From the NCBI GenBank assembly GCA_030017895.1, contig JASEGV010000005.1, positions 5,988 to 69,987 of the forward strand: DNA of 64,000 nt. Direction: 5' to 3'. This document shows, piece by piece, positions 1 through 64,000 of the stretch. This stretch comes from Bacteroidota bacterium (GTDB taxonomy: Bacteria > Bacteroidota > Ignavibacteria > UBA10030 > BY39). The notes beneath the pieces were generated by a model. That model saw only the letters and a list, made by a program, of their open reading frames with translations. It made no database searches and was not told where the DNA came from. The first letter of the stretch is position 1. Each line of letters begins with the position of its first letter. The position numbers and the translations under genes are program-made.

Positions 1-563
1 TTGGAAAAACATTAATGTTTATCGGTCTCCCATTTTCAGTCTCGCTTTTTGTTTACGCTGATGAGATAATTCGACTTGTATATGGATCAGGTAACTTTAT
101 TGAGTCTATACCTATTTTACGTATATTTGCTTTTATTCTTTTTATAAGATTTGCTTCTGAGACTTTTGCTCTTATTCTTACAACATCCAAACAACAAACG
201 ATACGTATGTATATAGTTGTGGCAGTAACATTTATGAATTTTTTGTTGAATGCTTATGCGATTCCCAAGTATGGTATTCAAGGCGCTGCCCTAGTTTCTC
301 TTATTACAAATGCCGTCGCTGGTATATTATACATAATTGCGGTATCCGTTAAATCATTCGGGCCGATTTTCTTGTTCGGTATTCGCCAGATTCTTGTTAC
401 AGGTATCACTATCATTATGGTAATTTCTTTTATCGCATTAGGGATACATTCTCTTGTTCTAGGTTTAATAATCATGATGATCTCTTATGTATTGATCGTA
501 TATTTTATCGGATACTCAATTGAAGATAGGTCGCTGTTATTCGCATTCAAAAAAATAATTTAA
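1..563 (+). CDS. Polysaccharide biosynthesis membrane protein (Wzx/MOP-type flippase), C-terminal part; gene begins upstream of the window
   Basis: Open frame with no stop from position 3. Multi-pass hydrophobic protein. Sits at the head of a glycosyltransferase locus. Confidence 0.55.
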   Translation, partial: GKTLMFIGLPFSVSLFVYADEIIRLVYGSGNFIESIPILRIFAFILFIRFASETFALILTTSKQQTIRMYIVVAVTFMNFLLNAYAIPKYGIQGAALVSLITNAVAGILYIIAVSVKSFGPIFLFGIRQILVTGITIIMVISFIALGIHSLVLGLIIMMISYVLIVYFIGYSIEDRSLLFAFKKII

Positions 564-588
564 GTTTTTAAAAAAGTATTACAACTTT

Positions 589-1254
589 ATGGTCAATATT
601 AATATTAAAAGTAAAATAAATCTATACGAAGCAAAATCTTCAGAGTACTATCAACGCCTAAATCCAGCGGTGGTTTCTCTCTTACAACCGGAAGAAAGAA
701 TGCTTGAAGTTGGGTGTGGCGATGGAACTTTAGGCAAAATATCGAGGGAAAAAAATCTTTTTCGCGAGATATACGGAATTGAAATCCATGCACCTTCGGC
801 AAAAATAGCAAAATCATGGTCCACCCAAATATTTACATCAGATATCGAAGGATTCGACCTGTCTAAAGTACCCGAAGTTAATGCCATCGTATGCGCTGAT
901 GTCTTAGAACATCTAATCGATCCTTGGTCATTACTTAATAAATTAACTCAAAAACTTCACAACAACGGATATATACTTCTTTCTATCCCAAACGCTCGCC
1001 ATATACGAGTTTGGGGTGGCTTAGTATTCAAGGGAAGATTTGACTATCAGACATCAGGAGTGCTTGATAAGGGACATCTACGTTTCTTTACTCTTGCAAA
1101 TTTAAAAGAATTATTTGAACTGAATAATTTATATATCGATCAAGTGGTTTGTAATGTGGCACCAAAGGGAAAACTTTTTAACTTGTTATCACTTGGATTA
1201 CTAAAGGAGTTTTTCACTTTTCAATATGTTTTTCGATTACGAAGGAAGAACTAG
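589..1254 (+). CDS. Class I SAM-dependent methyltransferase
   Basis: 221 aa with the motif-I glycine loop LEVGCGDGTLG and post-I acidic DVLEHL. Lies inside the polysaccharide locus. Confidence 0.7.
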   Translation: MVNINIKSKINLYEAKSSEYYQRLNPAVVSLLQPEERMLEVGCGDGTLGKISREKNLFREIYGIEIHAPSAKIAKSWSTQIFTSDIEGFDLSKVPEVNAIVCADVLEHLIDPWSLLNKLTQKLHNNGYILLSIPNARHIRVWGGLVFKGRFDYQTSGVLDKGHLRFFTLANLKELFELNNLYIDQVVCNVAPKGKLFNLLSLGLLKEFFTFQYVFRLRRKN

Positions 1255-1256
1255 TA

Positions 1257-2201
1257 ATGCGAAAACCATTAGTTATTGCGATCATACTTAATTACATGCG
1301 GGCTAACGATACAATAGATTGTATAGATTCATTAAAGAAATCCTCATACTCCACTTTACATCTAATTGTTGTGGATAATGCGTCGACCGATGATTCTGTC
1401 GAACGCATACGCGCAGCGTATCCAGATATTGAGATTTTACGATCCAAAATAAATTTGGGGTATGCCGGTGGGATGAATTTAGGAATTCGTCATGCATTTA
1501 AATTTTCGCCCGAGTATCTTCTTATCATCAATAGCGACACAATTGCCGACAGCCATTATGTTAGCAAATTAGTTGACGCGCTTTTACAAAAGCCAAAGGC
1601 TGCGGCAGCAAGTGGTACTATTTATTACTATCCTGATACTTCGAAAATATGGTATGCGGGAGGTAAAATAAAATATTGGCGAGCTTCTGGGTTCACAAAT
1701 CGTTCATTTCTAGATGTAAATAATACGAGTTCTCAAGATATTCAAGATGTTACATTTATATCTGGTTGTGCATTCTTGATCAGAGTTTCAGCCATTCAAA
1801 CTATCGGTTTGTTTGATGAACGATTTTTTATGTATCTCGAAGATACTGAAATGTGTTCCCGGTTTGTTAATAATAATTTTGACCTTCTTTATGTACGTAA
1901 CGCTATACTTTTTCACAAAGTAAATCATGAGGGAGAACTTCCTTTTCCATTATATTTCAGCGTAAGAAATCGCTTGTTGTTTCTAAAACTTTCCGCGAGT
2001 GGTTTTTCAAAAACATTCGGATTTATTTATCTTTTTTGTGTGCTTGGGTTGAAAATAGTCTTATGGAGTTTTACTAAACCTTATTTAGTTATTGCCGCAA
2101 GGTTAGGAATAGCAGATTACTTTACCGGTCGGTTTTATAAAGGCAGGGGCTACCAGCTTTTAGATTCTCACAAAAGTACAAAACAAAACTTTAAGCAATA
2201 A
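1257..2201 (+). CDS. Glycosyltransferase family 2
   Basis: 314 aa with an N-terminal GT-A signature (VVDNASTDDS ... DxD-like EDTE). Confidence 0.75.
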   Translation: MRKPLVIAIILNYMRANDTIDCIDSLKKSSYSTLHLIVVDNASTDDSVERIRAAYPDIEILRSKINLGYAGGMNLGIRHAFKFSPEYLLIINSDTIADSHYVSKLVDALLQKPKAAAASGTIYYYPDTSKIWYAGGKIKYWRASGFTNRSFLDVNNTSSQDIQDVTFISGCAFLIRVSAIQTIGLFDERFFMYLEDTEMCSRFVNNNFDLLYVRNAILFHKVNHEGELPFPLYFSVRNRLLFLKLSASGFSKTFGFIYLFCVLGLKIVLWSFTKPYLVIAARLGIADYFTGRFYKGRGYQLLDSHKSTKQNFKQ

Positions 2202-3485
2202 ATGAGTATCGTATCAATATTTTGTTTCTTAGTTGCGGGTCTAATATTGATTAGTTATTTCCGTCGTGGGAGTGATGTTTTTTCCCCTGCGAAAGTGTTT
2301 TTGTTTGTTTGGGCGATTGCTATTGGCTTAACAGATCTTAAATTCAGCCGACTTCAACATCAATGGGAGAATTATGCCTGGCTTTGTTTATTCCTTAGTA
2401 TTGGGTCGTTCCTTCTAGGAATATTTATTGTACAAGTATTATTTACTCGCCTGAGTTTATATCCTGTAAGTACAATGCGTAAAATTATTCTGAATGAAAA
2501 GATAAACCATGTAATGCTATATCGCTTAATTACAGGATTATTTTTACTATATGTAATAGTCTATATCGTGGAGTGGGTTTCATATGGCACCCTACCACTA
2601 TTTGCCGCTTTCCCCGATCGAGCAAGAAGTGAAATACCGATTACCGGACTTCACCTTTTTATTGGAGCTATGCCAATTATTTTGTTTCTCGTTCTTGAGT
2701 ATTACATTTTAGTCCGCGCTCATTATAAAAATAAAATCATCCTTGCAATATATTTTATTATTACGTTACTAAGTTACCTTTTCTTTCTTAATAGACTTTA
2801 TTATGTATTATTTTTTATTATGGCATTAGGATTTATGTATTATGCCAGCAGGCATGTTCGGATTAGAAATATCTTAATCTCTGCTACAATCCTATTCGGT
2901 TTAATGGTATTCCTTCAATATTTTCGGGAAACAAGATATGTAGAAAACTTTTTGTATGTCGTTTCTGAAATGAAATATACATCGGAATATGCTGTTTTTA
3001 CAGGACCATATATGTACATTGTAATGAATTTGGAGAATTTTGCACGAGCTGTCGTTCGTTTAGAAAATTTTACCTATGGATATTTTAGTTTCGATTTTTT
3101 AATGGCGCTGTCTGGATTGAAACATTGGCTTTCGTCCTATTTCGGATTGCATGAGAGAGTTTTTCTTGTCAGCGGCTATAATACCTTTCCATTTTTTTGG
3201 GATTATTACTATGATTTTGGATTAATAGGCTTGTCTTTTTTATCCTGTTTACTAGGAGTCTTTACCAGCTTATTGCATAAATATATGAGACATAAACCAT
3301 CAATTGTATCAATTTCGATGTATTCAATGATGTTGTTTGTTGTTATATTTTCATTCTTCACAAATGCTTTGACATCCCTGAATTTTGTTTTCAATTTCGT
3401 CCTCTTATTTGTATCCCAAAAATTGATCGAAAGAAAACAAATTACAGACTTACACATATTTTCTGATGGTTGTAGAAATGATTGA
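2202..3485 (+). CDS. O-antigen/oligosaccharide repeat-unit polymerase-like membrane protein (Wzy-like)
   Basis: 427 aa and very hydrophobic, with about 10-12 predicted TM segments and an aromatic-rich loop. Its position between glycosyltransferases is typical of Wzy. Confidence 0.45.
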   Translation: MSIVSIFCFLVAGLILISYFRRGSDVFSPAKVFLFVWAIAIGLTDLKFSRLQHQWENYAWLCLFLSIGSFLLGIFIVQVLFTRLSLYPVSTMRKIILNEKINHVMLYRLITGLFLLYVIVYIVEWVSYGTLPLFAAFPDRARSEIPITGLHLFIGAMPIILFLVLEYYILVRAHYKNKIILAIYFIITLLSYLFFLNRLYYVLFFIMALGFMYYASRHVRIRNILISATILFGLMVFLQYFRETRYVENFLYVVSEMKYTSEYAVFTGPYMYIVMNLENFARAVVRLENFTYGYFSFDFLMALSGLKHWLSSYFGLHERVFLVSGYNTFPFFWDYYYDFGLIGLSFLSCLLGVFTSLLHKYMRHKPSIVSISMYSMMLFVVIFSFFTNALTSLNFVFNFVLLFVSQKLIERKQITDLHIFSDGCRND

Positions 3486-4560
3486 TGTATTGATTGATAG
3501 TGGTAATGCCCCACACCATACAGGAATCGGAACATATCACACGGGCTTAGTAAATGCTCTAAATAATTACGGGCAGCATGAGATCAACATTAAAGAAAGT
3601 ACTATAACTTCTACTTCTCGGAAACTGCGTTCTATTAGGAGACTTAATTACTTATGGAAATTAAACCAACTATCTAAGCAAGTTTTTGGCAATACAGATA
3701 TTGTTCACTTTACAAATGTGTACGTACCAAAAAACATTGAGAAGACTCCATTTGTAAGTACCATTCACGATATTGATGCTCTTATCTATCCCTCGACATA
3801 TTCTTTCGCTTATAGGTTATACTTTAAACGCATAATTGCATTGACATTCAGACGCGCGGAAATTATTCTAACAGTATCTGAAGCAGTTAAACAATCGATA
3901 TTAAACAGATACGATTTTCCTGACAATAAAATCAGACCGATAGGAATAGGTTTATCAGAAGAATTTATCGGTGCAGCCGATTCAACAGAATCGATTTTAC
4001 ATTCCGAAATACCTACGTTACTTTTCGTCGGGAGTTTATCTGTTAAAAAAAATACAGAATGGCTCATAAAGAACACCGTTAAAGGAGTTAAATCAGGCGC
4101 TCTTCCTCGACTAAAGTTGATACTAGCAGGCTCAGCCGGTTTCGGTTTCGACTCAATAGCATCAGAGATGAAAGATGCAGGGGATATTGTAAATTGGGTG
4201 AAGAATCCAAATCTTAATGAACTGGCAAAACTCTACAAACAATCCACTATTTTTGTTTTCCCATCTAGAACAGAAGGCTTTGGCATTCCACTGATAGAAG
4301 CGATGTACTGCAAAAAACCAATAGTAGCTAGTCGAATTCCTGCAAGCGTAGAAATTGCATCAAACGCCGCTTACTTTTTTGATTTAGACGATGTCGATAA
4401 TTTTTATTCCGCAATTAAGTGTGCATTGGAAGATAGGAATTACGAATTAAGAAATAAATCCGCAGCCGAACAGTTAAATAAATATTCATGGAAGAATCTT
4501 GTGCCACTGTATATAGCTGCTTACAAGGAAGCAATATGGAATCACAAAAAAGAAAAATAA
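3466..4560 (+). CDS. Glycosyltransferase family 4 (GT1-like fold)
   Basis: 364 aa. C-terminal half carries the GT4 EGFGIPLIEAM motif. Confidence 0.75.
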   Translation: MVVEMIDVLIDSGNAPHHTGIGTYHTGLVNALNNYGQHEINIKESTITSTSRKLRSIRRLNYLWKLNQLSKQVFGNTDIVHFTNVYVPKNIEKTPFVSTIHDIDALIYPSTYSFAYRLYFKRIIALTFRRAEIILTVSEAVKQSILNRYDFPDNKIRPIGIGLSEEFIGAADSTESILHSEIPTLLFVGSLSVKKNTEWLIKNTVKGVKSGALPRLKLILAGSAGFGFDSIASEMKDAGDIVNWVKNPNLNELAKLYKQSTIFVFPSRTEGFGIPLIEAMYCKKPIVASRIPASVEIASNAAYFFDLDDVDNFYSAIKCALEDRNYELRNKSAAEQLNKYSWKNLVPLYIAAYKEAIWNHKKEK

Positions 4561-5708
4561 AGGTCCTTCATATCATAACTCTTTTCAGCGTCGGAGGAGC
4601 AACTGAGACGGTCGTCTCAATTGCAAAGGGACTAAAAGATAAAGGGTATGATGTTACTATTATTTCGGGTTCTCACATCTCGTCTGAGGGAAATATGCTA
4701 CCCATTGCAAAAGAATTTGGTCTGAATGTTACAATCATTCCAGACTTAAAAAGAAACATACATCCAATATACGACCTAAAATCTTTATTCCATATTAAAA
4801 AAATAATTAAAGAAGGAAATTTTGATATTGTCCAAACTCATAGTTCGAAAGCCGGTATAATTGGCAGATTTGCCGCAAGATTAGCGGGTGTAAAGCACAT
4901 TGTACATACAATTCACGGGCTACCGTTCCATTCTTATCAAAATTCAATTATCAGATGGTTGTATATTTTTATAGAAAAACTATCAGCAAAAATAACATCA
5001 GTCCTCGTGGCAGTTTCTAACCAGATAGTTAAGGAGTCACTGCATTATAAAGTTGGAAAAAATGAACAATTCGTTGTTATAAGAAGCGGGTTTAACACCG
5101 ATGATTATCGAGTAAATCCTGAAACCTCTGATAAATACCGAAAGATGTTAGGATTTAAGAGGGATGATTTCGTTATTGGAAAAATCTCAAGATTATCAAA
5201 ACTTAAAGGTCATTCTATCCTAATACAAGTCTTACCCAATATCATCAAGGAATTTCCTCAAGTTAAAATTATGTTCGTTGGCGACGGCGAAATGATGAAC
5301 GAGCTAGTTACGAAGGTTAAAGGGCTAGGCATAAACGAACATGTGATTTTTACTGGCGCTGTTCCTCCCTCAGCTATTCCTGATTATTTATCGGCTATGG
5401 ATGCAGTGATTCACACTTCGCTTCATGAAGGTTTGCCAAGAGTAATTCCACAGGCATTATTAATGAGAAAACCTGTGATAACTTATAACTTAGATGGCGC
5501 ACCCGAAATAATTATTGATGACTATAATGGTTTATTGATTCCTCCATTAAATGACGAATTACTCCAAAATTCAATCAAAAAACTGATTAAAGAGTATCCT
5601 AAATTTTATAATAATTGCGTTGATAATGAAGAACCTATCCGCAGAGAATTTGACGAAATGAAGACCGTTACCGATATTTGTAAACTTTACGATAATCTTT
5701 TATCTTAA
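4536..5708 (+). CDS. Glycosyltransferase family 4
   Basis: The ORF opens at 4488, but the ATG at 4536 (MESQKRKIKVLHI) gives a typical GT4 N-terminus and only a small overlap with the previous gene. Glycine-rich loop (FSVGGATE) and C-terminal EGLPRV. Confidence 0.7.
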   Translation: MESQKRKIKVLHIITLFSVGGATETVVSIAKGLKDKGYDVTIISGSHISSEGNMLPIAKEFGLNVTIIPDLKRNIHPIYDLKSLFHIKKIIKEGNFDIVQTHSSKAGIIGRFAARLAGVKHIVHTIHGLPFHSYQNSIIRWLYIFIEKLSAKITSVLVAVSNQIVKESLHYKVGKNEQFVVIRSGFNTDDYRVNPETSDKYRKMLGFKRDDFVIGKISRLSKLKGHSILIQVLPNIIKEFPQVKIMFVGDGEMMNELVTKVKGLGINEHVIFTGAVPPSAIPDYLSAMDAVIHTSLHEGLPRVIPQALLMRKPVITYNLDGAPEIIIDDYNGLLIPPLNDELLQNSIKKLIKEYPKFYNNCVDNEEPIRREFDEMKTVTDICKLYDNLLS

Positions 5709-5716
5709 TACTAATT

Positions 5717-7120
5717 ATGCAAGGTAGATTTTCAAAAGAAAAATACTTTTTATTACTGATAGACTTCTTTGCTATTAATCTAGCGTGGTTTGCTTATTAT
5801 TTGTTCAGAATTCGAAGTGGCTGGGTATCATATGCCGTAGAACCCGATTTATGGCTGCCAATGATTATCATTTGGGTATATTGGCTAATCGTTTTATTCT
5901 TCTTTGGATTGTACCGCCCTTGGTACGCTCAATCCCGCCTCGATGAATTTATTGCTCTCGCTAAAGCTTCTGTTTTCGGTACCTTATTCTTGTTCTTCAT
6001 CATATTCATGGACGACCAGAGTGTTGGCTCTCCCATGCACTCGCGCTTTCTGATATTAATCTACTGGTCTTTACTTTTAGGGTGTACTTCCACCGGCAGA
6101 TTACTCTATCATACCTTCCAACGGAGTCTGCTATTACGCGGTATCGGATTAAATAACACTGTTATTGTCGGGTGGAATAACAAAGCAATAGAATTATTCG
6201 ACAGGATACAGCAGTATCCGGCTTTAGGACATAGTATCATAGGGTTTGTTTCAACTGAAGACGAAATTGTGAGTGCGAGCCATAAAGGAGTACAAGTTTT
6301 CGGATCGGTAAAAGACCTCCCCGCTATCAACGAGCGCAACAAGGTAAAGGATGTTCTTATCGCGCTTGATTCAACCGAGCACGATAAATTGTTGAATGTA
6401 ATCGCTGCGTGCAACGGTAACGATGTTAGAATTAAAATAATACCCGACTTATACGATATTATAAGCGGACAAGCACGAACAAACCAAATTTACGGCTTCC
6501 CGTTAATTGAAATCTCTACAGAGTTAATGCAGCCGTGGGAACACGCTGTTAAGAGACTAATAGATATTTGTGTATCATTTTTAATACTTTTTCTTGGCTT
6601 ACCGATTTGGATTCTTTTAGCTATTGCGATTAAACTTGAATCAAAAGGACCGATATTTTATACTCAGGCACGTGTAGGAAAAGATGAAAAATTATTCAAG
6701 ATAATTAAGTTCCGTTCGATGGTCGAAGATGCCGAGCATAAATCAGGACCTGTGTGGGCGAACAAGGATGACGCCAGAGTTACACGCGTAGGAAAATTTT
6801 TACGCAAACTGAGGTTGGACGAAATTCCTCAATTTATCAATGTTTTAGATGGCAACATGAGTCTAATCGGTCCGAGACCGGAGCGGCCTTTTTTTGTAGA
6901 ACAACTCACAAAGGAAATACCCCTTTATAAAAGGCGGCTGAAAATACGACCCGGTATCACAGGTTGGGCACAGGTAAAGCATAAATACGATGAAAACATC
7001 GACGATGTGAAAAAGAAAGTACAGTACGATTTATTTTATATAGAGAACATGTCGCTTAGGATGGATTTTAAAATACTTTTCCATACCTTAGCGGTGGTTT
7101 TCTTAGGTAAAGGACATTGA
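5717..7120 (+). CDS. Undecaprenyl-phosphate hexose-1-phosphate transferase (WbaP/EpsB-type bacterial sugar transferase)
   Basis: 467 aa with N-terminal TM helices, a central Rossmann-like region and the C-terminal catalytic sugar-transferase motifs KFRSM ... DEIPQ ... SLIGPRP ... RPGITGWAQV. Confidence 0.85.
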   Translation: MQGRFSKEKYFLLLIDFFAINLAWFAYYLFRIRSGWVSYAVEPDLWLPMIIIWVYWLIVLFFFGLYRPWYAQSRLDEFIALAKASVFGTLFLFFIIFMDDQSVGSPMHSRFLILIYWSLLLGCTSTGRLLYHTFQRSLLLRGIGLNNTVIVGWNNKAIELFDRIQQYPALGHSIIGFVSTEDEIVSASHKGVQVFGSVKDLPAINERNKVKDVLIALDSTEHDKLLNVIAACNGNDVRIKIIPDLYDIISGQARTNQIYGFPLIEISTELMQPWEHAVKRLIDICVSFLILFLGLPIWILLAIAIKLESKGPIFYTQARVGKDEKLFKIIKFRSMVEDAEHKSGPVWANKDDARVTRVGKFLRKLRLDEIPQFINVLDGNMSLIGPRPERPFFVEQLTKEIPLYKRRLKIRPGITGWAQVKHKYDENIDDVKKKVQYDLFYIENMSLRMDFKILFHTLAVVFLGKGH

Positions 7121-7208
7121 ACAATTAAAAATTCAAAAGTAAAATTTTAAAAATATAAATCTGAAATATATTTAAATTATCCATTATCAATAATTAGAAT
7201 TAAACAAT

Positions 7209-8315
7209 ATGAACTTACAACTTGTTGACTTAGTCACACAATACAAAAAAATTAAACCCGAAATTGATGCAGCGATTCACTCTGTACTCGATACCGGCCA
7301 CTTCATACTTGGCAAAACGGTTTCAGACTTCGAGTCCAATACCGCAAAATATTTAGGAGTGAAACATGCTATAGGATGCGCCTCAGGTACCGATGCGTTA
7401 CAGGTCGCCCTAATGGCTCTTAACATCGGTCCCGGAGACGAAGTAATAACAACTTCCTTCACATTTGTTGCCACTGTGGAAACCATTGCCCTACTCGGGG
7501 CAAAACCTGTTTATGTCGATATTGAGTCAGATACATTCAATATCAACCCGGTAAAAATCGAAGCTGCGATTACAAAAAATACAAAAGCCATTATTCCCGT
7601 CCACCTTTATGGGCATTCAGTCGACATGGACCCGCTATTACAAATTACCAAAAAATATGGTTTACATATAATTGAAGATACCGCACAGGCAATGGGTACA
7701 GACTATAAAGGCAAGAAAGTTGGCACAATCGGCGATATCGGCTCTATTAGTTTCTTCCCAAGCAAAAACTTAGGTGCATACGGAGATGCTGGAATGGTTG
7801 TAACAAACGACGACCAGCTTGCGGATAAATTAAGAATGATTATTTTACACGGTTCTAAAGTACGTTACTATCACGAAATTTTAGGTGTGAACAGCCGGCT
7901 CGATTCTATACAAGCTGCTGTATTAAATGTGAAGCTAAAATATTTGGACGAGTGGAACGACGCTCGCCGTAAAGCAGCCGGAATTTATAATAAACTTTTC
8001 GAGAACACACCGGCAATTACACCCAAAGTGAAAGACTATACTAAACATATTTTCCATCAATACACGCTACGCGTTCCGCAGCGGGACAAGCTAGCAGAAC
8101 ATTTAAAATCGAAAGGAATACCGCACGCCATTTATTATCCTGTTCCTCTTCACAAACAGCAAGCATACATTAACCTTGTATCGCCCGATATAAAATTACC
8201 GGTTACTGAACAGATGACGAACGAAGTAATTTCACTTCCAATGCACACTGAACTTACTTTCGAAATGCAGGATTACATCGCCAGCGAAGTTAAAAATTTT
8301 TTAAAAACAATCTAA
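7209..8315 (+). CDS. DegT/DnrJ/EryC1/StrS-family PLP-dependent sugar aminotransferase
   Basis: 368 aa with the family fold, including the GDIGSISFFPSKNLGAYGDAGMV lysine-loop motif. Confidence 0.85.
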   Translation: MNLQLVDLVTQYKKIKPEIDAAIHSVLDTGHFILGKTVSDFESNTAKYLGVKHAIGCASGTDALQVALMALNIGPGDEVITTSFTFVATVETIALLGAKPVYVDIESDTFNINPVKIEAAITKNTKAIIPVHLYGHSVDMDPLLQITKKYGLHIIEDTAQAMGTDYKGKKVGTIGDIGSISFFPSKNLGAYGDAGMVVTNDDQLADKLRMIILHGSKVRYYHEILGVNSRLDSIQAAVLNVKLKYLDEWNDARRKAAGIYNKLFENTPAITPKVKDYTKHIFHQYTLRVPQRDKLAEHLKSKGIPHAIYYPVPLHKQQAYINLVSPDIKLPVTEQMTNEVISLPMHTELTFEMQDYIASEVKNFLKTI

Positions 8316-8335
8316 TAACTATTTGAAATTAGTTT

Positions 8336-9052
8336 ATGTCAAAAACATTAGTCATAACACCAACTTATAACGAAGCCGAAAACGTCGAACGGCTAATTAA
8401 TACAGTCTTATCTCAAGACTCCGAAGTCGAGATGCTGATTGTTGACGACAACTCTCCAGACGGCACTGCAGCGATAGTTGAAAAGATGCAACAGAATAAT
8501 TCTAAAATACATTTGATAAAACGGGCAGGCAAGATGGGACTCGGAACTGCCTACGTTGCAGGTTTCAAATTTGCAATCGAAAAGAAATTCGATTACGTAA
8601 TGGAGATGGATGCCGATTTTTCGCATGACCCGAACGAAATTCCCAACTTTCTAAGAAAGATAAAGGACTTTGATGTGGTATTGGGTTCCCGATACATAGA
8701 TGGTGTTAGAATTTTAAACTGGCCCATACGAAGATTGATATTATCCTATGGTGCAAGTTTATATACACGAATCATCACCGGTATGTCGATTAAAGACACC
8801 ACAGGTGGGTTCAAGTGTTTTCGTCGAAAAGTTTTGGAAACAATAAATTTGGACGCAATCCACTCGAATGGTTATGCTTTCCAGATCGAAATGAATTTCA
8901 AATCTTGGAAAAAGGGATTTAAAATTGTAGAGCACCCGATTATTTTTGTAGATCGAACGCACGGTTCTTCTAAAATGTCCAAAAATATTATTTACGAAGC
9001 AGTATTTTTAGTTTGGAAACTAAAATTACAAAGTTTGCTTGGCAAAATTTAA
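8336..9052 (+). CDS. GT2 polyprenyl-phosphate hexosyltransferase (dolichol-P-mannose synthase-like)
   Basis: 238 aa. Motifs LIVDDNSPDGT, DADFSHDP and CFRRKVLE are typical of DPM1/GtrB-like GT2 enzymes. Confidence 0.8.
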   Translation: MSKTLVITPTYNEAENVERLINTVLSQDSEVEMLIVDDNSPDGTAAIVEKMQQNNSKIHLIKRAGKMGLGTAYVAGFKFAIEKKFDYVMEMDADFSHDPNEIPNFLRKIKDFDVVLGSRYIDGVRILNWPIRRLILSYGASLYTRIITGMSIKDTTGGFKCFRRKVLETINLDAIHSNGYAFQIEMNFKSWKKGFKIVEHPIIFVDRTHGSSKMSKNIIYEAVFLVWKLKLQSLLGKI

Positions 9053-9054
9053 TA

Positions 9055-11016
9055 ATGCAACTCTCAGTAATAATAGTAAACTATAATGTTCGTTCTTTTT
9101 TAGAGAACGCACTGCTGTCAATCCAAAAAGCGATGCGGAACATCGAAGGGGAAATCTTCGTTGTCGACAATGCTTCGGATGATGGCAGCGTTGAGTTAAT
9201 TCAAGCAAAATTTCCCTATGTCAAACTTATCGTAAATCAAACTAATTTAGGATTTGCCGCTGCCAACAACATTGCATTATCTCAATCTTCAGGTAAATAT
9301 ATACTGTTGATAAATCCCGACACGATTGTTCAAGAAGATACACTCACTTCGCTAATCGAATATCTCGAAAACAATCCTCAAATCGGGCTTGCCGGATGTA
9401 AAATCCTGAATCCTGATGGCAGCTTGCAACTTGCCTGCCGGCGCAGCATACCTACACCTTGGTCGGCGTTTACTAAAGTTTCAGGTTTAAGTGCTTTATT
9501 CCCTAACACTAAACTATTTGGTAAATATAATTTAACTTATTTAAACCCGAATGAAACTTATGAGGTAGAAGCGGTCAGCGGTTCGTTTATGTTTTTACGG
9601 CGTGATGTTTACGAACAAGTGGGCAAACTCGATGAATCGTATTTTATGTATGGCGAAGACCTCGATTGGTGTTATCGAATCTTCAAAGCAGGTTGGAAAG
9701 TTTTGTACTATCACAAAACTCAAATTATCCATTACAAAGGCGAGAGCACAAAACAGAGCAGCCTTGACGACATTAAAATGTTTTACAATGCTATGCACAT
9801 TTTTGTCAGAAAACATCTCAAACACTCCACTCTCATTCTTTTCATATTACACTTGGCAATCGTATTTCGTTCGTGGTTAGCGTCATTCTCCAGACTTATC
9901 AAATCTTCGATTATACCTTTAACAGATTGTGTTTTAATTAACGTTTCTATCGTTTTAGGTTTTTATTTTCGTTTCGGTAAAACTGTAAATATACCCGACT
10001 ATGCTTTTTTGCCTATGGCTTTAATACCGGCATTGGCTGTTGTTACTACCAATTACTTTTCTGGCGGATACAACAAACATAAACACTCAATCACACGGAT
10101 AATTCTTTCTGTAATTATTGGGTTCACAATTATTTCGGCACTCACATATTTTTTCAAACAGTTCGCGTTTAGTCGAATTGTTGTTATTTATTCTGCTGTG
10201 ATTTCAGTAGGATTACTTTCGATGTGGAGATTGATAATTAAGATATTTTTGCGGTATAGTAAAATTGGTCAGAGTGGTTTTGGGGGAAGAAGAACTTTGA
10301 TAGTAGGCACATCTGCAAATGCCCGGCACCTTTTGCAAAAACTTCGTTTACCGATGCGGTATGATTATAATGTTGTAGGATTTATTGACTTGAATCGAAA
10401 ACAAATCGGTAATAATATAGATGGCATTGATATTATCGGAAGTGTGAGTACTATCGGTAAAATAATTGAAAGATACAAAATCAGCGATGTGCTCTTTTCG
10501 ACCGATGAGTTATCGTATAAAAATATATTATCCGTTATCGGTCGCTCAAAAAGACGTAAAGTAAATTATCGAATGGTACCAAATAGTTTAGAAGTAATCA
10601 TCGGCAAAACACATATCGATAATCTGAACGACCTGCCGTTAATCGAAATCGACTACAAGTTAGATTCTAAAATATATCAAATTACGAAGCGTGTTTTCGA
10701 TATAGTGATAGCGTCGGTAATGTTTGTTATCTTCTTTCCATTCAAGAAGGCAATTAAGCAAAAATTTTATTATAATTTACTACCGGAAGTTATATCCGGT
10801 AAATATAGTTTGGTCGGATCTCCGATAGATAATGTTGTTAACGAAATTACACTGTTAAAACCCGGATTAACTGGATTAGCTCAGATTGAACAGAAATCTT
10901 TCTTGAACGCAAATGATGTCGATAAATACACTATATTTTATTTAAAAAATTATTCTGTACTACTTGATACTGAAATATTAATTAAGTGGTTCTTTAATAC
11001 AATCAGAAATAAATAG
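9055..11016 (+). CDS. Fusion protein: N-terminal GT2 glycosyltransferase + TM region + WbaP-like Rossmann region + truncated, catalytically degenerate sugar-transferase C-terminus
   Basis: The ORF opens at 9013; the ATG at 9055 ([11 protein letters not shown]) follows the previous stop. The N-terminus is GT2 ([19 protein letters not shown]). The middle part is paralogous to the 5717..7120 gene ([23 protein letters not shown]). The C-terminus keeps SLVGSP and [10 protein letters not shown] but lacks the KFRSM and DE(I/L)PQ catalytic segments. Confidence 0.7.
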
Positions 11017-11024
11017 AGGTACCT

Positions 11025-11975
11025 ATGCCAAAAGTAATTTTAGATTTTGAAAAGCCGATTTACGAAATCGAACAGAAAGTCGAAGAGATGAAAAAGTTAG
11101 GACAGAGCATCGATTTGACGGACGAGATCAATACACTTGAGAGCAAGTTAGAACTAATGAAAAAAGATATATACAAAAATCTTTCACGATGGCAACGTGT
11201 ACAGATGGCACGCCACCCCGAAAGACCTTATACGCTCGATTATATTCAGATGATGACCGGCGATTTTATCGAACTGCATGGCGATAGAAACTTTCGCGAC
11301 GATAAGGCAATTGTAGGCGGCTTCGCGATGTTAGATAACGAACCTGTGATGATAATCGGGACTCAGAAAGGGAGAGACACAAAACAGAATGTTTACCGGA
11401 ATTTCGGTATGCCAAATCCTGAAGGATACCGCAAAGCTCTTCGGTTAATGAAATTAGCAGCAAAGTTTAAGCGCCCCGTAATTACCATGCTCGATACACC
11501 CGGAGCATATCCTGGATTAGAGGCTGAAGAACGTGGGCAGGCAGAAGCGATTTCACGCAATATTTTCGAAATGTCGCATCTCACCACTCCGATTATAGTA
11601 ACAATCATCGGCGAAGGAGCATCAGGAGGTGCATTAGGAATAGGCGTTGGCGATAGAGTATTGATGATGGAGAACTGCTGGTTCACTGTAATTGCACCCG
11701 AGTCTTGTTCGAGCATTTTATGGCGAAGTTGGGAACACAAAGAAAAAGCGGCTGAAGCTCTTAAATTAACCGCACCTGATTTGTTACAACAAGGTATCAT
11801 CGATCGAATAATTCCTGAACCGCTTGGCGGGGCTCACCGCAATCCCGATGAAGCTGCATCCGTTCTAAAAACCGTTCTTCTTGAAGAAATAAAGAAACTC
11901 AAAAAAATACCGACGGATAAGTTGATTGAAAAGCGAATTGAAAAATACGCTAACATGGGCGACTGGGAAGAATAA
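11025..11975 (+). CDS. accA: Acetyl-CoA carboxylase carboxyltransferase subunit alpha
   Basis: 316 aa, colinear with AccA (..[50 protein letters not shown]..). Confidence 0.9.
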
Positions 11976-11979
11976 GATT

Positions 11980-12402
11980 TTGATTAAACATACAACACAA
12001 ATAAGAGTTCGATACGCAGAAACCGACCAGATGAATATAGTTTATTATTCGAATTATTTCGTTTACTTCGAAAGCGGGAGGACAGAATTATTGCGATCAA
12101 TCGGTTTAGCATACACCGAATTAGAAAATATGGGATACATACTCCCGGTCATTGAAGCTAATGCGAAATATTTCAAGCCTGCCGCTTATGACGACTTGAT
12201 CGATGTTATTACAGTTCTTAAAGAATTACCGACCGCAAGAATTAAACTTGAGTATGAAGTCAGAAATAGCAAAACAAATGAGTTGATTGCAGAGGGCTAC
12301 ACGGTTCATAGCTTTGTGTTATCGGAAACACATAAACCAACTCGCCCACCTAATATATTTTTGAAATTATTGGAATCGGCATTCACCGACTCAAGGAATT
12401 AA
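11980..12402 (+). CDS. Acyl-CoA thioesterase, 4HBT/YbgC family
   Basis: Hotdog-fold pattern (IRVRYAETDQMNIVYYSNYFVYFE). The ORF opens at 11926 inside accA; a TTG at 11980 just after the accA stop is the likely start. Confidence 0.7.
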   Translation: MIKHTTQIRVRYAETDQMNIVYYSNYFVYFESGRTELLRSIGLAYTELENMGYILPVIEANAKYFKPAAYDDLIDVITVLKELPTARIKLEYEVRNSKTNELIAEGYTVHSFVLSETHKPTRPPNIFLKLLESAFTDSRN

Positions 12403-12406
12403 TAAA

Positions 12407-12580
12407 ATGATAAGTAAAGAAATTCTTGATATTCTTATTTGTCCAAAATGCCACGAAAAACTTGAATACAAATCCGAATTAAATAATCTGAACTGTAACG
12501 GTTGTGGTAAAGTCTATCGAATTGAAAACGATATACCGATAATGATACTCGAGGAAAAGGATAATGACAGACCTACTCAA
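12407..12580 (+). CDS. Trm112-like / UPF0434 (YcaR) small zinc-ribbon-like protein, 57 aa; absent from the ORF track (<60 aa)
   Basis: Own translation: MISKEILDILICPKCHEKLEYKSELNNLNCNGCGKVYRIENDIPIMILEEKDNDRPTQ. Matches the family pattern LxxLVCPxCxxxL...LxCxxCxxxYxIxDGIPxML. Overlaps the nadC start by 17 nt. Confidence 0.6.
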
Positions 12581-13436
12581 TGACTCAAGAATAAGCCGGA
12601 TAATACAAGAAGCATTATCCGAAGATATCGGACTCGGTGATATAACAACCGAGTCGATAGTTGAATCAGATATCTTAGGTGATGCAGAATTATTAGTGAA
12701 AGAGACCGGGGTGATTGCTGGACTTGGTCTGGCATCGCTTGTATTCCAATTTGTCGATCCCGAGATTACATTTAAAAAAACGACAAACGATGGTGCTTAT
12801 ATTCAAGCAGGAACAGTCGCAGGATCAATTGCCGGTCCTCTCACAAGTATTTTGAAAGCTGAGCGTACAGCCCTTAACTTCTTGCAAAGGATGAGTGGTA
12901 TAGCTACATTGACTCGACAGTTTGTGGGAGCTGTTGCAGGGACAAGGGCAAAAATTACCGACACCCGCAAAACTGCACCCGGTATGCGCCTTTTAGATAA
13001 GTTAGCTGTAAAAATTGGGGGCGGAGTAAACCACAGATATGGTTTAGATGATATGGTTCTAATCAAAGATAATCATATCGAAGCTGCCGGTGGAATTTCA
13101 AAAGCAATTGAAAAATGTTTGAACTATCTTAATGCGAGTAGCTTAAAATTAAAAATTGAAGTCGAAACCAAGAACCTTGATGAAATCCGCGAAGCTCTGA
13201 AATTTCCAGGAATTCATAGGGTTATGTTAGATAATTTTGCGGTTAACGAAATGACAAAAGCTGTTGTTTTAATAAGCGGCAGGGTAGAAGTTGAAGCTTC
13301 GGGTAACGTGAATCTACATAATGTTTTAGAGATAGCTGAAACCGGTGTCGATTACATCTCAATCGGTGCTCTTACTCATTCGGTTCGTTCGCTCGATATA
13401 TCGTTGAATGTAAAAACGAGATTAACTTCTAAATGA
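12564..13436 (+). CDS. nadC: Nicotinate-nucleotide pyrophosphorylase (carboxylating) / quinolinate phosphoribosyltransferase
   Basis: 290 aa, colinear with NadC (..TDTRKTAPGMR..DMVLIKDNHI.. C-terminal TIM-barrel ..EASGNVNL..ISIGALTHS). Confidence 0.9.
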   Translation: MTDLLNDSRISRIIQEALSEDIGLGDITTESIVESDILGDAELLVKETGVIAGLGLASLVFQFVDPEITFKKTTNDGAYIQAGTVAGSIAGPLTSILKAERTALNFLQRMSGIATLTRQFVGAVAGTRAKITDTRKTAPGMRLLDKLAVKIGGGVNHRYGLDDMVLIKDNHIEAAGGISKAIEKCLNYLNASSLKLKIEVETKNLDEIREALKFPGIHRVMLDNFAVNEMTKAVVLISGRVEVEASGNVNLHNVLEIAETGVDYISIGALTHSVRSLDISLNVKTRLTSK

Positions 13437-14902
13437 TTGATAAAATCACCCGGTTAGGGAAAGATACATTAATCTACGGAACAAGCACTGTCCTGGGTAG
13501 GTTGCTGAATTTTCTGCTTGTCCCCATTTATACAAACTTTCTTTCTCCAAGCGATTATGGGATCACGGCATATATTTATTCTCTGCTTGCATTTCTTAAT
13601 GTGATATACAATTACGGGATGGAGTCGGCTTATTTTCGATATTCCGCTTCTCAGGAAATAGGAAATCCAAAACAAAATTTCAGTACTCCTTTTATCTCGA
13701 TTGCAACAACTTCTTTTATATTCTCGGGCATAATTATCTCACTCGCAACTCCCATTGCCGAAGCTGTTAATATTCCTCTCCATTATTCTTCAATCATTTT
13801 ATATTCAGGACTAATATTATTTTTTGATGCGTTGGCAATAGTTCCGTTTGCACTCCTCCGGCAGAAAAATAAAGCTAAACTTTTTGCGACAATAAAATTT
13901 CTTAACATAGTCATTAACGTATCATTAAATATTTTACTTCTTGTAAAATATAAAATGGGTATTGAAGGTATTTTTATTAGCGGAACAATTGCATCGCTGA
14001 TTACTTTTATTTTTCTACTGCCCACCGTTTTGAAAAATTTAACATTCAATTTTTCTGGTGATCTTTATAAAGTTTTATTAAAATTCGGGCTCCCTTCCCT
14101 GCCCGCCGGTTTTGCCTTGATGGTAATTCAGGTAATCGACCGTCCGATACTGCGGGCACTAACCGATAATGCCTCAGTCGGAATATATCAGGCAAATTAC
14201 AAACTTGGGATATTCATGATGCTCGTTGTTTCGATGTTCGACTACGCGTGGAAACCTTTTTTCTTCGCCCGCGCCAAAGATGATAATGCGAAAGAGCTTT
14301 TCGCCCGAATCACAACTTACTTTTTTCTGCTGATGAGCATCGTTTTATTGATCATTACTTTCTTCATTGAAGATATTGTTAAAATACAAATTTCCGGCAG
14401 GTTTATAATCCACCCCGATTATTGGGTTGGGTTAAACATCATTCCAATTATTATGTTAGGTTATTTATTTTATGGTCTGTCGCTCACTTTTTCCGCCGGT
14501 ATTTATTTGGAGAAAAAAACAATATACCTCCCTATCATAACATTTACCGCAGCTGCTGTAAATGTCGTAATAAATTTTTTATTAATCCCTGCTATCGGAA
14601 TTATGGGTGCGGCTGTGGCAACGTTAGCAAGTTACATCACAATGTCCGTGCTGATGTTTTTCTACTCACAAAAATTCTATAAGATTAATTATGAATTCAT
14701 ACGCATCCTTAAAATAACAATTGCAGGGGCTCTTACATTTATACTGTTTTTCAGCATCCCAAAAACTGAGTATCATCTGATTTTAAAATTACTGGTCCTT
14801 TTTGTTTTCGTTATTCTTCTTTATCTATTTACTTTTTTTAGAAAGGGAGAAATAAACAAGCTAAAGCAACTCCTCTCATCCCTCAGTAACAAAAAACCGT
14901 AA
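13433..14902 (+). CDS. Polysaccharide biosynthesis / oligosaccharide flippase family membrane protein (MOP superfamily, Wzx/MurJ-like)
   Basis: 489 aa with about 14 TM helices. The N-terminal region is typical of Wzx-like flippases. Confidence 0.65.
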   Translation: MIDKITRLGKDTLIYGTSTVLGRLLNFLLVPIYTNFLSPSDYGITAYIYSLLAFLNVIYNYGMESAYFRYSASQEIGNPKQNFSTPFISIATTSFIFSGIIISLATPIAEAVNIPLHYSSIILYSGLILFFDALAIVPFALLRQKNKAKLFATIKFLNIVINVSLNILLLVKYKMGIEGIFISGTIASLITFIFLLPTVLKNLTFNFSGDLYKVLLKFGLPSLPAGFALMVIQVIDRPILRALTDNASVGIYQANYKLGIFMMLVVSMFDYAWKPFFFARAKDDNAKELFARITTYFFLLMSIVLLIITFFIEDIVKIQISGRFIIHPDYWVGLNIIPIIMLGYLFYGLSLTFSAGIYLEKKTIYLPIITFTAAAVNVVINFLLIPAIGIMGAAVATLASYITMSVLMFFYSQKFYKINYEFIRILKITIAGALTFILFFSIPKTEYHLILKLLVLFVFVILLYLFTFFRKGEINKLKQLLSSLSNKKP

Positions 14903-14981
14903 ACCAACCGTGTGATCTTTTAGTTTATGAGTGCCTATTTTTGTATATTAAAGCGGAAATTAAACAAATATTGGAAAATAT

Positions 14982-15971
14982 GTGAGTGAAAATAAAATAA
15001 ATTTTGACCCCAACAAGCCTATGCAAGTTGGCGGTCAAGCTGTAATCGAAGGTGTGATGATGCGTGCTCCCGGTATGGTGGCAACCGCTGTCCGCAGAGC
15101 CAACGGCGAAATCGTGATTAAAAAAGAAGAATTTCACACACTCGCTGAGCGGAAAAAATTTTTTAAAACACCTATCCTTCGGGGTGCTGTCGGTTTAGTT
15201 GAGATAATGATTTTGGGTGTGCGAACTTTAAATTTTTCTGCTGATATTGCGATGATGGACATCGAAGAAGCAGAAGCAAAGAATGGAAAAAAGAAAAACA
15301 AAAAAGCGGGCAGCAATTCAAGCTGGAAATTAGCTCTAACGGTTCTAGTTGCATTTGCAATCGGTATGGCGATATTTTTCGTTACACCACTTTTTATTGC
15401 AACTCATCTTTTTCAAGTTGAACAAGACGCATTCGCCTTCAATCTTATTTCTGGCAGCGTCCGACTTTTACTTTTGATTATATACATCACTGCGATATCA
15501 TTTATGAAAGATGTCCAGCGTGTGTTTCAGTATCACGGGGCTGAGCACAAAGTGGTTTTTGCTTTTGAATCGAAAGCCCCCCTCACAATCGAAGGTGCAC
15601 GAATATTTTCGCGGTTTCATCCCCGATGTGGAACAAGTTTTCTTTTAATTGTGATGTTAGCTTCCATTTTTATTTTTAGCATATTCGATTCGTTATATAT
15701 TCAATATATCGGTCCGATGAATATATTTACACGACTTTTAACACATCTTCCGCTCGTTCCTTTTGTTGGAGGTGCCGCTTATGAATTTATCAGATTGTCG
15801 GCACGCAAGAGCAATACAACGATTGGTAAAATTCTTGTAGCACCCTGTTTATGGCTGCAAAATATTACAACCAAAGAACCGACAGACGACCAGATTGAAG
15901 TTGCATTAAAAGCTCTTCAAGTTTCTTTAAGAATTGGAGCCTCTGAAATAATTCCAGCGGATAACATTTAA
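14982..15971 (+). CDS. DUF1385 (YqhQ-like) membrane-associated protein
   Basis: Characteristic N-terminus ..VGGQAVIEGVMMR.., then hydrophobic segments and a conserved HGAEHK motif. GTG start at 14982. Confidence 0.7.
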   Translation: MSENKINFDPNKPMQVGGQAVIEGVMMRAPGMVATAVRRANGEIVIKKEEFHTLAERKKFFKTPILRGAVGLVEIMILGVRTLNFSADIAMMDIEEAEAKNGKKKNKKAGSNSSWKLALTVLVAFAIGMAIFFVTPLFIATHLFQVEQDAFAFNLISGSVRLLLLIIYITAISFMKDVQRVFQYHGAEHKVVFAFESKAPLTIEGARIFSRFHPRCGTSFLLIVMLASIFIFSIFDSLYIQYIGPMNIFTRLLTHLPLVPFVGGAAYEFIRLSARKSNTTIGKILVAPCLWLQNITTKEPTDDQIEVALKALQVSLRIGASEIIPADNI

Positions 15972-15979
15972 GAATAAGT

Positions 15980-17047
15980 ATGTTTGAACGATTAAAAAGA
16001 ATTAAAGCACGATTTGAAGAAATTACACAACTGTTGAGCGACCCTGCTGTTATAAACAATCAAGATAAATTCAGAGAACTTAATAAAGAATTCAGTGAGC
16101 TATCAGATATAGTACGTGTTTACGAAAGTTATCTCAGAGCAAAGAATGATTTAGACGGAATCAACCATTTATTGGATACTTCTTCCGACCCGGACATAAA
16201 AGATTTAGCACAATCGGAAAAAGAAGAAGCTGTTAAAAAAGTTTTCACTATTGAAGAAGGCTTGAAAACTTTATTGCTTCCCAAAGACCCGAACGATACA
16301 AAAAACTGTTTGCTTGAAATCCGAGCCGGTACGGGTGGCGACGAAGCTGGATTATTTGCGGCTGATTTATTCAGAATGTACTCAAGGTTTGCTGAAAAGA
16401 ACAATTGGAAAGTTGAGTTATTAGATTTCAGCGAATCTGGTAAAGGCGGCTTCAAAGAAATAATTTTAAGAATCAGCGGACAAGAGGCGTACGGAAAATT
16501 AAAATTTGAAATTGGAGTTCACAGAGTTCAGCGTGTCCCCGAAACAGAGTCGCAAGGTCGCGTGCACACTTCAGCAGCCACAGTCGCAGTGCTTCCTGAG
16601 GTTGAGGATGTCGAGATTGAAATTAACCCCGCCGATTTACAGTTCGACACATATAGAGCTGGCGGTAAAGGGGGGCAGAATGTAAATAAAGTTGAAACCG
16701 CCGTGAGAATAACCCACCATCCATCCGGAGTAATCGTGGCTTGCCAGCAGGAGCGCTCACAATTTAAGAACAAGGAACTTGCGATGAAAATGCTTCGTGC
16801 TAAATTGTATGAAGCAAAAATCAAAGAACAAAACGATTCAGTCTCGGCACAACGAAAATCGATGGTAAAAAGCGGCGACAGAAGCGATAAAATTAGAACC
16901 TATAATTTCCCTCAGAACAGAGTAACCGACCATAGAATCGGGTTAACTCTTTATAACCTCTCAGAATTCATCGACGGGAAGATTGATGAAATGATAGAAC
17001 AACTCAAGCTTGTTGATAAAACAGAAAAATTAGCTAACGCAGAGTAA
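15980..17047 (+). CDS. prfA: Peptide chain release factor 1
   Basis: 355 aa. GGQ motif (RAGGKGGQNVNKVETAVRITH) and the RF1-type tripeptide-region context (RVQRVPETESQGRVHTSAATVAVLPE). Confidence 0.93.
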   Translation: MFERLKRIKARFEEITQLLSDPAVINNQDKFRELNKEFSELSDIVRVYESYLRAKNDLDGINHLLDTSSDPDIKDLAQSEKEEAVKKVFTIEEGLKTLLLPKDPNDTKNCLLEIRAGTGGDEAGLFAADLFRMYSRFAEKNNWKVELLDFSESGKGGFKEIILRISGQEAYGKLKFEIGVHRVQRVPETESQGRVHTSAATVAVLPEVEDVEIEINPADLQFDTYRAGGKGGQNVNKVETAVRITHHPSGVIVACQQERSQFKNKELAMKMLRAKLYEAKIKEQNDSVSAQRKSMVKSGDRSDKIRTYNFPQNRVTDHRIGLTLYNLSEFIDGKIDEMIEQLKLVDKTEKLANAE

Positions 17048-17051
17048 ATAA

Positions 17052-17225
17052 TTTTTCTCGGCTGCCTGGACTTGCAATCAAGGGCGTTTCGACACGCTCA
17101 ACGCCCGACTCGGTTGCTGTGCTTGTAGGTAATGGAGTTTCAACAAAGTTAATTCCGCAAAGGCAGAACTCAACGCTCGAATTTAGAAGATCCAGATTGC
17201 TTCGTCCGCACGTGGCAGACTCGCA
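17052..17225. ncRNA. Candidate structured small RNA (identity unknown; size and closing-helix pattern loosely 6S-like) in the convergent prfA|cargo-gene gap
   Basis: About 175-nt GC-enriched island in an AT-rich genome with no ORF. The 5' segment ctgcctggacttgcaatc can pair with the 3' segment gattgcttcgtccgcacgtggcag. There is an internal hairpin gggcgtt-N11-aacgccc. Confidence 0.2.
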
Positions 17226-17257
17226 ATGACTTTTAGTAACCCCTACTTGATAAAAAT

Positions 17258-17288
17258 AAAACCCGCCCTGTTTATCAAGGCGGGTTTC
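17258..17288. terminator. Bidirectional intrinsic terminator hairpin between the convergent genes prfA and 17358..20600
   Basis: aaacccgcc-ctgtttatcaa-ggcgggttt, flanked by a T-run on the + strand and an A-run on the other side (a U-tract for the - strand transcript). Confidence 0.6.
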
Positions 17289-17357
17289 GTGTTACATATG
17301 CGAATCACTTTTCCCGAAGTGACGGCTTCGCCGAAAGTGAGTCGCACTTTTATATCG

Positions 17358-20300
17358 TCATTTCAACATCAACATTTTGTTTACTTGCGTAAACGAACCA
17401 CTGACCATACGAATAAAGTAAACTCCGCTCGGGATGTTGTTTCCTTGCTCGTTCTTTCCGTTCCACTCGATTGTATGATAACCGGCAGGACGGATTTCGT
17501 TCACTAAAGTACGAACTTTCTGTCCAAGTATGTTATACACTACCATCTCAACCAAAGCAGCTTTTGGAACCGCAATAGTCATCTTTGTAGTCGGGTTGAA
17601 CGGGTTCGGATAGTTCTGACCGAGTGCAAACTCCATCGGAATTTCTTCGCCGTTTTCAATCTTTAACATCAGAGAAGTTAAGTTTTGGTTTGTAACTCTC
17701 AAGCTTCCTTCACCTTTCAGTTCTTTAACTCCGATAAGTTTACCGTTTGCAGCATCGGTGAGCAAGAAGTTTTTACCGCCACTGTTGACGATATTCCATG
17801 AAACTGTAATCGGATATTCTGCTGATTGTATATTTACCGTATGTTGTACGAATTTTTCGATACTCATCGGATAAGTTTCTAAAATTCTCTGTGATGCAAA
17901 ACGGACATCGAACAGTGTCGCAGGTGGCGAAGGAGGCATTCCATAAAGTTCATTCTTTACCTTTCCTTCAGCGTCCAAACCGACATAGAGTGTCTGGCTC
18001 ATGTTGTTTTTATCAGTTATCGTTATTGTATTATATTCTTCGATTTTTGCAAATTGCTCTGTTTCTTTATTCAAGAATAGTGAAATACCACCAAGAGTTA
18101 AGGTTCCTGAATTAGCAACCTTTATCCAATAAGCCTTCCCCGGTTCGATATTAGTAGATACTGTATATCCATTGTTGTAAGCATAATATGGTGAAGCAAT
18201 CATCCCAGGAGGATTTGAAGTTACAGTACTCGTGGCAACAGGGCTTGTAATCGAACCAATTAAATTCCAACCCGCATTTACATAAATTTGTGCAGAATTG
18301 ACCCTACGTCCATGCATACGACGAACAACGGGATTTGTAAATTTAAGCCAATACCCTATCCCGTTATACAGTGTATCTTTTGAGTTATAACCGGCAGAAT
18401 ATGCAAAGGCATTTGATTGTGCATCCGGGAATACGTTTATTTTCTTTGAGTTTAAAGTATCGCGAGGAATAAATGGAACTGATACTAAATTCCAACCTTG
18501 ATTGTAACTATAGAGATTCCCCGCATTGAAATCAGAATTTTGTCTCGGGTCAATTTTATACCTATTAAAACTATAGTACACCACACCAGTTAATGGCGTG
18601 ATTTTATCATCAAGCGATAGAATATTCATACCGAGAAGCGTATCAGCCAATACATTCGAGAAGTGATGTTTACCATCCCGCCTTATCGTTGTTGTTCCAG
18701 AACCGTCATTTACATCAAACTCAGTAGGATCGGAGAATACAGGCCAGATATTTGTTACATGTACAGAGTCAAATTTTACTAACATACCTTCCCACATTTC
18801 GGCGATCGGATCTCCATTCGCTCTTTCACCAAATGTAAATGTCGAGGTTGGTAATGAAACTGGTGCCGGAACTGTTCTGCCGGTAGCGATAATCTGAATA
18901 GGATGTCTAATACTATCCATCCGTGTAACTTCAAAGTTCTCAATTATTCTACCTGTAACACGTATGCTGTCTCCTTTACGAACATTTGCTAAAGTAGATT
19001 CTGGCCCAACAATCCATAACCCACTCCACGGTGCATTACCACTCTGTATATACCAGGAATTTGTCCCTGCAACATTTAGAGGTGAAAGCCCTATATCCGA
19101 AGTATCTACAGTTACAGTACCTGTGACTGATACAGGATTTGCTCCGAGATAAGGTGTTCGACCATTTGGATATGGTGTGTATTGTATGTCTTGTATAGTT
19201 AACTCTCGATTTAACACTTCATAAAAGAAAAATCCTTTAGACGTATCTTGCCCCATCGGTCCTGATGCGGAATTTGCCAGAGTTGCGGAACGACCATCAC
19301 TCGCAAAAGTTTTCATGAAATAACGTACAGTTGTTCCTGCTGGGTACTTACCTATTAGTAGAAAAGCTGATGAATCCGGATATGGACCAAACATTCGTTT
19401 CTTCTGAAAAGGTCCTCCATTAATGCTATAATACAAAGTATCAGTAACGATGTCATTTCCACCAGTTAATTTATATACTCTTACAGTTACTTTTGGATTA
19501 CTATCAGGGTGAACAACTACAGGTTCTCGTCTATGTTGTGTTATAATTGGATTGGGAGTTCCAAATTTTATATCGCCATCATAAATTGGTGAAATGCGGT
19601 ACCCTCGTGAAGCTTCTCCACCAGTAACAGGCGACATCCAACCACGTATTGAATCGATTCTTGCTCCAACAGCAGGCATAATATAAGTTGAAGCAGGATT
19701 ACGCCGAGCAGCGTCATAGGTGAACCAATTTGATGCATCATAAGTCGAGATTGAATTTCCCATATCATCGACCATATTAACAGTTCCACGCCCTGAACTC
19801 AGTATTTCAGTTACATTTAGATTATACATCTTGACAAAACCAGATTCTAAAGGTTCACCGGTAGAAAATTTAATTTTGCCTGGCCAAATACCTTGATAAA
19901 ATGGATTTTCATCCGGAGGTATGATTTTATAATTAGGAAGAGGATAACTGGATTCTATTATCTCCATAATATTGGCTGGAGCTCCTAATGTATCCTTTAA
20001 AGGCACAAATTGTGTCATGCTGTGCATTGCCCACCCACCATCATTATAGCTTGGGAATTCCCACACCCAGCCAGTTACTCTAACTATATCTCCGGGCTCT
20101 GGATTTAGCATATACTGATAATAAATTGAATCCCCGGGATTAGCGGAACCAACTGGTGCTCTTAATAATATATTTCTAAATTGTTGGCTGTTATATTCAG
20201 GATCAGAATAATAACCGGTATCAGCGATAACCATAGTATAACCGTTTCCTGTATATCCAAATATTTTTGCAGGAATAACAACAACACCTACGATTGTTAT

Positions 20301-20600
20301 TGTATCCAAACTCCGAGTGCCGGTTGGATCCGGAGTTATAAAATTCGCTTTTTGCAAATGCCAATAAGCTGCTGGGTTTGAAAATTGGACCAAATCAGCT
20401 TTAGCTAATGAGTCAGGGTGATTGTATTGGATTGACCTAATCGTCCGGTAGGGATATGGTGAGGTTACATTTTTATTTATTACTCTCTCTTTTTTAAAAC
20501 CCTCCGGCGGGTTTAGCTGCCCGTTTGCATCAATCGTCGCAGCTATCATACCTACCATAATTAAGATAGGTAAAATTAATTTTTGTAATTTGTACTTCAT
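17358..20600 (-). CDS. Large secreted T9SS cargo protein (1080 aa), function unknown
   Basis: N-terminal signal peptide (MKYKLQKLILPILIMVGMIAA). Type-A T9SS C-terminal domain ..LGQNYPNPFNPTTKMTIAVP..VYNILGQKV..SGVYFIRM... The C-terminal ~330 aa are paralogous to the C-terminus of the 32265..36248 protein. Confidence 0.8.
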   Translation of the reverse strand: MKYKLQKLILPILIMVGMIAATIDANGQLNPPEGFKKERVINKNVTSPYPYRTIRSIQYNHPDSLAKADLVQFSNPAAYWHLQKANFITPDPTGTRSLDTITIVGVVVIPAKIFGYTGNGYTMVIADTGYYSDPEYNSQQFRNILLRAPVGSANPGDSIYYQYMLNPEPGDIVRVTGWVWEFPSYNDGGWAMHSMTQFVPLKDTLGAPANIMEIIESSYPLPNYKIIPPDENPFYQGIWPGKIKFSTGEPLESGFVKMYNLNVTEILSSGRGTVNMVDDMGNSISTYDASNWFTYDAARRNPASTYIMPAVGARIDSIRGWMSPVTGGEASRGYRISPIYDGDIKFGTPNPIITQHRREPVVVHPDSNPKVTVRVYKLTGGNDIVTDTLYYSINGGPFQKKRMFGPYPDSSAFLLIGKYPAGTTVRYFMKTFASDGRSATLANSASGPMGQDTSKGFFFYEVLNRELTIQDIQYTPYPNGRTPYLGANPVSVTGTVTVDTSDIGLSPLNVAGTNSWYIQSGNAPWSGLWIVGPESTLANVRKGDSIRVTGRIIENFEVTRMDSIRHPIQIIATGRTVPAPVSLPTSTFTFGERANGDPIAEMWEGMLVKFDSVHVTNIWPVFSDPTEFDVNDGSGTTTIRRDGKHHFSNVLADTLLGMNILSLDDKITPLTGVVYYSFNRYKIDPRQNSDFNAGNLYSYNQGWNLVSVPFIPRDTLNSKKINVFPDAQSNAFAYSAGYNSKDTLYNGIGYWLKFTNPVVRRMHGRRVNSAQIYVNAGWNLIGSITSPVATSTVTSNPPGMIASPYYAYNNGYTVSTNIEPGKAYWIKVANSGTLTLGGISLFLNKETEQFAKIEEYNTITITDKNNMSQTLYVGLDAEGKVKNELYGMPPSPPATLFDVRFASQRILETYPMSIEKFVQHTVNIQSAEYPITVSWNIVNSGGKNFLLTDAANGKLIGVKELKGEGSLRVTNQNLTSLMLKIENGEEIPMEFALGQNYPNPFNPTTKMTIAVPKAALVEMVVYNILGQKVRTLVNEIRPAGYHTIEWNGKNEQGNNIPSGVYFIRMVSGSFTQVNKMLMLK

Positions 20601-20777
20601 AACTTACTCCTAATTAGTAATATTGTTTTATGTTTGTTAGATGTATTTTTGTTTGTCAAATTATACAACCTGTGGGACATTTACCAACGGGCAGGTTGTG
20701 TTACTAGTGCTTCTTAGTGTTAAAATTAAACATTCACCACTTAGACACTTAGAACACTAAGTCTTTTGGGAATAACT

Positions 20778-22916
20778 CTATTTTACTAAAATCATACTTC
20801 CGGCTTTGAACGATTTGTTAGTTCTTAAAACGTAGAAATATACACCGCTCGGCCGATTTGTGGAAGAGAATTTTACACCATCATAAACACGCGCTTCCTG
20901 ATACTCATCAACTAATGTTTCTATATGTTGACCTAATATATTATATACCTTCAGTGTAACATGCGAAGGTTCAAATATTTCATACTTGATCGAAGTTTCT
21001 ATATTTTTTGTTGTAAAAAACGGATTAGGATAATTTTGGTAAAGAACAGGGGCTGGAATTTTGGGTGGAGTTGGTGGAATAACAGGTTCACCTGAGCCGC
21101 CGCCTGTTGTAGTTTTTAAGATAGTTCCGTTAAAACCACAAACCCAGCCAATATTTTCGTTTTCAAATTCTACTGCCAATAACGAATTTAATGTCGAGCT
21201 TTGAGATAAGAACCATTTTTTCCCACCATTAGTAGTTTTAAGAATAACTCCACCACTACCAACAATCCAGCCGGTAGTATCATTTACAAATTTAACCGAA
21301 TAATAATTTGTTTTATTGGGAGCCGGACTCATCTGAAAGCTTTGAGCAGCGATAGAATCAATTATTAGGCAATCGCCGCCGCAGGTTGTTCGTAAAATTG
21401 TTTTGTTAGAACCTACGAACCAACCAGTGTCTTTATCGACAAAATAAACATCAAAAAGCTCGTTTTTCAATATTGAAACAATTCGTTTCCAACTTTCGCC
21501 GCCGTCGGTAGTTTTGTAAATCAAGCCCAATTTACCTACTGTCCAACCGATATTTGCATTTATAAAAAATACAGAATTCAGGTCGGTCGTGTCCTGAAGA
21601 TTCTGAAGCGACCAGTTCCAGCCACCATCGGAAGATTTCAGGATCAATCCATTGTTGCCAACTGTCCAGTATGTTTCTGAAATATTAAAAACTGAGTTCA
21701 AATTCTGATTAGTCGGTTTCGGAAGTTCGCTCCACGAAACTCCGTTATCATACGTCCGCAATAAAACCCCATTATCTCCGACAATACAGCCGCTTAAAAC
21801 TTGTTTATCCGGTGCAATGTTTAGAGCTACGGAGTTTAGGTTGACGTTCGTCGCTTTATGCAGTAACGTCCAATTGTCGCCGCTGTTGGTTGTCAGCATA
21901 ATGGTTCCTGCTTCTCCAACAGCCCAACCCGTTGTAGTATCGTTAAAGAAAATATCTCGAATCTGTGTAGTATTCCCTCTCGAAATCAAATCCCAGTTAA
22001 CTGCCGCATTTGTAGTTCTTCTTAAATCTACAAAACCGCTAAGTAACCATCCATTATTTGCATCAGCAAAAGAGATCGCTTTGATATTTTGATTTGCAGC
22101 TACGGTATCGGGAATCCAGGTTCCACCGCCGTTCGTAGTTTTAAACAAAACACCATTAGTTGTTGTAACATAACCTTTAGTTAGTGAAGTAAATTGGACA
22201 TCGGTTCCGAGTGTGAGCCTGAATTGATTAACCCAATCTTTTCCGCCGTTCGTAGTTTTTAGAAAAACTAAATTGCCAATAACCCAGCCAATCGAATCGC
22301 TTACAAAATAAACGGATGCAAGGTCGTTGCGGGTTCCGCTCGGAATTGTATCCCAGGCAGTTCCACCGTTTGAAGTTTTTATAATTTTTCCGTCATCTCC
22401 AACAATGTATCCAGTCGTTACCGAAGGAAAGAAAATCTTTTTCAGTGATAATGAAGTTCCGGTTGTAACAACCGACCATGAATCGCCTCCAGTTGTAGTT
22501 TTGAGAAGAGTTCCACTCTCACCAACAGCCCACCCGGTATTTTCTGTAGAGAAAAATACATCGGTAAGTTTTTTATCAGTAGGAGTTTTTTGAAGGATAG
22601 GTTTTCCGCCCAAAGTTTTTTTTATAATCGTTCCTGAATCCCCTACTGAATATGTAATATTGTTTTTATGATATATTGCGCGAAGAGTTGTGGTTTTACC
22701 TGCTGACCGATATGAAATATCCCAATCAACGCCGCCGTTCGTTGTTTCCATTAGGGTAGCATTTGCACCGACCGCAACAAGCGACTGATTATTAATTGTA
22801 AATATATCGAAAAGTATATTCCCTTGTGGTAACGGGTTCTGCCACGTCCAATCTTGCTGAGAAAATATAACGAGGGGGAACAGAAGTGCGATAAAAATTT
22901 TGGATAGATATTTCAC
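20778..22916 (-). CDS. BNR/Asp-box repeat beta-propeller protein with T9SS C-terminal domain (712 aa)
   Basis: GTG start. More than 12 repeats of TTNGG(x)xW (Ycf48-like/BNR type). C-terminal ..LYQNYPNPFFTTKNIE..VYNILGQHI..SGVYFYVL... Confidence 0.8.
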   Translation of the reverse strand: MKYLSKIFIALLFPLVIFSQQDWTWQNPLPQGNILFDIFTINNQSLVAVGANATLMETTNGGVDWDISYRSAGKTTTLRAIYHKNNITYSVGDSGTIIKKTLGGKPILQKTPTDKKLTDVFFSTENTGWAVGESGTLLKTTTGGDSWSVVTTGTSLSLKKIFFPSVTTGYIVGDDGKIIKTSNGGTAWDTIPSGTRNDLASVYFVSDSIGWVIGNLVFLKTTNGGKDWVNQFRLTLGTDVQFTSLTKGYVTTTNGVLFKTTNGGGTWIPDTVAANQNIKAISFADANNGWLLSGFVDLRRTTNAAVNWDLISRGNTTQIRDIFFNDTTTGWAVGEAGTIMLTTNSGDNWTLLHKATNVNLNSVALNIAPDKQVLSGCIVGDNGVLLRTYDNGVSWSELPKPTNQNLNSVFNISETYWTVGNNGLILKSSDGGWNWSLQNLQDTTDLNSVFFINANIGWTVGKLGLIYKTTDGGESWKRIVSILKNELFDVYFVDKDTGWFVGSNKTILRTTCGGDCLIIDSIAAQSFQMSPAPNKTNYYSVKFVNDTTGWIVGSGGVILKTTNGGKKWFLSQSSTLNSLLAVEFENENIGWVCGFNGTILKTTTGGGSGEPVIPPTPPKIPAPVLYQNYPNPFFTTKNIETSIKYEIFEPSHVTLKVYNILGQHIETLVDEYQEARVYDGVKFSSTNRPSGVYFYVLRTNKSFKAGSMILVK

Positions 22917-22918
22917 TA

Positions 22919-23000
22919 ATTTAGTTATTGGTTGTTGTGGTTCGACAAGCTCACCACAAGGTTTTAAGTTATAGTTTTTCAGTCAATAGTTTTAGTTGCT
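22919..23000. repeat. 82-bp direct repeat copy 1, abutting the GTG start of 20778..22916
   Basis: aatttagttattggttgttgtggttcgacaagctcaccacaaggttttaagttatagtt(t/c)ttcagtcaatagttttagtt. Repeated at 23149..23230 with one mismatch. Contains the hairpin ttgtggt-N11-accacaa. Confidence 0.85.
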
Positions 23001-23029
23001 AGTTCTCAGTTTACAAAACCATTAACTAA

Positions 23030-23128
23030 CTGAAGTTACGCAAAAGAGTCATTCTGAACGAAGTGAAGAATCTGAAACCTCAAATTCAGGCTATTTTTTG
23101 ACAAAAAGTCAATTCTGCGTAACTTCAG
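23030..23128 (-). mobile_element. MITE-like element copy A (99 bp). TIR CTGAAGTTACGCA/TGCGTAACTTCAG. Flanks ttaactaa / ttaactga (7/8 TSD)
   Basis: Same element family as 40296, 45952, 51683 and 58870, in the same orientation as copy E. Lacks the internal cccgctc..gagcggg hairpin module. Confidence 0.85.
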
Positions 23129-23148
23129 TTAACTGATAACTATATTTC

Positions 23149-23230
23149 AATTTAGTTATTGGTTGTTGTGGTTCGACAAGCTCACCACAAGGTTTTAAGT
23201 TATAGTTCTTCAGTCAATAGTTTTAGTTTT
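23149..23230. repeat. 82-bp direct repeat copy 2
   Basis: See 22919..23000. The two copies bracket MITE copy A. Confidence 0.85.
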
Positions 23231-23303
23231 TAGCTTACAACTATAAAACTACAACCAGCAACTATTTAACCAAAACAAATAACTAATGACTAATAACTAC
23301 TAC

Positions 23304-25553
23304 TCATCTCAGCAGAAGCATCTTCCGCACTACATTAAACCTATTATTTGCGTCCTTAATTCTACAGAAATAAATACCTGAAGCTAAATTGGTTCCATCG
23401 AAGTAAACTGCATTTTTACCTTGATAAAATTCTATGTTATCAGCTAATGTTATTACTTCCTGTCCAAGAACGTTATATACTTTTATATTTACAATACTTT
23501 TTTCAGGCAAATCAAACTCGATTGTAGTAAACGGGTTGAACGGGTTGGGATAATTTTGTGCGAAAACCTCTTGTTGAGAAATTGCAATATTTTGTGTTGT
23601 GAAAGAACCGCTGCCGTATTTCAAAGTTACACCGTACAAACCTACAGCCCAAACATTTGCACTATCAATCGAAAATATATCGTATAAAGCACTCCGTATT
23701 GGCGAGGGGACATTTAACCATGTGCTTCCGCTGTTAGTAGTGGATAAAATTGTCCCAGACAAACCTACCGCCCAACCGTTTAAAGAGTCGGTAAAGGTTA
23801 TGCTTTTTATTTCTCTAGTTGTACCTGACACTTGTGTGAGCCAATTAAAGCCACCGTTTGTTGTTTTTCTAATAGTACCACCTGACCCCACTGCCCAGCC
23901 GGTAGTAGGCGAAATAAAATGGAGTGAATTTAACTTCCGTGTAGTTCCAGATGGCTGAGCAACCCAGCTTTCGCCACTGTTTGTAGTTTTAAAAATTAGT
24001 CCGCTTGTACCTGTTACCCATCCAGTTTGGTTATTTACGAAATAAACATCATAAAAATTATTTGAAACTCTTGGCTTAGTCGTGTACCAGGTATCACCAC
24101 CGTTAGTCGTTTTCCGGACATAACCGCTGCTGCCAACAACGAATCCGAGGTCATGGTTTAAGAAAAATATTTTATAAAAAGTTTTCGTCGAACCGCTCAT
24201 CAAACGGTACCAATTTGTACCACCGTCTGTTGTTTTTTCAATTAAACCCGTTCTGCCGGCAATATATATTGTAGCAGAATCAACCATAAAAATTGAGTTT
24301 GCTTTTTTACCGGCCAAAGCCGTTTGAATAATCCAGTTTGAACCACCATTTGTACTTTTATAAACTATTCCGTAACGCCCTAATGCCCAGCCATTGCTGG
24401 GGTCGGAAAATTGAACAGCATACAAATTATCTCTATGTCCGTGCGAAAGTTGTACCCAATCTTCACCACCATTTGTTGTTTTAAGTATAGTTCCCCTTAC
24501 ACCTGCAACAAAACCTGTAGCAGAATCCAAAAATTTGACAGCATCAAGCCACTCAGTAGTTCCTGATGTCTGTGGAATCCAAGTAATCCCTTCATTGACA
24601 GTTTTCATAATTGTACCGTTTGAACCAACAGCCCATCCGGTTGTTGAATCGACAAAATCCACATCGTCTAACCAGGCATTTGTCCCTGAGTTTGCAGTTA
24701 ACCAATTACTTCCACCATTAGTTGTCCGACGCATAGTGCCTTTTAAACCGACAGCAACACCTTTGTTTTGTGTAAAAAATTTTACGCTGGTTAGAATGTT
24801 TGTTGTTCCGGAACTTTGTGCATTCCAGACCGAACCACCGTTTGAAGTATAATAAATTTTGCCTGAATCGCCAACTGCCCAACCCCTTGAGCCATCAAGA
24901 AAATTGATCTCAAATAATCTGACGGGTGACAAGACAAATTGCGGAGACCAAATACTGCCACCATTACTCGTACGGATTATTAAACCATTCATACCACAAA
25001 TCCAACCGGTATCCCTATTAATGAACATTGCGTCGAAAAAAGGAAAATTAGAATAAAACTGCACCCCGAGGTTTAATTTTGCCCAGTTATCGCCACCGTC
25101 AATAGTTTTTAAAATTTTACCTCCTAAACCGACAGCATATCCGTATAAACTATCTATCATGTCGATGTCGTATAAATCACCGCTTGTAAGTCCTAAACCA
25201 AACTTAACATCCCATGAATTACCGGAATCTGTTGTTTTCAGGATTGAAGAAGAGGCACCCGCAAAAAAAACATTTCTTTTAGAGGTTACATCAATTCCGT
25301 ATATAGAAAAACCCGTTGGGTAAGGATTTTGCCAATACCAATATAAATCGGTGGGGGCGAACATATCTTCAACCATTTCCTCCATGGAACCATACGGAAA
25401 AGAAGAATCTAATGAATCCTCTATAAAGATTTCATCGTCAATATCTATACTGTCGGGTAGCTGTGCATTCAAGTTTCCATTAAGAAGTAGAAAAAACATG
25501 GCACTTATCCACATGAATAATATATATTTTAGTTTTATTATTAAGTATTTCAT
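23304..25553 (-). CDS. BNR/Asp-box repeat beta-propeller protein with T9SS C-terminal domain (749 aa)
   Basis: Signal peptide. About 14 (S/T)(T/S)NGG(x)xW repeats. C-terminal ..FAQNYPNPFNPFTTIEFDLP..VYNVLGQEV..SGIYFCRI... Paralog of 20778..22916. Confidence 0.8.
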   Translation of the reverse strand: MKYLIIKLKYILFMWISAMFFLLLNGNLNAQLPDSIDIDDEIFIEDSLDSSFPYGSMEEMVEDMFAPTDLYWYWQNPYPTGFSIYGIDVTSKRNVFFAGASSSILKTTDSGNSWDVKFGLGLTSGDLYDIDMIDSLYGYAVGLGGKILKTIDGGDNWAKLNLGVQFYSNFPFFDAMFINRDTGWICGMNGLIIRTSNGGSIWSPQFVLSPVRLFEINFLDGSRGWAVGDSGKIYYTSNGGSVWNAQSSGTTNILTSVKFFTQNKGVAVGLKGTMRRTTNGGSNWLTANSGTNAWLDDVDFVDSTTGWAVGSNGTIMKTVNEGITWIPQTSGTTEWLDAVKFLDSATGFVAGVRGTILKTTNGGEDWVQLSHGHRDNLYAVQFSDPSNGWALGRYGIVYKSTNGGSNWIIQTALAGKKANSIFMVDSATIYIAGRTGLIEKTTDGGTNWYRLMSGSTKTFYKIFFLNHDLGFVVGSSGYVRKTTNGGDTWYTTKPRVSNNFYDVYFVNNQTGWVTGTSGLIFKTTNSGESWVAQPSGTTRKLNSLHFISPTTGWAVGSGGTIRKTTNGGFNWLTQVSGTTREIKSITFTDSLNGWAVGLSGTILSTTNSGSTWLNVPSPIRSALYDIFSIDSANVWAVGLYGVTLKYGSGSFTTQNIAISQQEVFAQNYPNPFNPFTTIEFDLPEKSIVNIKVYNVLGQEVITLADNIEFYQGKNAVYFDGTNLASGIYFCRIKDANNRFNVVRKMLLLR

Positions 25554-25581
25554 ATTATAAACTCCTTTCGGGAGAAAAAAT

Positions 25582-28155
25582 CTATTTTAACTCTTTAACT
25601 CTAAAAAAAACATCAACATACTCACTGCCCGGTTCACCGGTTAATTCAACCGTTTGCAATGCGGGCTCTGCAATAAAGCTCATACTTCGAAGATAATCAT
25701 CGTTAAGTTTAACCAAGTAAGTTCCCTTAGGAATAGCAGGAAACTCAAATTCACCTAATGAATTTGTTTTAGTAACTTTTTCTAATTTATTTTTCCCTGT
25801 ACCTATAGTTTGCCCTTCTTTAGTTAATATGACTGTTAAAGCTTGAACAGGGCTACCGCCAGTCGTTGTTACTGCCCCTTTTATAATACCGCCACTAACA
25901 ATGGGAATATTCAAAGTTTTTAATTTATTTGGCTCTGCCCTCATGCTTATACCATCATAAAGTGGGACCCAAAAAGGTTCGTCTAAATCACGCATACGAA
26001 CGCGAAAAACATAATCACGATAATATTCGCCGGAAGTTAAATAAGTTTCTTCATCGTATTCAGATGTTGGTGCACCACCAAAAGAGCCTAATCTTTCGGC
26101 AGTAACATGTACATTTTGAAAATATCGCTCGCTCTTATCTTTAATTCCATTGTAATTATCGTCATAAAATGAACGTGTCAGAAAATATCCTCGTCTGATG
26201 GGAGCTCTGCTTTGAAACAAAATGTCCCATGATTGAGTTGAACCAATTATCAAACCTGAGATATTTTGATTTAACGATATTCCACGGTTACTTCTTAAAG
26301 CGGTTGTTTGTGAACGGACAAAGGGGAGTTGGACACTCAGGTTAGCATAAACGAAAAACTCATGGTTTAGGAAATTGCGTTCGGCAAACAAATTGAATAA
26401 AAATATAGAAGAAAGCGGAATATTTAAACCGATGCTCGCATTAGTGAATCTGTTTATTTTATGGTCAAAACGTCCGTTCAATAATATTGATGAAAATGAG
26501 GTGGCGCGGACGGTAACACCTGCTCGACTTGTAAAAACTGTTGTCCCATATCCAATTTGCGTATATCTGGTAACTGCGTAATCAATAGAATGTGTTCTAA
26601 AATTTGCACCAAAACTTAAATTGAATCCAACCTCTTCACCGCTCTCCAGTATATTTCGTGTTACAATTCCATTAAAAAGAACAAATGGATAATTGGAATA
26701 GAGTGGAACCTGGAAAGTTAAATTATTTGAATATTTTATGTTCCGCGAATTAAGTACTTTATTTTTTGCATACAAATAATTTTGCAGACCAAAATCAATT
26801 TGATTCCATGTCTGCCAAAAGAGATTTATTTGAGATTTAATAAATGGCGAAAATTGCGCCGTTCCGTAGAAATTGTCAGTTAACCTTACCGTAGAAAATG
26901 TATAAGGGAAAAATTTATCTTTAAAATTTTTTCTTTCAGAATATTCTATTCCGGTTCCTAATGTAATTCGTTCCGTTGCCCCATATTGTACTTCGCCCGA
27001 ACTATAAAGTGGATAACCTTTTATGCGTAATTTCCCAAATGCAAATCTATAATCGATTGTACCTGCAGGTAACATCGACGAAGGTATAATTACATATTTC
27101 CGGTTTATATATTCTTGTCCATATATATCGTATTTTCGTTCTATAATCTGATTATAACCAAAATAAAGATTAGAGGTTACGTTAAAAGAAGTATCTCGAT
27201 CGGTAGAAAGGTATATTGGCGTCATTCCTAAAGGATAATAGGAGTATTCTTGATTAGCGCCTATTTCGGCAAAGGTCGTGATACTACCAAATTTTTGTCG
27301 CCTCTCCGGAGGTGTATTCGTAACGCTGACTCCCCAAAGATTACCTCCAACATTATAACTTCGCTGAATGTCGCCTAGTGTGATTAGTTGGACAAAACGG
27401 CTATTAAAAAAAGGAAATTTGATGTTTGCACGTATATCTCGTTTTTTAATAGTTTTAAAGATTTCTCCTTTAATTGAAGTTTCTAAATCACCACCGAAAA
27501 CTTGTGCACCTCCTTTTAGATTGTATTTATAACGAAAATCTTCATTTGGGTTTTTTATTACCGATATATTATATCCTAAAGCGCCAGCATTAAATATATT
27601 GAAACTTTTTTCCAAATGTAATTCAGGTTCTGAATAAATTCTTTCTAATTGTCGTAGGTAATTTTTTTGCCGGGCTCTTTTTTGTAATTCCGGGAAATAT
27701 TTATTGCTTTTTAGCATAATCTCTACTCGCCGGTCATCATACCTTATATCTAAACCAAATAACTCTCTATAAACCGTTTCTTCTAAAAATAAATCACGAC
27801 TATTATTTATGATTTCATCATGAAACAAATCAATCTTTAGTTTTCGATACCGGGCAGTAAGGTTTTCTGTATCAATTTCGAAAGTAGAGTCCTTCGATAT
27901 AAAATAACCTTTTAATATAGTTTTATCCGGGTTGGCATCTACCTTGATCCTGAGAATATTAAATAAAGAGATTATTGGAATAAATACTTTTTCATCTTTT
28001 TTTAAAATTTCAATTTCAAAATGACCTAATCTCTTTTCATAAATATTTACAAAAAGTGAATCAATATTCCCCCTTTGCGCAAAAATATAATTCGATAATA
28101 ATAATAATACACAAAACTTTAAAATGATTAAAATGTCAGATTTTTTTAATCCCAT
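25582..28155 (-). CDS. Candidate fimbrial usher-like outer-membrane protein (857 aa)
   Basis: Signal peptide. N-terminal ~120-aa domain (..LFVNIYEKRLGHFEIEIL..). Long aromatic/glycine-rich central region with alternating hydrophobic residues, consistent with a large beta-barrel. C-terminal transthyretin/CarboxypepD_reg-like beta-sandwich (GEFEFPAIPKGTYLVKL). Size and domain order match ushers (FimD/PapC/CsuD ~810-860 aa). The start overlaps the chaperone stop (TAATG). Assignment rests on size, architecture and context, not on strong motif matches. Confidence 0.45.
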   Translation of the reverse strand: MGLKKSDILIILKFCVLLLLSNYIFAQRGNIDSLFVNIYEKRLGHFEIEILKKDEKVFIPIISLFNILRIKVDANPDKTILKGYFISKDSTFEIDTENLTARYRKLKIDLFHDEIINNSRDLFLEETVYRELFGLDIRYDDRRVEIMLKSNKYFPELQKRARQKNYLRQLERIYSEPELHLEKSFNIFNAGALGYNISVIKNPNEDFRYKYNLKGGAQVFGGDLETSIKGEIFKTIKKRDIRANIKFPFFNSRFVQLITLGDIQRSYNVGGNLWGVSVTNTPPERRQKFGSITTFAEIGANQEYSYYPLGMTPIYLSTDRDTSFNVTSNLYFGYNQIIERKYDIYGQEYINRKYVIIPSSMLPAGTIDYRFAFGKLRIKGYPLYSSGEVQYGATERITLGTGIEYSERKNFKDKFFPYTFSTVRLTDNFYGTAQFSPFIKSQINLFWQTWNQIDFGLQNYLYAKNKVLNSRNIKYSNNLTFQVPLYSNYPFVLFNGIVTRNILESGEEVGFNLSFGANFRTHSIDYAVTRYTQIGYGTTVFTSRAGVTVRATSFSSILLNGRFDHKINRFTNASIGLNIPLSSIFLFNLFAERNFLNHEFFVYANLSVQLPFVRSQTTALRSNRGISLNQNISGLIIGSTQSWDILFQSRAPIRRGYFLTRSFYDDNYNGIKDKSERYFQNVHVTAERLGSFGGAPTSEYDEETYLTSGEYYRDYVFRVRMRDLDEPFWVPLYDGISMRAEPNKLKTLNIPIVSGGIIKGAVTTTGGSPVQALTVILTKEGQTIGTGKNKLEKVTKTNSLGEFEFPAIPKGTYLVKLNDDYLRSMSFIAEPALQTVELTGEPGSEYVDVFFRVKELK

Positions 28156-28994
28156 TATTCAATATTGATACTATACTTCCACGTTTTAGGTTCAGATTTT
28201 ATCACGTACTTACTTGCATCATCCATTCGTTTAGATTCAGCAACGGTTTTAACTATGTAAATCCCTTTGGGAAGATCGCTTATATCTATTTTTGAAGTAA
28301 TTGTTATATCTTTATAAACCACTAAATTCTGGTCATACTTCTTTACAATTTTTCCCTTGCTATCGCCAAATTCAAAATGCATCCTCCCCCAGTAGGAACT
28401 GTTACCGAATCTTTGATATTTAGCCGTGAAAATCAATTCCTTTTTGGATATTCTAATATCTGGCTTGTCAATTATATCAACCGAAGTTGATACTTTTCCT
28501 TTCCGATAATGAATTGGAATAGATTGTTGATTTACGATTTCTAAACCGACTTGGGCTTGTTCTTGTTTATCCGTTAAGAGTTTTGGTTCCAATTTTGATG
28601 GTTTAGAAAAAATTGAAATGCGTGACCAATATTCATTATCTCTGAGCGTTGAGGGTGGCGCTACGATAACCCGAACGTATCGTTTTTCCGAAGGTTTTAG
28701 TAATAACCTATTCGGATATAATGTTGTCCACTCATCCAAAGACTGATCGTCAATGGTAATTTCCTCAGGTGTTTTTATGTATATATTGTTTGTATCATCC
28801 GATGTTACATAGCCGTACTTAATTTCGAGCCAAACTTCAATTTCTTTATCCGTTACATTCAATACATCAAACGATGTTGATCGTCGAGGCTCATCAATAA
28901 ATAGTAAAGTTGGTGAAACTCTTACATTTGCCGTAGCAAAATTAATAACCGTGAAAAGAAAGGATATAATTATTAATGTTTTTTTTAGATTCAT
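28155..28994 (-). CDS. PapD-like periplasmic pilus chaperone (279 aa)
   Basis: Signal peptide, then NVRVSPTLLFIDEPRRSTSFDVLNVTDKEIEVWLEIKY (compare PapD AVSLDRTRAVFDGSEKSMTLDISNDNKQLPYLAQAWIE) and TLYPNRLLLKPSEKRYVRVIV (compare TPPVQRLEPGAKSMVRL). The SIPIHYRK region matches the beta-strand carrying the conserved basic subunit-anchoring residue. Confidence 0.6.
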   Translation of the reverse strand: MNLKKTLIIISFLFTVINFATANVRVSPTLLFIDEPRRSTSFDVLNVTDKEIEVWLEIKYGYVTSDDTNNIYIKTPEEITIDDQSLDEWTTLYPNRLLLKPSEKRYVRVIVAPPSTLRDNEYWSRISIFSKPSKLEPKLLTDKQEQAQVGLEIVNQQSIPIHYRKGKVSTSVDIIDKPDIRISKKELIFTAKYQRFGNSSYWGRMHFEFGDSKGKIVKKYDQNLVVYKDITITSKIDISDLPKGIYIVKTVAESKRMDDASKYVIKSEPKTWKYSINIE

Positions 28995-29020
28995 AAAATA
29001 TTTTCACAGACGCTGATATT

Positions 29021-29058
29021 AAAAAGAGGTGCCTAAACTTTTGTTTCGACACCTCTTT
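29021..29058 (-). terminator. Intra-operon hairpin (partial terminator/attenuator) between the pilin-like gene and the chaperone gene
   Basis: On the - strand: aaagaggtg-N18-cacctcttt followed by tttttaata. 9-bp stem plus U-tract, 32 nt after the pilin stop and ~27 nt before the chaperone ATG. Confidence 0.55.
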
Positions 29059-29089
29059 GCTTATTAAACTACTACCGTATTATAAATTA

Positions 29090-29653
29090 TTATAGTCCGG
29101 TATATGATACGTTTGCAACAATGACGCCAAAGAATTCTACTCCAGGAACTGCGGCGGGAACTGTAAGTGTCATTTCAGGGGCGAATAATGCATCGGCACC
29201 ACCAAAACCAACATTTACTGTAAATGGAGCGTTTGGATTGAATGGAAGTGCATTTGCATAATCTGCACCTGGAACGAACCAAGCTTTTGGGAATGATACA
29301 GGTAACGCACCAAATTCACCAATTAAAGCTGAAGGTAGAATCATCGAGATGGTGATGGATGAACCGGGTGTTAAACCACCGAGTATAAATTCTGTCCATG
29401 CGCTTGGATCCGCAGGAGCTGTTGGATCTGTTAAGCTTACATATTTCCAAGCACCTTCTACTGCATCCAAATAAACCTGGTACGTATAACCACGGTTTAG
29501 ATCTTCGAGTAAGAATTCAGCTGGGTCTAATGTGAAACCGTCTAATACTACAGCTCCAATCGGTGCCCAAGTTGTTGCACTACCAGTGGTTTGCGCACTT
29601 GTTAATCCTACGAATACTAGAACTAATAATAAGGAAAACATTAATTGTTTCAT
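29090..29653 (-). CDS. Small secreted Ala/Gly/Pro/Thr/Val-rich protein (187 aa); candidate major pilin subunit of the chaperone-usher-like triad
   Basis: Signal peptide (cleavage ~TSA|QTT). Mature N-terminus has an alternating hydrophobic stretch (TWAPIGAVVLDGFTL) compatible with a donor strand. C-terminus ..VANVSYTGL with a Tyr near the end. No Cys. First gene after a strong promoter and SD. Size as CsuA/B/FimA-type subunits. Confidence 0.35.
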   Translation of the reverse strand: MKQLMFSLLLVLVFVGLTSAQTTGSATTWAPIGAVVLDGFTLDPAEFLLEDLNRGYTYQVYLDAVEGAWKYVSLTDPTAPADPSAWTEFILGGLTPGSSITISMILPSALIGEFGALPVSFPKAWFVPGADYANALPFNPNAPFTVNVGFGGADALFAPEMTLTVPAAVPGVEFFGVIVANVSYTGL

Positions 29654-29739
29654 TTTGTAACTCCTTTAAATTTGTTATTTGTTTTTGTTAATTGTGTTAA
29701 TTGTGGGTTAAGTGTTAATTAATTAATTGTGAATCTGTT

Positions 29740-29790
29740 AGTTTGTAATTTTAATATTATCATTTTTTTACTAAATGTCAAGTGTTTTTT
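29740..29790 (-). promoter_or_regulatory. Sigma70-type promoter for the pilin-chaperone-usher unit
   Basis: On the - strand: AACACTTGACA-N16-TAATAT. About 95-nt 5'UTR containing three CACAATTAACA-like repeats, and AAAGGAGT SD 7 nt before the ATG at 29653. Confidence 0.45.
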
Positions 29791-29856
29791 CAATTTTTAA
29801 AAAATATTTTTTAAACTCTTCAAGCCATCCGGAGGCTGACCAAAAAGTCTGTTTTC

Positions 29857-29884
29857 TCGATACGTTCGCTTTGCGAACACTCGA
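29857..29884 (-). terminator. Imperfect hairpin downstream of 29972..32143
   Basis: tcga-tac-gttcgc-ttt-gcgaac-ac-tcga, about 90 nt after the stop codon. No clean U-tract. Confidence 0.3.
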
Positions 29885-29971
29885 AAACCGGCAAGATAAG
29901 CAGGTTCTCGAGTTCGATTTCGTAGAAATCGAGTAACGAGAGAACTTATTAGTCAACCTCACAGGGTGGGG

Positions 29972-32143
29972 TCATTTCATCAAGACCATTTTCTTCATAA
30001 TCGCTGTTTTTGCACCGGTTTCTAAACCTTCGGCAGTCAAGCGATATATATATACGCCCGACGATAAGCTGCTTGCATCGAACGATACGTATTCAGGTCC
30101 GTAGCTTAATTCTTCTCGATTAATCAAAGTTGCCACTTCCTGACCCAACATATTGTAAACCTTTAATGTAACAATAGCATCTTCGGGTAAGCTGAACTCA
30201 ATTGTTGTAGTCGGGTTGAACGGGTTTGGATAATTCTGGTTCAACACAAAATTTTCAGGAATTTCAACCGGTGAAGGTGTTGGATTGCTGATAGCTGCAA
30301 GTGTTCCGGGCCGTAAGAATGGAACTGAGGCTAATGCTTTTACACCACTTAATTTTAAGGTTGCTGCAAAACCGAGTGGCTTTGCAGTATCAATTGCGCC
30401 AGTGAAAGCACCATTAATTGCTGCCACCACGGCATTAAGATTTGCATAATCAAATGCAAGGTCTTCAATTGTCATCTTTGGGTCGGCTTCTATCGCAATA
30501 GTGTTCAACGTCTTTCCGTCTAAATCATTACCTGGATTATGGTATTTAAGTTCACCTAAACCATTCGGGATATAATTATTTGCACTTGCATTTAAGTTAA
30601 ATTTAAATGCAATAAGGTTTGCCATTAACACGTTATTGTGTTTCGATTGGGGAGCTGCTTTTAATTCTTTAACCCAAGGCTTACCACCAAATAATAATAA
30701 TGCACCTGGAGTTCCACTATGATTTACACCCTTTTCGTTAAGAGTTTTTAGCATATCTTTGAATGATAGCATCTTCAACTTGCCTGTGCCAATTGCAATA
30801 CCGGCAGTTGGGAACATTTCAGCCACTACGTTGCCGTAGCTTGGCATCGGTAAACGGGGCATATTTAATGTAAATGCACTTCCCGGAGCTACACCCATTA
30901 CAAGTTTAGCTGGTTTTAAAGCAGGCAACCACCAGTATTTACCTTTTTGTTGTTTACCTTTTGCAGCCCAGGCGTGAATTGTAACAACATCGCCCTCTGT
31001 TAAATCGGCTGGGAATGTATAATCAAATTTCTTTGCTGCATTATCAATTGCTGGTAATATTGTATAAGCGGTTGTTGCAACATCGTTTAACTTCACTACA
31101 TGAGGAAATGAAAGAGGATTATTAAGTAAAGGACTGCCCCATTCGACATGCAATTTATTGAATGGCCCACCTGCAGGAACTGTGAAATTAACTGAAAATT
31201 CAACTTTATCGGCTTTGCGCTTTACAAGTTTTTGGAGTTTACCACCTGTCAGAGTAACTAATTCGTTTGCAGTAAATGTGCGGAACATTGTACCAGCACC
31301 GGCGTCGGCTTGAACAGGAATTACAGTAGAATAATCACCCGCATTGTGCGATAATGTAATATCTCCGTTGTAAGAACCACTGACTATTGGGGCGAATGAT
31401 ACTGTTAATTCGAAAGTTTCTGATGGAGCTACTACTTCGGGACCTACTGAGCTAATCGCAAATAAAGGATCAGAAGTTGAAATTTCATCTATGTTTAAAT
31501 TACGATCGCCCGTATTTGTAACTGTGAAAACTTGTTGAGCTGTTAAACCGATTAAAACAGTTCCGAAATTTTTTGATGTAGGATCGACATTAATACCTGC
31601 GGCATTTGTTGTGCGAATTATTTTTAAAACAAATGGTTCATTGGAAAAAGGACCAGGTATAGTTATTGAAGTTTGTGTAAGCATATTGGCTACGTAGAGT
31701 CTTTCGGGATAAGGATCCGAGATACTTTCGTGTGTCATTATCTTTAAAAAGCCCGAACTGCTTGATAAACCTGCGGGCCACGATAACGTAACCGATCCAT
31801 GTAATACACCGGTTTGCACTGTAACATTCCATGTATCTAATTGATCGCCTGAATGTTTAAGTCTGATATCAGAGAGAGAGCCCGCCAAAAGATAGCTGCC
31901 GGTAAAACGTGCGTCAAAAATGCCTTCATTGGGGGGAGGCATCGGAGGTAATTCTCTTTCTCTTGGAAATAAAATTGAATCGAGACCTGCTGTTGCAGAT
32001 GGATGCAAACCAAAATCAAGAACAACACTGTTTACACCGTCTGATACAGTCAGATTAATAATGGGCTGAGCATTTACAGCTTGACCGAGGAAAAAAGCTA
32101 GAGTCAAAACACTCAACACGGAAAACATGATAATTTTTTTCAT
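29972..32143 (-). CDS. Secreted T9SS cargo protein (723 aa) with N-terminal 'HPNAT' module
   Basis: Signal peptide. N-terminal ..FGLHPSATAGLDSILFPRERELPPMPPPNEGIFDARF.. module, shared with 36292..39366 and 39395..40249. C-terminal ..LNQNYPNPFNPTTTIEFSLPEDAIVTLKVYNMLGQEV..SGVYIYRL... Confidence 0.8.
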   Translation of the reverse strand: MKKIIMFSVLSVLTLAFFLGQAVNAQPIINLTVSDGVNSVVLDFGLHPSATAGLDSILFPRERELPPMPPPNEGIFDARFTGSYLLAGSLSDIRLKHSGDQLDTWNVTVQTGVLHGSVTLSWPAGLSSSSGFLKIMTHESISDPYPERLYVANMLTQTSITIPGPFSNEPFVLKIIRTTNAAGINVDPTSKNFGTVLIGLTAQQVFTVTNTGDRNLNIDEISTSDPLFAISSVGPEVVAPSETFELTVSFAPIVSGSYNGDITLSHNAGDYSTVIPVQADAGAGTMFRTFTANELVTLTGGKLQKLVKRKADKVEFSVNFTVPAGGPFNKLHVEWGSPLLNNPLSFPHVVKLNDVATTAYTILPAIDNAAKKFDYTFPADLTEGDVVTIHAWAAKGKQQKGKYWWLPALKPAKLVMGVAPGSAFTLNMPRLPMPSYGNVVAEMFPTAGIAIGTGKLKMLSFKDMLKTLNEKGVNHSGTPGALLLFGGKPWVKELKAAPQSKHNNVLMANLIAFKFNLNASANNYIPNGLGELKYHNPGNDLDGKTLNTIAIEADPKMTIEDLAFDYANLNAVVAAINGAFTGAIDTAKPLGFAATLKLSGVKALASVPFLRPGTLAAISNPTPSPVEIPENFVLNQNYPNPFNPTTTIEFSLPEDAIVTLKVYNMLGQEVATLINREELSYGPEYVSFDASSLSSGVYIYRLTAEGLETGAKTAIMKKMVLMK

Positions 32144-32216
32144 AATACCCTCACTTATTGTTGATAGTTATTATTGTTAGTTGATTATTTAATTAGTTTC
32201 ATAAAGTTTTTATTTA

Positions 32217-32250
32217 GATACTGTCGGAAGGAGCAACCTTCCGACAGTAT
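32217..32250 (-). terminator. Strong perfect hairpin 15 nt downstream of the 32265..36248 stop
   Basis: atactgtcggaagg-agcaa-ccttccgacagtat: 14-bp perfect stem, 5-nt loop. No long U-tract. Confidence 0.55.
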
Positions 32251-32264
32251 AAGATACTAATTAT

Positions 32265-35200
32265 TTACTTTAACATCAAGGCTTTGCGGACAGCCGAGAA
32301 GCCATCGCTTGTCATTTTGATAAAGTAAACACCGCTCGGTGCAATGTGCCCTTGCGAGTTTTGACCGTTCCATTCAACTGAATGATATCCGGCATCTTTC
32401 ATTCCGTCGAACAAAGTAGCTACTTTGCTGCCTAATATGTCGTAAACTGTTACTTCTACACGAGCATTTTTAGGCATTGCAAATTCGAACTTAGTCGAAG
32501 GGTTGAAAGGATTAGGATAGTTTTGACCTAACATAAACTCGGTCGGTAATCCTTTCGAGTCAATCGTCAAAATAATCGAAGAAGCTTGAAGAATTTGTTT
32601 GCTTCCCTTCTCGCCGCTTAACGAGATTGTCGATTGTTTTTTACCTTCGCTTGAATTTTCGACGAAGAAGCTGCGTGTGCGGTTAGCTAAATTCCAACTT
32701 ATAGTTATTGGGTAAGCATCAGCATTAATGTTAATTGGATACTGAAGCGTTCCTTCGAACTGTGCAGGATAAGCTTCTACTAATCGTTGTGATGCGAATC
32801 GAACATCGAGAACTCCTGCCGGTGGACTTGGTGGTAATGTGTAATAAGCAACCGGGAAATTACCATCAGTGTTTTCACCGAAGTATAAAGTTTGGCTGTT
32901 ATTGAATTTATCAGTTATTGTAATGCTGTTAAACTTGCTTAATTCGGCAAGCTCTGTTTCTTCCTTCGCTAATGTTGTAGCTTGAAGTTTTAATACACCA
33001 GCATTTTTAACTTTTATCCAATAACCAAAACCGGGACGAATTTGTGTTGCAGTTGCATAACCGCTGGCACCATATTCATAGTAAGGTGAAGAAATGTTAT
33101 CGGCAGGTTCTGAAGTAATAGCTGAAACACTTGTAGGCTTAATTATCGAGCCAATCATATTCCAACCCGGGGTAACCGGGAATTCTGTTTCATACACAAA
33201 TCCACCAAAAATCGAGAATGTTGAGGCAGCGGGGAATTTAAGCCAATAAGCAGGTCCTAATGTTAATGTCGTATCGATTGCGTACGCACCGCTGCGGTAT
33301 GTGAATGCATTAGATGTCGCTGTTGGGAAAAGGTTTGTCTTGGAATCTGTTCTACGAACAGGTATCGAAACCATATTCCACCCTGTACGAACGCTTACTT
33401 CATCTGTCAAATCTGAGTCGAGGCAGATTGCACGCACTAAATTACGCAACACAATTCGATTGCTTGGACCCACAGGTTTCCACCAATAATCTTCTCTTAA
33501 AGCATGCCATGTATTGCCATAATTTTCCGAGAAGAAACTGCGATTGTTTGGATCGTAAATCTTATATGGCATTGGATAGTAATCGGTTCCTTGAGGGAAG
33601 CTTCTACCCGTTGTTTTTAATGCTGACCGTAAATAGTAAGATATTGTGACCCAAAAATCTTGTCCTGCAGTAAACAATAGTTCTTGGTCTATCGGGAAAC
33701 TAACCCACTGCGAAGCTGATGTTCGGACGAAATAGGGAAAACCTTCCGGTGTATTAGGGAGATACGATTTACTCCATAGAATTGAGCCTGAACTACTGTC
33801 GTCGATGCCCGGATTTCGGACAGTCACCACAATTGAGTCAGCTAATGTATCTCTGAACGAAGTTGTGAAAACGACATCGGCGCTTAGTAAACGCGTGCTA
33901 CGAGGTGCAGTAAACCGAACACCTGTAGTTAGGTCGTATCTAGCACTATCTACAGCCCAGTTGGTATCATGAGTATCATTAGAATCATCGTATGCAATTG
34001 CGAAAGAATTACTCTGATGTGCTCGTAATTTCATTGAGATTGTATCATTGGTATAGTTGATATCACCAGTTAATGTGGGCCATACTTTTAAATCGTATGT
34101 ACCAATTGCGGTTGGTGTTAAATTTAATTTAAGCACTTCTTTTTTGTTATAGGCAAGTCCTGCGGGTCGACTGAGAAATTCGATTGGACCATCATTAATC
34201 GAATATCGTAACAAATATGCACCAGAGGTTGGATCGCCACCTACGTTTGCTACTTTAGTCTCCCAATTTATAACTGGAATATATGGAGTACCAGTAGTTT
34301 TAGGTTGAATAGTCGGGTTTATTTGAGCCACATACTCAAGAGCTAAATCTTTCCTCGGGAGTATAGAAATTACCTTTTTACCATCATTTGTTGAAGGGTC
34401 TTCATCACCAGTGTAGAATATGCAAACGAATACTGTGGTATCACGGGATGCAAATTTAGGTATGAATAGAGTGCTAAATTTTAAATATGCATATTTACCA
34501 CCAAGTCCACCCCATACCGGATTAAACACTTGTTTTACACCATCATTCTCATTAACAGGAAGTGAATTACCCTTAAATGTAATTGTAACTGTACTTGGAT
34601 TAGCTTCTAGTCCATCGTTCTTGATAATAACTTTAACCGATTCAGGAACATCAACAGCATGTAACTGCTCTTCGGTATAGTTAACAAGATCAACATTGAT
34701 TACTATCAAATCTTTTGTTGGTATGTAATCGGTATTAAGCCTCATAAATTTAAAAGCATTTTTGGATACAGGTCTTGAATCGCCATCCGGTACAACTATG
34801 TTACGTCCTGGAACTCGATCTTCTTGGAATCCAAAATACATCCAACTTGAATCGTTAATAATTGGATTAAAATTGGAAATTGTTACATAACGTTCATCTA
34901 AATCACTTGTGCGGGTTAAATTTTTAACATCCGCCCATGTGAAGCCACCGTCATCGGAATATGTATAGATAACATCGCTATAATTAAAGCCTTTACTATC
35001 TGTAACACCCTGCATAAAGGCATCACAGAGTACAAATAACCTTGTTCCGGTAGCACTTTTTGAAATTGCAGGAAATGTGAAGGATAAGAAATGGCCGGAT
35101 TGTGAATATTTCATTGTCTTTGCTAAAAACGGGAAATTAACAGAATCGATAACGATTCGACTTGTTCTTGATTCACTATCCCAGATTCTGATTCTTGATG

Positions 35201-36248
35201 AGGCATAAGATATACTCGTACCGACAAATCCTGCACCCATAGAAACGATGTATAGTTTTTCGCCAACATAGCTCATGTCGAAACCAGTAAAGCCAACATA
35301 TCCATTTACTTCCTTAGAAATTGAATCTTGTGGTCCCCACGTAACACCATTATCGTTAGATTCTTTGAAATAAATAGTATAGGTATCGGATGTACCTGGA
35401 CTTCCGAACCAACCGAGAGCAACTTTGCCACCCGGACTTACTGCCATAGCCGGTCTGGCACCGCCCGATAATGTATCAATTGGAGTCCAAGCTTCAAATG
35501 TATTAACATTAAAGGTGGTTACGTAAACTCCACCTGGTGGGTTTTGTCTTCCGGCAAGAACAACATTATTTCCGTTTGCAGCAACCTTAACCATAGGCCA
35601 GATTGCCGAATTAGTAGGAAATTCATATTGTGCATACCTTGCATCACCAAAACCACCGAATAATAATTGTTGTAAACTGATGGTTGTGGCAAGTGGATTT
35701 TCTTCGTCGAGTGGAGTAGGATGAGTAGCATGGTTTACGACGTTGGTTAGATAAACGCCACCCACATTTTCAATTGTCATTTGTGGATATCCGGAACGAG
35801 GGAAGGGACCAATATTCAATATTTCAGGTGTCGTACCCCATGTTTCACCCCCATCGCTTGAAAAATTATATGCCGTTCTCCTTGATGCATTAATAACGAC
35901 GGTGGAACCGGAATCGGTAGCAACCATCATTATTGCATGAACCTGATTTGGGTCGTTAGGGCTTACCTCTAAATAATCTATCGCACCTCCATTTGATTGA
36001 TAATCCCAATATCCGGTTATCCCCGTAAAAACACCACGGCCACTTGGCGGTGCGAAATAATCAGGCATAACTTTCTTTGGGGCGTTTTTCATCACAGGAT
36101 ATTTAAAATTATCGTTTACAGGTCCTTGATCGATAAGATCTGATTGAGGAACTATTCGCATTACATCCTGCGAAAAAGCCATTCCTGTTAATATTAGAAC
36201 AGCCATTACACTGAGAACAATTTTAAGCATGTTCACTCTTCCTTTCAT
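32265..36248 (-). CDS. Large secreted T9SS cargo protein (1327 aa) with N-terminal Asp-box (BNR/sialidase-like) propeller
   Basis: Signal peptide. Asp-boxes SSDGGETW, SDDGGFTW, SNDNGVTW. The C-terminal ~330 aa (2x GWNM(V/I)S(I/V)P domains + T9SS domain ..LGQNYPNPFNPSTKFEF..VYDILGSKV..SGVYFIKM..) are paralogous to 17358..20600. Confidence 0.8.
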   Translation of the reverse strand: MKGRVNMLKIVLSVMAVLILTGMAFSQDVMRIVPQSDLIDQGPVNDNFKYPVMKNAPKKVMPDYFAPPSGRGVFTGITGYWDYQSNGGAIDYLEVSPNDPNQVHAIMMVATDSGSTVVINASRRTAYNFSSDGGETWGTTPEILNIGPFPRSGYPQMTIENVGGVYLTNVVNHATHPTPLDEENPLATTISLQQLLFGGFGDARYAQYEFPTNSAIWPMVKVAANGNNVVLAGRQNPPGGVYVTTFNVNTFEAWTPIDTLSGGARPAMAVSPGGKVALGWFGSPGTSDTYTIYFKESNDNGVTWGPQDSISKEVNGYVGFTGFDMSYVGEKLYIVSMGAGFVGTSISYASSRIRIWDSESRTSRIVIDSVNFPFLAKTMKYSQSGHFLSFTFPAISKSATGTRLFVLCDAFMQGVTDSKGFNYSDVIYTYSDDGGFTWADVKNLTRTSDLDERYVTISNFNPIINDSSWMYFGFQEDRVPGRNIVVPDGDSRPVSKNAFKFMRLNTDYIPTKDLIVINVDLVNYTEEQLHAVDVPESVKVIIKNDGLEANPSTVTITFKGNSLPVNENDGVKQVFNPVWGGLGGKYAYLKFSTLFIPKFASRDTTVFVCIFYTGDEDPSTNDGKKVISILPRKDLALEYVAQINPTIQPKTTGTPYIPVINWETKVANVGGDPTSGAYLLRYSINDGPIEFLSRPAGLAYNKKEVLKLNLTPTAIGTYDLKVWPTLTGDINYTNDTISMKLRAHQSNSFAIAYDDSNDTHDTNWAVDSARYDLTTGVRFTAPRSTRLLSADVVFTTSFRDTLADSIVVTVRNPGIDDSSSGSILWSKSYLPNTPEGFPYFVRTSASQWVSFPIDQELLFTAGQDFWVTISYYLRSALKTTGRSFPQGTDYYPMPYKIYDPNNRSFFSENYGNTWHALREDYWWKPVGPSNRIVLRNLVRAICLDSDLTDEVSVRTGWNMVSIPVRRTDSKTNLFPTATSNAFTYRSGAYAIDTTLTLGPAYWLKFPAASTFSIFGGFVYETEFPVTPGWNMIGSIIKPTSVSAITSEPADNISSPYYEYGASGYATATQIRPGFGYWIKVKNAGVLKLQATTLAKEETELAELSKFNSITITDKFNNSQTLYFGENTDGNFPVAYYTLPPSPPAGVLDVRFASQRLVEAYPAQFEGTLQYPININADAYPITISWNLANRTRSFFVENSSEGKKQSTISLSGEKGSKQILQASSIILTIDSKGLPTEFMLGQNYPNPFNPSTKFEFAMPKNARVEVTVYDILGSKVATLFDGMKDAGYHSVEWNGQNSQGHIAPSGVYFIKMTSDGFSAVRKALMLK

Positions 36249-36291
36249 TTGTTTTTAATTATTAGTTATTAATTAATTGTAGTAATAGTAA

Positions 36292-39200
36292 TTATCGTAT
36301 GAGTATCATTTTTTGTACTACTGAATATTTATCTGTGTTCATTTTAATAAAATATACACCGCTTGGAACATTTTGCGAATTCATATCTTTGCTATGCCAT
36401 TCAACACTATAAGTTCCAGAAACAAAATAGTTATCAGTTAAAGTTGTTATACATTCGCCTAAAGTGTTATAGATTATAAGTGCTGCACGGGTTGAATTTT
36501 TAATTGAAAATCTGATATTCGTTGACGGATTAAACGGATTTGGATAATTCTGATATAACACAAAATCATCAGGAATTTGATTGCTCTCGATTTTCACATT
36601 AAGCGGACGAGCACCCCATTTAGTCAGCGATAAAGTTTTTACAGCTTCGTTCGTTATCTGAACCGAATTATCTAAATCCATTCTAACATTCACGGTAAAG
36701 CCACCGATTTCGTCTCGTAATTTAATGCTATCGCATACATTTTTAAGGAAAGCATTATTCCATCTGATAGTAACCGGATAAGTTCCTATGCCTGTCTGGA
36801 AACTAACTCTGTAAGTATCAATCTGTGTAAAACTTGTAAATGGGATATAATTCAAGCGTATCCCTTCTCCGAGGATCCCTGATCTTCGTGGTGGACTAAC
36901 CCAACGCGCATCAAAATAACCGGGTTCTACAGGTGGAAGCATATACTCGCCTAATGCATTATCAATTCCGTGTGTAGCATTTGGATGAACACCGAAGCGG
37001 ATCGTATCTCTTGCAATTCCGGTTTCAAAGACTACAAACGAGGTAAGCCAGCTTGCCGATTCATCGCCATAAGTTTTGAAACTCCACACCTGCGACCATC
37101 CGCTGATTCCCCCCTTATTTTTTGCTTTAACTCTCCAAAAATATCTTGTCTGCTCTGATAACAAACCTATTTTCCGTTCATTAGTTGTAATAGTAGTATC
37201 TAACAAAACACGATTTGCTAGCGAAAATATTGAATCACGTGCCACTTCTAAAAAATAGAACTCAGCATTCAATGCAGGTTCCCATTGTAAGGTTGGACGG
37301 AGCGAAATATTCGGAGCTTTATCCCTCGGTTCTTTCAATATAACTGAATCAGGAATTGGGAAACCTACGGTAGTAAAATTAAATGTATTTGAATAATCGC
37401 CGTAACCTGTTCGATTCCAGCTTCTAACGCGCCAGTAATATTTTTTTTCTAACCCTAATGGACCAATTTGTTTAGAAAGCCCAGAATAACTGCTATCTTC
37501 AAATAATGGTTCTGCAAAAGTAATAACTGTATCTATCTGATAATGATAACCCACACCCCGAATTGACGAACTCCATTGAACTGTAGGATTTGCAATTACA
37601 TTAATTTGATTGTTTAAGGGCGATATCAATGTAACTATTTCGGGAGGAGTCAATACTGTTTTAAAATTCCAAACACTTGAATATTGTCCGGTGCCTACAT
37701 AATTTTTAGCTCTAACACGCCAATAATACTGGATGTATGATATAAGTGTCGGAATTTGTTCAGATGTATCGACCAGATTTGTATTTGTATAAATTTTATT
37801 TGTGAAATTATTATCGAGTGCGACTTCAAGTTCATATTGTGAAGCATATTGAGTAGAATTCCATGTTAAAGTCGGCGAAAGTAATGCACTTGTATCGTTA
37901 TTACCAGGAGCTACCAGTATTGTGGTCGATGGAACAGGAATCCGTGTTCGGAACCTCCATACAGCGCTGTTAGTAATGCCTGAATCGTTCTTTGCACGAA
38001 CACGCCAGAAATATGTTGTTAAGGGAGATAAATTAATTGTTCGTGTTGTATCTGTAATTGTTGAATCCTGGAATATGATAGATGTAATATTTGTATCGCT
38101 CGATATTTGTAAATGATATTGTACTGCATCAAGAGTTTGTCGCCACCTGAAATTTGTAACAGGTGCAATACCCGTGTCCCGATGTGCTGGCAGTACCAGT
38201 TCAGGGACGGCAGGTTTATATAAACGTAAACCAAACGTCCTGCTGCTGGAAAATATTCCATATTCTCCATCGGCAAAGCAACGAACCCGCCAAAAATATG
38301 TACGTCCGCTGGGGATGAGGCTGATTTGCCTGAATGTATCGATTATTGCAGTATCGTTAATAACCACCTGCGTAAAGTTAACATCATTTGCTATTTGCAA
38401 ATGGTAACGTGGTATAGCCACAGGTTTTCGCCATCTAAAATTAATTGGACGCGGTAAATTATTTGCAATTGAATCAGGAGAAACAAGAGTTGGTACAGGT
38501 AATGGCGGTGTAATAAAACTGTTTGTGTTCGAGAATGGTCCATATCCATACTGGTTGCGTGCACGCACTCTCCAATAGTGTTTCTTATTGTAATTATGCA
38601 GTACTACCTGTTTTATTACTTGATAGTTTTTTGTAGAATCATCAATAAGGGTGCTTGTAAAATTTTCATCCAATGCAATTTGATAATTATACGAAATTGC
38701 ACTTTGTACGAAACTCCATATAAGTTCAGGCGTTACAACTTTTAAAACTGAATCCTTAACGGGAGTATAGGTAAGAGCTTTTAAAGGCGGTAGTGCGGGA
38801 TACGGTTTCGAACCATATTTTATTATTCTCATCAAATTTAATTCAGGATCGGATAGAACCACAAATGTTGTTGTATCCATACGCCTTCGAGCTTCAGTAG
38901 GTGTTGTAATTTTTATACTATCGCACACTAAGTTTATTCCTACGGGCCAATAAAATTTAATTGGGTGGCCTTCAGCATTTTCTAGCGTACTACGATAATT
39001 AACTATGAATGTGTCTATACGTTCAGGGATGGAATATGCTCTGATATCAGTTCTTAGCCCATTACCAAAACAACCTCCAAGACCACTCCTGCTATCCTTC
39101 AATCGCAAATCAAAATCAACCGGATCCGGAGGTGGAGGTGGTAACTCTTCCTCTATCAGTCTAGTACCATCGTCAAAGTTTAACATTATTCCCACATCAA

Positions 39201-39366
39201 TACAATAAGTGGCATTTGGATGAACACCGGTAAATAATTTTTCGCGGACGCCAGTGGCAACCTCTGCCCGATAAGGGATTATGAAATTGGTTTGTGCCGC
39301 TGCAATAAAACTTACTGCAAACAGCAGCAAACCAATTACAAAATATTTATGATTTTTATTCTGCAC
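36292..39366 (-). CDS. Secreted T9SS cargo protein (1024 aa): HPNAT module + 6 fibronectin-III-like repeats + second HPNAT module + T9SS C-terminal domain
   Basis: Six repeats ending in (Y/H)(F/Y)WRV(R/K)A(K/R)N..G.S (FN3-like). HPNAT modules at the N-terminus (FTGVHPNATYCIDVG..LPPPPPDPVDFDLR..LVCDSIKI) and before the sorting domain (FGVHPNATHGIDNALGE..LPPVEPGYFDARW..NVCDSIKL). C-terminal ..LYQNYPNPFNPSTNIRF..IYNTLGECI..SGVYFIKM... Confidence 0.8.
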   Translation of the reverse strand: MQNKNHKYFVIGLLLFAVSFIAAAQTNFIIPYRAEVATGVREKLFTGVHPNATYCIDVGIMLNFDDGTRLIEEELPPPPPDPVDFDLRLKDSRSGLGGCFGNGLRTDIRAYSIPERIDTFIVNYRSTLENAEGHPIKFYWPVGINLVCDSIKITTPTEARRRMDTTTFVVLSDPELNLMRIIKYGSKPYPALPPLKALTYTPVKDSVLKVVTPELIWSFVQSAISYNYQIALDENFTSTLIDDSTKNYQVIKQVVLHNYNKKHYWRVRARNQYGYGPFSNTNSFITPPLPVPTLVSPDSIANNLPRPINFRWRKPVAIPRYHLQIANDVNFTQVVINDTAIIDTFRQISLIPSGRTYFWRVRCFADGEYGIFSSSRTFGLRLYKPAVPELVLPAHRDTGIAPVTNFRWRQTLDAVQYHLQISSDTNITSIIFQDSTITDTTRTINLSPLTTYFWRVRAKNDSGITNSAVWRFRTRIPVPSTTILVAPGNNDTSALLSPTLTWNSTQYASQYELEVALDNNFTNKIYTNTNLVDTSEQIPTLISYIQYYWRVRAKNYVGTGQYSSVWNFKTVLTPPEIVTLISPLNNQINVIANPTVQWSSSIRGVGYHYQIDTVITFAEPLFEDSSYSGLSKQIGPLGLEKKYYWRVRSWNRTGYGDYSNTFNFTTVGFPIPDSVILKEPRDKAPNISLRPTLQWEPALNAEFYFLEVARDSIFSLANRVLLDTTITTNERKIGLLSEQTRYFWRVKAKNKGGISGWSQVWSFKTYGDESASWLTSFVVFETGIARDTIRFGVHPNATHGIDNALGEYMLPPVEPGYFDARWVSPPRRSGILGEGIRLNYIPFTSFTQIDTYRVSFQTGIGTYPVTIRWNNAFLKNVCDSIKLRDEIGGFTVNVRMDLDNSVQITNEAVKTLSLTKWGARPLNVKIESNQIPDDFVLYQNYPNPFNPSTNIRFSIKNSTRAALIIYNTLGECITTLTDNYFVSGTYSVEWHSKDMNSQNVPSGVYFIKMNTDKYSVVQKMILIR

Positions 39367-39394
39367 TAATTGTAGATAGGATTTTTAGAACCAA

Positions 39395-40249
39395 TTACTT
39401 TATTAAAACTGCTTTCTTAACACTATTGAATATTTCGCCATTCTGGTTAACAGTATTCATTTGAATATAATAGATACCATTAGCATAATTAGTAGCATCC
39501 CATTTGACAGAATAGTTACCGGCATTCATTTGTTCGCTTACTAAAGTATTCACGCGCTGACCAAGTACATTGTAAACATTAATTTTTACATTCGATGTAT
39601 TTTTAATTGAAAACAAAATATCTGTCGATGGATTGAATGGATTTGGATAATTTTGTTCTAATTTGAAGTCATTGGGCAAGCCGCCTATTTCTTCTACATT
39701 TAAGGTAGTTTGTGTAAAAATAGTTAATCTTACTAAATCTGGATCATCGAGAAGGAAAGATGTTTGGCTTAACATATCTACTTGATCTAAATCTTCAGTT
39801 CCAAATTCTTTCATGGTCAAAGACGTTATAGATGGTTCAGTTATTGGTTCCCAAGTAACAGTAATGGGCCATACCGCTTTTTGACCATCGTTAAAGACTA
39901 ATCTAAAAGTATCTCGTATAGATTGGCTTAAAGTCCATTTTCGGATGTCGTAAGGTTTCACACCGGGACCGTACATTCCTCCTGATGGAAAACAATCATC
40001 AGTTAAACCCGTCGTTCTAAACCTGCCCAAAATAATGTGGAAATCAGGCGGGGCTGGAGGACCTTCTTGTTCGCCTAAAGCAGCATCTAAACAGTGTGTG
40101 GCATTCACGTGCCAGCCTAATGTAGCTGTATGAACAGCCGCGGGTGTATTTGAATCCGTAACCGTAAGTAATATTTTATATTCCTGAGAATATAATTTTG
40201 CTACAAAAAGAACCATCAAAATCGCCGCACTTATAACTTTTAATTTCAT
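39395..40249 (-). CDS. Small secreted T9SS cargo protein (284 aa) consisting of one HPNAT module + T9SS C-terminal domain
   Basis: Signal peptide. ..LGWHVNATHCLDAALGEQEGPPAPPDFHIILGRFR... C-terminal ..LEQNYPNPFNPSTDILFSIK..VYNVLGQRV..NGIYYIQM... Confidence 0.8.
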   Translation of the reverse strand: MKLKVISAAILMVLFVAKLYSQEYKILLTVTDSNTPAAVHTATLGWHVNATHCLDAALGEQEGPPAPPDFHIILGRFRTTGLTDDCFPSGGMYGPGVKPYDIRKWTLSQSIRDTFRLVFNDGQKAVWPITVTWEPITEPSITSLTMKEFGTEDLDQVDMLSQTSFLLDDPDLVRLTIFTQTTLNVEEIGGLPNDFKLEQNYPNPFNPSTDILFSIKNTSNVKINVYNVLGQRVNTLVSEQMNAGNYSVKWDATNYANGIYYIQMNTVNQNGEIFNSVKKAVLIK

Positions 40250-40295
40250 TTAATTTTTCCTTATAGATTATTTATTATTAATTTTTATTAACTGA

Positions 40296-40429
40296 CTGAA
40301 GTTACGCAGAATTGACTTTTTGTCATGTTGAGCGAAGCGAAACATCTAAAAATAGCCTGAATTTGAGGTTTCAGATTCTTCTCCCGCTCTACGAGCGGGA
40401 TCAGAATGACTCTTTTGCGTATCTTCAGT
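40296..40429 (+). mobile_element. MITE-like element copy B (134 bp, longest variant). Right TIR degenerate (tgcgtatcttcag)
   Basis: Contains all internal modules: gaattgactttttgtca + tgttgagcgaagcgaaacatctaaa + aatagcctgaatttgaggtttcagattcttc + tcccgctctacgagcgggatc + agaatgactctttt. Flanks ttaactga / ttacttat. Confidence 0.85.
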
Positions 40430-40447
40430 TACTTATTTCTAATTAGC

Positions 40448-40522
40448 TGTTCGCCCCGCCAGCAAGACGGAGCGAACAATTTTATTTCGCGTAGTAGAGA
40501 CGACTCGTCGAGTCGTCTCTAC
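40448..40522 (-). terminator. Tandem hairpins downstream of 40535..45508
   Basis: gtagagacgac-tcgtcga-gtcgtctctac (11-bp stem) at 40494..40522 and tgttcgc-N17-gcgaaca at 40448..40478, starting 13 nt after the stop. Confidence 0.5.
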
Positions 40523-40534
40523 CGTGAATTGAAA

Positions 40535-43500
40535 CTACTTCATCAAGACCATCTTCTTGATTTGCGAGAATTTAGCTGCATTCTCGCCTACACCATCGGC
40601 AGTAATTTGATAGAAGTAAATACCGGACGATAAATTGCCGGCTTCAAATTCTACATCATTACGACCTTCGGTAAAGAGTTCGCGGTTAGCTAAAGTTGCA
40701 ACTTCCTGACCAAGAACGTTGTAAACCTTCAAGGTTACTATTGCATCTTCAGGTAATATGAACTGAATTGTAGTCGATGGGTTGAATGGGTTCGGATAGT
40801 TTTGAGCTAACTCAAATATATCCGGTACTTGACTGTAATTGCTTTCGTCCGAAAGGTTGACTGAAATTAGTCCACTCGAACGTAAAACTGTAACATCCTT
40901 TAGGAAGTTTACGCCAGTAAGTACAGTCTTTGCCGCAAAACTTGCAGAATCAAAACTGCTGGAAGCAAATGCGGTATTGATTTCACGAATTGCATTATAG
41001 TAATCAAGTGCATCACCAAGTTTTGATGTCATTGCAGCACTTGCTTCGGCAGCAAGTACTTCAACCGTCTTACCTTGATGTCCAACAACTGAACCTTGGT
41101 AAATTAAATCACCAAAGCCAGGTTCTGTATGACCTTTGTAACTTGCAGCAATACCTAACTTTAAAGCTACAATTTCTGCAAACAACTTGTTATTGTGCTT
41201 TGATGGTGGTAACGATTTTTGTCCTTTTAAGAACAACTTCGTGCCCAAGTTAACAAAGAATCCAGGATCACCATCGTGAATACCGGTTTTATCCCTTAAC
41301 GATTTTTGTACATCGCCCGGTTTTGCCATAAGTACCCAACCGGTTGTTTTGGGATCGCCAACAGTACCAACGAGTAAGCCACCATCGGCTGCGAAACCGC
41401 CACCCGCATAAACTTCGTTAATGAGGTTTGCATAAGTTGGTGCCGGTAATTCTAAATATTCAGTTGTTGGTAGAAGATTGATAGCATGAGCTGGTTTGGG
41501 AATTGTTGCACCAAACCATGCCTTCTTTATCTGTTGTGGTTTTCCTTTGGCGCTATAACCTGAAATTGTTATAGTTGCACCTGCGGCAACAGTGCCATTT
41601 GAGAAGTCGAACTTCTTCTTTGTGTCGCCTGCAACTGTAGTAAACGGAGCATATTCCATTGGACGGGTAGAATTAACATCGTTCTTGAATTGAATGTGTA
41701 ATTCAGTAGCCTCTACTAATAAAGGATTCGTTAGTGTGAATTCCCAGTAACCGCCGATGTTCTTCTTCTTTGTAGCTTTCGGGAGTTTACCTTTAGTATC
41801 GAGAACAACTATATCCTCGTGCCTGAAGCTTCGATACTTGGTATTATCAGCAGTTGAACTTAATGCAAAGTCTCTTGTTGCAAAAGTTAAACCACTTGTA
41901 TTTACATCGATCGAATAATTACCACTTGCAGGAGCAAGAATATATTTACCTTCCGGTGTTACTATTGTTTCTGTATATACATCTTTTTTGGCAAGGAAAC
42001 TGTATAAACCACTGGCAGGAGTAGTAGTGGTCAAGTTATTAGCTGAGTTTACGCCGGTTAAATTAACAACAACTCCGTTAATACCCGGTTCGCCGAAATC
42101 GGCAACACCGTTACGGTTGAAGTCGCTAAATACTTTACCGCTAATGGCTGCCAATTTGAAGTTACCAAAATCTTTATCTACAACAGCTTGACCTGCACCG
42201 TCAATGGTTACAAGATAAGAAGGTGTAGCTGGTAATGTTTTTTCCCATCCTGGTTGTAGAACTTCGGTAATGGTATAGTCACCAAAAACTAAATTGGAGA
42301 AACTATAAATACCACCATCGCCGGTAACTACACTACCACTAATTGGACCTGCTAAATTAATTGTCCAGCCAGAAAGTCCTGGCTCACCGGTTTCTTTTAT
42401 ACCGTTTGCATTCAGATCTTCGAACTTCATACCTGAAATAGAAGCATTTGTAAAGTAGTTACCAAAGTCCATATCACCATACAGTCCGCCGCCACTTGTA
42501 ACTTCGAATTCGTACGTCGGTGGTAAAGTTGTAGGATATGTTTGTATCCATCCTGCTACTTCATTTTCGTAAACCGTATAGAAACTGGGAACGATGTTAT
42601 CGGGAAATTCATATTTACCATCGGCATCTGTTAAAGCAACATAATGATAAGGAGCTAAGTTGATTTCCCAATCTGGGACACCGGGTTCGCCAGCATCTTT
42701 AACTCCATCGCGGTTTACATCTAAGAACTTCATACCTGCGAGGATTGCACCTTCGAGTATCTCGAAGTTATCGAATGCGACACCTTCATCAACTACGTAA
42801 CCATCTGAACCGAAATTAAGTCTGAATCGTACATCACTCAAACCAGCCAATTCTGGTAGCGTGATTGTTACAATTCTCCAACCACCCGGATTTACCACTT
42901 CCGCACCCGACCAAGCTGGGGGTCCAAAAATAAGATCTTCGCCTTCAAGCATATTATACCAGTTGATAGCATTGTCTCTATATGCCCTCACCCAGTCAGT
43001 TCCATCTATTGAATATTCAAATATGGCGGCATCCCATTCGGGTTCAGTCTTGAATGCTAATGCGAATCGTACAATCGGATTAGATAAAGCGCTTAAATCC
43101 ATAAATGGTGAATATACCGCCGCCGTCCAACTAACTACATAATTGGCATTTAAAGGACCAGTTACAAAGCTGTTTGGAGCTGAATACGCGCTGTTAATTG
43201 TTGCTTTTGCTGGTGTTCCTAACAACCAATTATCAGGACCAGGTGAAGTAGCAGCAGAAAGCCAACCACCTTGCACTAAGCCCGTTGCTGTTGCTTTGGG
43301 TGTTGCATCAAAATTGTTAAAATATCCACCAGAGGCATCTACATAAGGTATTACATACAATCCTCTTGTAATAGGTCCATCATTTCCTGGATTTTGATCT
43401 CCAAAATATTCAGTTGTTACTTCTATAACATACTCGCCCGCAGTCGGATGATTAAATGGAAAAGTTCTAAATGTATAATCAACCATACTAAATGGCGGAA

Positions 43501-45508
43501 CATCTATTACATTTTCAACAACATTATACACTTCAACGAACCCGGCGGCATCAAGTATTTTTACTCGTACCGGAATTGTTAGTACGTTGGAGCCATTATT
43601 TTTGACTCTAACTTTTGGATAGGCATTAGCGTTAACTTTTATACCTTCGAGAGGTGGACCAAGTATGCTTACTGGATAAGCATCATAATCCCAAGGGATA
43701 GATATAAACGCATCGGCGCCAGCATCAACAGGTGTATAGTCTGCGCGTAACTGACCATCAATATCGTGTGTGATTGCCGGTGTTAAAGCAACGCCCATTT
43801 GATCGGCAGGAGATGCATCGCCTTGTAAAGTGCTAATGTGAGCAGATAACGGACTGACAAAAAGCGGGTTCTCACCATACTTACTGTTTGCATCAAAACC
43901 GGTTATGGTTTGCCAATCTGCGTACGAACCCACGTAAGCACCGCCACTAGGCCAAGGATTAGGAAATTGAGCGAAAGCGCCAGCATCAACTTGGTAGTAT
44001 AAATTATGATTCGCTGTCATATCCAGCATGCCTGCGGCGCCTTCAGTGAACATTAGATATGTTCTTGTAAAAGCATCTGCGCGGATAGAAGAAAATATGT
44101 TATTCTTAAGTGTAATCTTGTCAGAATAAACTGTACCGCCGCCTGCCCAGTTACCATCGAAAATGAATGCAGTAACGCCGAATGTTTCGCCGGCTGCTAA
44201 GTTAAGGTTTAAAGTGTTGTGATAATATTCAACATCACTGCCGGTTCCATTAGGAGTGCCTGGCGGACCCGTCGGGTTATAAGTAACCCAGTTAAATCCA
44301 CGACCTGGAGCTGCGGTGGCATAATTATGTATATCATAAAACATATTGTTGAAAATTTTCGCCGTAGTTTTTGGTGCAATACCGGTTCCAGCAGTGGTAA
44401 CATTACCGATGAGTAAACATATCGGTCGAGCAGTACCGGATAGTGTAACGATGTTATGAAATTTGTTGTTTGATACAACAACATTTGCATTTCCGCCGCG
44501 AAGAGATACTGGTATCGGGTTGCCAACTATCTTTATACCGTAAAAATCGTTATTATCTATTAAAACATTATTAACGTTTTCCTGGAGACTAATACCTGTA
44601 CATAAATGGTCTAGTACTTGAGTGCTGTTTAGTCCACCGAATATATTGTTAGTAAATGTATAATTATAATCTGCCGGCATTTCAGGAAGCTCTCCTGAAC
44701 CAGCACCGCGGACATATGCTATAGCATTACCTTGCTTGAAATGGTTGTTATGATATGTGATATTAAATTGCGCTCCGAAAGCACCCATACCTAAATTATC
44801 GTTAGATATAAGACCCCAAGCGTTGGAAGTTGAACGGCGGTTGCCTTTTATTACCATATTTTTTACTGTAATATTATTGCAACCCCGGTACATGCCAAGT
44901 GGAGCTCTACCTTGAATATTAACACCAACGGTATCGCATTCAATAGTCCAACTCCTGTCATCACCGCCAGCATTAGACCCGTCTAATAATATACCCATGG
45001 CAGTACGGAAGTTGAATCCACCGGAAAGTCCCGTGTAACTTGTCGTACCAACACCGCCGGAAAATTTAAGAGTAAAAACATTACCGGGGGCGGGTTTGAA
45101 TGTAACAAGGTTAGCCGGACCTTGCCCGACATAACCACCGATAGTTTGTCCCGTGTCGGTATAAGAGACATCAGTGAATAAGAAAGTAACTGGGGCGCTT
45201 ACACCTTCGGCTTGTAATGCTGCGACTGCATTACGCAACATATCGAAGTTGTTAGGTTGTCCAGTGTTTAGCAATCCGATAGTATAAGTCCCGGCGAGGG
45301 CTACCTTGCCCACGCTTTGTGGTCTTACGTAATTATCGGAATGAGGGATAGATGAGTGTTGGGTTCCAACATCATCGCCAATAACTTCTCTTTGAAGTTG
45401 TTGAGATGACTTAGAATTTAACCCATCTTTGTTATCTACGGCGAACGCAAAAGTAGTGCACATCACTAAGATTGCGAACACAGTAAACAAATTAAGGAAT
45501 CGAGTCAT
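40535..45508 (-). CDS. Giant secreted T9SS cargo protein (1657 aa): right-handed parallel beta-helix region + 4 SdrD-B/Cna-B-like domains + T9SS C-terminal domain
   Basis: Signal peptide. Beta-helix repeats (NNITVKNMVIKGN, NNIFGGLN, DNNDFYGIKIVGN, SNNKFHNIV, FNNMFYDI). Four copies of ..GMKF(L/E)D(V/L)N(R/A)(D/N)G(V/I)K(D/E)(A/T)GEPG..W(E/T)INL.. C-terminal ..LAQNYPNPFNPSTTIQFILPEDAIVTLKVYNVLGQEV..SGIYFYQI... Strong SD (ATAGGAGGATTT) before the ATG. Confidence 0.8.
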   Translation of the reverse strand: MTRFLNLFTVFAILVMCTTFAFAVDNKDGLNSKSSQQLQREVIGDDVGTQHSSIPHSDNYVRPQSVGKVALAGTYTIGLLNTGQPNNFDMLRNAVAALQAEGVSAPVTFLFTDVSYTDTGQTIGGYVGQGPANLVTFKPAPGNVFTLKFSGGVGTTSYTGLSGGFNFRTAMGILLDGSNAGGDDRSWTIECDTVGVNIQGRAPLGMYRGCNNITVKNMVIKGNRRSTSNAWGLISNDNLGMGAFGAQFNITYHNNHFKQGNAIAYVRGAGSGELPEMPADYNYTFTNNIFGGLNSTQVLDHLCTGISLQENVNNVLIDNNDFYGIKIVGNPIPVSLRGGNANVVVSNNKFHNIVTLSGTARPICLLIGNVTTAGTGIAPKTTAKIFNNMFYDIHNYATAAPGRGFNWVTYNPTGPPGTPNGTGSDVEYYHNTLNLNLAAGETFGVTAFIFDGNWAGGGTVYSDKITLKNNIFSSIRADAFTRTYLMFTEGAAGMLDMTANHNLYYQVDAGAFAQFPNPWPSGGAYVGSYADWQTITGFDANSKYGENPLFVSPLSAHISTLQGDASPADQMGVALTPAITHDIDGQLRADYTPVDAGADAFISIPWDYDAYPVSILGPPLEGIKVNANAYPKVRVKNNGSNVLTIPVRVKILDAAGFVEVYNVVENVIDVPPFSMVDYTFRTFPFNHPTAGEYVIEVTTEYFGDQNPGNDGPITRGLYVIPYVDASGGYFNNFDATPKATATGLVQGGWLSAATSPGPDNWLLGTPAKATINSAYSAPNSFVTGPLNANYVVSWTAAVYSPFMDLSALSNPIVRFALAFKTEPEWDAAIFEYSIDGTDWVRAYRDNAINWYNMLEGEDLIFGPPAWSGAEVVNPGGWRIVTITLPELAGLSDVRFRLNFGSDGYVVDEGVAFDNFEILEGAILAGMKFLDVNRDGVKDAGEPGVPDWEINLAPYHYVALTDADGKYEFPDNIVPSFYTVYENEVAGWIQTYPTTLPPTYEFEVTSGGGLYGDMDFGNYFTNASISGMKFEDLNANGIKETGEPGLSGWTINLAGPISGSVVTGDGGIYSFSNLVFGDYTITEVLQPGWEKTLPATPSYLVTIDGAGQAVVDKDFGNFKLAAISGKVFSDFNRNGVADFGEPGINGVVVNLTGVNSANNLTTTTPASGLYSFLAKKDVYTETIVTPEGKYILAPASGNYSIDVNTSGLTFATRDFALSSTADNTKYRSFRHEDIVVLDTKGKLPKATKKKNIGGYWEFTLTNPLLVEATELHIQFKNDVNSTRPMEYAPFTTVAGDTKKKFDFSNGTVAAGATITISGYSAKGKPQQIKKAWFGATIPKPAHAINLLPTTEYLELPAPTYANLINEVYAGGGFAADGGLLVGTVGDPKTTGWVLMAKPGDVQKSLRDKTGIHDGDPGFFVNLGTKLFLKGQKSLPPSKHNNKLFAEIVALKLGIAASYKGHTEPGFGDLIYQGSVVGHQGKTVEVLAAEASAAMTSKLGDALDYYNAIREINTAFASSSFDSASFAAKTVLTGVNFLKDVTVLRSSGLISVNLSDESNYSQVPDIFELAQNYPNPFNPSTTIQFILPEDAIVTLKVYNVLGQEVATLANRELFTEGRNDVEFEAGNLSSGIYFYQITADGVGENAAKFSQIKKMVLMK

Positions 45509-45951
45509 AAAATCCTCCTATAGTTTTTTGATTGTTTGTTGATTAATTGAAACATTGATTTAAGGTTTGTTTGTTTTGTTATGTATTTTTTGAATTAATA
45601 TAATAAATCTGAGAACTCTTGGGTTGAGAAGAAATGTATTCCAGGCAATTACTCCTTTCAAATATTTTATTTGATTACTAAAAATAATTATTTAAAATTT
45701 CAATAGTTACAGAAACATCTTACTAATTTTGCGCGCTTACTACTTTGTTTTCGGGTATTATATTTTCTAAAGCAATCTAATACTTTTTTTAACAACAGTC
45801 AAGTGTTAAGTAAAATCTGATATAAATATAATGTTTTTTTAATAGAAGTCAAGTATTTTATTAAGAAAAATAAAAAAATATTTTGCTGAAAATTTGTTGT
45901 TTTTCGTGTTAAATTGAAACACTTATAAAACGTGCAAATTACACTGTTTTA

Positions 45952-46084
45952 CTGAAGTTACGCAGAATTGACTTTTTGTCATGTTGAGCGAAGCGAAACA
46001 TCTAAAAATAGTCTGAATTTGAGGTTTCAGATTCTTCTCCCGCTCTACGAGCGGGATCAGAATGACTCTTTTGCGTAACTTCAG
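45952..46084 (+). mobile_element. MITE-like element copy C (133 bp) with perfect 8-bp TSD CTGTTTTA
   Basis: Left flank 45944..45951 ctgtttta. Right flank 46085..46092 ctgtttta. Full internal module set. Lies 18 bp downstream of the aroC stop. Confidence 0.9.
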
Positions 46085-46101
46085 CTGTTTTAAGTGTATT
46101 T

Positions 46102-47160
46102 CTAAAAAATATTATTTATTAACACTATTGCCGTCATTGCCTCGGCAACCGGAACGATTCGAGGGCAAATACACGGGTCGTGCCTGCCTTTTATCTGCAA
46201 GCTTCGCTTATTTCCCGCAACGTTCACAGTCGTTTGGGATTGAAAGATTGAGGAGGTCGGCTTAACGGCGATACGAAAAATAATTTCTTCGCCCGTAGTA
46301 ATACCTCCTAAAACCCCACCCGCATAGTTGGTGCGAGTCCGCATCCGTTTTAGTTTTTTATCGAAAAAAAATTCATCATTGTTTTGGCTTCCATAAATTT
46401 CAGCCGCGTGAAAACCTGAACCGATTTCAAATCCTTTAACTGCAGGAATCGATAACATTGCCTTTGCAAGTTCAGCATCAAGTTTGTTGAACACCGGCTC
46501 GCCTATACCGGGCGAACAACCTTGAACGACAACTTCAACAATTCCACCAACCGAGTCGCCGGCTTTCATTACTTCTAAAATTTTCTTCTCCATTTTTTTA
46601 GCAGCATTAGCATCGGGGCAGCGAACTAAATTTTTTTCTATTTCAGCGTAGTCGATTTTTTTTGCTTCTATACCTGCAACCGATTTTGTGTATGCGATAA
46701 TTTTTATTTTGTGCTGAGCTAATATTTTTTTAGCTATTGCACCTGCGGCAACACGACCGATAGTTTCTCTGCCCGATGCGCGTCCGCCGCCGCGGTAATC
46801 GTATATCCCGTATTTTGAATAGTACGAAAAATCGGCATGTCCTGGACGGAAGATGTTTTTGATATTTTCGTAATCTTCGGAACGCTTTTCCTTGTTCCAA
46901 ACAATTATGCAAATCGGAGTGCCGAGTGTTTTGCCTTCGAAAACTCCGCTCAATATTTCAGCTTTATCTTCTTCCTGCCGCTGGGTTGTAATAGCGCTTT
47001 GTCCGGGTCGCCGGCGGTCAAGCTCTTTTTGAATATCTTCCAGCGATAATGCTAACTTCGATGGCACACCATCAACCACAACACCTACAGCTTTGCCGTG
47101 GCTTTCGCCGAATGTTGTAACTCTGAATTTTTCACCATAAGTATTACCTGACATAATCAT
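46102..47160 (-). CDS. aroC: Chorismate synthase
   Basis: 352 aa, colinear with AroC (..FGESHG..GRSSARETA..RHDPC..). Confidence 0.92.
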
Positions 47161-47264
47161 GCCTTCTTAATCTGTGCTTATCCGTTTAATCTGTGTCCAT
47201 TCGTGGTCCATTTATATCTGGTAAAATAGAACACTGATTGTTTTATCCATTTCATATTCATCAA

Positions 47265-48533
47265 TTAAAGATAAAGTTTTTCAAATTCATACCAAAAAAT
47301 CGGGAACGATTTTTTAACACAACCTGGATTTTTAATTCTGATATTCGGGATTTTTAAACCCGCAACTGCAAAACTCATAGCTATTCTGTGGTCGTTATAA
47401 GTATTTATCTCAGCACCAATATATTTTTCCTTCGGCACAATTTCAAGTCCGCCATCGAACTCTGTAACTTCAGCACCTAACTTCCGCAATTCTGTTGCCA
47501 TTGCAAACAGCCGGTCTGATTCTTTATGACGTAAATGAGCAACGTTCTCAATATTAGTCTTCCCTTTTGCAAATAATGCAATTACTGCTAAAGTCGGAAC
47601 CATATCGGGCATATCGTTCATATCAATTGTGAGACCTGATAGTTCCGAGCTACCAACGACTGTAATCCCCTCAACCCCGAAATAATCGGGGTGAACATCC
47701 TTAATTACTTTACATCCCATTTTTTGGAGGACTTCCAAAAAACCGGCATCACCTTGTTTGGATTGCGAATTTAAGTTTTGCACAGTAACTTTTCCACCAG
47801 TTACTGCTGCGGCTGCAAAGAAATAAGATGCCGATGAATAATCCCCCTCTATTATATATGTAGTGGGTTGGTATCGTTTTGTACTATTAATATAGTAACC
47901 GTTTGTTTTTTCTTGAACATCAGCACCAAATGATTGCATTACTTCGTATGTAATATCAAGATACGGCTTTGAAGCGATCTGACCGCTCAGCAGCAAATCG
48001 ACATTGCTTGCCGCATAAGGGGCTATCAATAATATAGAAGAAACAAACTGGCTGCTTTTAGAAGCGTCGATGCGAACGGTTCCCCCCATTAATTTTCCAC
48101 CATAAATTTTTACAGGCGGGTAGCCGTTGTTTGTTTCTGTTCTGATCCCAAGCTGTTCAAGTGCAGTAGTTAAATCACCAATCGGTCGTAAGTTCATCCG
48201 TTCGTCGCCATATATTATAGTAGAACCATCGGCTAATGCTGCAAAACCTGCAAGAAAGCGCATTGTTGTGCCTGCGTTTCCGACAAATAAATCTGAATCA
48301 GGCGCCTTAATTTTTCCTCCGGTACCTGTTACAATCAACTTGTTTCCAATTTCTTCGATGCCAACACCAAGTTTCCGCAACGCATCTATCATAAGCCGGC
48401 AGTCGTCGGCGGTTGAGAAATTCATTATTTCCGAAATACCATTTGCTAAAGCTGCAGCAATCAATGCCCGGTTTGTAATACTCTTTGATGTTGGAACATT
48501 AACCACAGCGTTCACTCTTTCTATTTTTGTCAT
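47265..48533 (-). CDS. aroA: 3-phosphoshikimate 1-carboxyvinyltransferase (EPSP synthase)
   Basis: 422 aa, colinear with AroA (..LFVGNAGTTMRFL..DERMNLRPIGDL..). ATGA overlap with the upstream gene. Confidence 0.92.
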   Translation of the reverse strand: MTKIERVNAVVNVPTSKSITNRALIAAALANGISEIMNFSTADDCRLMIDALRKLGVGIEEIGNKLIVTGTGGKIKAPDSDLFVGNAGTTMRFLAGFAALADGSTIIYGDERMNLRPIGDLTTALEQLGIRTETNNGYPPVKIYGGKLMGGTVRIDASKSSQFVSSILLIAPYAASNVDLLLSGQIASKPYLDITYEVMQSFGADVQEKTNGYYINSTKRYQPTTYIIEGDYSSASYFFAAAAVTGGKVTVQNLNSQSKQGDAGFLEVLQKMGCKVIKDVHPDYFGVEGITVVGSSELSGLTIDMNDMPDMVPTLAVIALFAKGKTNIENVAHLRHKESDRLFAMATELRKLGAEVTEFDGGLEIVPKEKYIGAEINTYNDHRIAMSFAVAGLKIPNIRIKNPGCVKKSFPIFWYEFEKLYL

Positions 48534-49942
48534 ATAACTGATTTAAAAAATTCTTGCTGCAATTTTGCCTGAGATTCAAATATTTTTGTCCCCGGAATAA
48601 TCTGGCAGCCGGTTTCGGCAGCATCACGCAATAGTTTTGTAACCTTCGGAGTATAAACAAAATCGACGACTAACATTTTTTTATTTAACAGTGTTTTAGG
48701 AATTGGTGATGCGTCAGTATTCGGTACCATACCAACCGGAGTAGTATTAATTATTGCATCCATCTTCTTAATTTTTTGAATATCTTCGAGAGAACTGAAT
48801 TCACATTTAAATTTTTTAGCAAGAATTTTAGCCTTCTTTAAATTCCTACCAAAGATATGAACATTACCGCCACATTTTTTAGCGGCATAAATAGCACTTC
48901 GGGCAGTGCCGCCGGTCCCTAACACAGCTACCGATTTACCGTTTAATAATTTTTCAAAAATCATTACAGCCGCTAACGCATCAGTATTATAACCGACAAA
49001 ACCTTCTGTCGTCTTTATAATAGTATTCACAGAACCGGTGGCTTCCGCCTCATCAGACCGGTTTTTCAATAATTTAGCTGCTTCCTCTTTATGTGGAATT
49101 GTAATGCTTATACCTTGCAGATACTCTAAGTATGTTCTAAAAAAATTTCCGAAATCATCCGTTAAAAAGTTTACATACACTGCATTTAATTTATTCTTCT
49201 TGAAAAATTTATTGTGTATATAAATACCACGGCTATGCGAAACCGGATTCCCCGCCAATCCGAAAATTTTAGTTTGTTCATTTATTGATCTGTAGTTATA
49301 AACTTCCAATAATTTTTTTACAGGAATTTGTCCCGGTGCAGTTTCATCCCCCTCGCCGAGAGAGCAATATGTTATGCATCCGCCAAAGCGGGGCGCAAGT
49401 ATTCGGCTGGTTTCACCCCGCTCTCCCATACAAAAGGCTGATAATTTTATATGCTCTTTTTTTGCTACTTTCAATAAACGAAATATTTGCAGATTTTCAG
49501 ATATATTATTGGCGCAGGTTGCTATTTTGATGTATGAGGGGAATAAATTTTTAATACCAAGATATGGATGTAATACGCTTCTCCATACATTAGAAAAATT
49601 ATGATACGACAAAATTATTTTCGTTTTATGAAGATAAGAGAATTTGATTATATCTAATACAATTTTTTTCTTCGATTTATATTCGATATCTATATATTCT
49701 GCCCCCAACTCAATTGCCTTATATAATAGAGCAATTCGTTTGTCTTCTGATATTCGACGAGTCGGGACAGACGGGCGGTTTGTGATAATTACACCAGGAC
49801 GCGGCTGAGATAAGAGTTGCTCAATATCGAGATCAACTATATTTTCAACACGTATCTCAACAACGTCAGCTAATTTTCCCGCTTTTAACAAGAGTTCGCG
49901 GGCTTCTTTCATATTTTTGGGGGCTATGCTAACGCAAATCAT
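48530..49942 (-). CDS. Bifunctional 3-dehydroquinate dehydratase (type I, AroD) / shikimate 5-dehydrogenase (AroE) fusion
   Basis: 470 aa. The N-terminal ~230 aa is a type I DHQase-like TIM barrel (MICVSIAPKNMKEARE..DVVEIR..ILSYHNF). The C-terminal ~240 aa is AroE-like (..GYNTD..VLGTGGTARSAIYA..). Confidence 0.8.
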   Translation of the reverse strand: MICVSIAPKNMKEARELLLKAGKLADVVEIRVENIVDLDIEQLLSQPRPGVIITNRPSVPTRRISEDKRIALLYKAIELGAEYIDIEYKSKKKIVLDIIKFSYLHKTKIILSYHNFSNVWRSVLHPYLGIKNLFPSYIKIATCANNISENLQIFRLLKVAKKEHIKLSAFCMGERGETSRILAPRFGGCITYCSLGEGDETAPGQIPVKKLLEVYNYRSINEQTKIFGLAGNPVSHSRGIYIHNKFFKKNKLNAVYVNFLTDDFGNFFRTYLEYLQGISITIPHKEEAAKLLKNRSDEAEATGSVNTIIKTTEGFVGYNTDALAAVMIFEKLLNGKSVAVLGTGGTARSAIYAAKKCGGNVHIFGRNLKKAKILAKKFKCEFSSLEDIQKIKKMDAIINTTPVGMVPNTDASPIPKTLLNKKMLVVDFVYTPKVTKLLRDAAETGCQIIPGTKIFESQAKLQQEFFKSVI

Positions 49943-50012
49943 AAAAGATTGTTATTCCTATGTATTAAAATGTTTTGCCACTAAAACACTAAAGCACGAA
50001 ATTCTACCAAAT

Positions 50013-50441
50013 TTATAAGACATATCGCTTAATACCTTGTCCAATATTAACAACATTAAAGTTGATTAAATAACCTAAACGTTTGTTAGTTAATTTCAAA
50101 TGACTTAAAACTTGAGCTTCCCAAACAGGATTGATTAAATCCACTGCTTTAATTTCACAAATTATTTTATTCTCAACCAAAACATCCAATCGTAATCCCT
50201 CTTGAAATGTAATACCATCATAAACTATTGGGATATCCATTTGGCGCAAATATTCTAACCCCCTTTTTGTTAATTCGTGGCAAAAACAGATTTCATATAC
50301 TTTTTCCAGTAATCCTGGTCCGAGTGTTTTATGAACAGTATAAGCAGCATCGACAATTTTTTTTCCAATGCTTTCTAATTCCTGAGGTAAGGTGTCAAAA
50401 TCTTTTTTGTGATATTTTGTGTTTTGGTGATTTTGTGGCAT
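50013..50441 (-). CDS. GxxExxY protein (PDDEXK_3 / PD-(D/E)XK nuclease superfamily small protein), inserted inside the aro cluster
   Basis: 142 aa. GLLEKVYE (GxxExxY), ..DVLVENKIICEIKAV.. and C-terminal ..LGYLINFN.. motifs of the family. Confidence 0.7.
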   Translation of the reverse strand: MPQNHQNTKYHKKDFDTLPQELESIGKKIVDAAYTVHKTLGPGLLEKVYEICFCHELTKRGLEYLRQMDIPIVYDGITFQEGLRLDVLVENKIICEIKAVDLINPVWEAQVLSHLKLTNKRLGYLINFNVVNIGQGIKRYVL

Positions 50442-50449
50442 ATTATGTA

Positions 50450-51622
50450 TTATAATCTTAATTTTGTTAAATAGTTACGTGCTATCAATAATGCTTCAAC
50501 ATCTTCGGCAGTAAGAGGTACATCTATCACTCCACTTCCGATTTTTTCTATTAGTGTGTATAAAATAATATCCTCAACTGCTTTTTTATCTGTTTGTGTT
50601 GCTTCGACATAATCGGGAACGCTATAATTTTTCGGTAGGTCTGTGGGTAACCCAAAATGTGTCAGCAACATTTTAAGTTTAACTACCGATTTGCGATTCA
50701 GAATTTTCAAACGAAAAGCCATTTCAGCTTCTGCAACCATTCCGATTGAAACAGCAGCACCGTGAGGAATTTTGTAATTGCTTAATTTTTCAAGTGCATG
50801 ACCAATCGTATGCCCAAAATTCAAAATTCGTCTGTACGATTTTTCTTTTTCATCTTTGTTAACAACTTCAGCTTTTAATTCGCAGCAACGCTCGATAATA
50901 TTCTTCAACAACTTTGTATCACGAGAAAGAATTTTTTTGTAATTCCGAACGAGTAGTTCAAACAATTTTACATCAAGCGATGCACCGTATTTAACAACTT
51001 CGGCTAACCCATTCCGGTACTCTTCATCGGATATTGTTTGCAATGTCGAAACATCTATATATACTGTATCGGGTTGGTAGAATGCGCCAATCAGGTTCTT
51101 CCCAAGCGGGTGGTTGAGCCCAACTTTACCCCCAACACTGCTATCGACCTGTGCAAGTAAGGTTGTTGGAATTTGGATGAACGGAACTCCTCTGAACAAT
51201 GTTGCAGCTACAAAGCCGGCAATATCGCCGACAACTCCCCCACCGAGTGCAATAATTACTGAGTTTCTGTTAGCTCCTGATTTTATTAACTGATTTTCTA
51301 AATACTCTTTGGTCTTCCGTGTTTTTGATTTTTCACCAGCTTGAAATGTAAATACTTTTGAAGTAACACCTTGCCTTTTTAAAAAGTTATTAAAATTTCG
51401 TGCGTAAAGTTTTTCGACATTTGTATCAGTAATGATAAAACATTTCGATTTGGGAAATTTCTTAACAATATCGGCAGCCGCAAATGATAATGATCCGTCA
51501 TCTGACGGACCGATATAAATATCGTACGACTTTTTGTTATTGTTTGAAATTTTTACTTTTACTTTTTCGTGCATATGTAATTTAAACTTGTAATAATAGA
51601 ACACGGATACACACTGATTCAA
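50450..51622 (-). CDS. aroB: 3-dehydroquinate synthase
   Basis: Colinear with AroB (..GGGVVGD(I)AGFVAATLFRGVPFIQIPTTLLAQVDSSVGGKVGLNH..). The real start may be the internal Met at ~51574 (MHEKVKV); the upstream in-frame MNQCVSVFYYYKFKLH extension is doubtful. Confidence 0.88.
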   Translation of the reverse strand: MNQCVSVFYYYKFKLHMHEKVKVKISNNNKKSYDIYIGPSDDGSLSFAAADIVKKFPKSKCFIITDTNVEKLYARNFNNFLKRQGVTSKVFTFQAGEKSKTRKTKEYLENQLIKSGANRNSVIIALGGGVVGDIAGFVAATLFRGVPFIQIPTTLLAQVDSSVGGKVGLNHPLGKNLIGAFYQPDTVYIDVSTLQTISDEEYRNGLAEVVKYGASLDVKLFELLVRNYKKILSRDTKLLKNIIERCCELKAEVVNKDEKEKSYRRILNFGHTIGHALEKLSNYKIPHGAAVSIGMVAEAEMAFRLKILNRKSVVKLKMLLTHFGLPTDLPKNYSVPDYVEATQTDKKAVEDIILYTLIEKIGSGVIDVPLTAEDVEALLIARNYLTKLRL

Positions 51623-51682
51623 CGGAATCAGACGGATTGTTTTATCTGTGTTCGTTTCGAATTCTTTTTTTATCGTTAGTAA

Positions 51683-51793
51683 CTGAAGTTACGCAGAATT
51701 GACTTTTTGTCAAAAAATAGCCTGAATTTGAGGTTTCAGATTCTTCTCCCGCTCTACGAGCGGGATCAGAATGACTCTTTTGCGTAACTTCAG
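51683..51793 (+). mobile_element. MITE-like element copy D (111 bp), inserted into/truncating a GxxExxY gene
   Basis: TIRs intact. Internal modules lack the tgttgagcgaagcg.. segment. Flanks gttagtaa / tcattaac. The stop codon of ORF 51790..51969 lies in the right TIR. Confidence 0.85.
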
Positions 51794-51969
51794 TCATTAA
51801 CTAACAGGTCGACAAAATAATCACCAACTTCGAGCCCTTCGTAATGCACTTTTATATGCTTTTGCTGCTCAACTCTCAACCCGTGTCGTAGTAATTCAAT
51901 CTTAAGAGAGTTTTCGTAAACTTTATAAAATGCACCGATGATAATATTTGTTAATTCTTCATGTAACAT
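51790..51969 (-). pseudogene. Truncated GxxExxY (PDDEXK_3) gene remnant, 59 codons, terminated inside MITE copy D
   Basis: Own translation MLHEELTNIIIGAFYKVYENSLKIELLRHGLRVEQQKHIKVHYEGLEVGDYFVDLLVND* aligns to the N-terminal half of 50013..50441. The C-terminal half (..ENKIIxEIKAV..LINFN) is absent. The last two codons and the stop (gac tga) lie in the element's TIR. Confidence 0.5.
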
Positions 51970-51989
51970 ATTTGTCCGTGTATATCCGT

Positions 51990-52157
51990 CTAATCCGCGT
52001 TCATCTGTGTCCTATGCACCAAACTATTTTTTGCAAATTCTAATTCTTCAACCGAACGTTTGAGCTTTTCGGCTGCCTCTTCATCGGTGTAACCTGCCTC
52101 TTTTCTCACCCATTCAAGTAAACGATGATTAACCAAGGCAGGAATTGATCGAGCCAT
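51990..52157 (-). pseudogene. Fragment of an XRE-type HTH DNA-binding protein (55 codons)
   Basis: Own translation MARSIPALVNHRLLEWVRKEAGYTDEEAAEKLKRSVEELEFAKNSLVHRTQMNAD*. The N-terminus resembles HTH_XRE regulators often paired with ImmA-type peptidases or restriction-modification systems; the rest is missing. Confidence 0.3.
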
Positions 52158-52264
52158 AGCTTATTTTTTTATCTTGTGATATCAATTGAAATTTCAAATT
52201 AATATAGTTAATGTTTTAGTCTATTTCAACTAATAACATTCGACTATTTCATGTAATAATCCAT

Positions 52265-55200
52265 TCAAAAATTATGAATCCCGTACTCTTCCATAATCTC
52301 CTTTGCCATCCGTTCAGCGACGCTCCAATCGTGCAACTTTTGATGTGCATCTTCTTCAAGGGATTTTCTGAGGTTTCTGACATAACGGTGATATTTTTTG
52401 AGTATCGACTCAACAACTTTGTCACTCTTGGGAATCTTCAATTGGTAAACATTTTCCTTTGCAAGAATCATGGCAAACTCTGCTATTGACTCGCCTTCGA
52501 TTTGAAGTATTAGTTTTCCGCTCTCATCCTTAAGTTCGTAATGCCCCATAAAATGTTCGGAGTGAAGTTTCTTACCAGTAGTTGGATGTGTTTCGCACTC
52601 AACTTTTAAATAATTATCATCGTAGAAATCTTCGGGGAATTTTCTTATTCCATCCGACAAACAATCTTTTATCACGGAAGCTTTTACCTGATCGTATGAT
52701 ATTTTTACTTTTTCTTTCTGCTGCTTCTTGCGCATTTTCGGCAGCTCAAGCCGCTCATGCACCATTTCACACAAACCCTCGTAAATGCGGGGTAGATATT
52801 CTTCAACATTGAGACCTAAAGCTTTAAGCACAGCCGCATCTAATGCCTTGCGATCTTTTTGTTTGATTTCCTCGAATATTGGTTTGATCTTTCTTTTTTC
52901 TAATTTAGAAATATCGAATTTTACATCGGTATCTGGGATGAGCATGTTTTCAACGTCCTCCACAGTAAACTCCTTAGCATTGCCATTATTAACATCTCTA
53001 CCGTATGCTTCAAGATGAAGAATGTTGAGAAAGGAGTTTAAGAAGACTAAAACACTCTCCTTATTAGGCTTGATGGAATAAAGACGCTTGTCTACTAAGA
53101 ATCTTTCTTTATTATGAAACGCTAAGAATCTATTTCGAGGTGCTGCAAGATAAAGGATCTCATCATCAATAACATTATTGATACCATACCAATATTTTCT
53201 GCTTTGGACAGATTTAATTTTTGGAAAACTCACGTTTTGCTCGTTTGTCTGTGTCTCACCCCACTCAATATATCTTAACGCTCCAACATCTCCCTGTTTT
53301 TTTAACTTTTCTTTCGATTCGTTACAAACGAAAAGTAATACTGTCACCTCATTTGATTCAATTAGTATTTTTTTAAATTGCGACGAGTCTTTGATAATTC
53401 TTTTTAAATATTTTTGTTCAATTTCGCCTTCCCATCCCCGATCGTTGCGGCATTGTACTCTCATGTCATTCTGAGTCCCGTTGCTCTTCAGACGGGACGA
53501 AGAATCTTTCTTTTCTATAGAAGTGAGGCCCTTCGCTTCGCTCAGGGTGACAATGGATGTGAGATAGAAAAATTCATTGATACCTGTCTTAATTCCGAAA
53601 CGCACATCGGCAATCTGCTTCAACGGCACAAGCTTATCTTTGCACTTTTCCAAAATCTCAAAGTAAACATCGGGCGCACGGAGATACTTTCCCCATTTTG
53701 CCAGATCTTCTTTCCCCTGAAGCTCGTGAATAATATCGGATTGCTTTACCATCCGTATGCGCATTTCATCTGTTTCCAAAGAAGAAATGACGTCGGAAAC
53801 TTTTCGTACTTTCTTATCGTGCTCAGCCGATTCGATCATGCTTACAATGCCGTCAATCCTATCCCACCTTTTCTGCGACTCAAGCCGAAGGTCACGAAAT
53901 GGAATAAGCTCTTCCAATTTCATTTTCAGCTTTACAAAATGGACGATGTTATCGCTTCTCGCTTGTGTATTCTCTTCACGCTCAAGAACCGTTACAATCG
54001 TATTTACTGCCGCATCTTCGAACCACGGCTCAGCCCACGATGCAATAATCATCTTGATTTTGAAGTGATCGAGGAAAAATTGTTTCATAACAGAGCCGTA
54101 AGAAACATCGAGCCACGAGTTTGATGTGATGATAGCGAATGCTCCATCCTTTGAGAGAAGCGTTGCAGTGTGAAGGAAAATGTAAGCGTAAATATCCGCC
54201 TGACCGGATAACTTTAACTCAACGTGTCCTTTTTCCACCCATCGCTGGATAGATTTTTTCTGTTCGGCCTCACTCAAACCACGTGCATTGGCGATGTCTT
54301 TCTCTTTTATACTTTTTAATTCGAAAAGCGAGGGGTAAGTAAGAAGGTATTCCTCTGCAAGTATTTTTGTTAAATCCTTTTTATATCCCTTTACTTTCTT
54401 TTCAATAAGTTCTTGGCGTATGTATGGGAAATTACCGACCAGCCCATGAAATTCAGGGATAGTCACGTCAATCTTGTCTTTGAAATATTTACCGGCGTGC
54501 GGTGGTGGAAACGGGAAGCTTTCCCCTTTACGAATTTCAAAAACATCCTTATGAACTACCCTTGGAAAATTATCGAAGTTTTTTACATCCTGCCTGAACA
54601 GATTAATCGTAGAAAGCTCAGCAGGGAATTTTCCGATATCGATTCCCCAGATTTGATTCAGTAACTGGTTGTGTGTTGCCCGATGTCCCGAAAGATAACG
54701 AAGCCGGTCGTACAGCCGGATTAAAAATGTTCCTGAGCCGCATGTCGGGTCTCCGTAAAATCCATCTTTGTCTTGAACGACAGTACCGATGATGAGATCA
54801 ACCAAATCTTCCCGTGTAAAGTATTGTCCAAGATTGTGTCTTTGTTCAGGATCTACTATTTCCTCAAACAACTCACCAATAACATCTTCAGGCAAATCCC
54901 CAAAATGATAAACCCGCAGCTCAGAAAACAATTCACGAAGATACGGATAAGCGGAATTGGGAATGCCAAGCCCTTCAATCGGTCCATCCACGAAAACAGC
55001 TTGCCAATCTTTTTCGCTTGCTTTCGTGAATGCAACCTTGAGCAGACGATTTAAATCCCGCTCATCGGATTGGTGCAGCTCGGGTAAATCTTCAAAGTAC
55101 CTGCTAACTGTAAGATAAAAGATGATTTTTGTTATCAACCCATAAACACGTTGGCGGGCTATAAGTTTGAAGAATTCACTATCCGAGGGATACGTTATGC

Positions 55201-55894
55201 CTTGCTTCGTAACGTACTCAGTGATCTTTGCTTTCTTTTTCTTATCACGGGATTCATCTTTGAAAAACTTTTCAAATTCAGGTATCAACTGTTGTGTTGA
55301 ATTGCGAAGAAGATTTACAAAATAAACTTTCTCCGGCTGAAATCTCTCAAATGATCCGACATCATGAAGCCGTATAACCTCTGAACAAATGCGGCGAATG
55401 TATGCTTTTATTGTTGCCTGAATATCTCCACGCAGCCAGTCATTTATGTTTGTGAGAATAGGTGTCGGCTCAGAACCAAGCGGTTCAAGTTTATTTCCCT
55501 TTACCTTGAACGCGTTGAGTGATTGGAAATCCCAAGTGTAAGCATATTCCACTTTTAGCTGGACAGCTTTTTGTCTGAATGTTTCTAAATTTTCTCTTGC
55601 AGCAAAAGGTGGTTTTAGTTCTAAGTACGTGTAAGCATCACGCGCTTGAAGGTTTTTCCAGATTACGAGATCGCCAAAACGAGTTGTTGTTTCTGTGGGA
55701 ATGCCGGGTTCATTCGTTGCTTCCGTGAAAGGAAAAGCATTTCGTTTGATATGCTCGTTGAACCATTCGGTAATCTTGCCGAGAAGTTCGCGTTCGTTTG
55801 TCTTTATTTTTCCCATTATGCCGGATATTGGATGAATAAAAGTTGGTTTGATGATTATTAAGTTAATAATAGGTTGCCAGAAAAGCAAAACCAA
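52265..55894 (-). CDS. MmeI-like single-polypeptide Type IIG (Type IIL) restriction-modification enzyme: N-terminal PD-ExK nuclease + gamma-class N6-adenine methyltransferase + target-recognition region
   Basis: MTase motif I YGDPTCGSGTFLI and motif IV-like GNFPYI. N-terminal (F)GDLVIW..YLELK resembles the MmeI D-x9-ExK nuclease motif. C-terminal FGIKTGINEFF motif of the MmeI/PglX family. The probable real start is M at 55816 (MGKIKTNE), because the first 26 codons from 55894 are hydrophobic read-through. Carries an in-frame 96-bp palindromic insertion at 53462..53557. Confidence 0.8.
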   Translation of the reverse strand: MVLLFWQPIINLIIIKPTFIHPISGIMGKIKTNERELLGKITEWFNEHIKRNAFPFTEATNEPGIPTETTTRFGDLVIWKNLQARDAYTYLELKPPFAARENLETFRQKAVQLKVEYAYTWDFQSLNAFKVKGNKLEPLGSEPTPILTNINDWLRGDIQATIKAYIRRICSEVIRLHDVGSFERFQPEKVYFVNLLRNSTQQLIPEFEKFFKDESRDKKKKAKITEYVTKQGITYPSDSEFFKLIARQRVYGLITKIIFYLTVSRYFEDLPELHQSDERDLNRLLKVAFTKASEKDWQAVFVDGPIEGLGIPNSAYPYLRELFSELRVYHFGDLPEDVIGELFEEIVDPEQRHNLGQYFTREDLVDLIIGTVVQDKDGFYGDPTCGSGTFLIRLYDRLRYLSGHRATHNQLLNQIWGIDIGKFPAELSTINLFRQDVKNFDNFPRVVHKDVFEIRKGESFPFPPPHAGKYFKDKIDVTIPEFHGLVGNFPYIRQELIEKKVKGYKKDLTKILAEEYLLTYPSLFELKSIKEKDIANARGLSEAEQKKSIQRWVEKGHVELKLSGQADIYAYIFLHTATLLSKDGAFAIITSNSWLDVSYGSVMKQFFLDHFKIKMIIASWAEPWFEDAAVNTIVTVLEREENTQARSDNIVHFVKLKMKLEELIPFRDLRLESQKRWDRIDGIVSMIESAEHDKKVRKVSDVISSLETDEMRIRMVKQSDIIHELQGKEDLAKWGKYLRAPDVYFEILEKCKDKLVPLKQIADVRFGIKTGINEFFYLTSIVTLSEAKGLTSIEKKDSSSRLKSNGTQNDMRVQCRNDRGWEGEIEQKYLKRIIKDSSQFKKILIESNEVTVLLFVCNESKEKLKKQGDVGALRYIEWGETQTNEQNVSFPKIKSVQSRKYWYGINNVIDDEILYLAAPRNRFLAFHNKERFLVDKRLYSIKPNKESVLVFLNSFLNILHLEAYGRDVNNGNAKEFTVEDVENMLIPDTDVKFDISKLEKRKIKPIFEEIKQKDRKALDAAVLKALGLNVEEYLPRIYEGLCEMVHERLELPKMRKKQQKEKVKISYDQVKASVIKDCLSDGIRKFPEDFYDDNYLKVECETHPTTGKKLHSEHFMGHYELKDESGKLILQIEGESIAEFAMILAKENVYQLKIPKSDKVVESILKKYHRYVRNLRKSLEEDAHQKLHDWSVAERMAKEIMEEYGIHNF
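53462..53557. repeat. In-frame 96-bp palindromic element inside the restriction-modification gene (encodes SIVTLSEAKGLTSIEKKDSSSRLKSNGTQNDM)
   Basis: catgtcattctga-gtcccgttgctcttcagacgggac-gaagaatc...gaggcccttcgcttcgctcagggtgacaatg. Its arms are related to internal modules of the MITE (gtcattctga[tcccgctc..gagcggga]gaagaatc; tgtcatgttgagcgaagcgaaacatc). Length is a multiple of 3 and there is no stop codon. Confidence 0.7.
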
Positions 55895-55933
55895 TAAATT
55901 CTTTGAAACAAGCCAATTTTTCTTTAGATTTAA

Positions 55934-58873
55934 TTGATGAAAACATCTAAGTCAGGCGAAAAGATTCAAAGAAGAAAGAACTCAACAAAGTACAAGAAGA
56001 ACGACCGTATTCTTACCAAAAATCTTATCATCCGCGGCGCACGGGTTCACAATCTCAAAAACATTAATTTAGAACTCCCCCGCAACCAACTTATTGTATT
56101 TACAGGAGTTAGCGGTTCGGGGAAATCGAGTTTAGCTTTTGATACAATCTATGCCGAAGGACAGCGCCGTTTTGTCGAAAGTTTATCAGCTTATGCCCGC
56201 CAATTTCTTGAACGAATGGATAAACCCGACGTTGATTCTATCGAGGGATTGAGTCCGGCTATTGCAATCGAACAAATCACTTCCACACGTAATCCTCGAT
56301 CGACAGTCGGTACAACCACTGAAATATATGACTATCTCCGACTTCTCTTTGCTCGAATCGGAAAAACCATTTGCCACAAATGTGGAAAATTCGTTCAACG
56401 CGACTCGGTTAAAACCGTACTCTCCAAATTAGAAACAGAGCTTGCTGATCTTTCCGAATCACGCCTTTATGTAATGTTCCCTTTGCAAACTCACACCAAA
56501 GCAAGTTTTAAGAAAGAAATCGAGAATATCAAGAAGCAGGGATTTATAAGAATCTTTTGTAAAAACGAGTTGATAGATTTAACAGAAATTTCCTCAACAA
56601 AACTTTGTACGAAGGAGTTAAACAAGAGCGATATATTTGTAGTAGTCGATAGAATAATTTTCAGAAAATCGGACGACACTACACGGCTTGCAGATTCGAT
56701 TGAAACAGCATTTAATCTTGGAAATGGTAATCTGATTTTAAAAGTTCTTGAGAACGATAAAACTTTACGATTCAACCAGCATTTTAATTGTGCTGATTGC
56801 AGCATCGGGTATGAAGAACCTGACCCGCGTTTGTTTTCGTTTAACAATCCTTATGGGGCTTGCCCTGTTTGTCAAGGTTTTGGGAAATCGGTAGGGATAG
56901 ATTTAGATTTGGTAATACCGAACAAATCGAAAACTATTCGTGATGGCGCCATTCAACCTTGGACTACACCCAAATGGAAAAAATATCTTGAAGATTTTAT
57001 AATAATTGCTGACGATGCGGGTGTTCGTTTAGATGTTCCGTTTTATGATTTAACTAAAGAAGAAATCAACATCATACTAAATGGATGGGATGGTTTCGCC
57101 GGTCTTTACAAATTTTTTAAGTTCATCGAAAGCAAATCGTATAAAATACATTACAGATATTTTTTAAGTCGCTTCCGTGGTTATACTACCTGCCAGGATT
57201 GTAATGGTTCACGTGTAAGAAAAGAAGCATTAAACATTCGTATTGCAGATAAGACAATTTTCGATGTTGTGCGGATGACGCTTGATCAGGCGTTCGTTTT
57301 TTTTAATCCGTCGTTTGACGGACAATTAAGTGAATTCGATTTTAATATTGCCAGCAGAATATTAGAAGAACTGAAACGCCGCTTGAAATATCTTGTTGAT
57401 GTTGGAATCGGATATCTCACACTCGACCGGTTATCGAACACTCTTTCGGGGGGCGAATCGCAACGGATTAATTTAGCTACATCTTTAGGTTCGTCGTTAA
57501 TGGGTGCTATTTATGTTTTAGATGAACCGAGTATCGGATTGCACCCGCGTGATAACGACAAACTTATCGGGATTCTTAAATCGATACGAGATGTGGGCAA
57601 TACCGTTATTGTAGTTGAACATGATTCAGATATGATGAAATCGGCAGATGTGATACTTGATTTAGGACCGGGGGCTGGCGAAAACGGCGGAAATGTAGTG
57701 TTTCAAGGGACTTACGATGAAATCAAAAGAGATTCAATGTCGCTTACCGGCAAGTATTTGAGCGGAAGGCTCGCTATTCCGCTCCCTAAAAATCGAAGAT
57801 TTAATGAGACCAAAAACCTTATCATAAAAGGTGCATCAGCAAACAACCTGAAAAATGTGGATGTCGAAATTCCACTGAATAAATTTGTATGTATCACCGG
57901 CGTGAGTGGTTCCGGTAAAAGCACATTGGTAATGGATATACTTTATCCGGCTCTCAAGAATATCAAAGCGAACAGTAGCGTTAATTCAGAAAATTTTCTC
58001 TCCGAAAATCTCAAGCATCTGCAGGGAAGCCAATTTATAGACGGCGTTGAATTGGTTGACCAATCCCCGATTGGTCGAACGCCGCGCTCGAACCCTGTTA
58101 CTTATATAAAAGTTTTTGATGCAATCCGAAATCTTTATGCAAACACGCAAGCTGCAAGAATCCGTGGATATACACCGGGAAGTTTTTCGTTCAACGTGGC
58201 TGCTGGCCGTTGCGATGCTTGCGAAGGAAGCGGTATCCAAGTTATCGAGATGCAGTTCCTTGCCGACTTGCAACTGACTTGCGATGTTTGTAAAGGAAAA
58301 CGCTTTAAAAAAGAAATACTCGAAGTCAAATACCACAGTAAAAATATAAGCGATGTTTTGAACCTGACTGTCTCGGAAGCAATAACATTTTTCAGTTCCG
58401 ATGTTTCAGCACGACGGATTGTCAAGCAATTACAGATTTTACTTGACGTAGGACTTGGATACATCCGGCTTGGGCAACAGGCAACAACACTATCGGGCGG
58501 TGAAGCACAACGAATAAAATTAGCCGCACACTTGTTAGCGCAGGATACAGGAGGTAGAAAACTTTTTATTTTCGATGAGCCGACAACAGGTTTACATTTC
58601 GATGATATTGCAAAACTTTTAAAATGCTTCGACGCCTTAATTATGGACGGACACTCAGTTCTCATCATCGAACATAATATGGATGTAATAAAATGCGCCG
58701 ATTGGATAATTGATTTAGGTCCCGAAGCCGGTGAGGCAGGCGGTCGTGTTGTTGCGGTTGGAACTCCCGAAGAAGTTGCTTTAAATAAAAACTCACATAC
58801 TGGAAAGTTTTTAAAAATAATTGATAGTATGCGGGAGTATTATTACCGAAACAAAAATTTACTCAGTTACTGA
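55934..58873 (+). CDS. uvrA: Excinuclease ABC subunit A
   Basis: 979 aa. Two ABC ATPase modules ([14 protein letters not shown].. and ..[13 protein letters not shown]..), zinc-finger Cys clusters, LSGGE signature motifs. The stop codon TGA (58871-58873) lies inside the left TIR of MITE copy E. Confidence 0.95.
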
Positions 58874-58980
58874 AGTTACGCAAAAGAGTCATTCTGATCC
58901 CGCTCGTAGAGCGGGAGAAGAATCTGAAACCTCAAATTCAGACTATTTTTTGACAAAAAGTCAATTCTGCGTAACTTCAG
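58870..58980 (-). mobile_element. MITE-like element copy E (111 bp) with 7-bp TSD TCAGTTA, overlapping the uvrA stop codon
   Basis: Left flank 58863..58869 tcagtta. Right flank 58981..58987 tcagtta. Sequence is the reverse complement of copy D. Confidence 0.9.
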
Positions 58981-59096
58981 TCAGTTAATAAGAAAAAGTA
59001 TAATGCCTTAATTCCACAATACCCCATCACTTAGTTCCTCTTCCTACCAATTATACTACCGAAGCAACTTGCTATTATATTCAAACATTCATATAT

Positions 59097-59121
59097 TCGA
59101 CTAATCAAATTTATTAGTCAA
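59097..59121. promoter_or_regulatory. Palindromic operator candidate upstream of the TetR gene
   Basis: tcGACTAAT-caaattt-ATTAGTCaa (7-bp perfect arms, 7-bp spacer), about 20 bp upstream of the TetR ATG. Typical autoregulatory TetR operator geometry. Confidence 0.4.
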
Positions 59122-59140
59122 ACAATTTCATAAATTAAAT

Positions 59141-59752
59141 ATGCCAGAAAATCAAGAAATTTCACAGGATTTAAAGAAAAATCAAATCCTCGCAGCCGCT
59201 AAACAGGTGTTTGGCAGGTTCGGATTTGCTAAAACCACACTCGATGATGTGGCAAATGCAGTCGGTATGAAAAAAGCTTCGCTCTACTATTACTACGACA
59301 GCAAGGAAGAACTTTTTAGGGATGTTGTAAAATCGGAGACGGATGAATTGGTAACAGAGTTGGAAAATAAAGTATTAACAATCACCGGTGTTCACGACCA
59401 ATTAACCATTTTTATAAAAACTCGCATCAATTATTTTCAGAAATTAATTAACCTTCATAACCTAACAGTAAATTCTATTTTAGAATTCAGACCAATATCA
59501 GAACTGCTCTACCGCGAATTTTTTGAGAAACAAATTCTGATAGTTGTAAAAATTTTTTCGGATGGACTGCAGAGAGGTGAATTGAAAAATGTTGATACCC
59601 ACAGAGCGGCGAATATATTCGTCTCGGCTATCGAATCAATCGCAACGAAAGTCCTTAGCAAAAGCAAGTCAACAAACGAAATAAATTATAAGTCTATCGA
59701 AAACGATTCGCTCTTCTTAACAGAGCTAATTATTAACGGACTTAAAAAATGA
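59141..59752 (+). CDS. TetR/AcrR-family transcriptional regulator
   Basis: N-terminal HTH ..ILAAAKQVFGRFGFAKTTLDDVANAVGMKKASLYYYY... Located upstream of the efflux operon. Confidence 0.8.
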   Translation: MPENQEISQDLKKNQILAAAKQVFGRFGFAKTTLDDVANAVGMKKASLYYYYDSKEELFRDVVKSETDELVTELENKVLTITGVHDQLTIFIKTRINYFQKLINLHNLTVNSILEFRPISELLYREFFEKQILIVVKIFSDGLQRGELKNVDTHRAANIFVSAIESIATKVLSKSKSTNEINYKSIENDSLFLTELIINGLKK

Positions 59753-59809
59753 AATAAAGTTAATGGTTAATGGTTTGATGGGCCACATACCAATAGCTAA
59801 ATAAATTGT

Positions 59810-61180
59810 ATGAACAAAATAATACAGGAGAATATCTTGAAGATAAAATGCATCATAATTCTTTTATCTTTTTTCTTAATTACAGCTACAATTATAAAAG
59901 CACAAGAGAATGTAGCAAGAAAGATAAATTTACAAACTGCTATCGAGCTTGCACTCGAACAGAATAAAGCTCTGAACATCAGTAAACTTGAAGTTGATAA
60001 AACTCATTCCAAGTTGACTGAAGCCCGCAGTAATCTGCTTCCGAAAATTAATGCAAGCGGTCAATACACTAACAACATTAAAAAGCCGGTAATATTTTTA
60101 CCGCCGGGAACACCATTCAGCAGACCGGGACAGCCGGCAATTATGGAAATCGGTTCCGACCATTCATATTCAGGAATAATTTCAGCATCACTACCGGTTT
60201 TCTCATATCCGATTTACATCGGTATGTCGATGGCAAACACTGGTAAAGATTTAGCAGAAGAAACTTTCAGAGGTACAAAATTTAAAACGATTGCAGATGT
60301 TAAAAAATCGTTCTACGGTGTATTACTATCTCGCGAAGTGAAAAACCTGATGATTGCAAGTTTGAAAAACGCAAACGATAATTTCGAGAACGTACGAAAA
60401 ATGCAAAAACAAGGTTTGGTTTCTGAATACGATTTAATCCGCGCCGAGGTTCAAGTTGAGAATGTGAAACCAATTGCACTTCAAGCTGAAAATAATTATG
60501 AACTTGCAAAGAACTCGTTCAAAATTGCATTAGGTTTAGATGCTTCAGTAAATATAGATATCGATGGCGAACTGGATTATAAACAAACCGAAACCCCAAA
60601 TTTTACGAGGACGGTAGAGGTATTAGACCAAAACAATTCTGATATAAAACAACTGCAATATCACGTAGATATCGCAAAATCGATGATAAATTTAGAACGC
60701 AGCGGACATTTACCCACACTTGCTGCTTTCGGAAATTACCAATATCAAACTCAAGCAAACGACTTAAAATTCAAAGATTATAATTGGGTAAACACGCAAT
60801 TTGTTGGACTACAATTGCAAATTCCGATTTTTAACGGTTGGGGAACTCAGGCAAAAATCGACCAAGCTAAAATTTCCTACCAGCAATTGCTTGATAGGCA
60901 AAACCTGCTGACCGAAGCGGTTAAGATTCAAGCACAAAATGTAATATACCGGATTGAACAAGGGAAAAAACGCATTGATGGACAGGATAAGGCGATTGCA
61001 CAAGCCGAACGTGGATTCGAGATTGCAAAGTCGAGATACAGCAATGGACTCGGAACTCAATTAGAAGTGAACGATGCCGAACTCGCTCTCACTCAGTCAA
61101 AGGTGAATTACTTTCAGGCAGTTTACGATTATAATTCTGCTGTTGCAGAGTTAGAACAACTTTTAGGAAATAATTTTTAA
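59810..61180 (+). CDS. TolC-family outer membrane efflux protein
   Basis: 456 aa with signal peptide. Two-repeat alpha/beta organisation with OEP-family motifs (..LTEARSNLLPKINASGQYT.., ..AELEQLLG). Confidence 0.8.
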   Translation: MNKIIQENILKIKCIIILLSFFLITATIIKAQENVARKINLQTAIELALEQNKALNISKLEVDKTHSKLTEARSNLLPKINASGQYTNNIKKPVIFLPPGTPFSRPGQPAIMEIGSDHSYSGIISASLPVFSYPIYIGMSMANTGKDLAEETFRGTKFKTIADVKKSFYGVLLSREVKNLMIASLKNANDNFENVRKMQKQGLVSEYDLIRAEVQVENVKPIALQAENNYELAKNSFKIALGLDASVNIDIDGELDYKQTETPNFTRTVEVLDQNNSDIKQLQYHVDIAKSMINLERSGHLPTLAAFGNYQYQTQANDLKFKDYNWVNTQFVGLQLQIPIFNGWGTQAKIDQAKISYQQLLDRQNLLTEAVKIQAQNVIYRIEQGKKRIDGQDKAIAQAERGFEIAKSRYSNGLGTQLEVNDAELALTQSKVNYFQAVYDYNSAVAELEQLLGNNF

Positions 61181-61190
61181 ATAGGATAAT

Positions 61191-62222
61191 ATGAGACAGA
61201 TTAATGTATTAACATCAATTTTATTCGCAGTATTATTAGTAGGATGCGGATCTAAAACAAACAACACCAACTACGAGCCGGTAATCCCGGTTGAAGTTCA
61301 TCAGGTCGGTAAAATGAAAATAGAACGGACTTTAGATTTTGCCGGAACCGTTATGGCTTGGCGTGAAACCAACTTGGGAGCTCAAACCTCAGGCAGAATC
61401 GAAAAGATTTTTGTGAAAGAAGGCGACGAAGTTAAAGAGGGGGATGTGCTAGTTCAAATGGACGATACGCAGCTAACGCAAGCACGCATTCAATGCGAAA
61501 TTGCGAAAGAAGATTTCACAAGAATGAAACCGTTGTTTGATGAAGGCTCAATATCGCCGCAGCAATTCGATAAAGTAAAAGCTGGTTACGAAACTACAAA
61601 ATCAACTTACGAATTAATTCTTCGCAACACGCAGTTACGCGCACCCTTTTCAGGAGTCATCACGGCAAAACGTATGAACGAGGGAGAAGTATTCCTGCTT
61701 GCACCGGGTGCAGGCGGGGCTCCGGCAATCGTGAACATTATGCAAATTGACGTTTTAAAAATTCTTGTTAATGTTGCCGAAAGCAACTTCCCTAACATAC
61801 GGCTCGGTCAAACGGCGGCTATCGAAGTTGATGTTTATCCCAATCAAAGTTTTTCCGGAACGGTTTCGAGAGTTGACCCCGCAATAAATCCGATGACTCG
61901 AACCTTCGCTGTTGAAGTAAAAGTTCCTAACAGTAAGCGAATTCTCAGACCGGGAATGTTTGCCCGTGTGATGATAAAAACTGGAGATATTGAGGCACTT
62001 ATAATTCCACGCAGTGCACTAATCAAACAATTGGGAACAAACATTCTGTACACATACATAATTGAAAATGATACCGCAAAACGACGTCAAGTAATTTTAG
62101 GAAAAGAGATGGATGAAATTGTTGAAGTAATTTCCGGACTTGATATCGGTAACCAACTCGTAGTCAAAGGTATGGGTCGCCTCAAGGATGGTTCACCCGC
62201 CCAAATCGTAAGTAGTAATTAA
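61191..62222 (+). CDS. Efflux RND transporter periplasmic adaptor subunit (HlyD/MFP family)
   Basis: 343 aa. Lipoprotein-like N-terminus (LLVGCGS). Biotinyl/lipoyl-like beta-hairpins (..FAGTVMAWRETNLGAQTSGRIEKIFVKEGDEVKEGDVL.. / ..LRAPFSGVIT..). Confidence 0.8.
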   Translation: MRQINVLTSILFAVLLVGCGSKTNNTNYEPVIPVEVHQVGKMKIERTLDFAGTVMAWRETNLGAQTSGRIEKIFVKEGDEVKEGDVLVQMDDTQLTQARIQCEIAKEDFTRMKPLFDEGSISPQQFDKVKAGYETTKSTYELILRNTQLRAPFSGVITAKRMNEGEVFLLAPGAGGAPAIVNIMQIDVLKILVNVAESNFPNIRLGQTAAIEVDVYPNQSFSGTVSRVDPAINPMTRTFAVEVKVPNSKRILRPGMFARVMIKTGDIEALIIPRSALIKQLGTNILYTYIIENDTAKRRQVILGKEMDEIVEVISGLDIGNQLVVKGMGRLKDGSPAQIVSSN

Positions 62223-62233
62223 AGGAGGAGTGA

Positions 62234-64000
62234 ATGAATCTCCCAAAAGTATTCGTCCGACGTCCTGTTACCACAATAATGGTATTCATGGGACTATTGA
62301 TTGTTGGAATATTTGCGCTTGTTCAACTACCGATTGATTTCTTCCCCGAGATTGAACCGCCGATAGTCAGCGTTTTAACTTCATATCCGGGCGCAAGTGC
62401 GCAGGACGTTGAAAAAAACGTTACTAAAATTTTAGAAACGAGTTTAGGCACAGTAAGCGAATTGAAAAAAATAACTTCAACTTCGATGGACAACGTGTCA
62501 GTAGTTACGCTTGAATTCGAGTGGGGAACAAATTTAGATGAGGCATCGAACAACGTGCGTGATGCACTTGAATTCGGGAAACGCCGCCTGCCCGACGATG
62601 TAGAAACACCTATGATTTTCAAGTTTAGCACAAGCTGGTTTCCCGTTGTTTTCTTATCGGCTACAGCTAACGAAAACTATCCCGGCTTAAATAAACTTAT
62701 CGAACAAAAAATAGCCGACCCACTGAAACGAGTTCCGGGCGTTGGAACTGTTCTGATGTTTGGCGGACCTATTCGGCAAATTCAGATCAATGTTGACCCG
62801 AAACGATTAGAAGCATATAACCTGACCATACAACGAATCGGTCAATCGCTGCAAGCCGAAAATATTACAATGCCAGCAGGCTCCATCAAAATGGAGCGGA
62901 TGGAATACAACATCCGCATACCGGGCGAATTTACCGATGCAAACCAGATCGCAAACATCGTTGTCGGAAAGTCGCCTACGGGTAGCAGTCTAATTTATTT
63001 GAAAGATGTTGCTGAAGTTATAGATACTTTGAAGGAACGGACTATTAACGTCCGTTTGAACGGTGGCCGTGGGCTGCAAATTATCGTGCAAAAACAATCG
63101 GGTGCCAACACAGTCGCAGTTGCTTCAGCAGTGAACAAAAAGTTGGAAGAACTTAAAAAAGACTTACCATCCGATGTTAAACTTGAACAAATTTTAGACG
63201 GCTCGGTTTTTATTTTGAATTCTATTAACAATTTGACTGAAGCAATTCTGTTAGGCGGCTTTTTCGTATCAATCGTGGTATTGGTTTTTTTACGCCAATG
63301 GAAAGCAACAATCATCATCATACTTACAATTCCATTCTCGTTGATAGTCGCATTTATCTATTTATATTTTTCTAACAATACGATAAATATTATTTCACTC
63401 TCTTCCCTATCTATTGCAATCGGAATGGTAGTTGACGATGCGATAGTTATACTCGAAAACATTTCACGGCACGTTGACCGGGGCGCCCGTCCGCGCGAGG
63501 CTTCAATTTTCGGTTCAACAGAAGTCGGTCTGGCAGTAACAGCCGCTACTCTAACAATCGTCGCAGTATTTTTTCCTCTCACCTTCTTAACAGGAATGGC
63601 GGGAATAATGTTCAAGCAGTTAGGCTATCTTGTTACAATCACAATTCTAACCTCGCTGTTCGCATCGCTGACTTTGATACCAATGCTTTCTTCTCGCTGG
63701 TTAAAATCCAAAAAAGAAGAAGAACAAAAGCCGAAGCGCTTTCTGAAATTATTTGATAATAGCGAAAAGATTTTCACCTCTGTTGAAACATTTTACGGTA
63801 AAGCCCTTGAATGGTCGTTAGACCACCGAAAATATGTTATCATCGCAGGCATAGTTATCTTCTTTGTGGTTGTCGGAAGTTTTCCGTTTCTAGGTAAAGG
63901 GACTGAGTTTATGCCCAAGAGCGATGAATCGCAAATCCAGATATATGTGGAATTGCAGACAGGCAACAATTTAGATGAAACAATAAAAACAGCAAGACAA
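62234..64000 (+). CDS. Efflux RND transporter permease (AcrB/CzcA family), N-terminal ~589 aa; continues past the window end
   Basis: Own translation from the ATG at 62234 after the strong SD AAAGGAGGAG: MNLPKVFVRRPVTTIMVFMGLLIVGIFALVQLPIDFFPEIEPPIVSVLTSYPGASAQDVE..., the canonical AcrB N-terminus. No stop to the end of the window. Not in the ORF track because it has no stop codon. Confidence 0.85.
   Translation, partial: MNLPKVFVRRPVTTIMVFMGLLIVGIFALVQLPIDFFPEIEPPIVSVLTSYPGASAQDVEKNVTKILETSLGTVSELKKITSTSMDNVSVVTLEFEWGTNLDEASNNVRDALEFGKRRLPDDVETPMIFKFSTSWFPVVFLSATANENYPGLNKLIEQKIADPLKRVPGVGTVLMFGGPIRQIQINVDPKRLEAYNLTIQRIGQSLQAENITMPAGSIKMERMEYNIRIPGEFTDANQIANIVVGKSPTGSSLIYLKDVAEVIDTLKERTINVRLNGGRGLQIIVQKQSGANTVAVASAVNKKLEELKKDLPSDVKLEQILDGSVFILNSINNLTEAILLGGFFVSIVVLVFLRQWKATIIIILTIPFSLIVAFIYLYFSNNTINIISLSSLSIAIGMVVDDAIVILENISRHVDRGARPREASIFGSTEVGLAVTAATLTIVAVFFPLTFLTGMAGIMFKQLGYLVTITILTSLFASLTLIPMLSSRWLKSKKEEEQKPKRFLKLFDNSEKIFTSVETFYGKALEWSLDHRKYVIIAGIVIFFVVVGSFPFLGKGTEFMPKSDESQIQIYVELQTGNNLDETIKTARQ

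Follow-up and report, generated by a model that had tools for sequence, protein, structure and literature searches.

Five short repeats in the window, the whole stretch of DNA that was analysed (64,000 nt from a Bacteroidota bacterium of the lineage Ignavibacteria; UBA10030; BY39; GCA_030017895.1, contig JASEGV010000005.1, positions 5,988-69,987, forward strand), are very probably non-autonomous transposable elements (MITEs) with ends of the IS701 type, carrying a REP-like hairpin pair as cargo. The preliminary description of this DNA had already read them as MITEs, and a partner IS, known from other genomes, target-site duplications and empty sites in relatives agree with that reading. The family is an ordinary kind of element with one modest twist, a REP-like hairpin pair that also inserts alone. 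The five copies are:

23030-23128, minus strand: copy A, 99 bp, hairpin 1 absent, hairpin 2 with the mini-tip ACGAAGT
40296-40428, plus strand: copy B, 133 bp, two hairpins, right end TGCGTATCTTCAG with one mismatch
45952-46084, plus strand: copy C, 133 bp, 18 nt 3' of the aroC stop codon
51683-51793, plus strand: copy D, 111 bp, 61 nt 5' of the aroB start, within a decayed PDDEXK_3 gene
58870-58980, minus strand: copy E, 111 bp, overlapping the uvrA stop codon

The repeat family proved to be real. All five copies are non-coding, have the common 13-nt termini CTGAAGTTACGCA...TGCGTAACTTCAG and align over their whole length, and in each of the five the similarity ends exactly at these termini. 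The terminal inverted repeats, as expected of MITEs, are perfect in nine of the ten termini, the exception being the right end of copy B. Matches to CTGAAGTTACGCA with at most two mismatches number 11 in the window versus 1.3 expected; ten are the paired ends of the five elements, and the eleventh, with two mismatches at 47461-47473 within aroA, is taken as a chance match. The coordinates first given for A, C, D and E were exact, while that of B ran one base too far (40429). Two orientations are present, as had been reported, with A and E inverted relative to B, C and D. At 99-133 bp the elements lie within the size of MITEs (under ~300 bp), and the only ORFs in them are chance run-ons of 26-51 aa. 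The location of the insertions at gene boundaries or in a decayed gene was likewise borne out: A has a T9SS BNR-repeat protein gene on either side and, like B and C, is intergenic, E lies over the uvrA stop and D lies in the truncated PDDEXK_3 gene.

No transposase had been seen in the window, and our searches gave the same result. No match was obtained by tblastn of the window with the transposase of the partner IS (L096), and Pfam scans of 40 of the 41 window ORFs of at least 120 aa found no transposase domain; the 41st (48530-49942) is, by homology, an aroD/E-type 3-dehydroquinate dehydratase gene. The autonomous IS with the same terminal repeats that the earlier reading called for was found in other genomes. 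In another Bacteroidota MAG, L096:1028-2208 is an IS of 1181 bp whose ends, CTGAAGTTACGCAAAAA, are perfect over 17 bp and whose flanking duplication is the 7-bp TTAATAA; the termini of the window elements are identical to those bounding it. Its single 365-aa ORF is, from its sequence, an IS701-family DDE transposase: with the NCBIfam model for IS701 family transposases, NF049921, it scores 329.8 bits, above the cutoff of 250, and in Pfam it hits DDE_5 and DDE_Tnp_1. The same ends bound L089:184-1339, also in another genome, whose transposase is 42% identical, and L115 holds a partial IS copy (86% identical). Ignavibacteria ISs with ~60% identity are 1175-1181 bp long, end in CTCACCTTACGCAAAA or CTCACGTTACGCAAAA and have 7-bp duplications, and an IS on a Piscirickettsia salmonis plasmid (46% identical) has the end CTCACCTTACGCAC and an 8-bp duplication read by eye from its flanks. 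The clade of the partner transposase comprises 5613 protein clusters at E<=1e-40. Among the ISs found, none had subterminal sequence like that of the window family beyond the common ends.

The partner resembles the IS701 family (NF049921 subgroup) in passing the model cutoff, in its two DDE domains and in being a single-ORF IS of ~1.18 kb; the window differs in holding non-autonomous derivatives only. IS701-family elements are usually described with duplications of 4-5 bp (ISfinder), and those of ISAba11, a distant member whose transposase is ~28% identical to the partner's, are also 4-5 bp. In contrast, L096, L131 and the P. salmonis IS (by eye in this last case) have duplications of 7-8 bp. 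Consequently, the partner clade is atypical, which points to a distinct subgroup.

The short repeats flanking copies C, E and A had been proposed as marks of transposition. Copy C lies between perfect 8-bp duplications CTGTTTTA (45944-45951 and 46085-46092) and copy E between perfect 7-bp duplications TCAGTTA (58863-58869 and 58981-58987). The flanks of copy A, TTAACTAA at 23022-23029 and TTAACTGA at 23129-23136, match at seven of eight positions and are a slightly decayed 8-bp target-site duplication. Inspection of the flanks of B and D revealed no clean duplication, which may be explained by decay at B and by an adjacent deletion at D; at the site of B the window is ~6 nt longer than the relative L121. 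Public genomes yielded 62 elements with these ends; the duplication is perfect at 7 bp in 34 of them and at 8 bp in five, a total of 39 versus 2.4 expected when flanks are permuted among elements. This result confirms that the 7-8-bp flanking repeats are true target-site duplications throughout the superfamily, of the fixed length expected of MITEs. To produce them the transposase would make a staggered cut of 7-8 bp. The target is AT-rich, approximately TTAWTAA, and contains a stop triplet in all 39 perfect duplications. A target that always holds a stop triplet would explain why copies gather immediately 3' of stop codons and between genes.

The interior had been described as modular, with an optional segment and an optional hairpin. 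The size variants stand, but the modules are a pair of REP-like hairpins whose tips can be exchanged, and not optional spacers. The segment said to be 25 nt long is actually 22 nt (TGTTGAGCGAAGCGAAACATCT), and the hairpin said to be missing from A is replaced there by a 7-nt mini-hairpin ACTTCGT. The two hairpins face inward and have the form GTC-AT...AT-C; in copy C they are:

45978-46002, plus strand: hairpin 1, (T)GTC-ATGTT-GA-GCGAAGC-GA-AACAT-C
46030-46066, minus strand: hairpin 2, (A)GTC-ATTCT-GA-TCCCGCTCGTAGAGCGGGA-GA-AGAAT-C

Hairpin 1 is the same in B and is precisely deleted from the other three copies, A, D and E. The base of hairpin 2 is common to C and A, with a long GC-rich tip in C instead of ACGAAGT. 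Each hairpin starts with A-T, T-A in a stem of 5 bp, followed by tandem G.A mismatches, a further 2 bp and then either a 3-nt loop or a long tip. The tag is TGTC in hairpin 1 and AGTC in hairpin 2, and across loci the base before GTC is T in 33 cases, A in 11 and C in 2. Predicted folding is strong on both strands, with z = -6.5 on each for copy C and z = -4.6 and -5.2 for copy A. Hairpins are found at 5.3 per kb inside elements with these ends versus 0.051 per kb outside, and by strict criteria 19 of 55 MITE-size elements have a hairpin on each strand. The interior is an inverted hairpin pair, not transposase debris. The size variants would have arisen by precise loss of hairpin 1 and by replacement of hairpin tips, and the reshuffling of hairpin states among copies suggests recombination or gene conversion between them. 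In about half of the MITEs with these ends the interior is wholly different, so it is the ends and not the hairpins that they have in common.

CGTC-tagged REPs, which include Rickettsia RPE-4/6 and Neisseria dRS3, combine a CGTC tag (variants TGTC, CCTC) with a stem of 8-9 bp whose first pairs are A-T, T-A; the loop is 4-5 nt long and the tail, CCA, 3 nt (Di Nocera et al. 2013, PMC3733652). They form mostly inverted dimers with spacers of 20-100 bp, include in-frame intragenic copies, are reported from both Bacteroidetes and Chlorobi, and lack a transposase of their own (PMC3733652). In sister MITE families, 18 distinct hairpins with 8-bp stems have TGTC or CGTC tags, first pairs A-T, T-A, loops of 4-5 nt (one of 6) and tails CCA, CTA or CTT; judged by sequence, they have every listed feature of the CGTC/TGTC-tagged class. 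The window hairpins differ in being a derived form, with the shorter stem, tandem G.A mismatches, one AGTC tag, and tips that are either a GCGAAGC-type mini-hairpin or long and GC-rich. The dimers here also lie between IS701-type ends, an association not described in PMC3733652.

Hairpins of this kind also occur in the window outside such ends:

53465-53551, minus strand: 87-nt hairpin dimer without IS ends, GTCACCCT-GAGCGAAGCGA-AGGGC ... GATTCTTC-tip-TCAGAATGAC
17195-17230, minus strand: solitary hairpin of this type, GTCATTGCGAG-tip-CGAAGCAATC, in intergenic DNA 3' of prfA

The dimer has the architecture of the MITE interior and lies in frame, as 29 codons, in a 1209-aa restriction-modification methylase ORF, nine homologues of which are missing the segment. 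As in the CGTC REPs, there are both inverted dimers and an in-frame intragenic unit. The solitary hairpin resembles one in an L123 dimer (~13905-13994). Downstream of aroC, L123 has a dimer without IS ends that is insertion-polymorphic relative to the window and L121. The in-frame dimer indicates that the hairpin cargo can spread without the IS ends, and hence that some other mobilising activity also exists.

These observations bear on the alternative that the copies are REP/REPIN-type repeats spread by a tyrosine enzyme (HUH/Y1, RAYT-like) or another hairpin-recognising enzyme, the outer repeats being only part of the palindrome. We consider this improbable. It would account for an interior that, like REP dimers, is an inverted dimer of tagged hairpins and for the insertion-polymorphic dimers without IS ends at 53465-53551 and downstream of aroC in L123, and REP dimers embedded in long palindromes have been reported (PMC3733652). 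However, a full IS with a DDE transposase has outer ends identical to these, 7-8-bp duplications are what a staggered DDE cut leaves and single-strand transposition by a Y1 enzyme does not, and about half of the MITEs with these ends have another interior altogether. REPINs of RAYT transposases are built of GTAG-tagged REPs (PMC3116915). They resemble the window elements in having two inverted hairpins with a spacer and stems that vary in a compensatory manner around a fixed short tag, but the tag here is GTC-AT, and the copies bounded by terminal inverted repeats make 7-8-bp duplications. No RAYT gene or Y1_Tnp domain was matched by Pfam among the window ORFs scanned. Taking the copies as IS701-ended MITEs, we offer as a tentative conjecture that CGTC/TGTC REP dimers of Bacteroidota and Ignavibacteriota might be systematic cargo of the IS701 subgroup, with tips as reshuffled cassettes and naked dimers that insert themselves, even in frame. 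If so, a DDE transposase would be one vehicle for the orphan CGTC/TGTC REP class.

Empty sites in relatives, proposed earlier as a check on the duplications, were found to carry the duplicated sequence once. The site of copy C is empty in the syntenic relative L123, with a single 8-mer copy that differs by one base (CTTAAAACAG-MITE-TAAAACAGTG versus CTTAAAACATTG), and a sister copy in a second relative, L121:20913-21042, occupies a site at which both the window and L123 lack an element. The site of copy B is empty in L121 and L123, and that of copy D in L123. The nearest relatives compared are ~75% identical in protein, so this insertion polymorphism is between species, not strains.

The difference in insertion sites among syntenic relatives argues against a fixed structured-RNA locus. 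A conserved RNA or regulatory DNA (terminator, attenuator or small RNA), immobile and kept at gene ends by selection, would fit the strong predicted folds on both strands and the position of copies at gene boundaries. We regard this explanation as highly unlikely, given positions not conserved between syntenic relatives, two orientations relative to adjacent genes, the absence of T runs after the hairpins in all five copies, target duplications and ends common with a transposase-encoding IS; a search of the whole window with Rfam 15 gave 0 matches at the gathering threshold. An origin of the copies from a single ancestral intergenic sequence, by segmental duplication or by recombination, with the flanking repeats as chance similarity, is already disfavoured and barely conceivable: the flanks are AT-rich and mutually similar (TTAACTGA-like), which raises chance matches, but similarity stops exactly at the 13-nt ends in every copy, duplications far exceed those with permuted flanks, and at empty sites the duplicated sequence is present just once.

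As MITEs, the window elements have several counterparts. Nezha of Anabaena/Nostoc is ~130-170 bp long and has ends and direct repeats in common with ISNpu3 (PMC3184786). It is likewise small, non-coding and strongly folding, an IS has identical terminal inverted repeats, and it shows direct-repeat flanks, AT-rich intergenic sites, and both empty and filled orthologous sites. The host phylum differs, and the likeness is one of published description; on Nostoc plasmids the partner transposase has distant homologues only (~29% identity). Small dispersed repeats (SDR) are reportedly nested in cyanobacterial minitransposons. By this description they are alike in being tiny hairpin-forming units that create length variants of MITEs; they are set apart, again by description, in that hairpin tips are replaced here, as opposed to clear nested insertions with a target of their own. 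In Porphyromonas gingivalis, BrickBuilt and MITEPgRS have ends of the IS5 family, GAGACCTTTGCA, and tandem repeats of 23 or 41 nt in their interior (PMC4596501). These MITEs belong to the same phylum, their ends too derive from an IS and their internal module varies; it is made of tandem repeats in theirs and hairpin dimers in the window family.

Two insertions appear to have altered the genes in which they lie:

55934-58873, plus strand: uvrA, stop TGA at 58871-58873, bases 2-4 of the copy E terminal repeat
51790-51969, minus strand: truncated PDDEXK_3 ORF, 59 aa, with 77% identity to the first 71 residues of the 131-aa L123 orthologue

The end starts with C-TGA-AG, so an element landing in the tail of a gene would supply a new stop at once, as in uvrA and PDDEXK_3. 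Effects on neighbouring genes, for example on mRNA 3'-end structure or through promoter displacement at aroB, are hypothetical. Copy E apparently supplies the uvrA stop codon: removal of the element and one duplicate gives ...NLLS-TAA, versus the current protein end ...NLLSY. Copy D likewise appears to truncate the PDDEXK_3 gene, whose stop TGA lies inside the terminal repeat; the middle section of the gene is missing beside the element, and a C-terminal remnant, TNDKKRIRNEHR, is found across it.

A search of the window with the 13-mer CTGAAGTTACGCA, allowing up to two mismatches, gave 11 matches, compared with 1.3 expected from shuffled sequences. Ten of the 11 pair up as the inverted ends of five elements, confirming the five-copy family with shared inverted ends proposed in a preliminary description. 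The coordinates proposed there stand for A, C, D and E, but copy B ends at 40428 and not at 40429.

MITE copies in the window
23030-23128, MITE A, opposite orientation to B, C and D
40296-40428, MITE B, same orientation as C and D
45952-46084, MITE C, same orientation as B and D
51683-51793, MITE D, same orientation as B and C
58870-58980, MITE E, opposite orientation to B, C and D

When aligned in a common orientation, the five copies are near-identical save for two indel blocks, and similarity ends precisely at the termini. The two blocks bear out the modular interior described earlier, but the optional block measures 22 nt, and the long hairpin described as optional is, in A, replaced by a 7-nt mini-hairpin and not absent. 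As also described, copy C is flanked by a perfect 8-bp duplication (CTGTTTTA), copy E by a perfect 7-bp duplication (TCAGTTA) and copy A by an 8-bp repeat with a single mismatch (7 of 8); no duplication was found in the flanks of B and D. The window has a G+C content of ∼38% and carries many type IX secretion (T9SS) substrates (Por_Secre_tail, CHU_C) together with uvrA, clusters for the shikimate pathway and for polysaccharide synthesis, and a TetR/efflux unit, a gene content that marks it as Bacteroidota. Its 64 kb yielded no gene for a DDE or Y1 transposase, in agreement with the earlier reading. MITE A is bracketed by an 85-bp direct repeat (22918-23002 and 23149-23233; 96% identity, 231 bp apart), each copy of which contains the hairpin TTGTGGT-TCGACAAGCTC-ACCACAA, with only two copies in the window; it may be a local intergenic duplication older than the MITE insertion. 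A repeat finder also reported direct repeats with a 123-nt period at 20778-25553. Many of these are coding repeats of ∼41 aa in two BNR/Ycf48-like T9SS proteins (ORFs 20778-22916 and 23304-25553), unrelated to the MITE.

An autonomous IS with the same terminal inverted repeats, sought as the preliminary description had advised, is present in other genomes. We scanned one genome per species (596 Gb) for CTGAAGTTACGCARAA, and at least 120 stretches of DNA matched. By our own arithmetic ∼550 chance matches to a 16-mer are expected in this amount of DNA; single matches in unrelated phyla were discounted as chance, and the analysis relied solely on multi-hit genomes or paired ends. Among the matches listed, paired inverted ends and multi-hit genomes cluster in Bacteroidota and Ignavibacteriota, with a few such cases in Beggiatoaceae and Methylococcaceae MAGs, all taxonomic labels being those of the MAGs. 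Two pairs of ends among the matches listed lie ∼1.2 kb apart. One is L096:1028-2208 (Bacteroidetes MAG WY2.bin135), an element of 1181 bp whose 17-bp ends (CTGAAGTTACGCAAAAA) match perfectly and whose 7-bp duplication is TTAATAA; it has one ORF, of 365 aa. The encoded protein matches NCBIfam NF049921 ‘IS701 family transposase’ at 329.8 bits (cutoff 250) as well as Pfam DDE_5 and DDE_Tnp_1. The other, L089:184-1339 (Saprospiraceae MAG), shares these ends and encodes a transposase with 42% identity, and a partial IS copy 86% identical was found in an Ignavibacteriales genome (L115). Elements of ∼50-150 bp with the same ends also occur in gammaproteobacterial MAGs (L026, Thioploca; L040, Marithrix; L051, Methylococcaceae), a phylogenetic spread like that reported for TAACTGA repeats (PMC4679880); these occurrences may reflect horizontal transfer or bin contamination.

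The clade of the L096 transposase comprises 5613 protein clusters at E ≤ 1e-40, and many of these come from contigs ∼1.15-1.2 kb long, near the length of the IS. Members from Ignavibacteria that are ∼60% identical measure 1175-1181 bp and have ends CTCACCTTACGCAAAA or CTCACGTTACGCAAAA and 7-bp duplications, and a 46% identical IS on a Piscirickettsia salmonis plasmid has the end CTCACCTTACGCAC and, on visual inspection of its printed flanks, a duplication of 8 bp. These relatives therefore define a subgroup by its ends (CTNANNTTACGCA) and 7-8-bp duplications; ISAba11 and cyanobacterial IS701 members are just ∼28-30% identical to the partner transposase. In 6 of 10 fetched loci (L130-L133, L136 and L138, Ignavibacteria contigs) a related 1175-bp IS adjoins a Mu-like portal protein gene (PF06074), and some copies may lie in prophage DNA. 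Viral contigs scanned with the window end pattern gave 18 single unpaired matches, taken as chance, and no sign of a phage-borne element; blastn of copy C against annotated plasmids and phages gave no match. A metagenome scan with the family core GAATTTGAGGTTTMAGATTCTTC gave 0 matches, while one with the extended left end returned two further MITE copies only and no parent IS. A literature search with the end sequence and the hairpin loop sequences returned just irrelevant primer or oligonucleotide matches.

We also examined target-site duplications in 62 elements with these ends, taken from the fetched loci and the window. A perfect duplication of 7 bp (34 elements) or 8 bp (5 elements) was present in 39 of them, compared with 2.4 matches when right flanks were permuted among elements. 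The target consensus is T-T-A-W-T-A-A, and all 39 duplications contain a stop triplet on one or other strand. Such a target preference suffices to explain the location of copies shortly after stop codons and between genes. We conclude that the IS701 subgroup characterised by ends CTNANNTTACGCAAAA, duplications of 7-8 bp and the target TTAWTAA is widespread and is the source of many unrelated MITE families, and we infer that A-E are a MITE family mobilised by a transposase of this subgroup. The heptamer TAACTGA occurs 20 times in the window against 9.3 expected, about half of these being the junction TAA/CTGA at element ends; TAACTGA arrays (PMC4679880) were rejected as a separate feature, there being no tandem arrays in the window.

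Two relatives from different species, L121 (JAUXOG010000090, 74% aa identity) and L123 (CAMTWO010000038, 75%), were fetched via the aroD/E protein and retain the gene order uvrA, shikimate genes, T9SS proteins. A search of both yielded no MITE copies besides L121:1534-1654 and L121:20913-21042. Once copy C and one duplicate are removed, the window aligns across the site with L123 (CTTAAAACAG[MITE]TAAAACAGTGTAATTTGC in the window versus CTTAAAACATTGAAATTTGC in L123), so site C is empty in L123, which has a single 8-mer. The reciprocal case is L121:20913-21042, located directly 3′ of the stop codon of a gene for a 286-aa T9SS protein with TAAATAA on one side and TAAGTAA on the other; at this position L123 has no MITE and only one TAAGTAA, and no MITE follows the orthologous stop codon in the window. 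Site B is empty in both relatives, and the ∼6 extra nucleotides in the window are consistent with a decayed duplication.

The interior was aligned using thirteen copies from the window and JAUXOG plus two from JGI metagenomes. From the left end it reads (T)GTC-ATGTT-GA-[tip]-GA-AACAT-C (hairpin 1), a spacer with a small CTGAA/TTCAG hairpin, and the reverse complement of (A)GTC-ATTCT-GA-[tip]-GA-AGAAT-C (hairpin 2), followed by the right end. No T runs follow the hairpins, and a role as intrinsic terminator was rejected. Hairpin 1 is precisely missing from A, D and E; its tips are GCGAAGC, TCCCGACTAGTCGGGA or TCCCGAGGAATCGGGA. Hairpin 2 carries ACGAAGT, TCCCGCTCGTAGAGCGGGA, ATCCGCCAGAGGCGGAT or one of two other variants, and the central AGA of ATCCGCCAGAGGCGGAT is AAA in one JAUXOG copy. 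In JAUXOG the two states of each tip are seen on both subterminal SNP backgrounds, and in the window all four combinations are seen between hairpin 1 (present or missing) and the C/T SNP of AATAG(C/T)CTG. The simplest reading of these few copies is that tips and SNPs would have been reshuffled as copies recombined or underwent gene conversion with one another. The GC-rich tip hairpin TCCGCC-NNN-GGCGGA of some JAUXOG copies also lies outside MITEs in the JAUXOG relative (L090:3988-4017 and 7452-7466), once as a tandem pair, which hints at a pool of free small hairpins as the source of the tips.

About half of the other MITE families that share these ends also contain hairpins of this type (GTC, a stem opening A-T then T-A, C), usually as an inward-facing pair. 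Under strict criteria at least one is present in 27 of 55 elements and both in 19, a density of 5.3 per kb compared with 0.051 per kb in surrounding DNA; the autonomous IS (L096) contains none. Eighteen distinct hairpins with 8-bp stems have TGTC or CGTC tags, invariant first pairs A-T and T-A, variable yet complementary inner pairs, loops of 4 nt (GAAA) or 5 nt (CTTGT, CTTGA), except for one of 6 nt, and tails CCA, CTA or CTT. They share features of tag, stem, loop and tail with the CGTC-tagged REPs of Bacteroidetes and Chlorobi described by Di Nocera et al. 2013 (PMC3733652), in which the tag is often TGTC, stems are 8-9 bp with A-T first and second, loops are 4-5 nt and the 3-nt tail consensus is CCA. 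These REPs are mostly inverted dimers, include intragenic in-frame units and have no associated transposase; some dimers are embedded in long palindromes of unknown origin, and the mode of spread is an open question (PMC3733652). The hairpins of the window itself would be a derived form that may belong to the CGTC class: they combine 5 bp and tandem G.A with either a mini-hairpin or a long tip, and one tag is AGTC. Bacteroidota are already known to contain MITEs in very large numbers (bioRxiv 10.1101/2024.01.18.576219), and the A-E family in itself is one further bacterial MITE family. The less ordinary part is its interior, a REP-like hairpin dimer, probably of a class without known transposase, that also inserts alone. 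Enrichment and architecture point to a possible, testable link between DDE-mobilised MITEs and CGTC-type REP hairpins.

An 87-nt hairpin dimer without IS ends lies at 53465-53551 (minus strand). The base of its second hairpin, GATTCTTC...TCAGAATGAC, is identical to that of the MITE; in the first hairpin the GAGCGAAGCGA loop recurs on a stem that is complementary but of another sequence. It contributes 29 in-frame codons (VTLSEAKGLTSIEKKDSSSRLKSNGTQND) to a 1209-aa N6_Mtase/Eco57I-type ORF (52265-55894); this segment is missing from nine homologues, and the protein alignment is normal on either side. Another such dimer lies downstream of aroC in L123, with none there in the window or L121, and more occur in L116, L011, L100 and L110. 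Hairpin dimers thus also spread independently of IS701-type ends; both this and the in-frame dimer resemble Rickettsia palindromic elements (CGTC class per PMC3733652), the latter those that occur within genes. A solitary hairpin resembles one in the L123 dimer:

17195-17230, minus strand, solitary hairpin GTCATTGCGAG...CGAAGCAATC, intergenic, downstream of prfA

Movement of the TIR-bounded copies purely by a REP/RAYT mechanism is disfavoured, since their ends are common to a DDE IS, they have 7-8-bp duplications and many MITEs with the same ends have different interiors. A structured RNA or regulatory element, the alternative named in the preliminary description, is also disfavoured: there is no Rfam match at the gathering threshold in the whole window, positions are not conserved across relatives, both orientations occur and the copies have flanking duplications. 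Sharp boundaries and empty sites speak strongly against segmental duplication. The interpretation as a non-autonomous mobile element (MITE) holds, given the partner IS, the duplications and the empty sites.

Insertion has altered neighbouring genes. The MITE end starts C-TGA-AG, and copy E landed on the stop codon of uvrA, changing the reconstructed ...AGT TAA to ...AGT TAC TGA, so that uvrA gained one residue and its stop codon now comes from E. Copy D interrupts a PDDEXK_3 gene and supplies the closing TGA of the truncated ORF. The 59-aa ORF (51790-51969) corresponds to residues 1-71 of the L123 orthologue (131 aa) with 77% identity; the C-terminal peptide of that orthologue, TNDKKRIRNEHR, is encoded beyond D, on the opposite side. 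The middle of the gene is missing, and a deletion adjoining D would account for the lack of a duplication at D. For annotation, the element-derived stops explain the odd ends of uvrA and the truncated PDDEXK_3 gene, and the spurious-looking 29-aa insert in the restriction-modification gene is flagged. In the window PDDEXK_3 genes lie on both sides of aroB: the upstream one (51642-51969), broken by D, also lacks 12 internal codons, and the downstream one (50013-50441, 142 aa) is intact. The relatives have a single PDDEXK_3 gene near aroB, downstream in L121 and upstream in L123. The uvrA-aroB interval contains the 1209-aa type IIG-like restriction-modification gene (52265-55894) in the window and two M16 peptidase genes in L121 (5616-8402) and L123 (5424-8210); the restriction-modification gene is a lineage-specific replacement adjoining MITE D.

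Follow-up and report, generated by a model that had tools for sequence, protein, structure and literature searches.

The locus described here raises the question of how a palindromic repeat comes to lie in the reading frame of a restriction-modification enzyme, and of what it means for the enzyme that carries it. The first-pass annotation had reported an in-frame palindrome of 96 bp, or 32 codons, in this gene. A palindromic repeat is indeed present in frame, but the termini of its family delimit 87 bp (29 codons), the surplus being three host codons (S, I and M). These 11-nt inverted termini, GTCAYYCTGAG, occur exactly twice in the window (the whole 64-kb stretch of DNA analyzed), at 53465–53475 on the plus strand and 53541–53551 on the minus strand, facing each other, where 0.03 would be expected. 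The inner hairpin arms (53468–53481 and 53492–53505, 14 nt) are 86% complementary. When 53455–53565 is folded as single-stranded DNA, the energy is −18.7 kcal/mol (z = −3.17); not one of 200 shuffled sequences folded as well. Stop codons are absent from the 87-bp segment, which keeps the frame of the ORF 52265–55816 on the minus strand. The feature is real and not due to chance. The gene and the parts of the repeat are as follows.

52265–55816, minus strand: host gene, predicted to encode a 1183-aa single-chain Type IIG restriction-modification enzyme
53552–53587, minus strand: codons for TGINEFFYLTSI (aa 744–755), conserved strand ahead of the loop; aa 751–754 modelled as a strand
53465–53551, minus strand: whole intragenic repeat, 87 bp, 29 codons, host aa 756–784; termini GTCATTCTGAG / CTCAGGGTGAC
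53527–53551, minus strand: unit B, short form, 25 nt, GTC-ACCCT-GA-[GCGAAGC]-GA-AGGGC-C, with a GCGAAGC mini-hairpin as inner element
53507–53526, no strand assigned: spacer between units A and B (TTTCTTTTCTATAGAAGTGA), evolving faster than the rest (6 of its 20 nt are changed relative to the copy in locus L131, by hand count from the alignment)
53465–53506, plus strand: unit A, 42 nt, GTC-ATTCT-GA-[GTCCCGTTGCTCTTCAGACGGGAC]-GA-AGAAT-C, with head, 5-bp stem, tandem G-A/G-A step and inner 7-bp hairpin
53426–53464, minus strand: codons for MRVQCRNDRGWEG (aa 785–797), returning strand of the beta-hairpin

Two inverted REP-like units make up the repeat, a doublet that encodes the peptide VTLSEAKGLTSIEKKDSSSRLKSNGTQND (aa 756–784). 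The units follow one plan, with GTCA head, 5-bp covarying stem, tandem G-A/G-A and inner mini-hairpin, and both (42 and 25 nt) are stem-loops in the ~20–40 bp size class of REPs. Like a MITE, the element combines 11-nt inverted termini with a length of 87 bp and no ORF of its own. Like an RPE, it is a family member lying wholly within an ORF, with a net length that is a multiple of three and no stop, and the host ORF is intact. It begins three residues past the TGINEFFYL motif of the host enzyme. Its earlier placement upstream of a conserved motif holds in plus-strand coordinates only, while in the protein the insert is three residues C-terminal to FGIKTGINEFFYL.

Neither an intrinsic terminator nor an internal promoter was found in 53200–53800, and an Rfam scan of 51000–60000, which covers the element and two MITE copies, gave no match at E ≤ 1. 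Literature searches with strings of the repeat sequence returned nothing relevant. A phmmer search of 1.84 billion representatives with the 32-aa peptide gave no matches at E ≤ 0.001, a result that is uninformative because the query is too short and of low complexity. Several candidate identities were considered and rejected. The CUGA-[GUCC..GGAC]-GAA of the element resembles the Haseloff–Gerlach hammerhead core; a hammerhead ribozyme was rejected because the UGA supplying G8/A9 is missing and Rfam is silent. Integron attC sites and the ends of IS200/IS605 and Helitron/IS91 elements, judged from known consensus sequences, do not fit the termini and the hairpin orientation. An apparent further copy at 11357–11372, with three mismatches to the left end, was discarded as a chance match in ordinary-looking sequence with no palindrome.

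Besides one free doublet, the window contains five copies of a ~140-bp MITE that share the doublet core with the intragenic repeat. The MITE consists of the doublet with extra outer arms; its copies are located as follows.

51662–51802, minus strand: MITE copy of ~140 bp with the same kind of doublet core, unit B absent
58860–58995, plus strand: MITE copy, inverted relative to 51662–51802; the two are 91% complementary over 139 nt
40282–40436, minus strand: MITE copy with units A and B, unit B being GATGTTTCGCTTCGCTCAACATGAC
45945–46086, minus strand: MITE copy with both units
23020–23140, plus strand: MITE copy with a short-form unit A (GTCATTCTGAACGAAGTGAAGAATC) and without unit B

The copies at 51662–51802 and 58860–58995 bracket the restriction-modification gene together with a UvrA-like gene. 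The core of the MITE reads GTCATTCTGA[TCCCGCTCGTAGAGCGGGA]GAAGAATC ... GATGTTTCGCTTCGCTCAACATGAC, and the intragenic copy reads GTCATTCTGA[GTCCCGTTGCTCTTCAGACGGGAC]GAAGAATC ... GAGGCCCTTCGCTTCGCTCAGGGTGAC. The two match unit by unit, so that the palindrome is detectable against the MITE modules and the kinship suspected in the first pass is confirmed.

The family extends far beyond the window. A genome scan with the unit-A pattern gave matches in at least 120 stretches from ~20 phyla, cultured isolates included; the GTCA head is invariant in the family because the search patterns themselves fix it. An inverted unit B follows within 170 nt in 77 of the 123 matches listed, and the length of the doublet among these matches is 64–188 nt, with a median of 94 (87 nt for the intragenic copy). 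At least four matches lie on a complete Bacteroidetes MAG chromosome, OY970334.1. The pattern was rare in viral contigs (two matches), an observation against a phage vehicle. Across the family the stem covaries: 79.6% of stem cells are paired compared to 64.9% in shuffles, with none of 500 shuffles reaching the observed value; 78 cells are changed on both sides versus 24.6 expected; and the covariation score is 0.473 versus at most 0.154 with slid partners. The only enrichment in the flanks of the doublets was a T at −1 (59 of 77) and an A at +1 (56 of 77), and no direct repeat indicative of target-site duplication was seen at the flanks of these 77 doublets among the matches listed. A TA target-site duplication of the IS630/Tc1 MITE type was rejected, the flanks having the form T-element-A rather than TA-element-TA. 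Among the matches listed, four further copies lie in frame within other long ORFs. These are a TPR/transglutaminase protein in L049 (VTLSEAKGLRDSSSRQDGTQNDT), a class I tRNA synthetase in L120, where the copy is located between the catalytic and anticodon-binding domains recognized by Pfam, and long ORFs without a Pfam match in L031 and L059.

Homologs of Y1 transposases were not found in the window by tblastn with two Y1 queries, and no transposase of any kind was found beside the element. Among the 120 genome loci listed, the Y1 tblastn search yielded one or two matches, of which L098 is the clear one, and none is flanked by doublets.

The host protein is a Type IIG enzyme as judged from its predicted domains: an N-terminal PD-ExK nuclease, a gamma-class N6-adenine methyltransferase, a target-recognition domain (TRD) and a conserved C-terminal helical domain of ~180 aa. 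It is matched by PADLOC REase_MTase_IIG (E = 2.9e-61) and by Pfam N6_Mtase and Eco57I. The nuclease residues D49, E66 and K68 (PD-ExK) and the methyltransferase motifs DPTCGSGTF and NFPY are invariant or nearly so among homologs. The earlier designation of the enzyme as MmeI-like is only loosely correct. The MmeI fold (5HR4) is matched, with E = 7.6e-12, but ranks 49th in a fold search headed by BpuSI (3S1S, E = 1.4e-19); a profile match to 5HR4 (E = 1.9e-4) covers the methyltransferase part only; the sole MmeI-specific domain match, Pfam MmeI_Mtase, remained below threshold (26.4 bits versus 27); and the PADLOC class is Type IIG. Significant matches to the domains specific to the MmeI family (Type IIL) were not obtained. 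In overall plan the predicted enzyme resembles both BpuSI and MmeI: in all three, one chain combines a PD-ExK nuclease at its N-terminus with a gamma-class N6-adenine methyltransferase and a target-recognition domain. The predicted enzyme differs from both structures in its extra conserved C-terminal domain and in sequence, with an identity of ~14%.

Homologs of the host protein with E ≤ 1e-10 number 973. The distance between FFYx and RxWxG, which contains the insert, is 11–20 residues in 87 of the 100 homologs parsed and 40 in the host protein, in agreement with an insertion. The nearest relatives, formally at odds with the insertion proposed in the first pass, have equally long segments in the same loop. 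Since these segments are different, unrelated palindromic repeats, they strengthen the insertion reading. GTAG-headed REP dimers occupy the loop in L001/L004 and in L002/L003, and a nested CCCCC...GGGGG palindrome occupies it in L007, L008 and L009; a single GTAG REP is found at another site in homolog L169. The insertion points within the loop vary, lying 3, 6 or ~9–10 residues past FFYL. In total, 9 of the 120 homologs listed have palindromic inserts in this loop, and of these only P0005 (1012 aa, beginning near residue 177 of the host protein) is not full-length. Four element types in one ~15-residue loop among ~120 homologs represent a strong concentration. Selection for a permissive site is a sufficient, if not proven, explanation of this concentration. 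Different hairpin repeats have colonized this one loop of a defense enzyme on at least four separate occasions. In L007 and L008 the homolog is adjoined by a Y1 gene of the IS200-like kind, which has other small hairpins on its flanks. Long loops without palindromes also occur (P0040, P0037, P0071 and P0019), and 70 more distant loci lack the entire beta-hairpin. In the host protein itself only 5 residues of the native loop are left, compared to ~12–17 in other homologs; the native loop being largely missing, the insertion is not a clean one. A metagenome scan for a closer allele with an empty site yielded 66% identity at best (the contig encoding P0003).

In the AlphaFold model of the host protein (mean pLDDT 82.9) the fold around the insert is predicted with high confidence, and strands 751–754 and 786–790 flank the insert. 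Residues 764–782 within the insert form the one long internal segment with pLDDT below 50, the only other internal one being 942–946. The structure prediction called for in the first pass thus places the insert in a mostly low-confidence excursion, a surface loop at the tip of a beta-hairpin. The insert is, in this model, located where the fold tolerates it.

An orthologous copy of the element was found in L131, whose protein, P0014, is an intact 1179-aa homolog, 57% identical to the host enzyme overall. The L131 element has the same codon, orientation and frame. The units of the two copies differ at 5 of 67 nt (7.5%), 3 of the 5 changes keep or improve pairing, and unit B of L131 contains a compensatory change of CCC/GGG to CTC/GAG, while the flanking coding DNA is more diverged, at 13–19%. 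On these small numbers, the hairpins themselves could be under constraint in this gene. P0014 combines P0002-like flanks with the element of the window, and the loop therefore moves independently of its surroundings.

We consider it most probable, with a probability of about 0.68, that the insert is a tolerated selfish repeat of the REP-dimer type in a permissive loop of a Type IIG enzyme, rather than an inactivation of its TRD. The segment would derive from a small mobile repeat, non-coding in itself and organized as a REP dimer (REPIN or BIME). The copy may have landed in the most length-variable loop of the enzyme, at the tip of the beta-hairpin where the target-recognition domain starts, partly replacing this loop. 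It would have survived because its length is a multiple of three, it is stop-free in the frame used, its peptide is hydrophilic and mostly predicted to be disordered, and the fold is left intact. Since then it has probably been passed on by descent and, through recombination, transferred along with the loop from one homolog to another. Other, unrelated palindromes occur in the same loop likely because it is the only place in the long gene that tolerates 10–30 extra residues. The enzyme is most likely still functional and the insert probably neutral. Mobilization could proceed as single-stranded hairpin DNA through a Y1 (HUH) transposase of the RAYT or IS200 kind. REPINs and BIMEs are said, by Bertels and Rainey, to be mobilized by RAYTs. 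Classical REPINs are extragenic and vertically inherited within a genus.

An alternative that we hold to be unlikely is that palindromes are recruited to the loop at the level of DNA, a cruciform or hairpin at the start of the target-recognition domain stimulating recombination and thereby promoting exchange of specificity cassettes. Such exchange is frequent in this enzyme family: the host protein and P0002 are ~95–100% identical over aa 1–740 and 980–1183 but 20–67% between, and L007 and L008 are ~100% identical outside the target-recognition region. However, target-recognition types are mosaic across the homolog alignment and ~87% of homologs are short-looped, so that most exchange cassettes without a palindrome. 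In the comparison of the host gene with L001, a 30-nt stretch from the VQC codons (gene nt 2360–2389) is 96% identical while the elements before it and the TRDs after it differ, and the strongly diverged block begins just beyond this island, ~36 nt past the element. This proximity would favor a recombination aid, but the loop coincides with the border of a structural domain, so that breakpoints are expected nearby anyway, and in L007/L008 high divergence sets in only ~250 nt downstream of the palindrome, with mild divergence already upstream, and so there is no junction at the palindrome. As an exact recombination junction the palindrome was rejected, support from the two comparisons (host versus L001, L007 versus L008) being weak. 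The movement of the P0014 loop apart from its P0002-like flanks and the better conservation of the hairpin units relative to flanking coding DNA also agree with a recombination aid; against it, the repeat family is found in unrelated genes, e.g. that of a tRNA synthetase.

We think it quite improbable that the inserted peptide is adaptive, i.e. that a longer, flexible, charged loop alters DNA binding, specificity or cleavage distance or evades anti-restriction proteins, the repeats being a convenient source of loops. All four insert types are hydrophilic and rich in Ser, Lys, Arg and Glu, but the same type of peptide is found in unrelated proteins, and most of the present one is predicted disorder with pLDDT below 50. 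Two diverged genes have both retained the insert in frame; the peptides of the two copies, however, differ at 5 of 29 residues, with the spacer-encoded part essentially free to vary, and the conserved parts follow the arms of the DNA hairpins, including the compensatory pair, rather than the peptide. Natural variation in loop length and the existence of long non-palindromic loops are consistent with an adaptive role as well.

That the insertion disables or uncouples target recognition and nuclease, leaving at most the methyltransferase in a gene on its way to becoming a pseudogene, appears very improbable. The insert does lie inside the target-recognition domain, three residues past a nearly invariant motif, and the native loop is mostly replaced. 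The first-pass annotation had suggested possible inactivation of the target-recognition region, which does not fit with the intact 1183-codon ORF and all of its nuclease and methyltransferase catalytic motifs, with the persistence of the orthologous insertion in the intact, 57%-identical homolog despite flanks diverged by 13–19%, with the nine palindrome-bearing homologs listed, full-length but for P0005, or with a high-confidence fold from which the insert is an excursion at a hairpin tip. It is scarcely credible that no mobile insertion took place and that a native variable loop contains a coincidental palindrome or the assembly is at fault: loop length does vary naturally, and distant homologs lack the whole beta-hairpin, but this is refuted in practice by the unit-by-unit match to the family in at least 120 genome stretches and to the core of the MITE in the window, and by the presence of the same element in an independent assembly (Logan assembly of run SRR29054605). 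The fold z-score of −3.17 and the termini unique in the window speak against it as well.

A broader reading we put forward as possible but doubtful. GTCA-headed doublets would constitute a third, undescribed REP-like superfamily beside the GTAG- and CGTC-tagged ones, unusual in having the same consensus in ~20 phyla, and with interchangeable inner mini-hairpins. The loop would then be genuinely favored for landing, or would recruit palindromes for cassette exchange, and would not be just a permissive spot. If the loop is indeed a targeted site or a recombination aid, small mobile repeats would be linked to diversification of restriction specificity. In-frame selfish palindromes are usually seen as a curiosity of Rickettsia; here they are found in free-living, mostly uncultured bacteria of many phyla, one of them within the gene of a tRNA synthetase. 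The palindromic inserts also provide a natural map of tolerance to large insertions in a Type IIG enzyme, useful for engineering, and a family defined by its sequence (GTCA head, covarying stem, GCGAAGC-type inner hairpin) allows the mobilizing enzyme to be sought. Annotators should be aware that VTLSEAKGL...GTQND-type peptides in proteins, and many short 'hypothetical proteins' made of them, represent repeat DNA.

The first-pass annotation had compared the element to the Rickettsia RPEs and considered such insertions rarely documented elsewhere. The analogy is a good one, a palindromic repeat lying in frame and wholly within an intact ORF. The rarity did not hold up: intragenic REPs, single and dimeric, encoding 20–30 aa are known in several species, notably in DNA repair and tRNA synthetase genes (Di Nocera, De Gregorio & Rocco 2013, PMC3733652), and a review of MITEs lists further in-frame intragenic cases (PMC10969869). 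The 'REP-decorated proteins' of the former work are close to the present case. They contain short stem-loops with a conserved four-base head, mostly as inverted dimers and some wholly within an ORF and in frame; they include DNA-handling enzymes and tRNA synthetases; and their REPs were proposed to lie in flexible linkers or loops (PMC3733652). In L001/L004, L002 and L169 the inserts actually carry the head of the GTAG REP superfamily (PMC3733652). The element of the window likewise has a conserved 4-nt head but a different tag, GTCA instead of the GTAG, GTGG or CGTC of described REPs, and 'GTCA' is absent from the whole text of PMC3733652. Its unit further differs from GTAG/CGTC REPs by the tandem G-A step and the modular inner mini-hairpin. 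While many REP families are species-specific, the GTCA consensus recurs over ~20 phyla, and no RAYT gene associated with the GTCA family was identified in the window or among the genome loci listed.

REPINs and BIMEs (Nunvar et al. 2010, PMC2817692) are likewise inverted REP doublets that can be folded into one long hairpin with the head tetranucleotide beside the stem, and loops resembling the GCGAAGC of unit B occur in Klebsiella and Citrobacter REPs; in contrast to REPINs, the search of the window revealed no RAYT gene with its own REPs on either side. Correia, ERIC, BOX and Nezha MITEs (PMC10969869) are also small and non-coding, with terminal inverted repeats and occasional in-frame intragenic copies, but the termini of the GTCA element are hairpin units and not ends derived from an insertion sequence, and no target-site duplication is visible. 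RPEs, whose length was originally given as ~150 bp and which are restricted to Rickettsia and relatives (Ogata et al. 2000, as summarized in PMC10969869), are selfish palindromes lying in frame in many unrelated genes, with an added peptide compatible with the fold (PMC10969869), much as here. In contrast, the GTCA family is 64–188 bp long and crosses phyla, and one loop is repeatedly occupied by different repeat families. Intragenic REPs and RPEs are already known; the novelty lies in a GTCA-headed family that crosses phyla and in a single loop being used repeatedly.

The minus-strand ORF at 52265-55894, which contains the palindromic region 53462-53557, encodes a protein of 1183 aa from its first ATG (55816), 100% identical to the database entry 'N-6 DNA methylase, MAG Bacteroidota'. 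Pfam analysis of this host protein revealed N6_Mtase and Eco57I, with MmeI_Mtase slightly under threshold, and PADLOC returned REase_MTase_IIG (E = 2.9e-61). D49, E66 and K68 of the PD-ExK motif and the methyltransferase motifs were invariant or nearly so in homolog alignments. BpuSI was the top solved fold match, followed by CamA, M.BseCI, PglX, DrdV and LlaBIII, with MmeI ranking 49th. Thus, the host is a Type IIG enzyme, and the label 'MmeI-like' given in the first-pass annotation holds only loosely.

The 11-mer GTCAYYCTGAG occurs only twice in the window (expected 0.03), at 53465-53475 (+) and 53541-53551 (-), and these copies delimit an 87-bp element with the following parts:

53465-53506, unit A: GTC-ATTCT-GA-[GTCCCGTTGCTCTTCAGACGGGAC]-GA-AGAAT-C
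between the units, spacer of 20 nt
53527-53551, inverted, unit B: GTC-ACCCT-GA-[GCGAAGC]-GA-AGGGC-C

Both units are built to a common plan: GTCA at the head, then a stem of 5 bp, a tandem G-A/G-A step and, innermost, a hairpin. An inner hairpin of the element is formed by a 14-nt inverted repeat; GCGAAGC is, according to PMC13037366, the classic extraordinarily stable DNA mini-hairpin. Folded as single-stranded DNA, the region beat 200/200 shuffles (z = -3.17). An Rfam scan of 51000-60000, which covers the element, gave no match at E <= 1. On the coding strand the element is read as 29 stop-free codons, VTLSEAKGLTSIEKKDSSSRLKSNGTQND (aa 756-784). The palindrome had previously been described as in frame and stop-free, which stands, but as 96 bp or 32 codons, a size that included 3 host codons; it had also been placed before FGIKTGINEFFYL, while in the protein it is found 3 residues after that motif.

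Alignment with homologs, proposed earlier as a check, supported an insertion. The distance from FFYx to RxWxG was 11-20 residues in 87 of the 100 sequences that could be parsed among the best 120 homologs, compared to 40 in the host protein, and P0003, a homolog 72% identical with the same target-recognition domain type, has the native loop, KPINALNEIKNIKEDSF, lacking any hairpin; hence the element is additional DNA. Since only 5 native loop residues are left in the host protein, the insertion event also deleted some of the loop. P0014, a homolog from an independent assembly (57% identical overall), has the element too, with codon, orientation and frame all the same (VTLSEAKSLNKKEKKDSSSRLKSDGTQND). 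The two copies differ at 11/87 nt, the spacer being most diverged; the unit B stem shows a compensatory change (CCC/GGG to CTC/GAG), and another change restores the outer A-T pair. The insertion is neither recent nor an assembly artefact.

In the AlphaFold model of the host protein (mean pLDDT 82.9, pTM 0.73), strands 751-754 and 786-790 lie on either side of the insert, and the one long internal segment with pLDDT <50, residues 764-782, is inside it (the sole other is 942-946). The insert is predicted to protrude, disordered, from the tip of a beta-hairpin where the target-recognition domain begins.

The loop was occupied by one of four element types in 9/120 best homologs. P0002 and P0005 carry GTAG-AGTCCGTTCCTCAGAACGGAC ... 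AGTCCGATTAAAGAATCGGACT-CTAC (loci L001, L004) and P0004 carries GGTAG-TCGCAGACTTCAGTCTGCG ... CGCAAGCTGAAGCTTGCGA-CTACC (L002, L003); compared against a published REP table, both inserts are built like GTAG-headed REP dimers. A nested palindrome, CCCCCTCTC..TCCCCCTTACCAAGGGGGA..GAGGGGG, was found in P0039, P0053 and P0054 at the DNA level and in P0046 as peptide only, sometimes with a GTCCTTCGGAC side hairpin on either arm. Modules related to these are also found at other positions in the genome loci retrieved. Alignment A2 contained no lineage-specific inserts of >=13 aa outside the loop, save N- and C-terminal extensions. This distribution is far from uniform: three further events in the same ~1.3% of length have p ~2e-6, assuming uniform insert positions along the gene. 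The insertion points vary (3, 6 and ~9-10 residues past FFYL), and copies in other genes occupy linkers. Eighty metagenome loci were sampled separately, of which the 70 most distant wholly lack the beta-hairpin; among the 80, L169, a distant homolog, has a single GTAG-headed REP, GTAGGGGCGATTCATGAATCGCCCC, in frame at another site (~1590-1625), giving EKC[RVGAIHESPP]LVPL with RVGAIHESPP in place of KDK. The varying insertion points, the linker positions in other genes and the separate site in L169 point to selection for a permissive site rather than to precise targeting.

Identity between the host protein and P0002 is ~95-100% in aa 1-740 and 980-1183 and falls to 20-67% in between; the target-recognition cassette has been swapped together with its loop. 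Two groundwater contigs, L007 and L008, are ~100% identical in the flanks and most of the gene, with 44-57% identity over ~370 nt of the target-recognition domain (locus coordinates ~3900-4950), which is an in situ specificity-cassette swap. Their loop palindromes bear the GTCCTTCGGAC side hairpin on opposite arms. P0014 has P0002-like flanks, yet an element of the window's type. Recombination moves loops between homologs, with the conserved islands TGINEFFYL and CRNDRGWEG on either side. A role of the palindromes themselves in cassette recombination has a low probability, and a role of the insert at the protein level a slightly lower one. Inactivation of the target-recognition domain, suggested by the first-pass annotation, is unlikely.

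A species-representative genome collection was scanned with a degenerate unit A pattern, GTCATTCTGANYCCS N6-22 SGGRNGAAGAATC, which matched at least 120 genome stretches. Matches listed include Chloroflexota, Bacteroidota, Ignavibacteria, Chlorobi, Omnitrophota, Zixibacteria, Planctomycetota, Verrucomicrobiota, Acidobacteriota, Elusimicrobiota, Patescibacteria, Melainabacteria, Clostridia and Gammaproteobacteria, with the cultured isolates Helicobacter marmotae, Rosettibacter primus and Chlorobaculum thiosulfatiphilum among them. The pattern was scarce in viral contigs (2 matches), and a full-text literature search for the repeat sequence returned nothing relevant. Among the matches listed, unit A was followed within 170 nt by a unit B in inverted orientation whose stem is self-complementary in 77/123, forming doublets of 64-188 nt (median 94) whose two stems usually differ. 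The flanks of these 77 listed doublets had T at -1 in 59 and A at +1 in 56, with no target-site duplication. Stem triplets were perfectly complementary in 198/314 generic matches (types TTC, TCC, TGC, TGT, CCC and TAT). In 65 short-form units gathered without demanding complementarity, 79.6% of cells were paired compared to 64.9% in shuffles (0/500 reached the observed value), both-side changes occurred in 78 cells versus 24.6 expected, and the covariation score was 0.473 versus at most 0.154 with slid partners. The stems of the family covary. On the complete Bacteroidetes MAG chromosome OY970334.1, unit A has long identical flanks in four copies (L034, L043, L067 and L086; aaaacgcttgattatgtccttctgaaggaatactgacagatcatt | GTCATTCTGAACCCCGTCGCTTTTCAGACGGGGTGAAGAATC | catgacaatgacat...), so it seems in that genome to belong to a larger repeat.

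Four of 107 testable genome copies from the matches listed lay in frame within long open frames (open for >=240 nt on both sides):

L049 (Planctomycetota), 4604-4669: TPR/transglutaminase protein, 1342-codon open frame cut by the locus end
L120, 1359-1438: class I tRNA synthetase, insert between the catalytic domain and the anticodon-binding domain
L031 and L059: long ORFs without a Pfam match

The L049 insert, VTLSEAKGLRDSSSRQDGTQNDT, has the orientation and frame of the window's element and an almost identical peptide.

The ~140-bp MITE of the window is present in five copies:

23020-23140
40282-40436
45945-46086
51662-51802
58860-58995

Its core has the same design as the element, with extra outer arms, so the relationship between them had been correctly recognized. 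A precise 22-nt block, AGATGTTTCGCTTCGCTCAACA, equal to unit B, is present or absent in different copies, and the unit A inner hairpin is ACGAAGT or TCCCGCTCGTAGAGCGGGA; each hairpin module thus seems to be acquired, lost or exchanged on its own. The last two copies are mutually inverted (51666-51804 and 58859-58997; 139 nt, 91% complementary) and enclose 7 kb whose sole genes are that of the restriction-modification enzyme and that of a UvrA-like ABC ATPase (55934-58873), a layout resembling a composite element. Two genes downstream of the restriction-modification gene, past a 3-dehydroquinate synthase gene, is a small PD-(D/E)XK nuclease superfamily gene (50013-50441, minus strand; Pfam PDDEXK_3, E = 9e-39). 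An 85-nt direct repeat (96% identical; 22918-23002 and 23149-23233) that includes GGTTCGACAAGCTCACCACAAGG lies either side of the first MITE copy. Large ORFs in the surrounding ~21000-25200 contain numerous diverged internal repeats with a period of 120-123 nt, and throughout 17500-40800 (repeat families D1, D3-D12) blocks of 77-123 nt are common to several genes, which look like repeat-domain protein genes.

The best-supported account, to which we assign a probability of roughly 0.7, is that the element is a selfish repeat akin to a REP dimer, which the permissive loop tolerates. Given its REP-like anatomy, it would be mobilised by a Y1 (HUH) transposase working on hairpins in single-stranded DNA. 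No Y1 transposase gene was found within the 64-kb window by tblastn with two Y1 transposases. An IS200-like Y1 gene (154 aa; NCBIfam transpos_IS200, E = 2e-22) is located just downstream of the homolog in L007 (5732-6554), with the same layout in L008; inverted small hairpins on both sides (GATCCTCGTAGAGGATC / AATCCTCTACGAGGATT, AAACATCGTAGATGTTT, TGACCTCGACGAGGTCA) make this look like a REP/RAYT-type arrangement.

In-frame intragenic palindromic repeats are already known as a phenomenon, and the published REP-decorated proteins (PMC3733652) and RPEs agree with a tolerated in-frame selfish repeat. What appears new is, first, a family headed by GTCA whose inner mini-hairpins are modular, found in many phyla and outside the GTAG/CGTC superfamilies of PMC3733652, and second, the repeated colonisation of one defence-enzyme loop by unrelated palindromic repeats.
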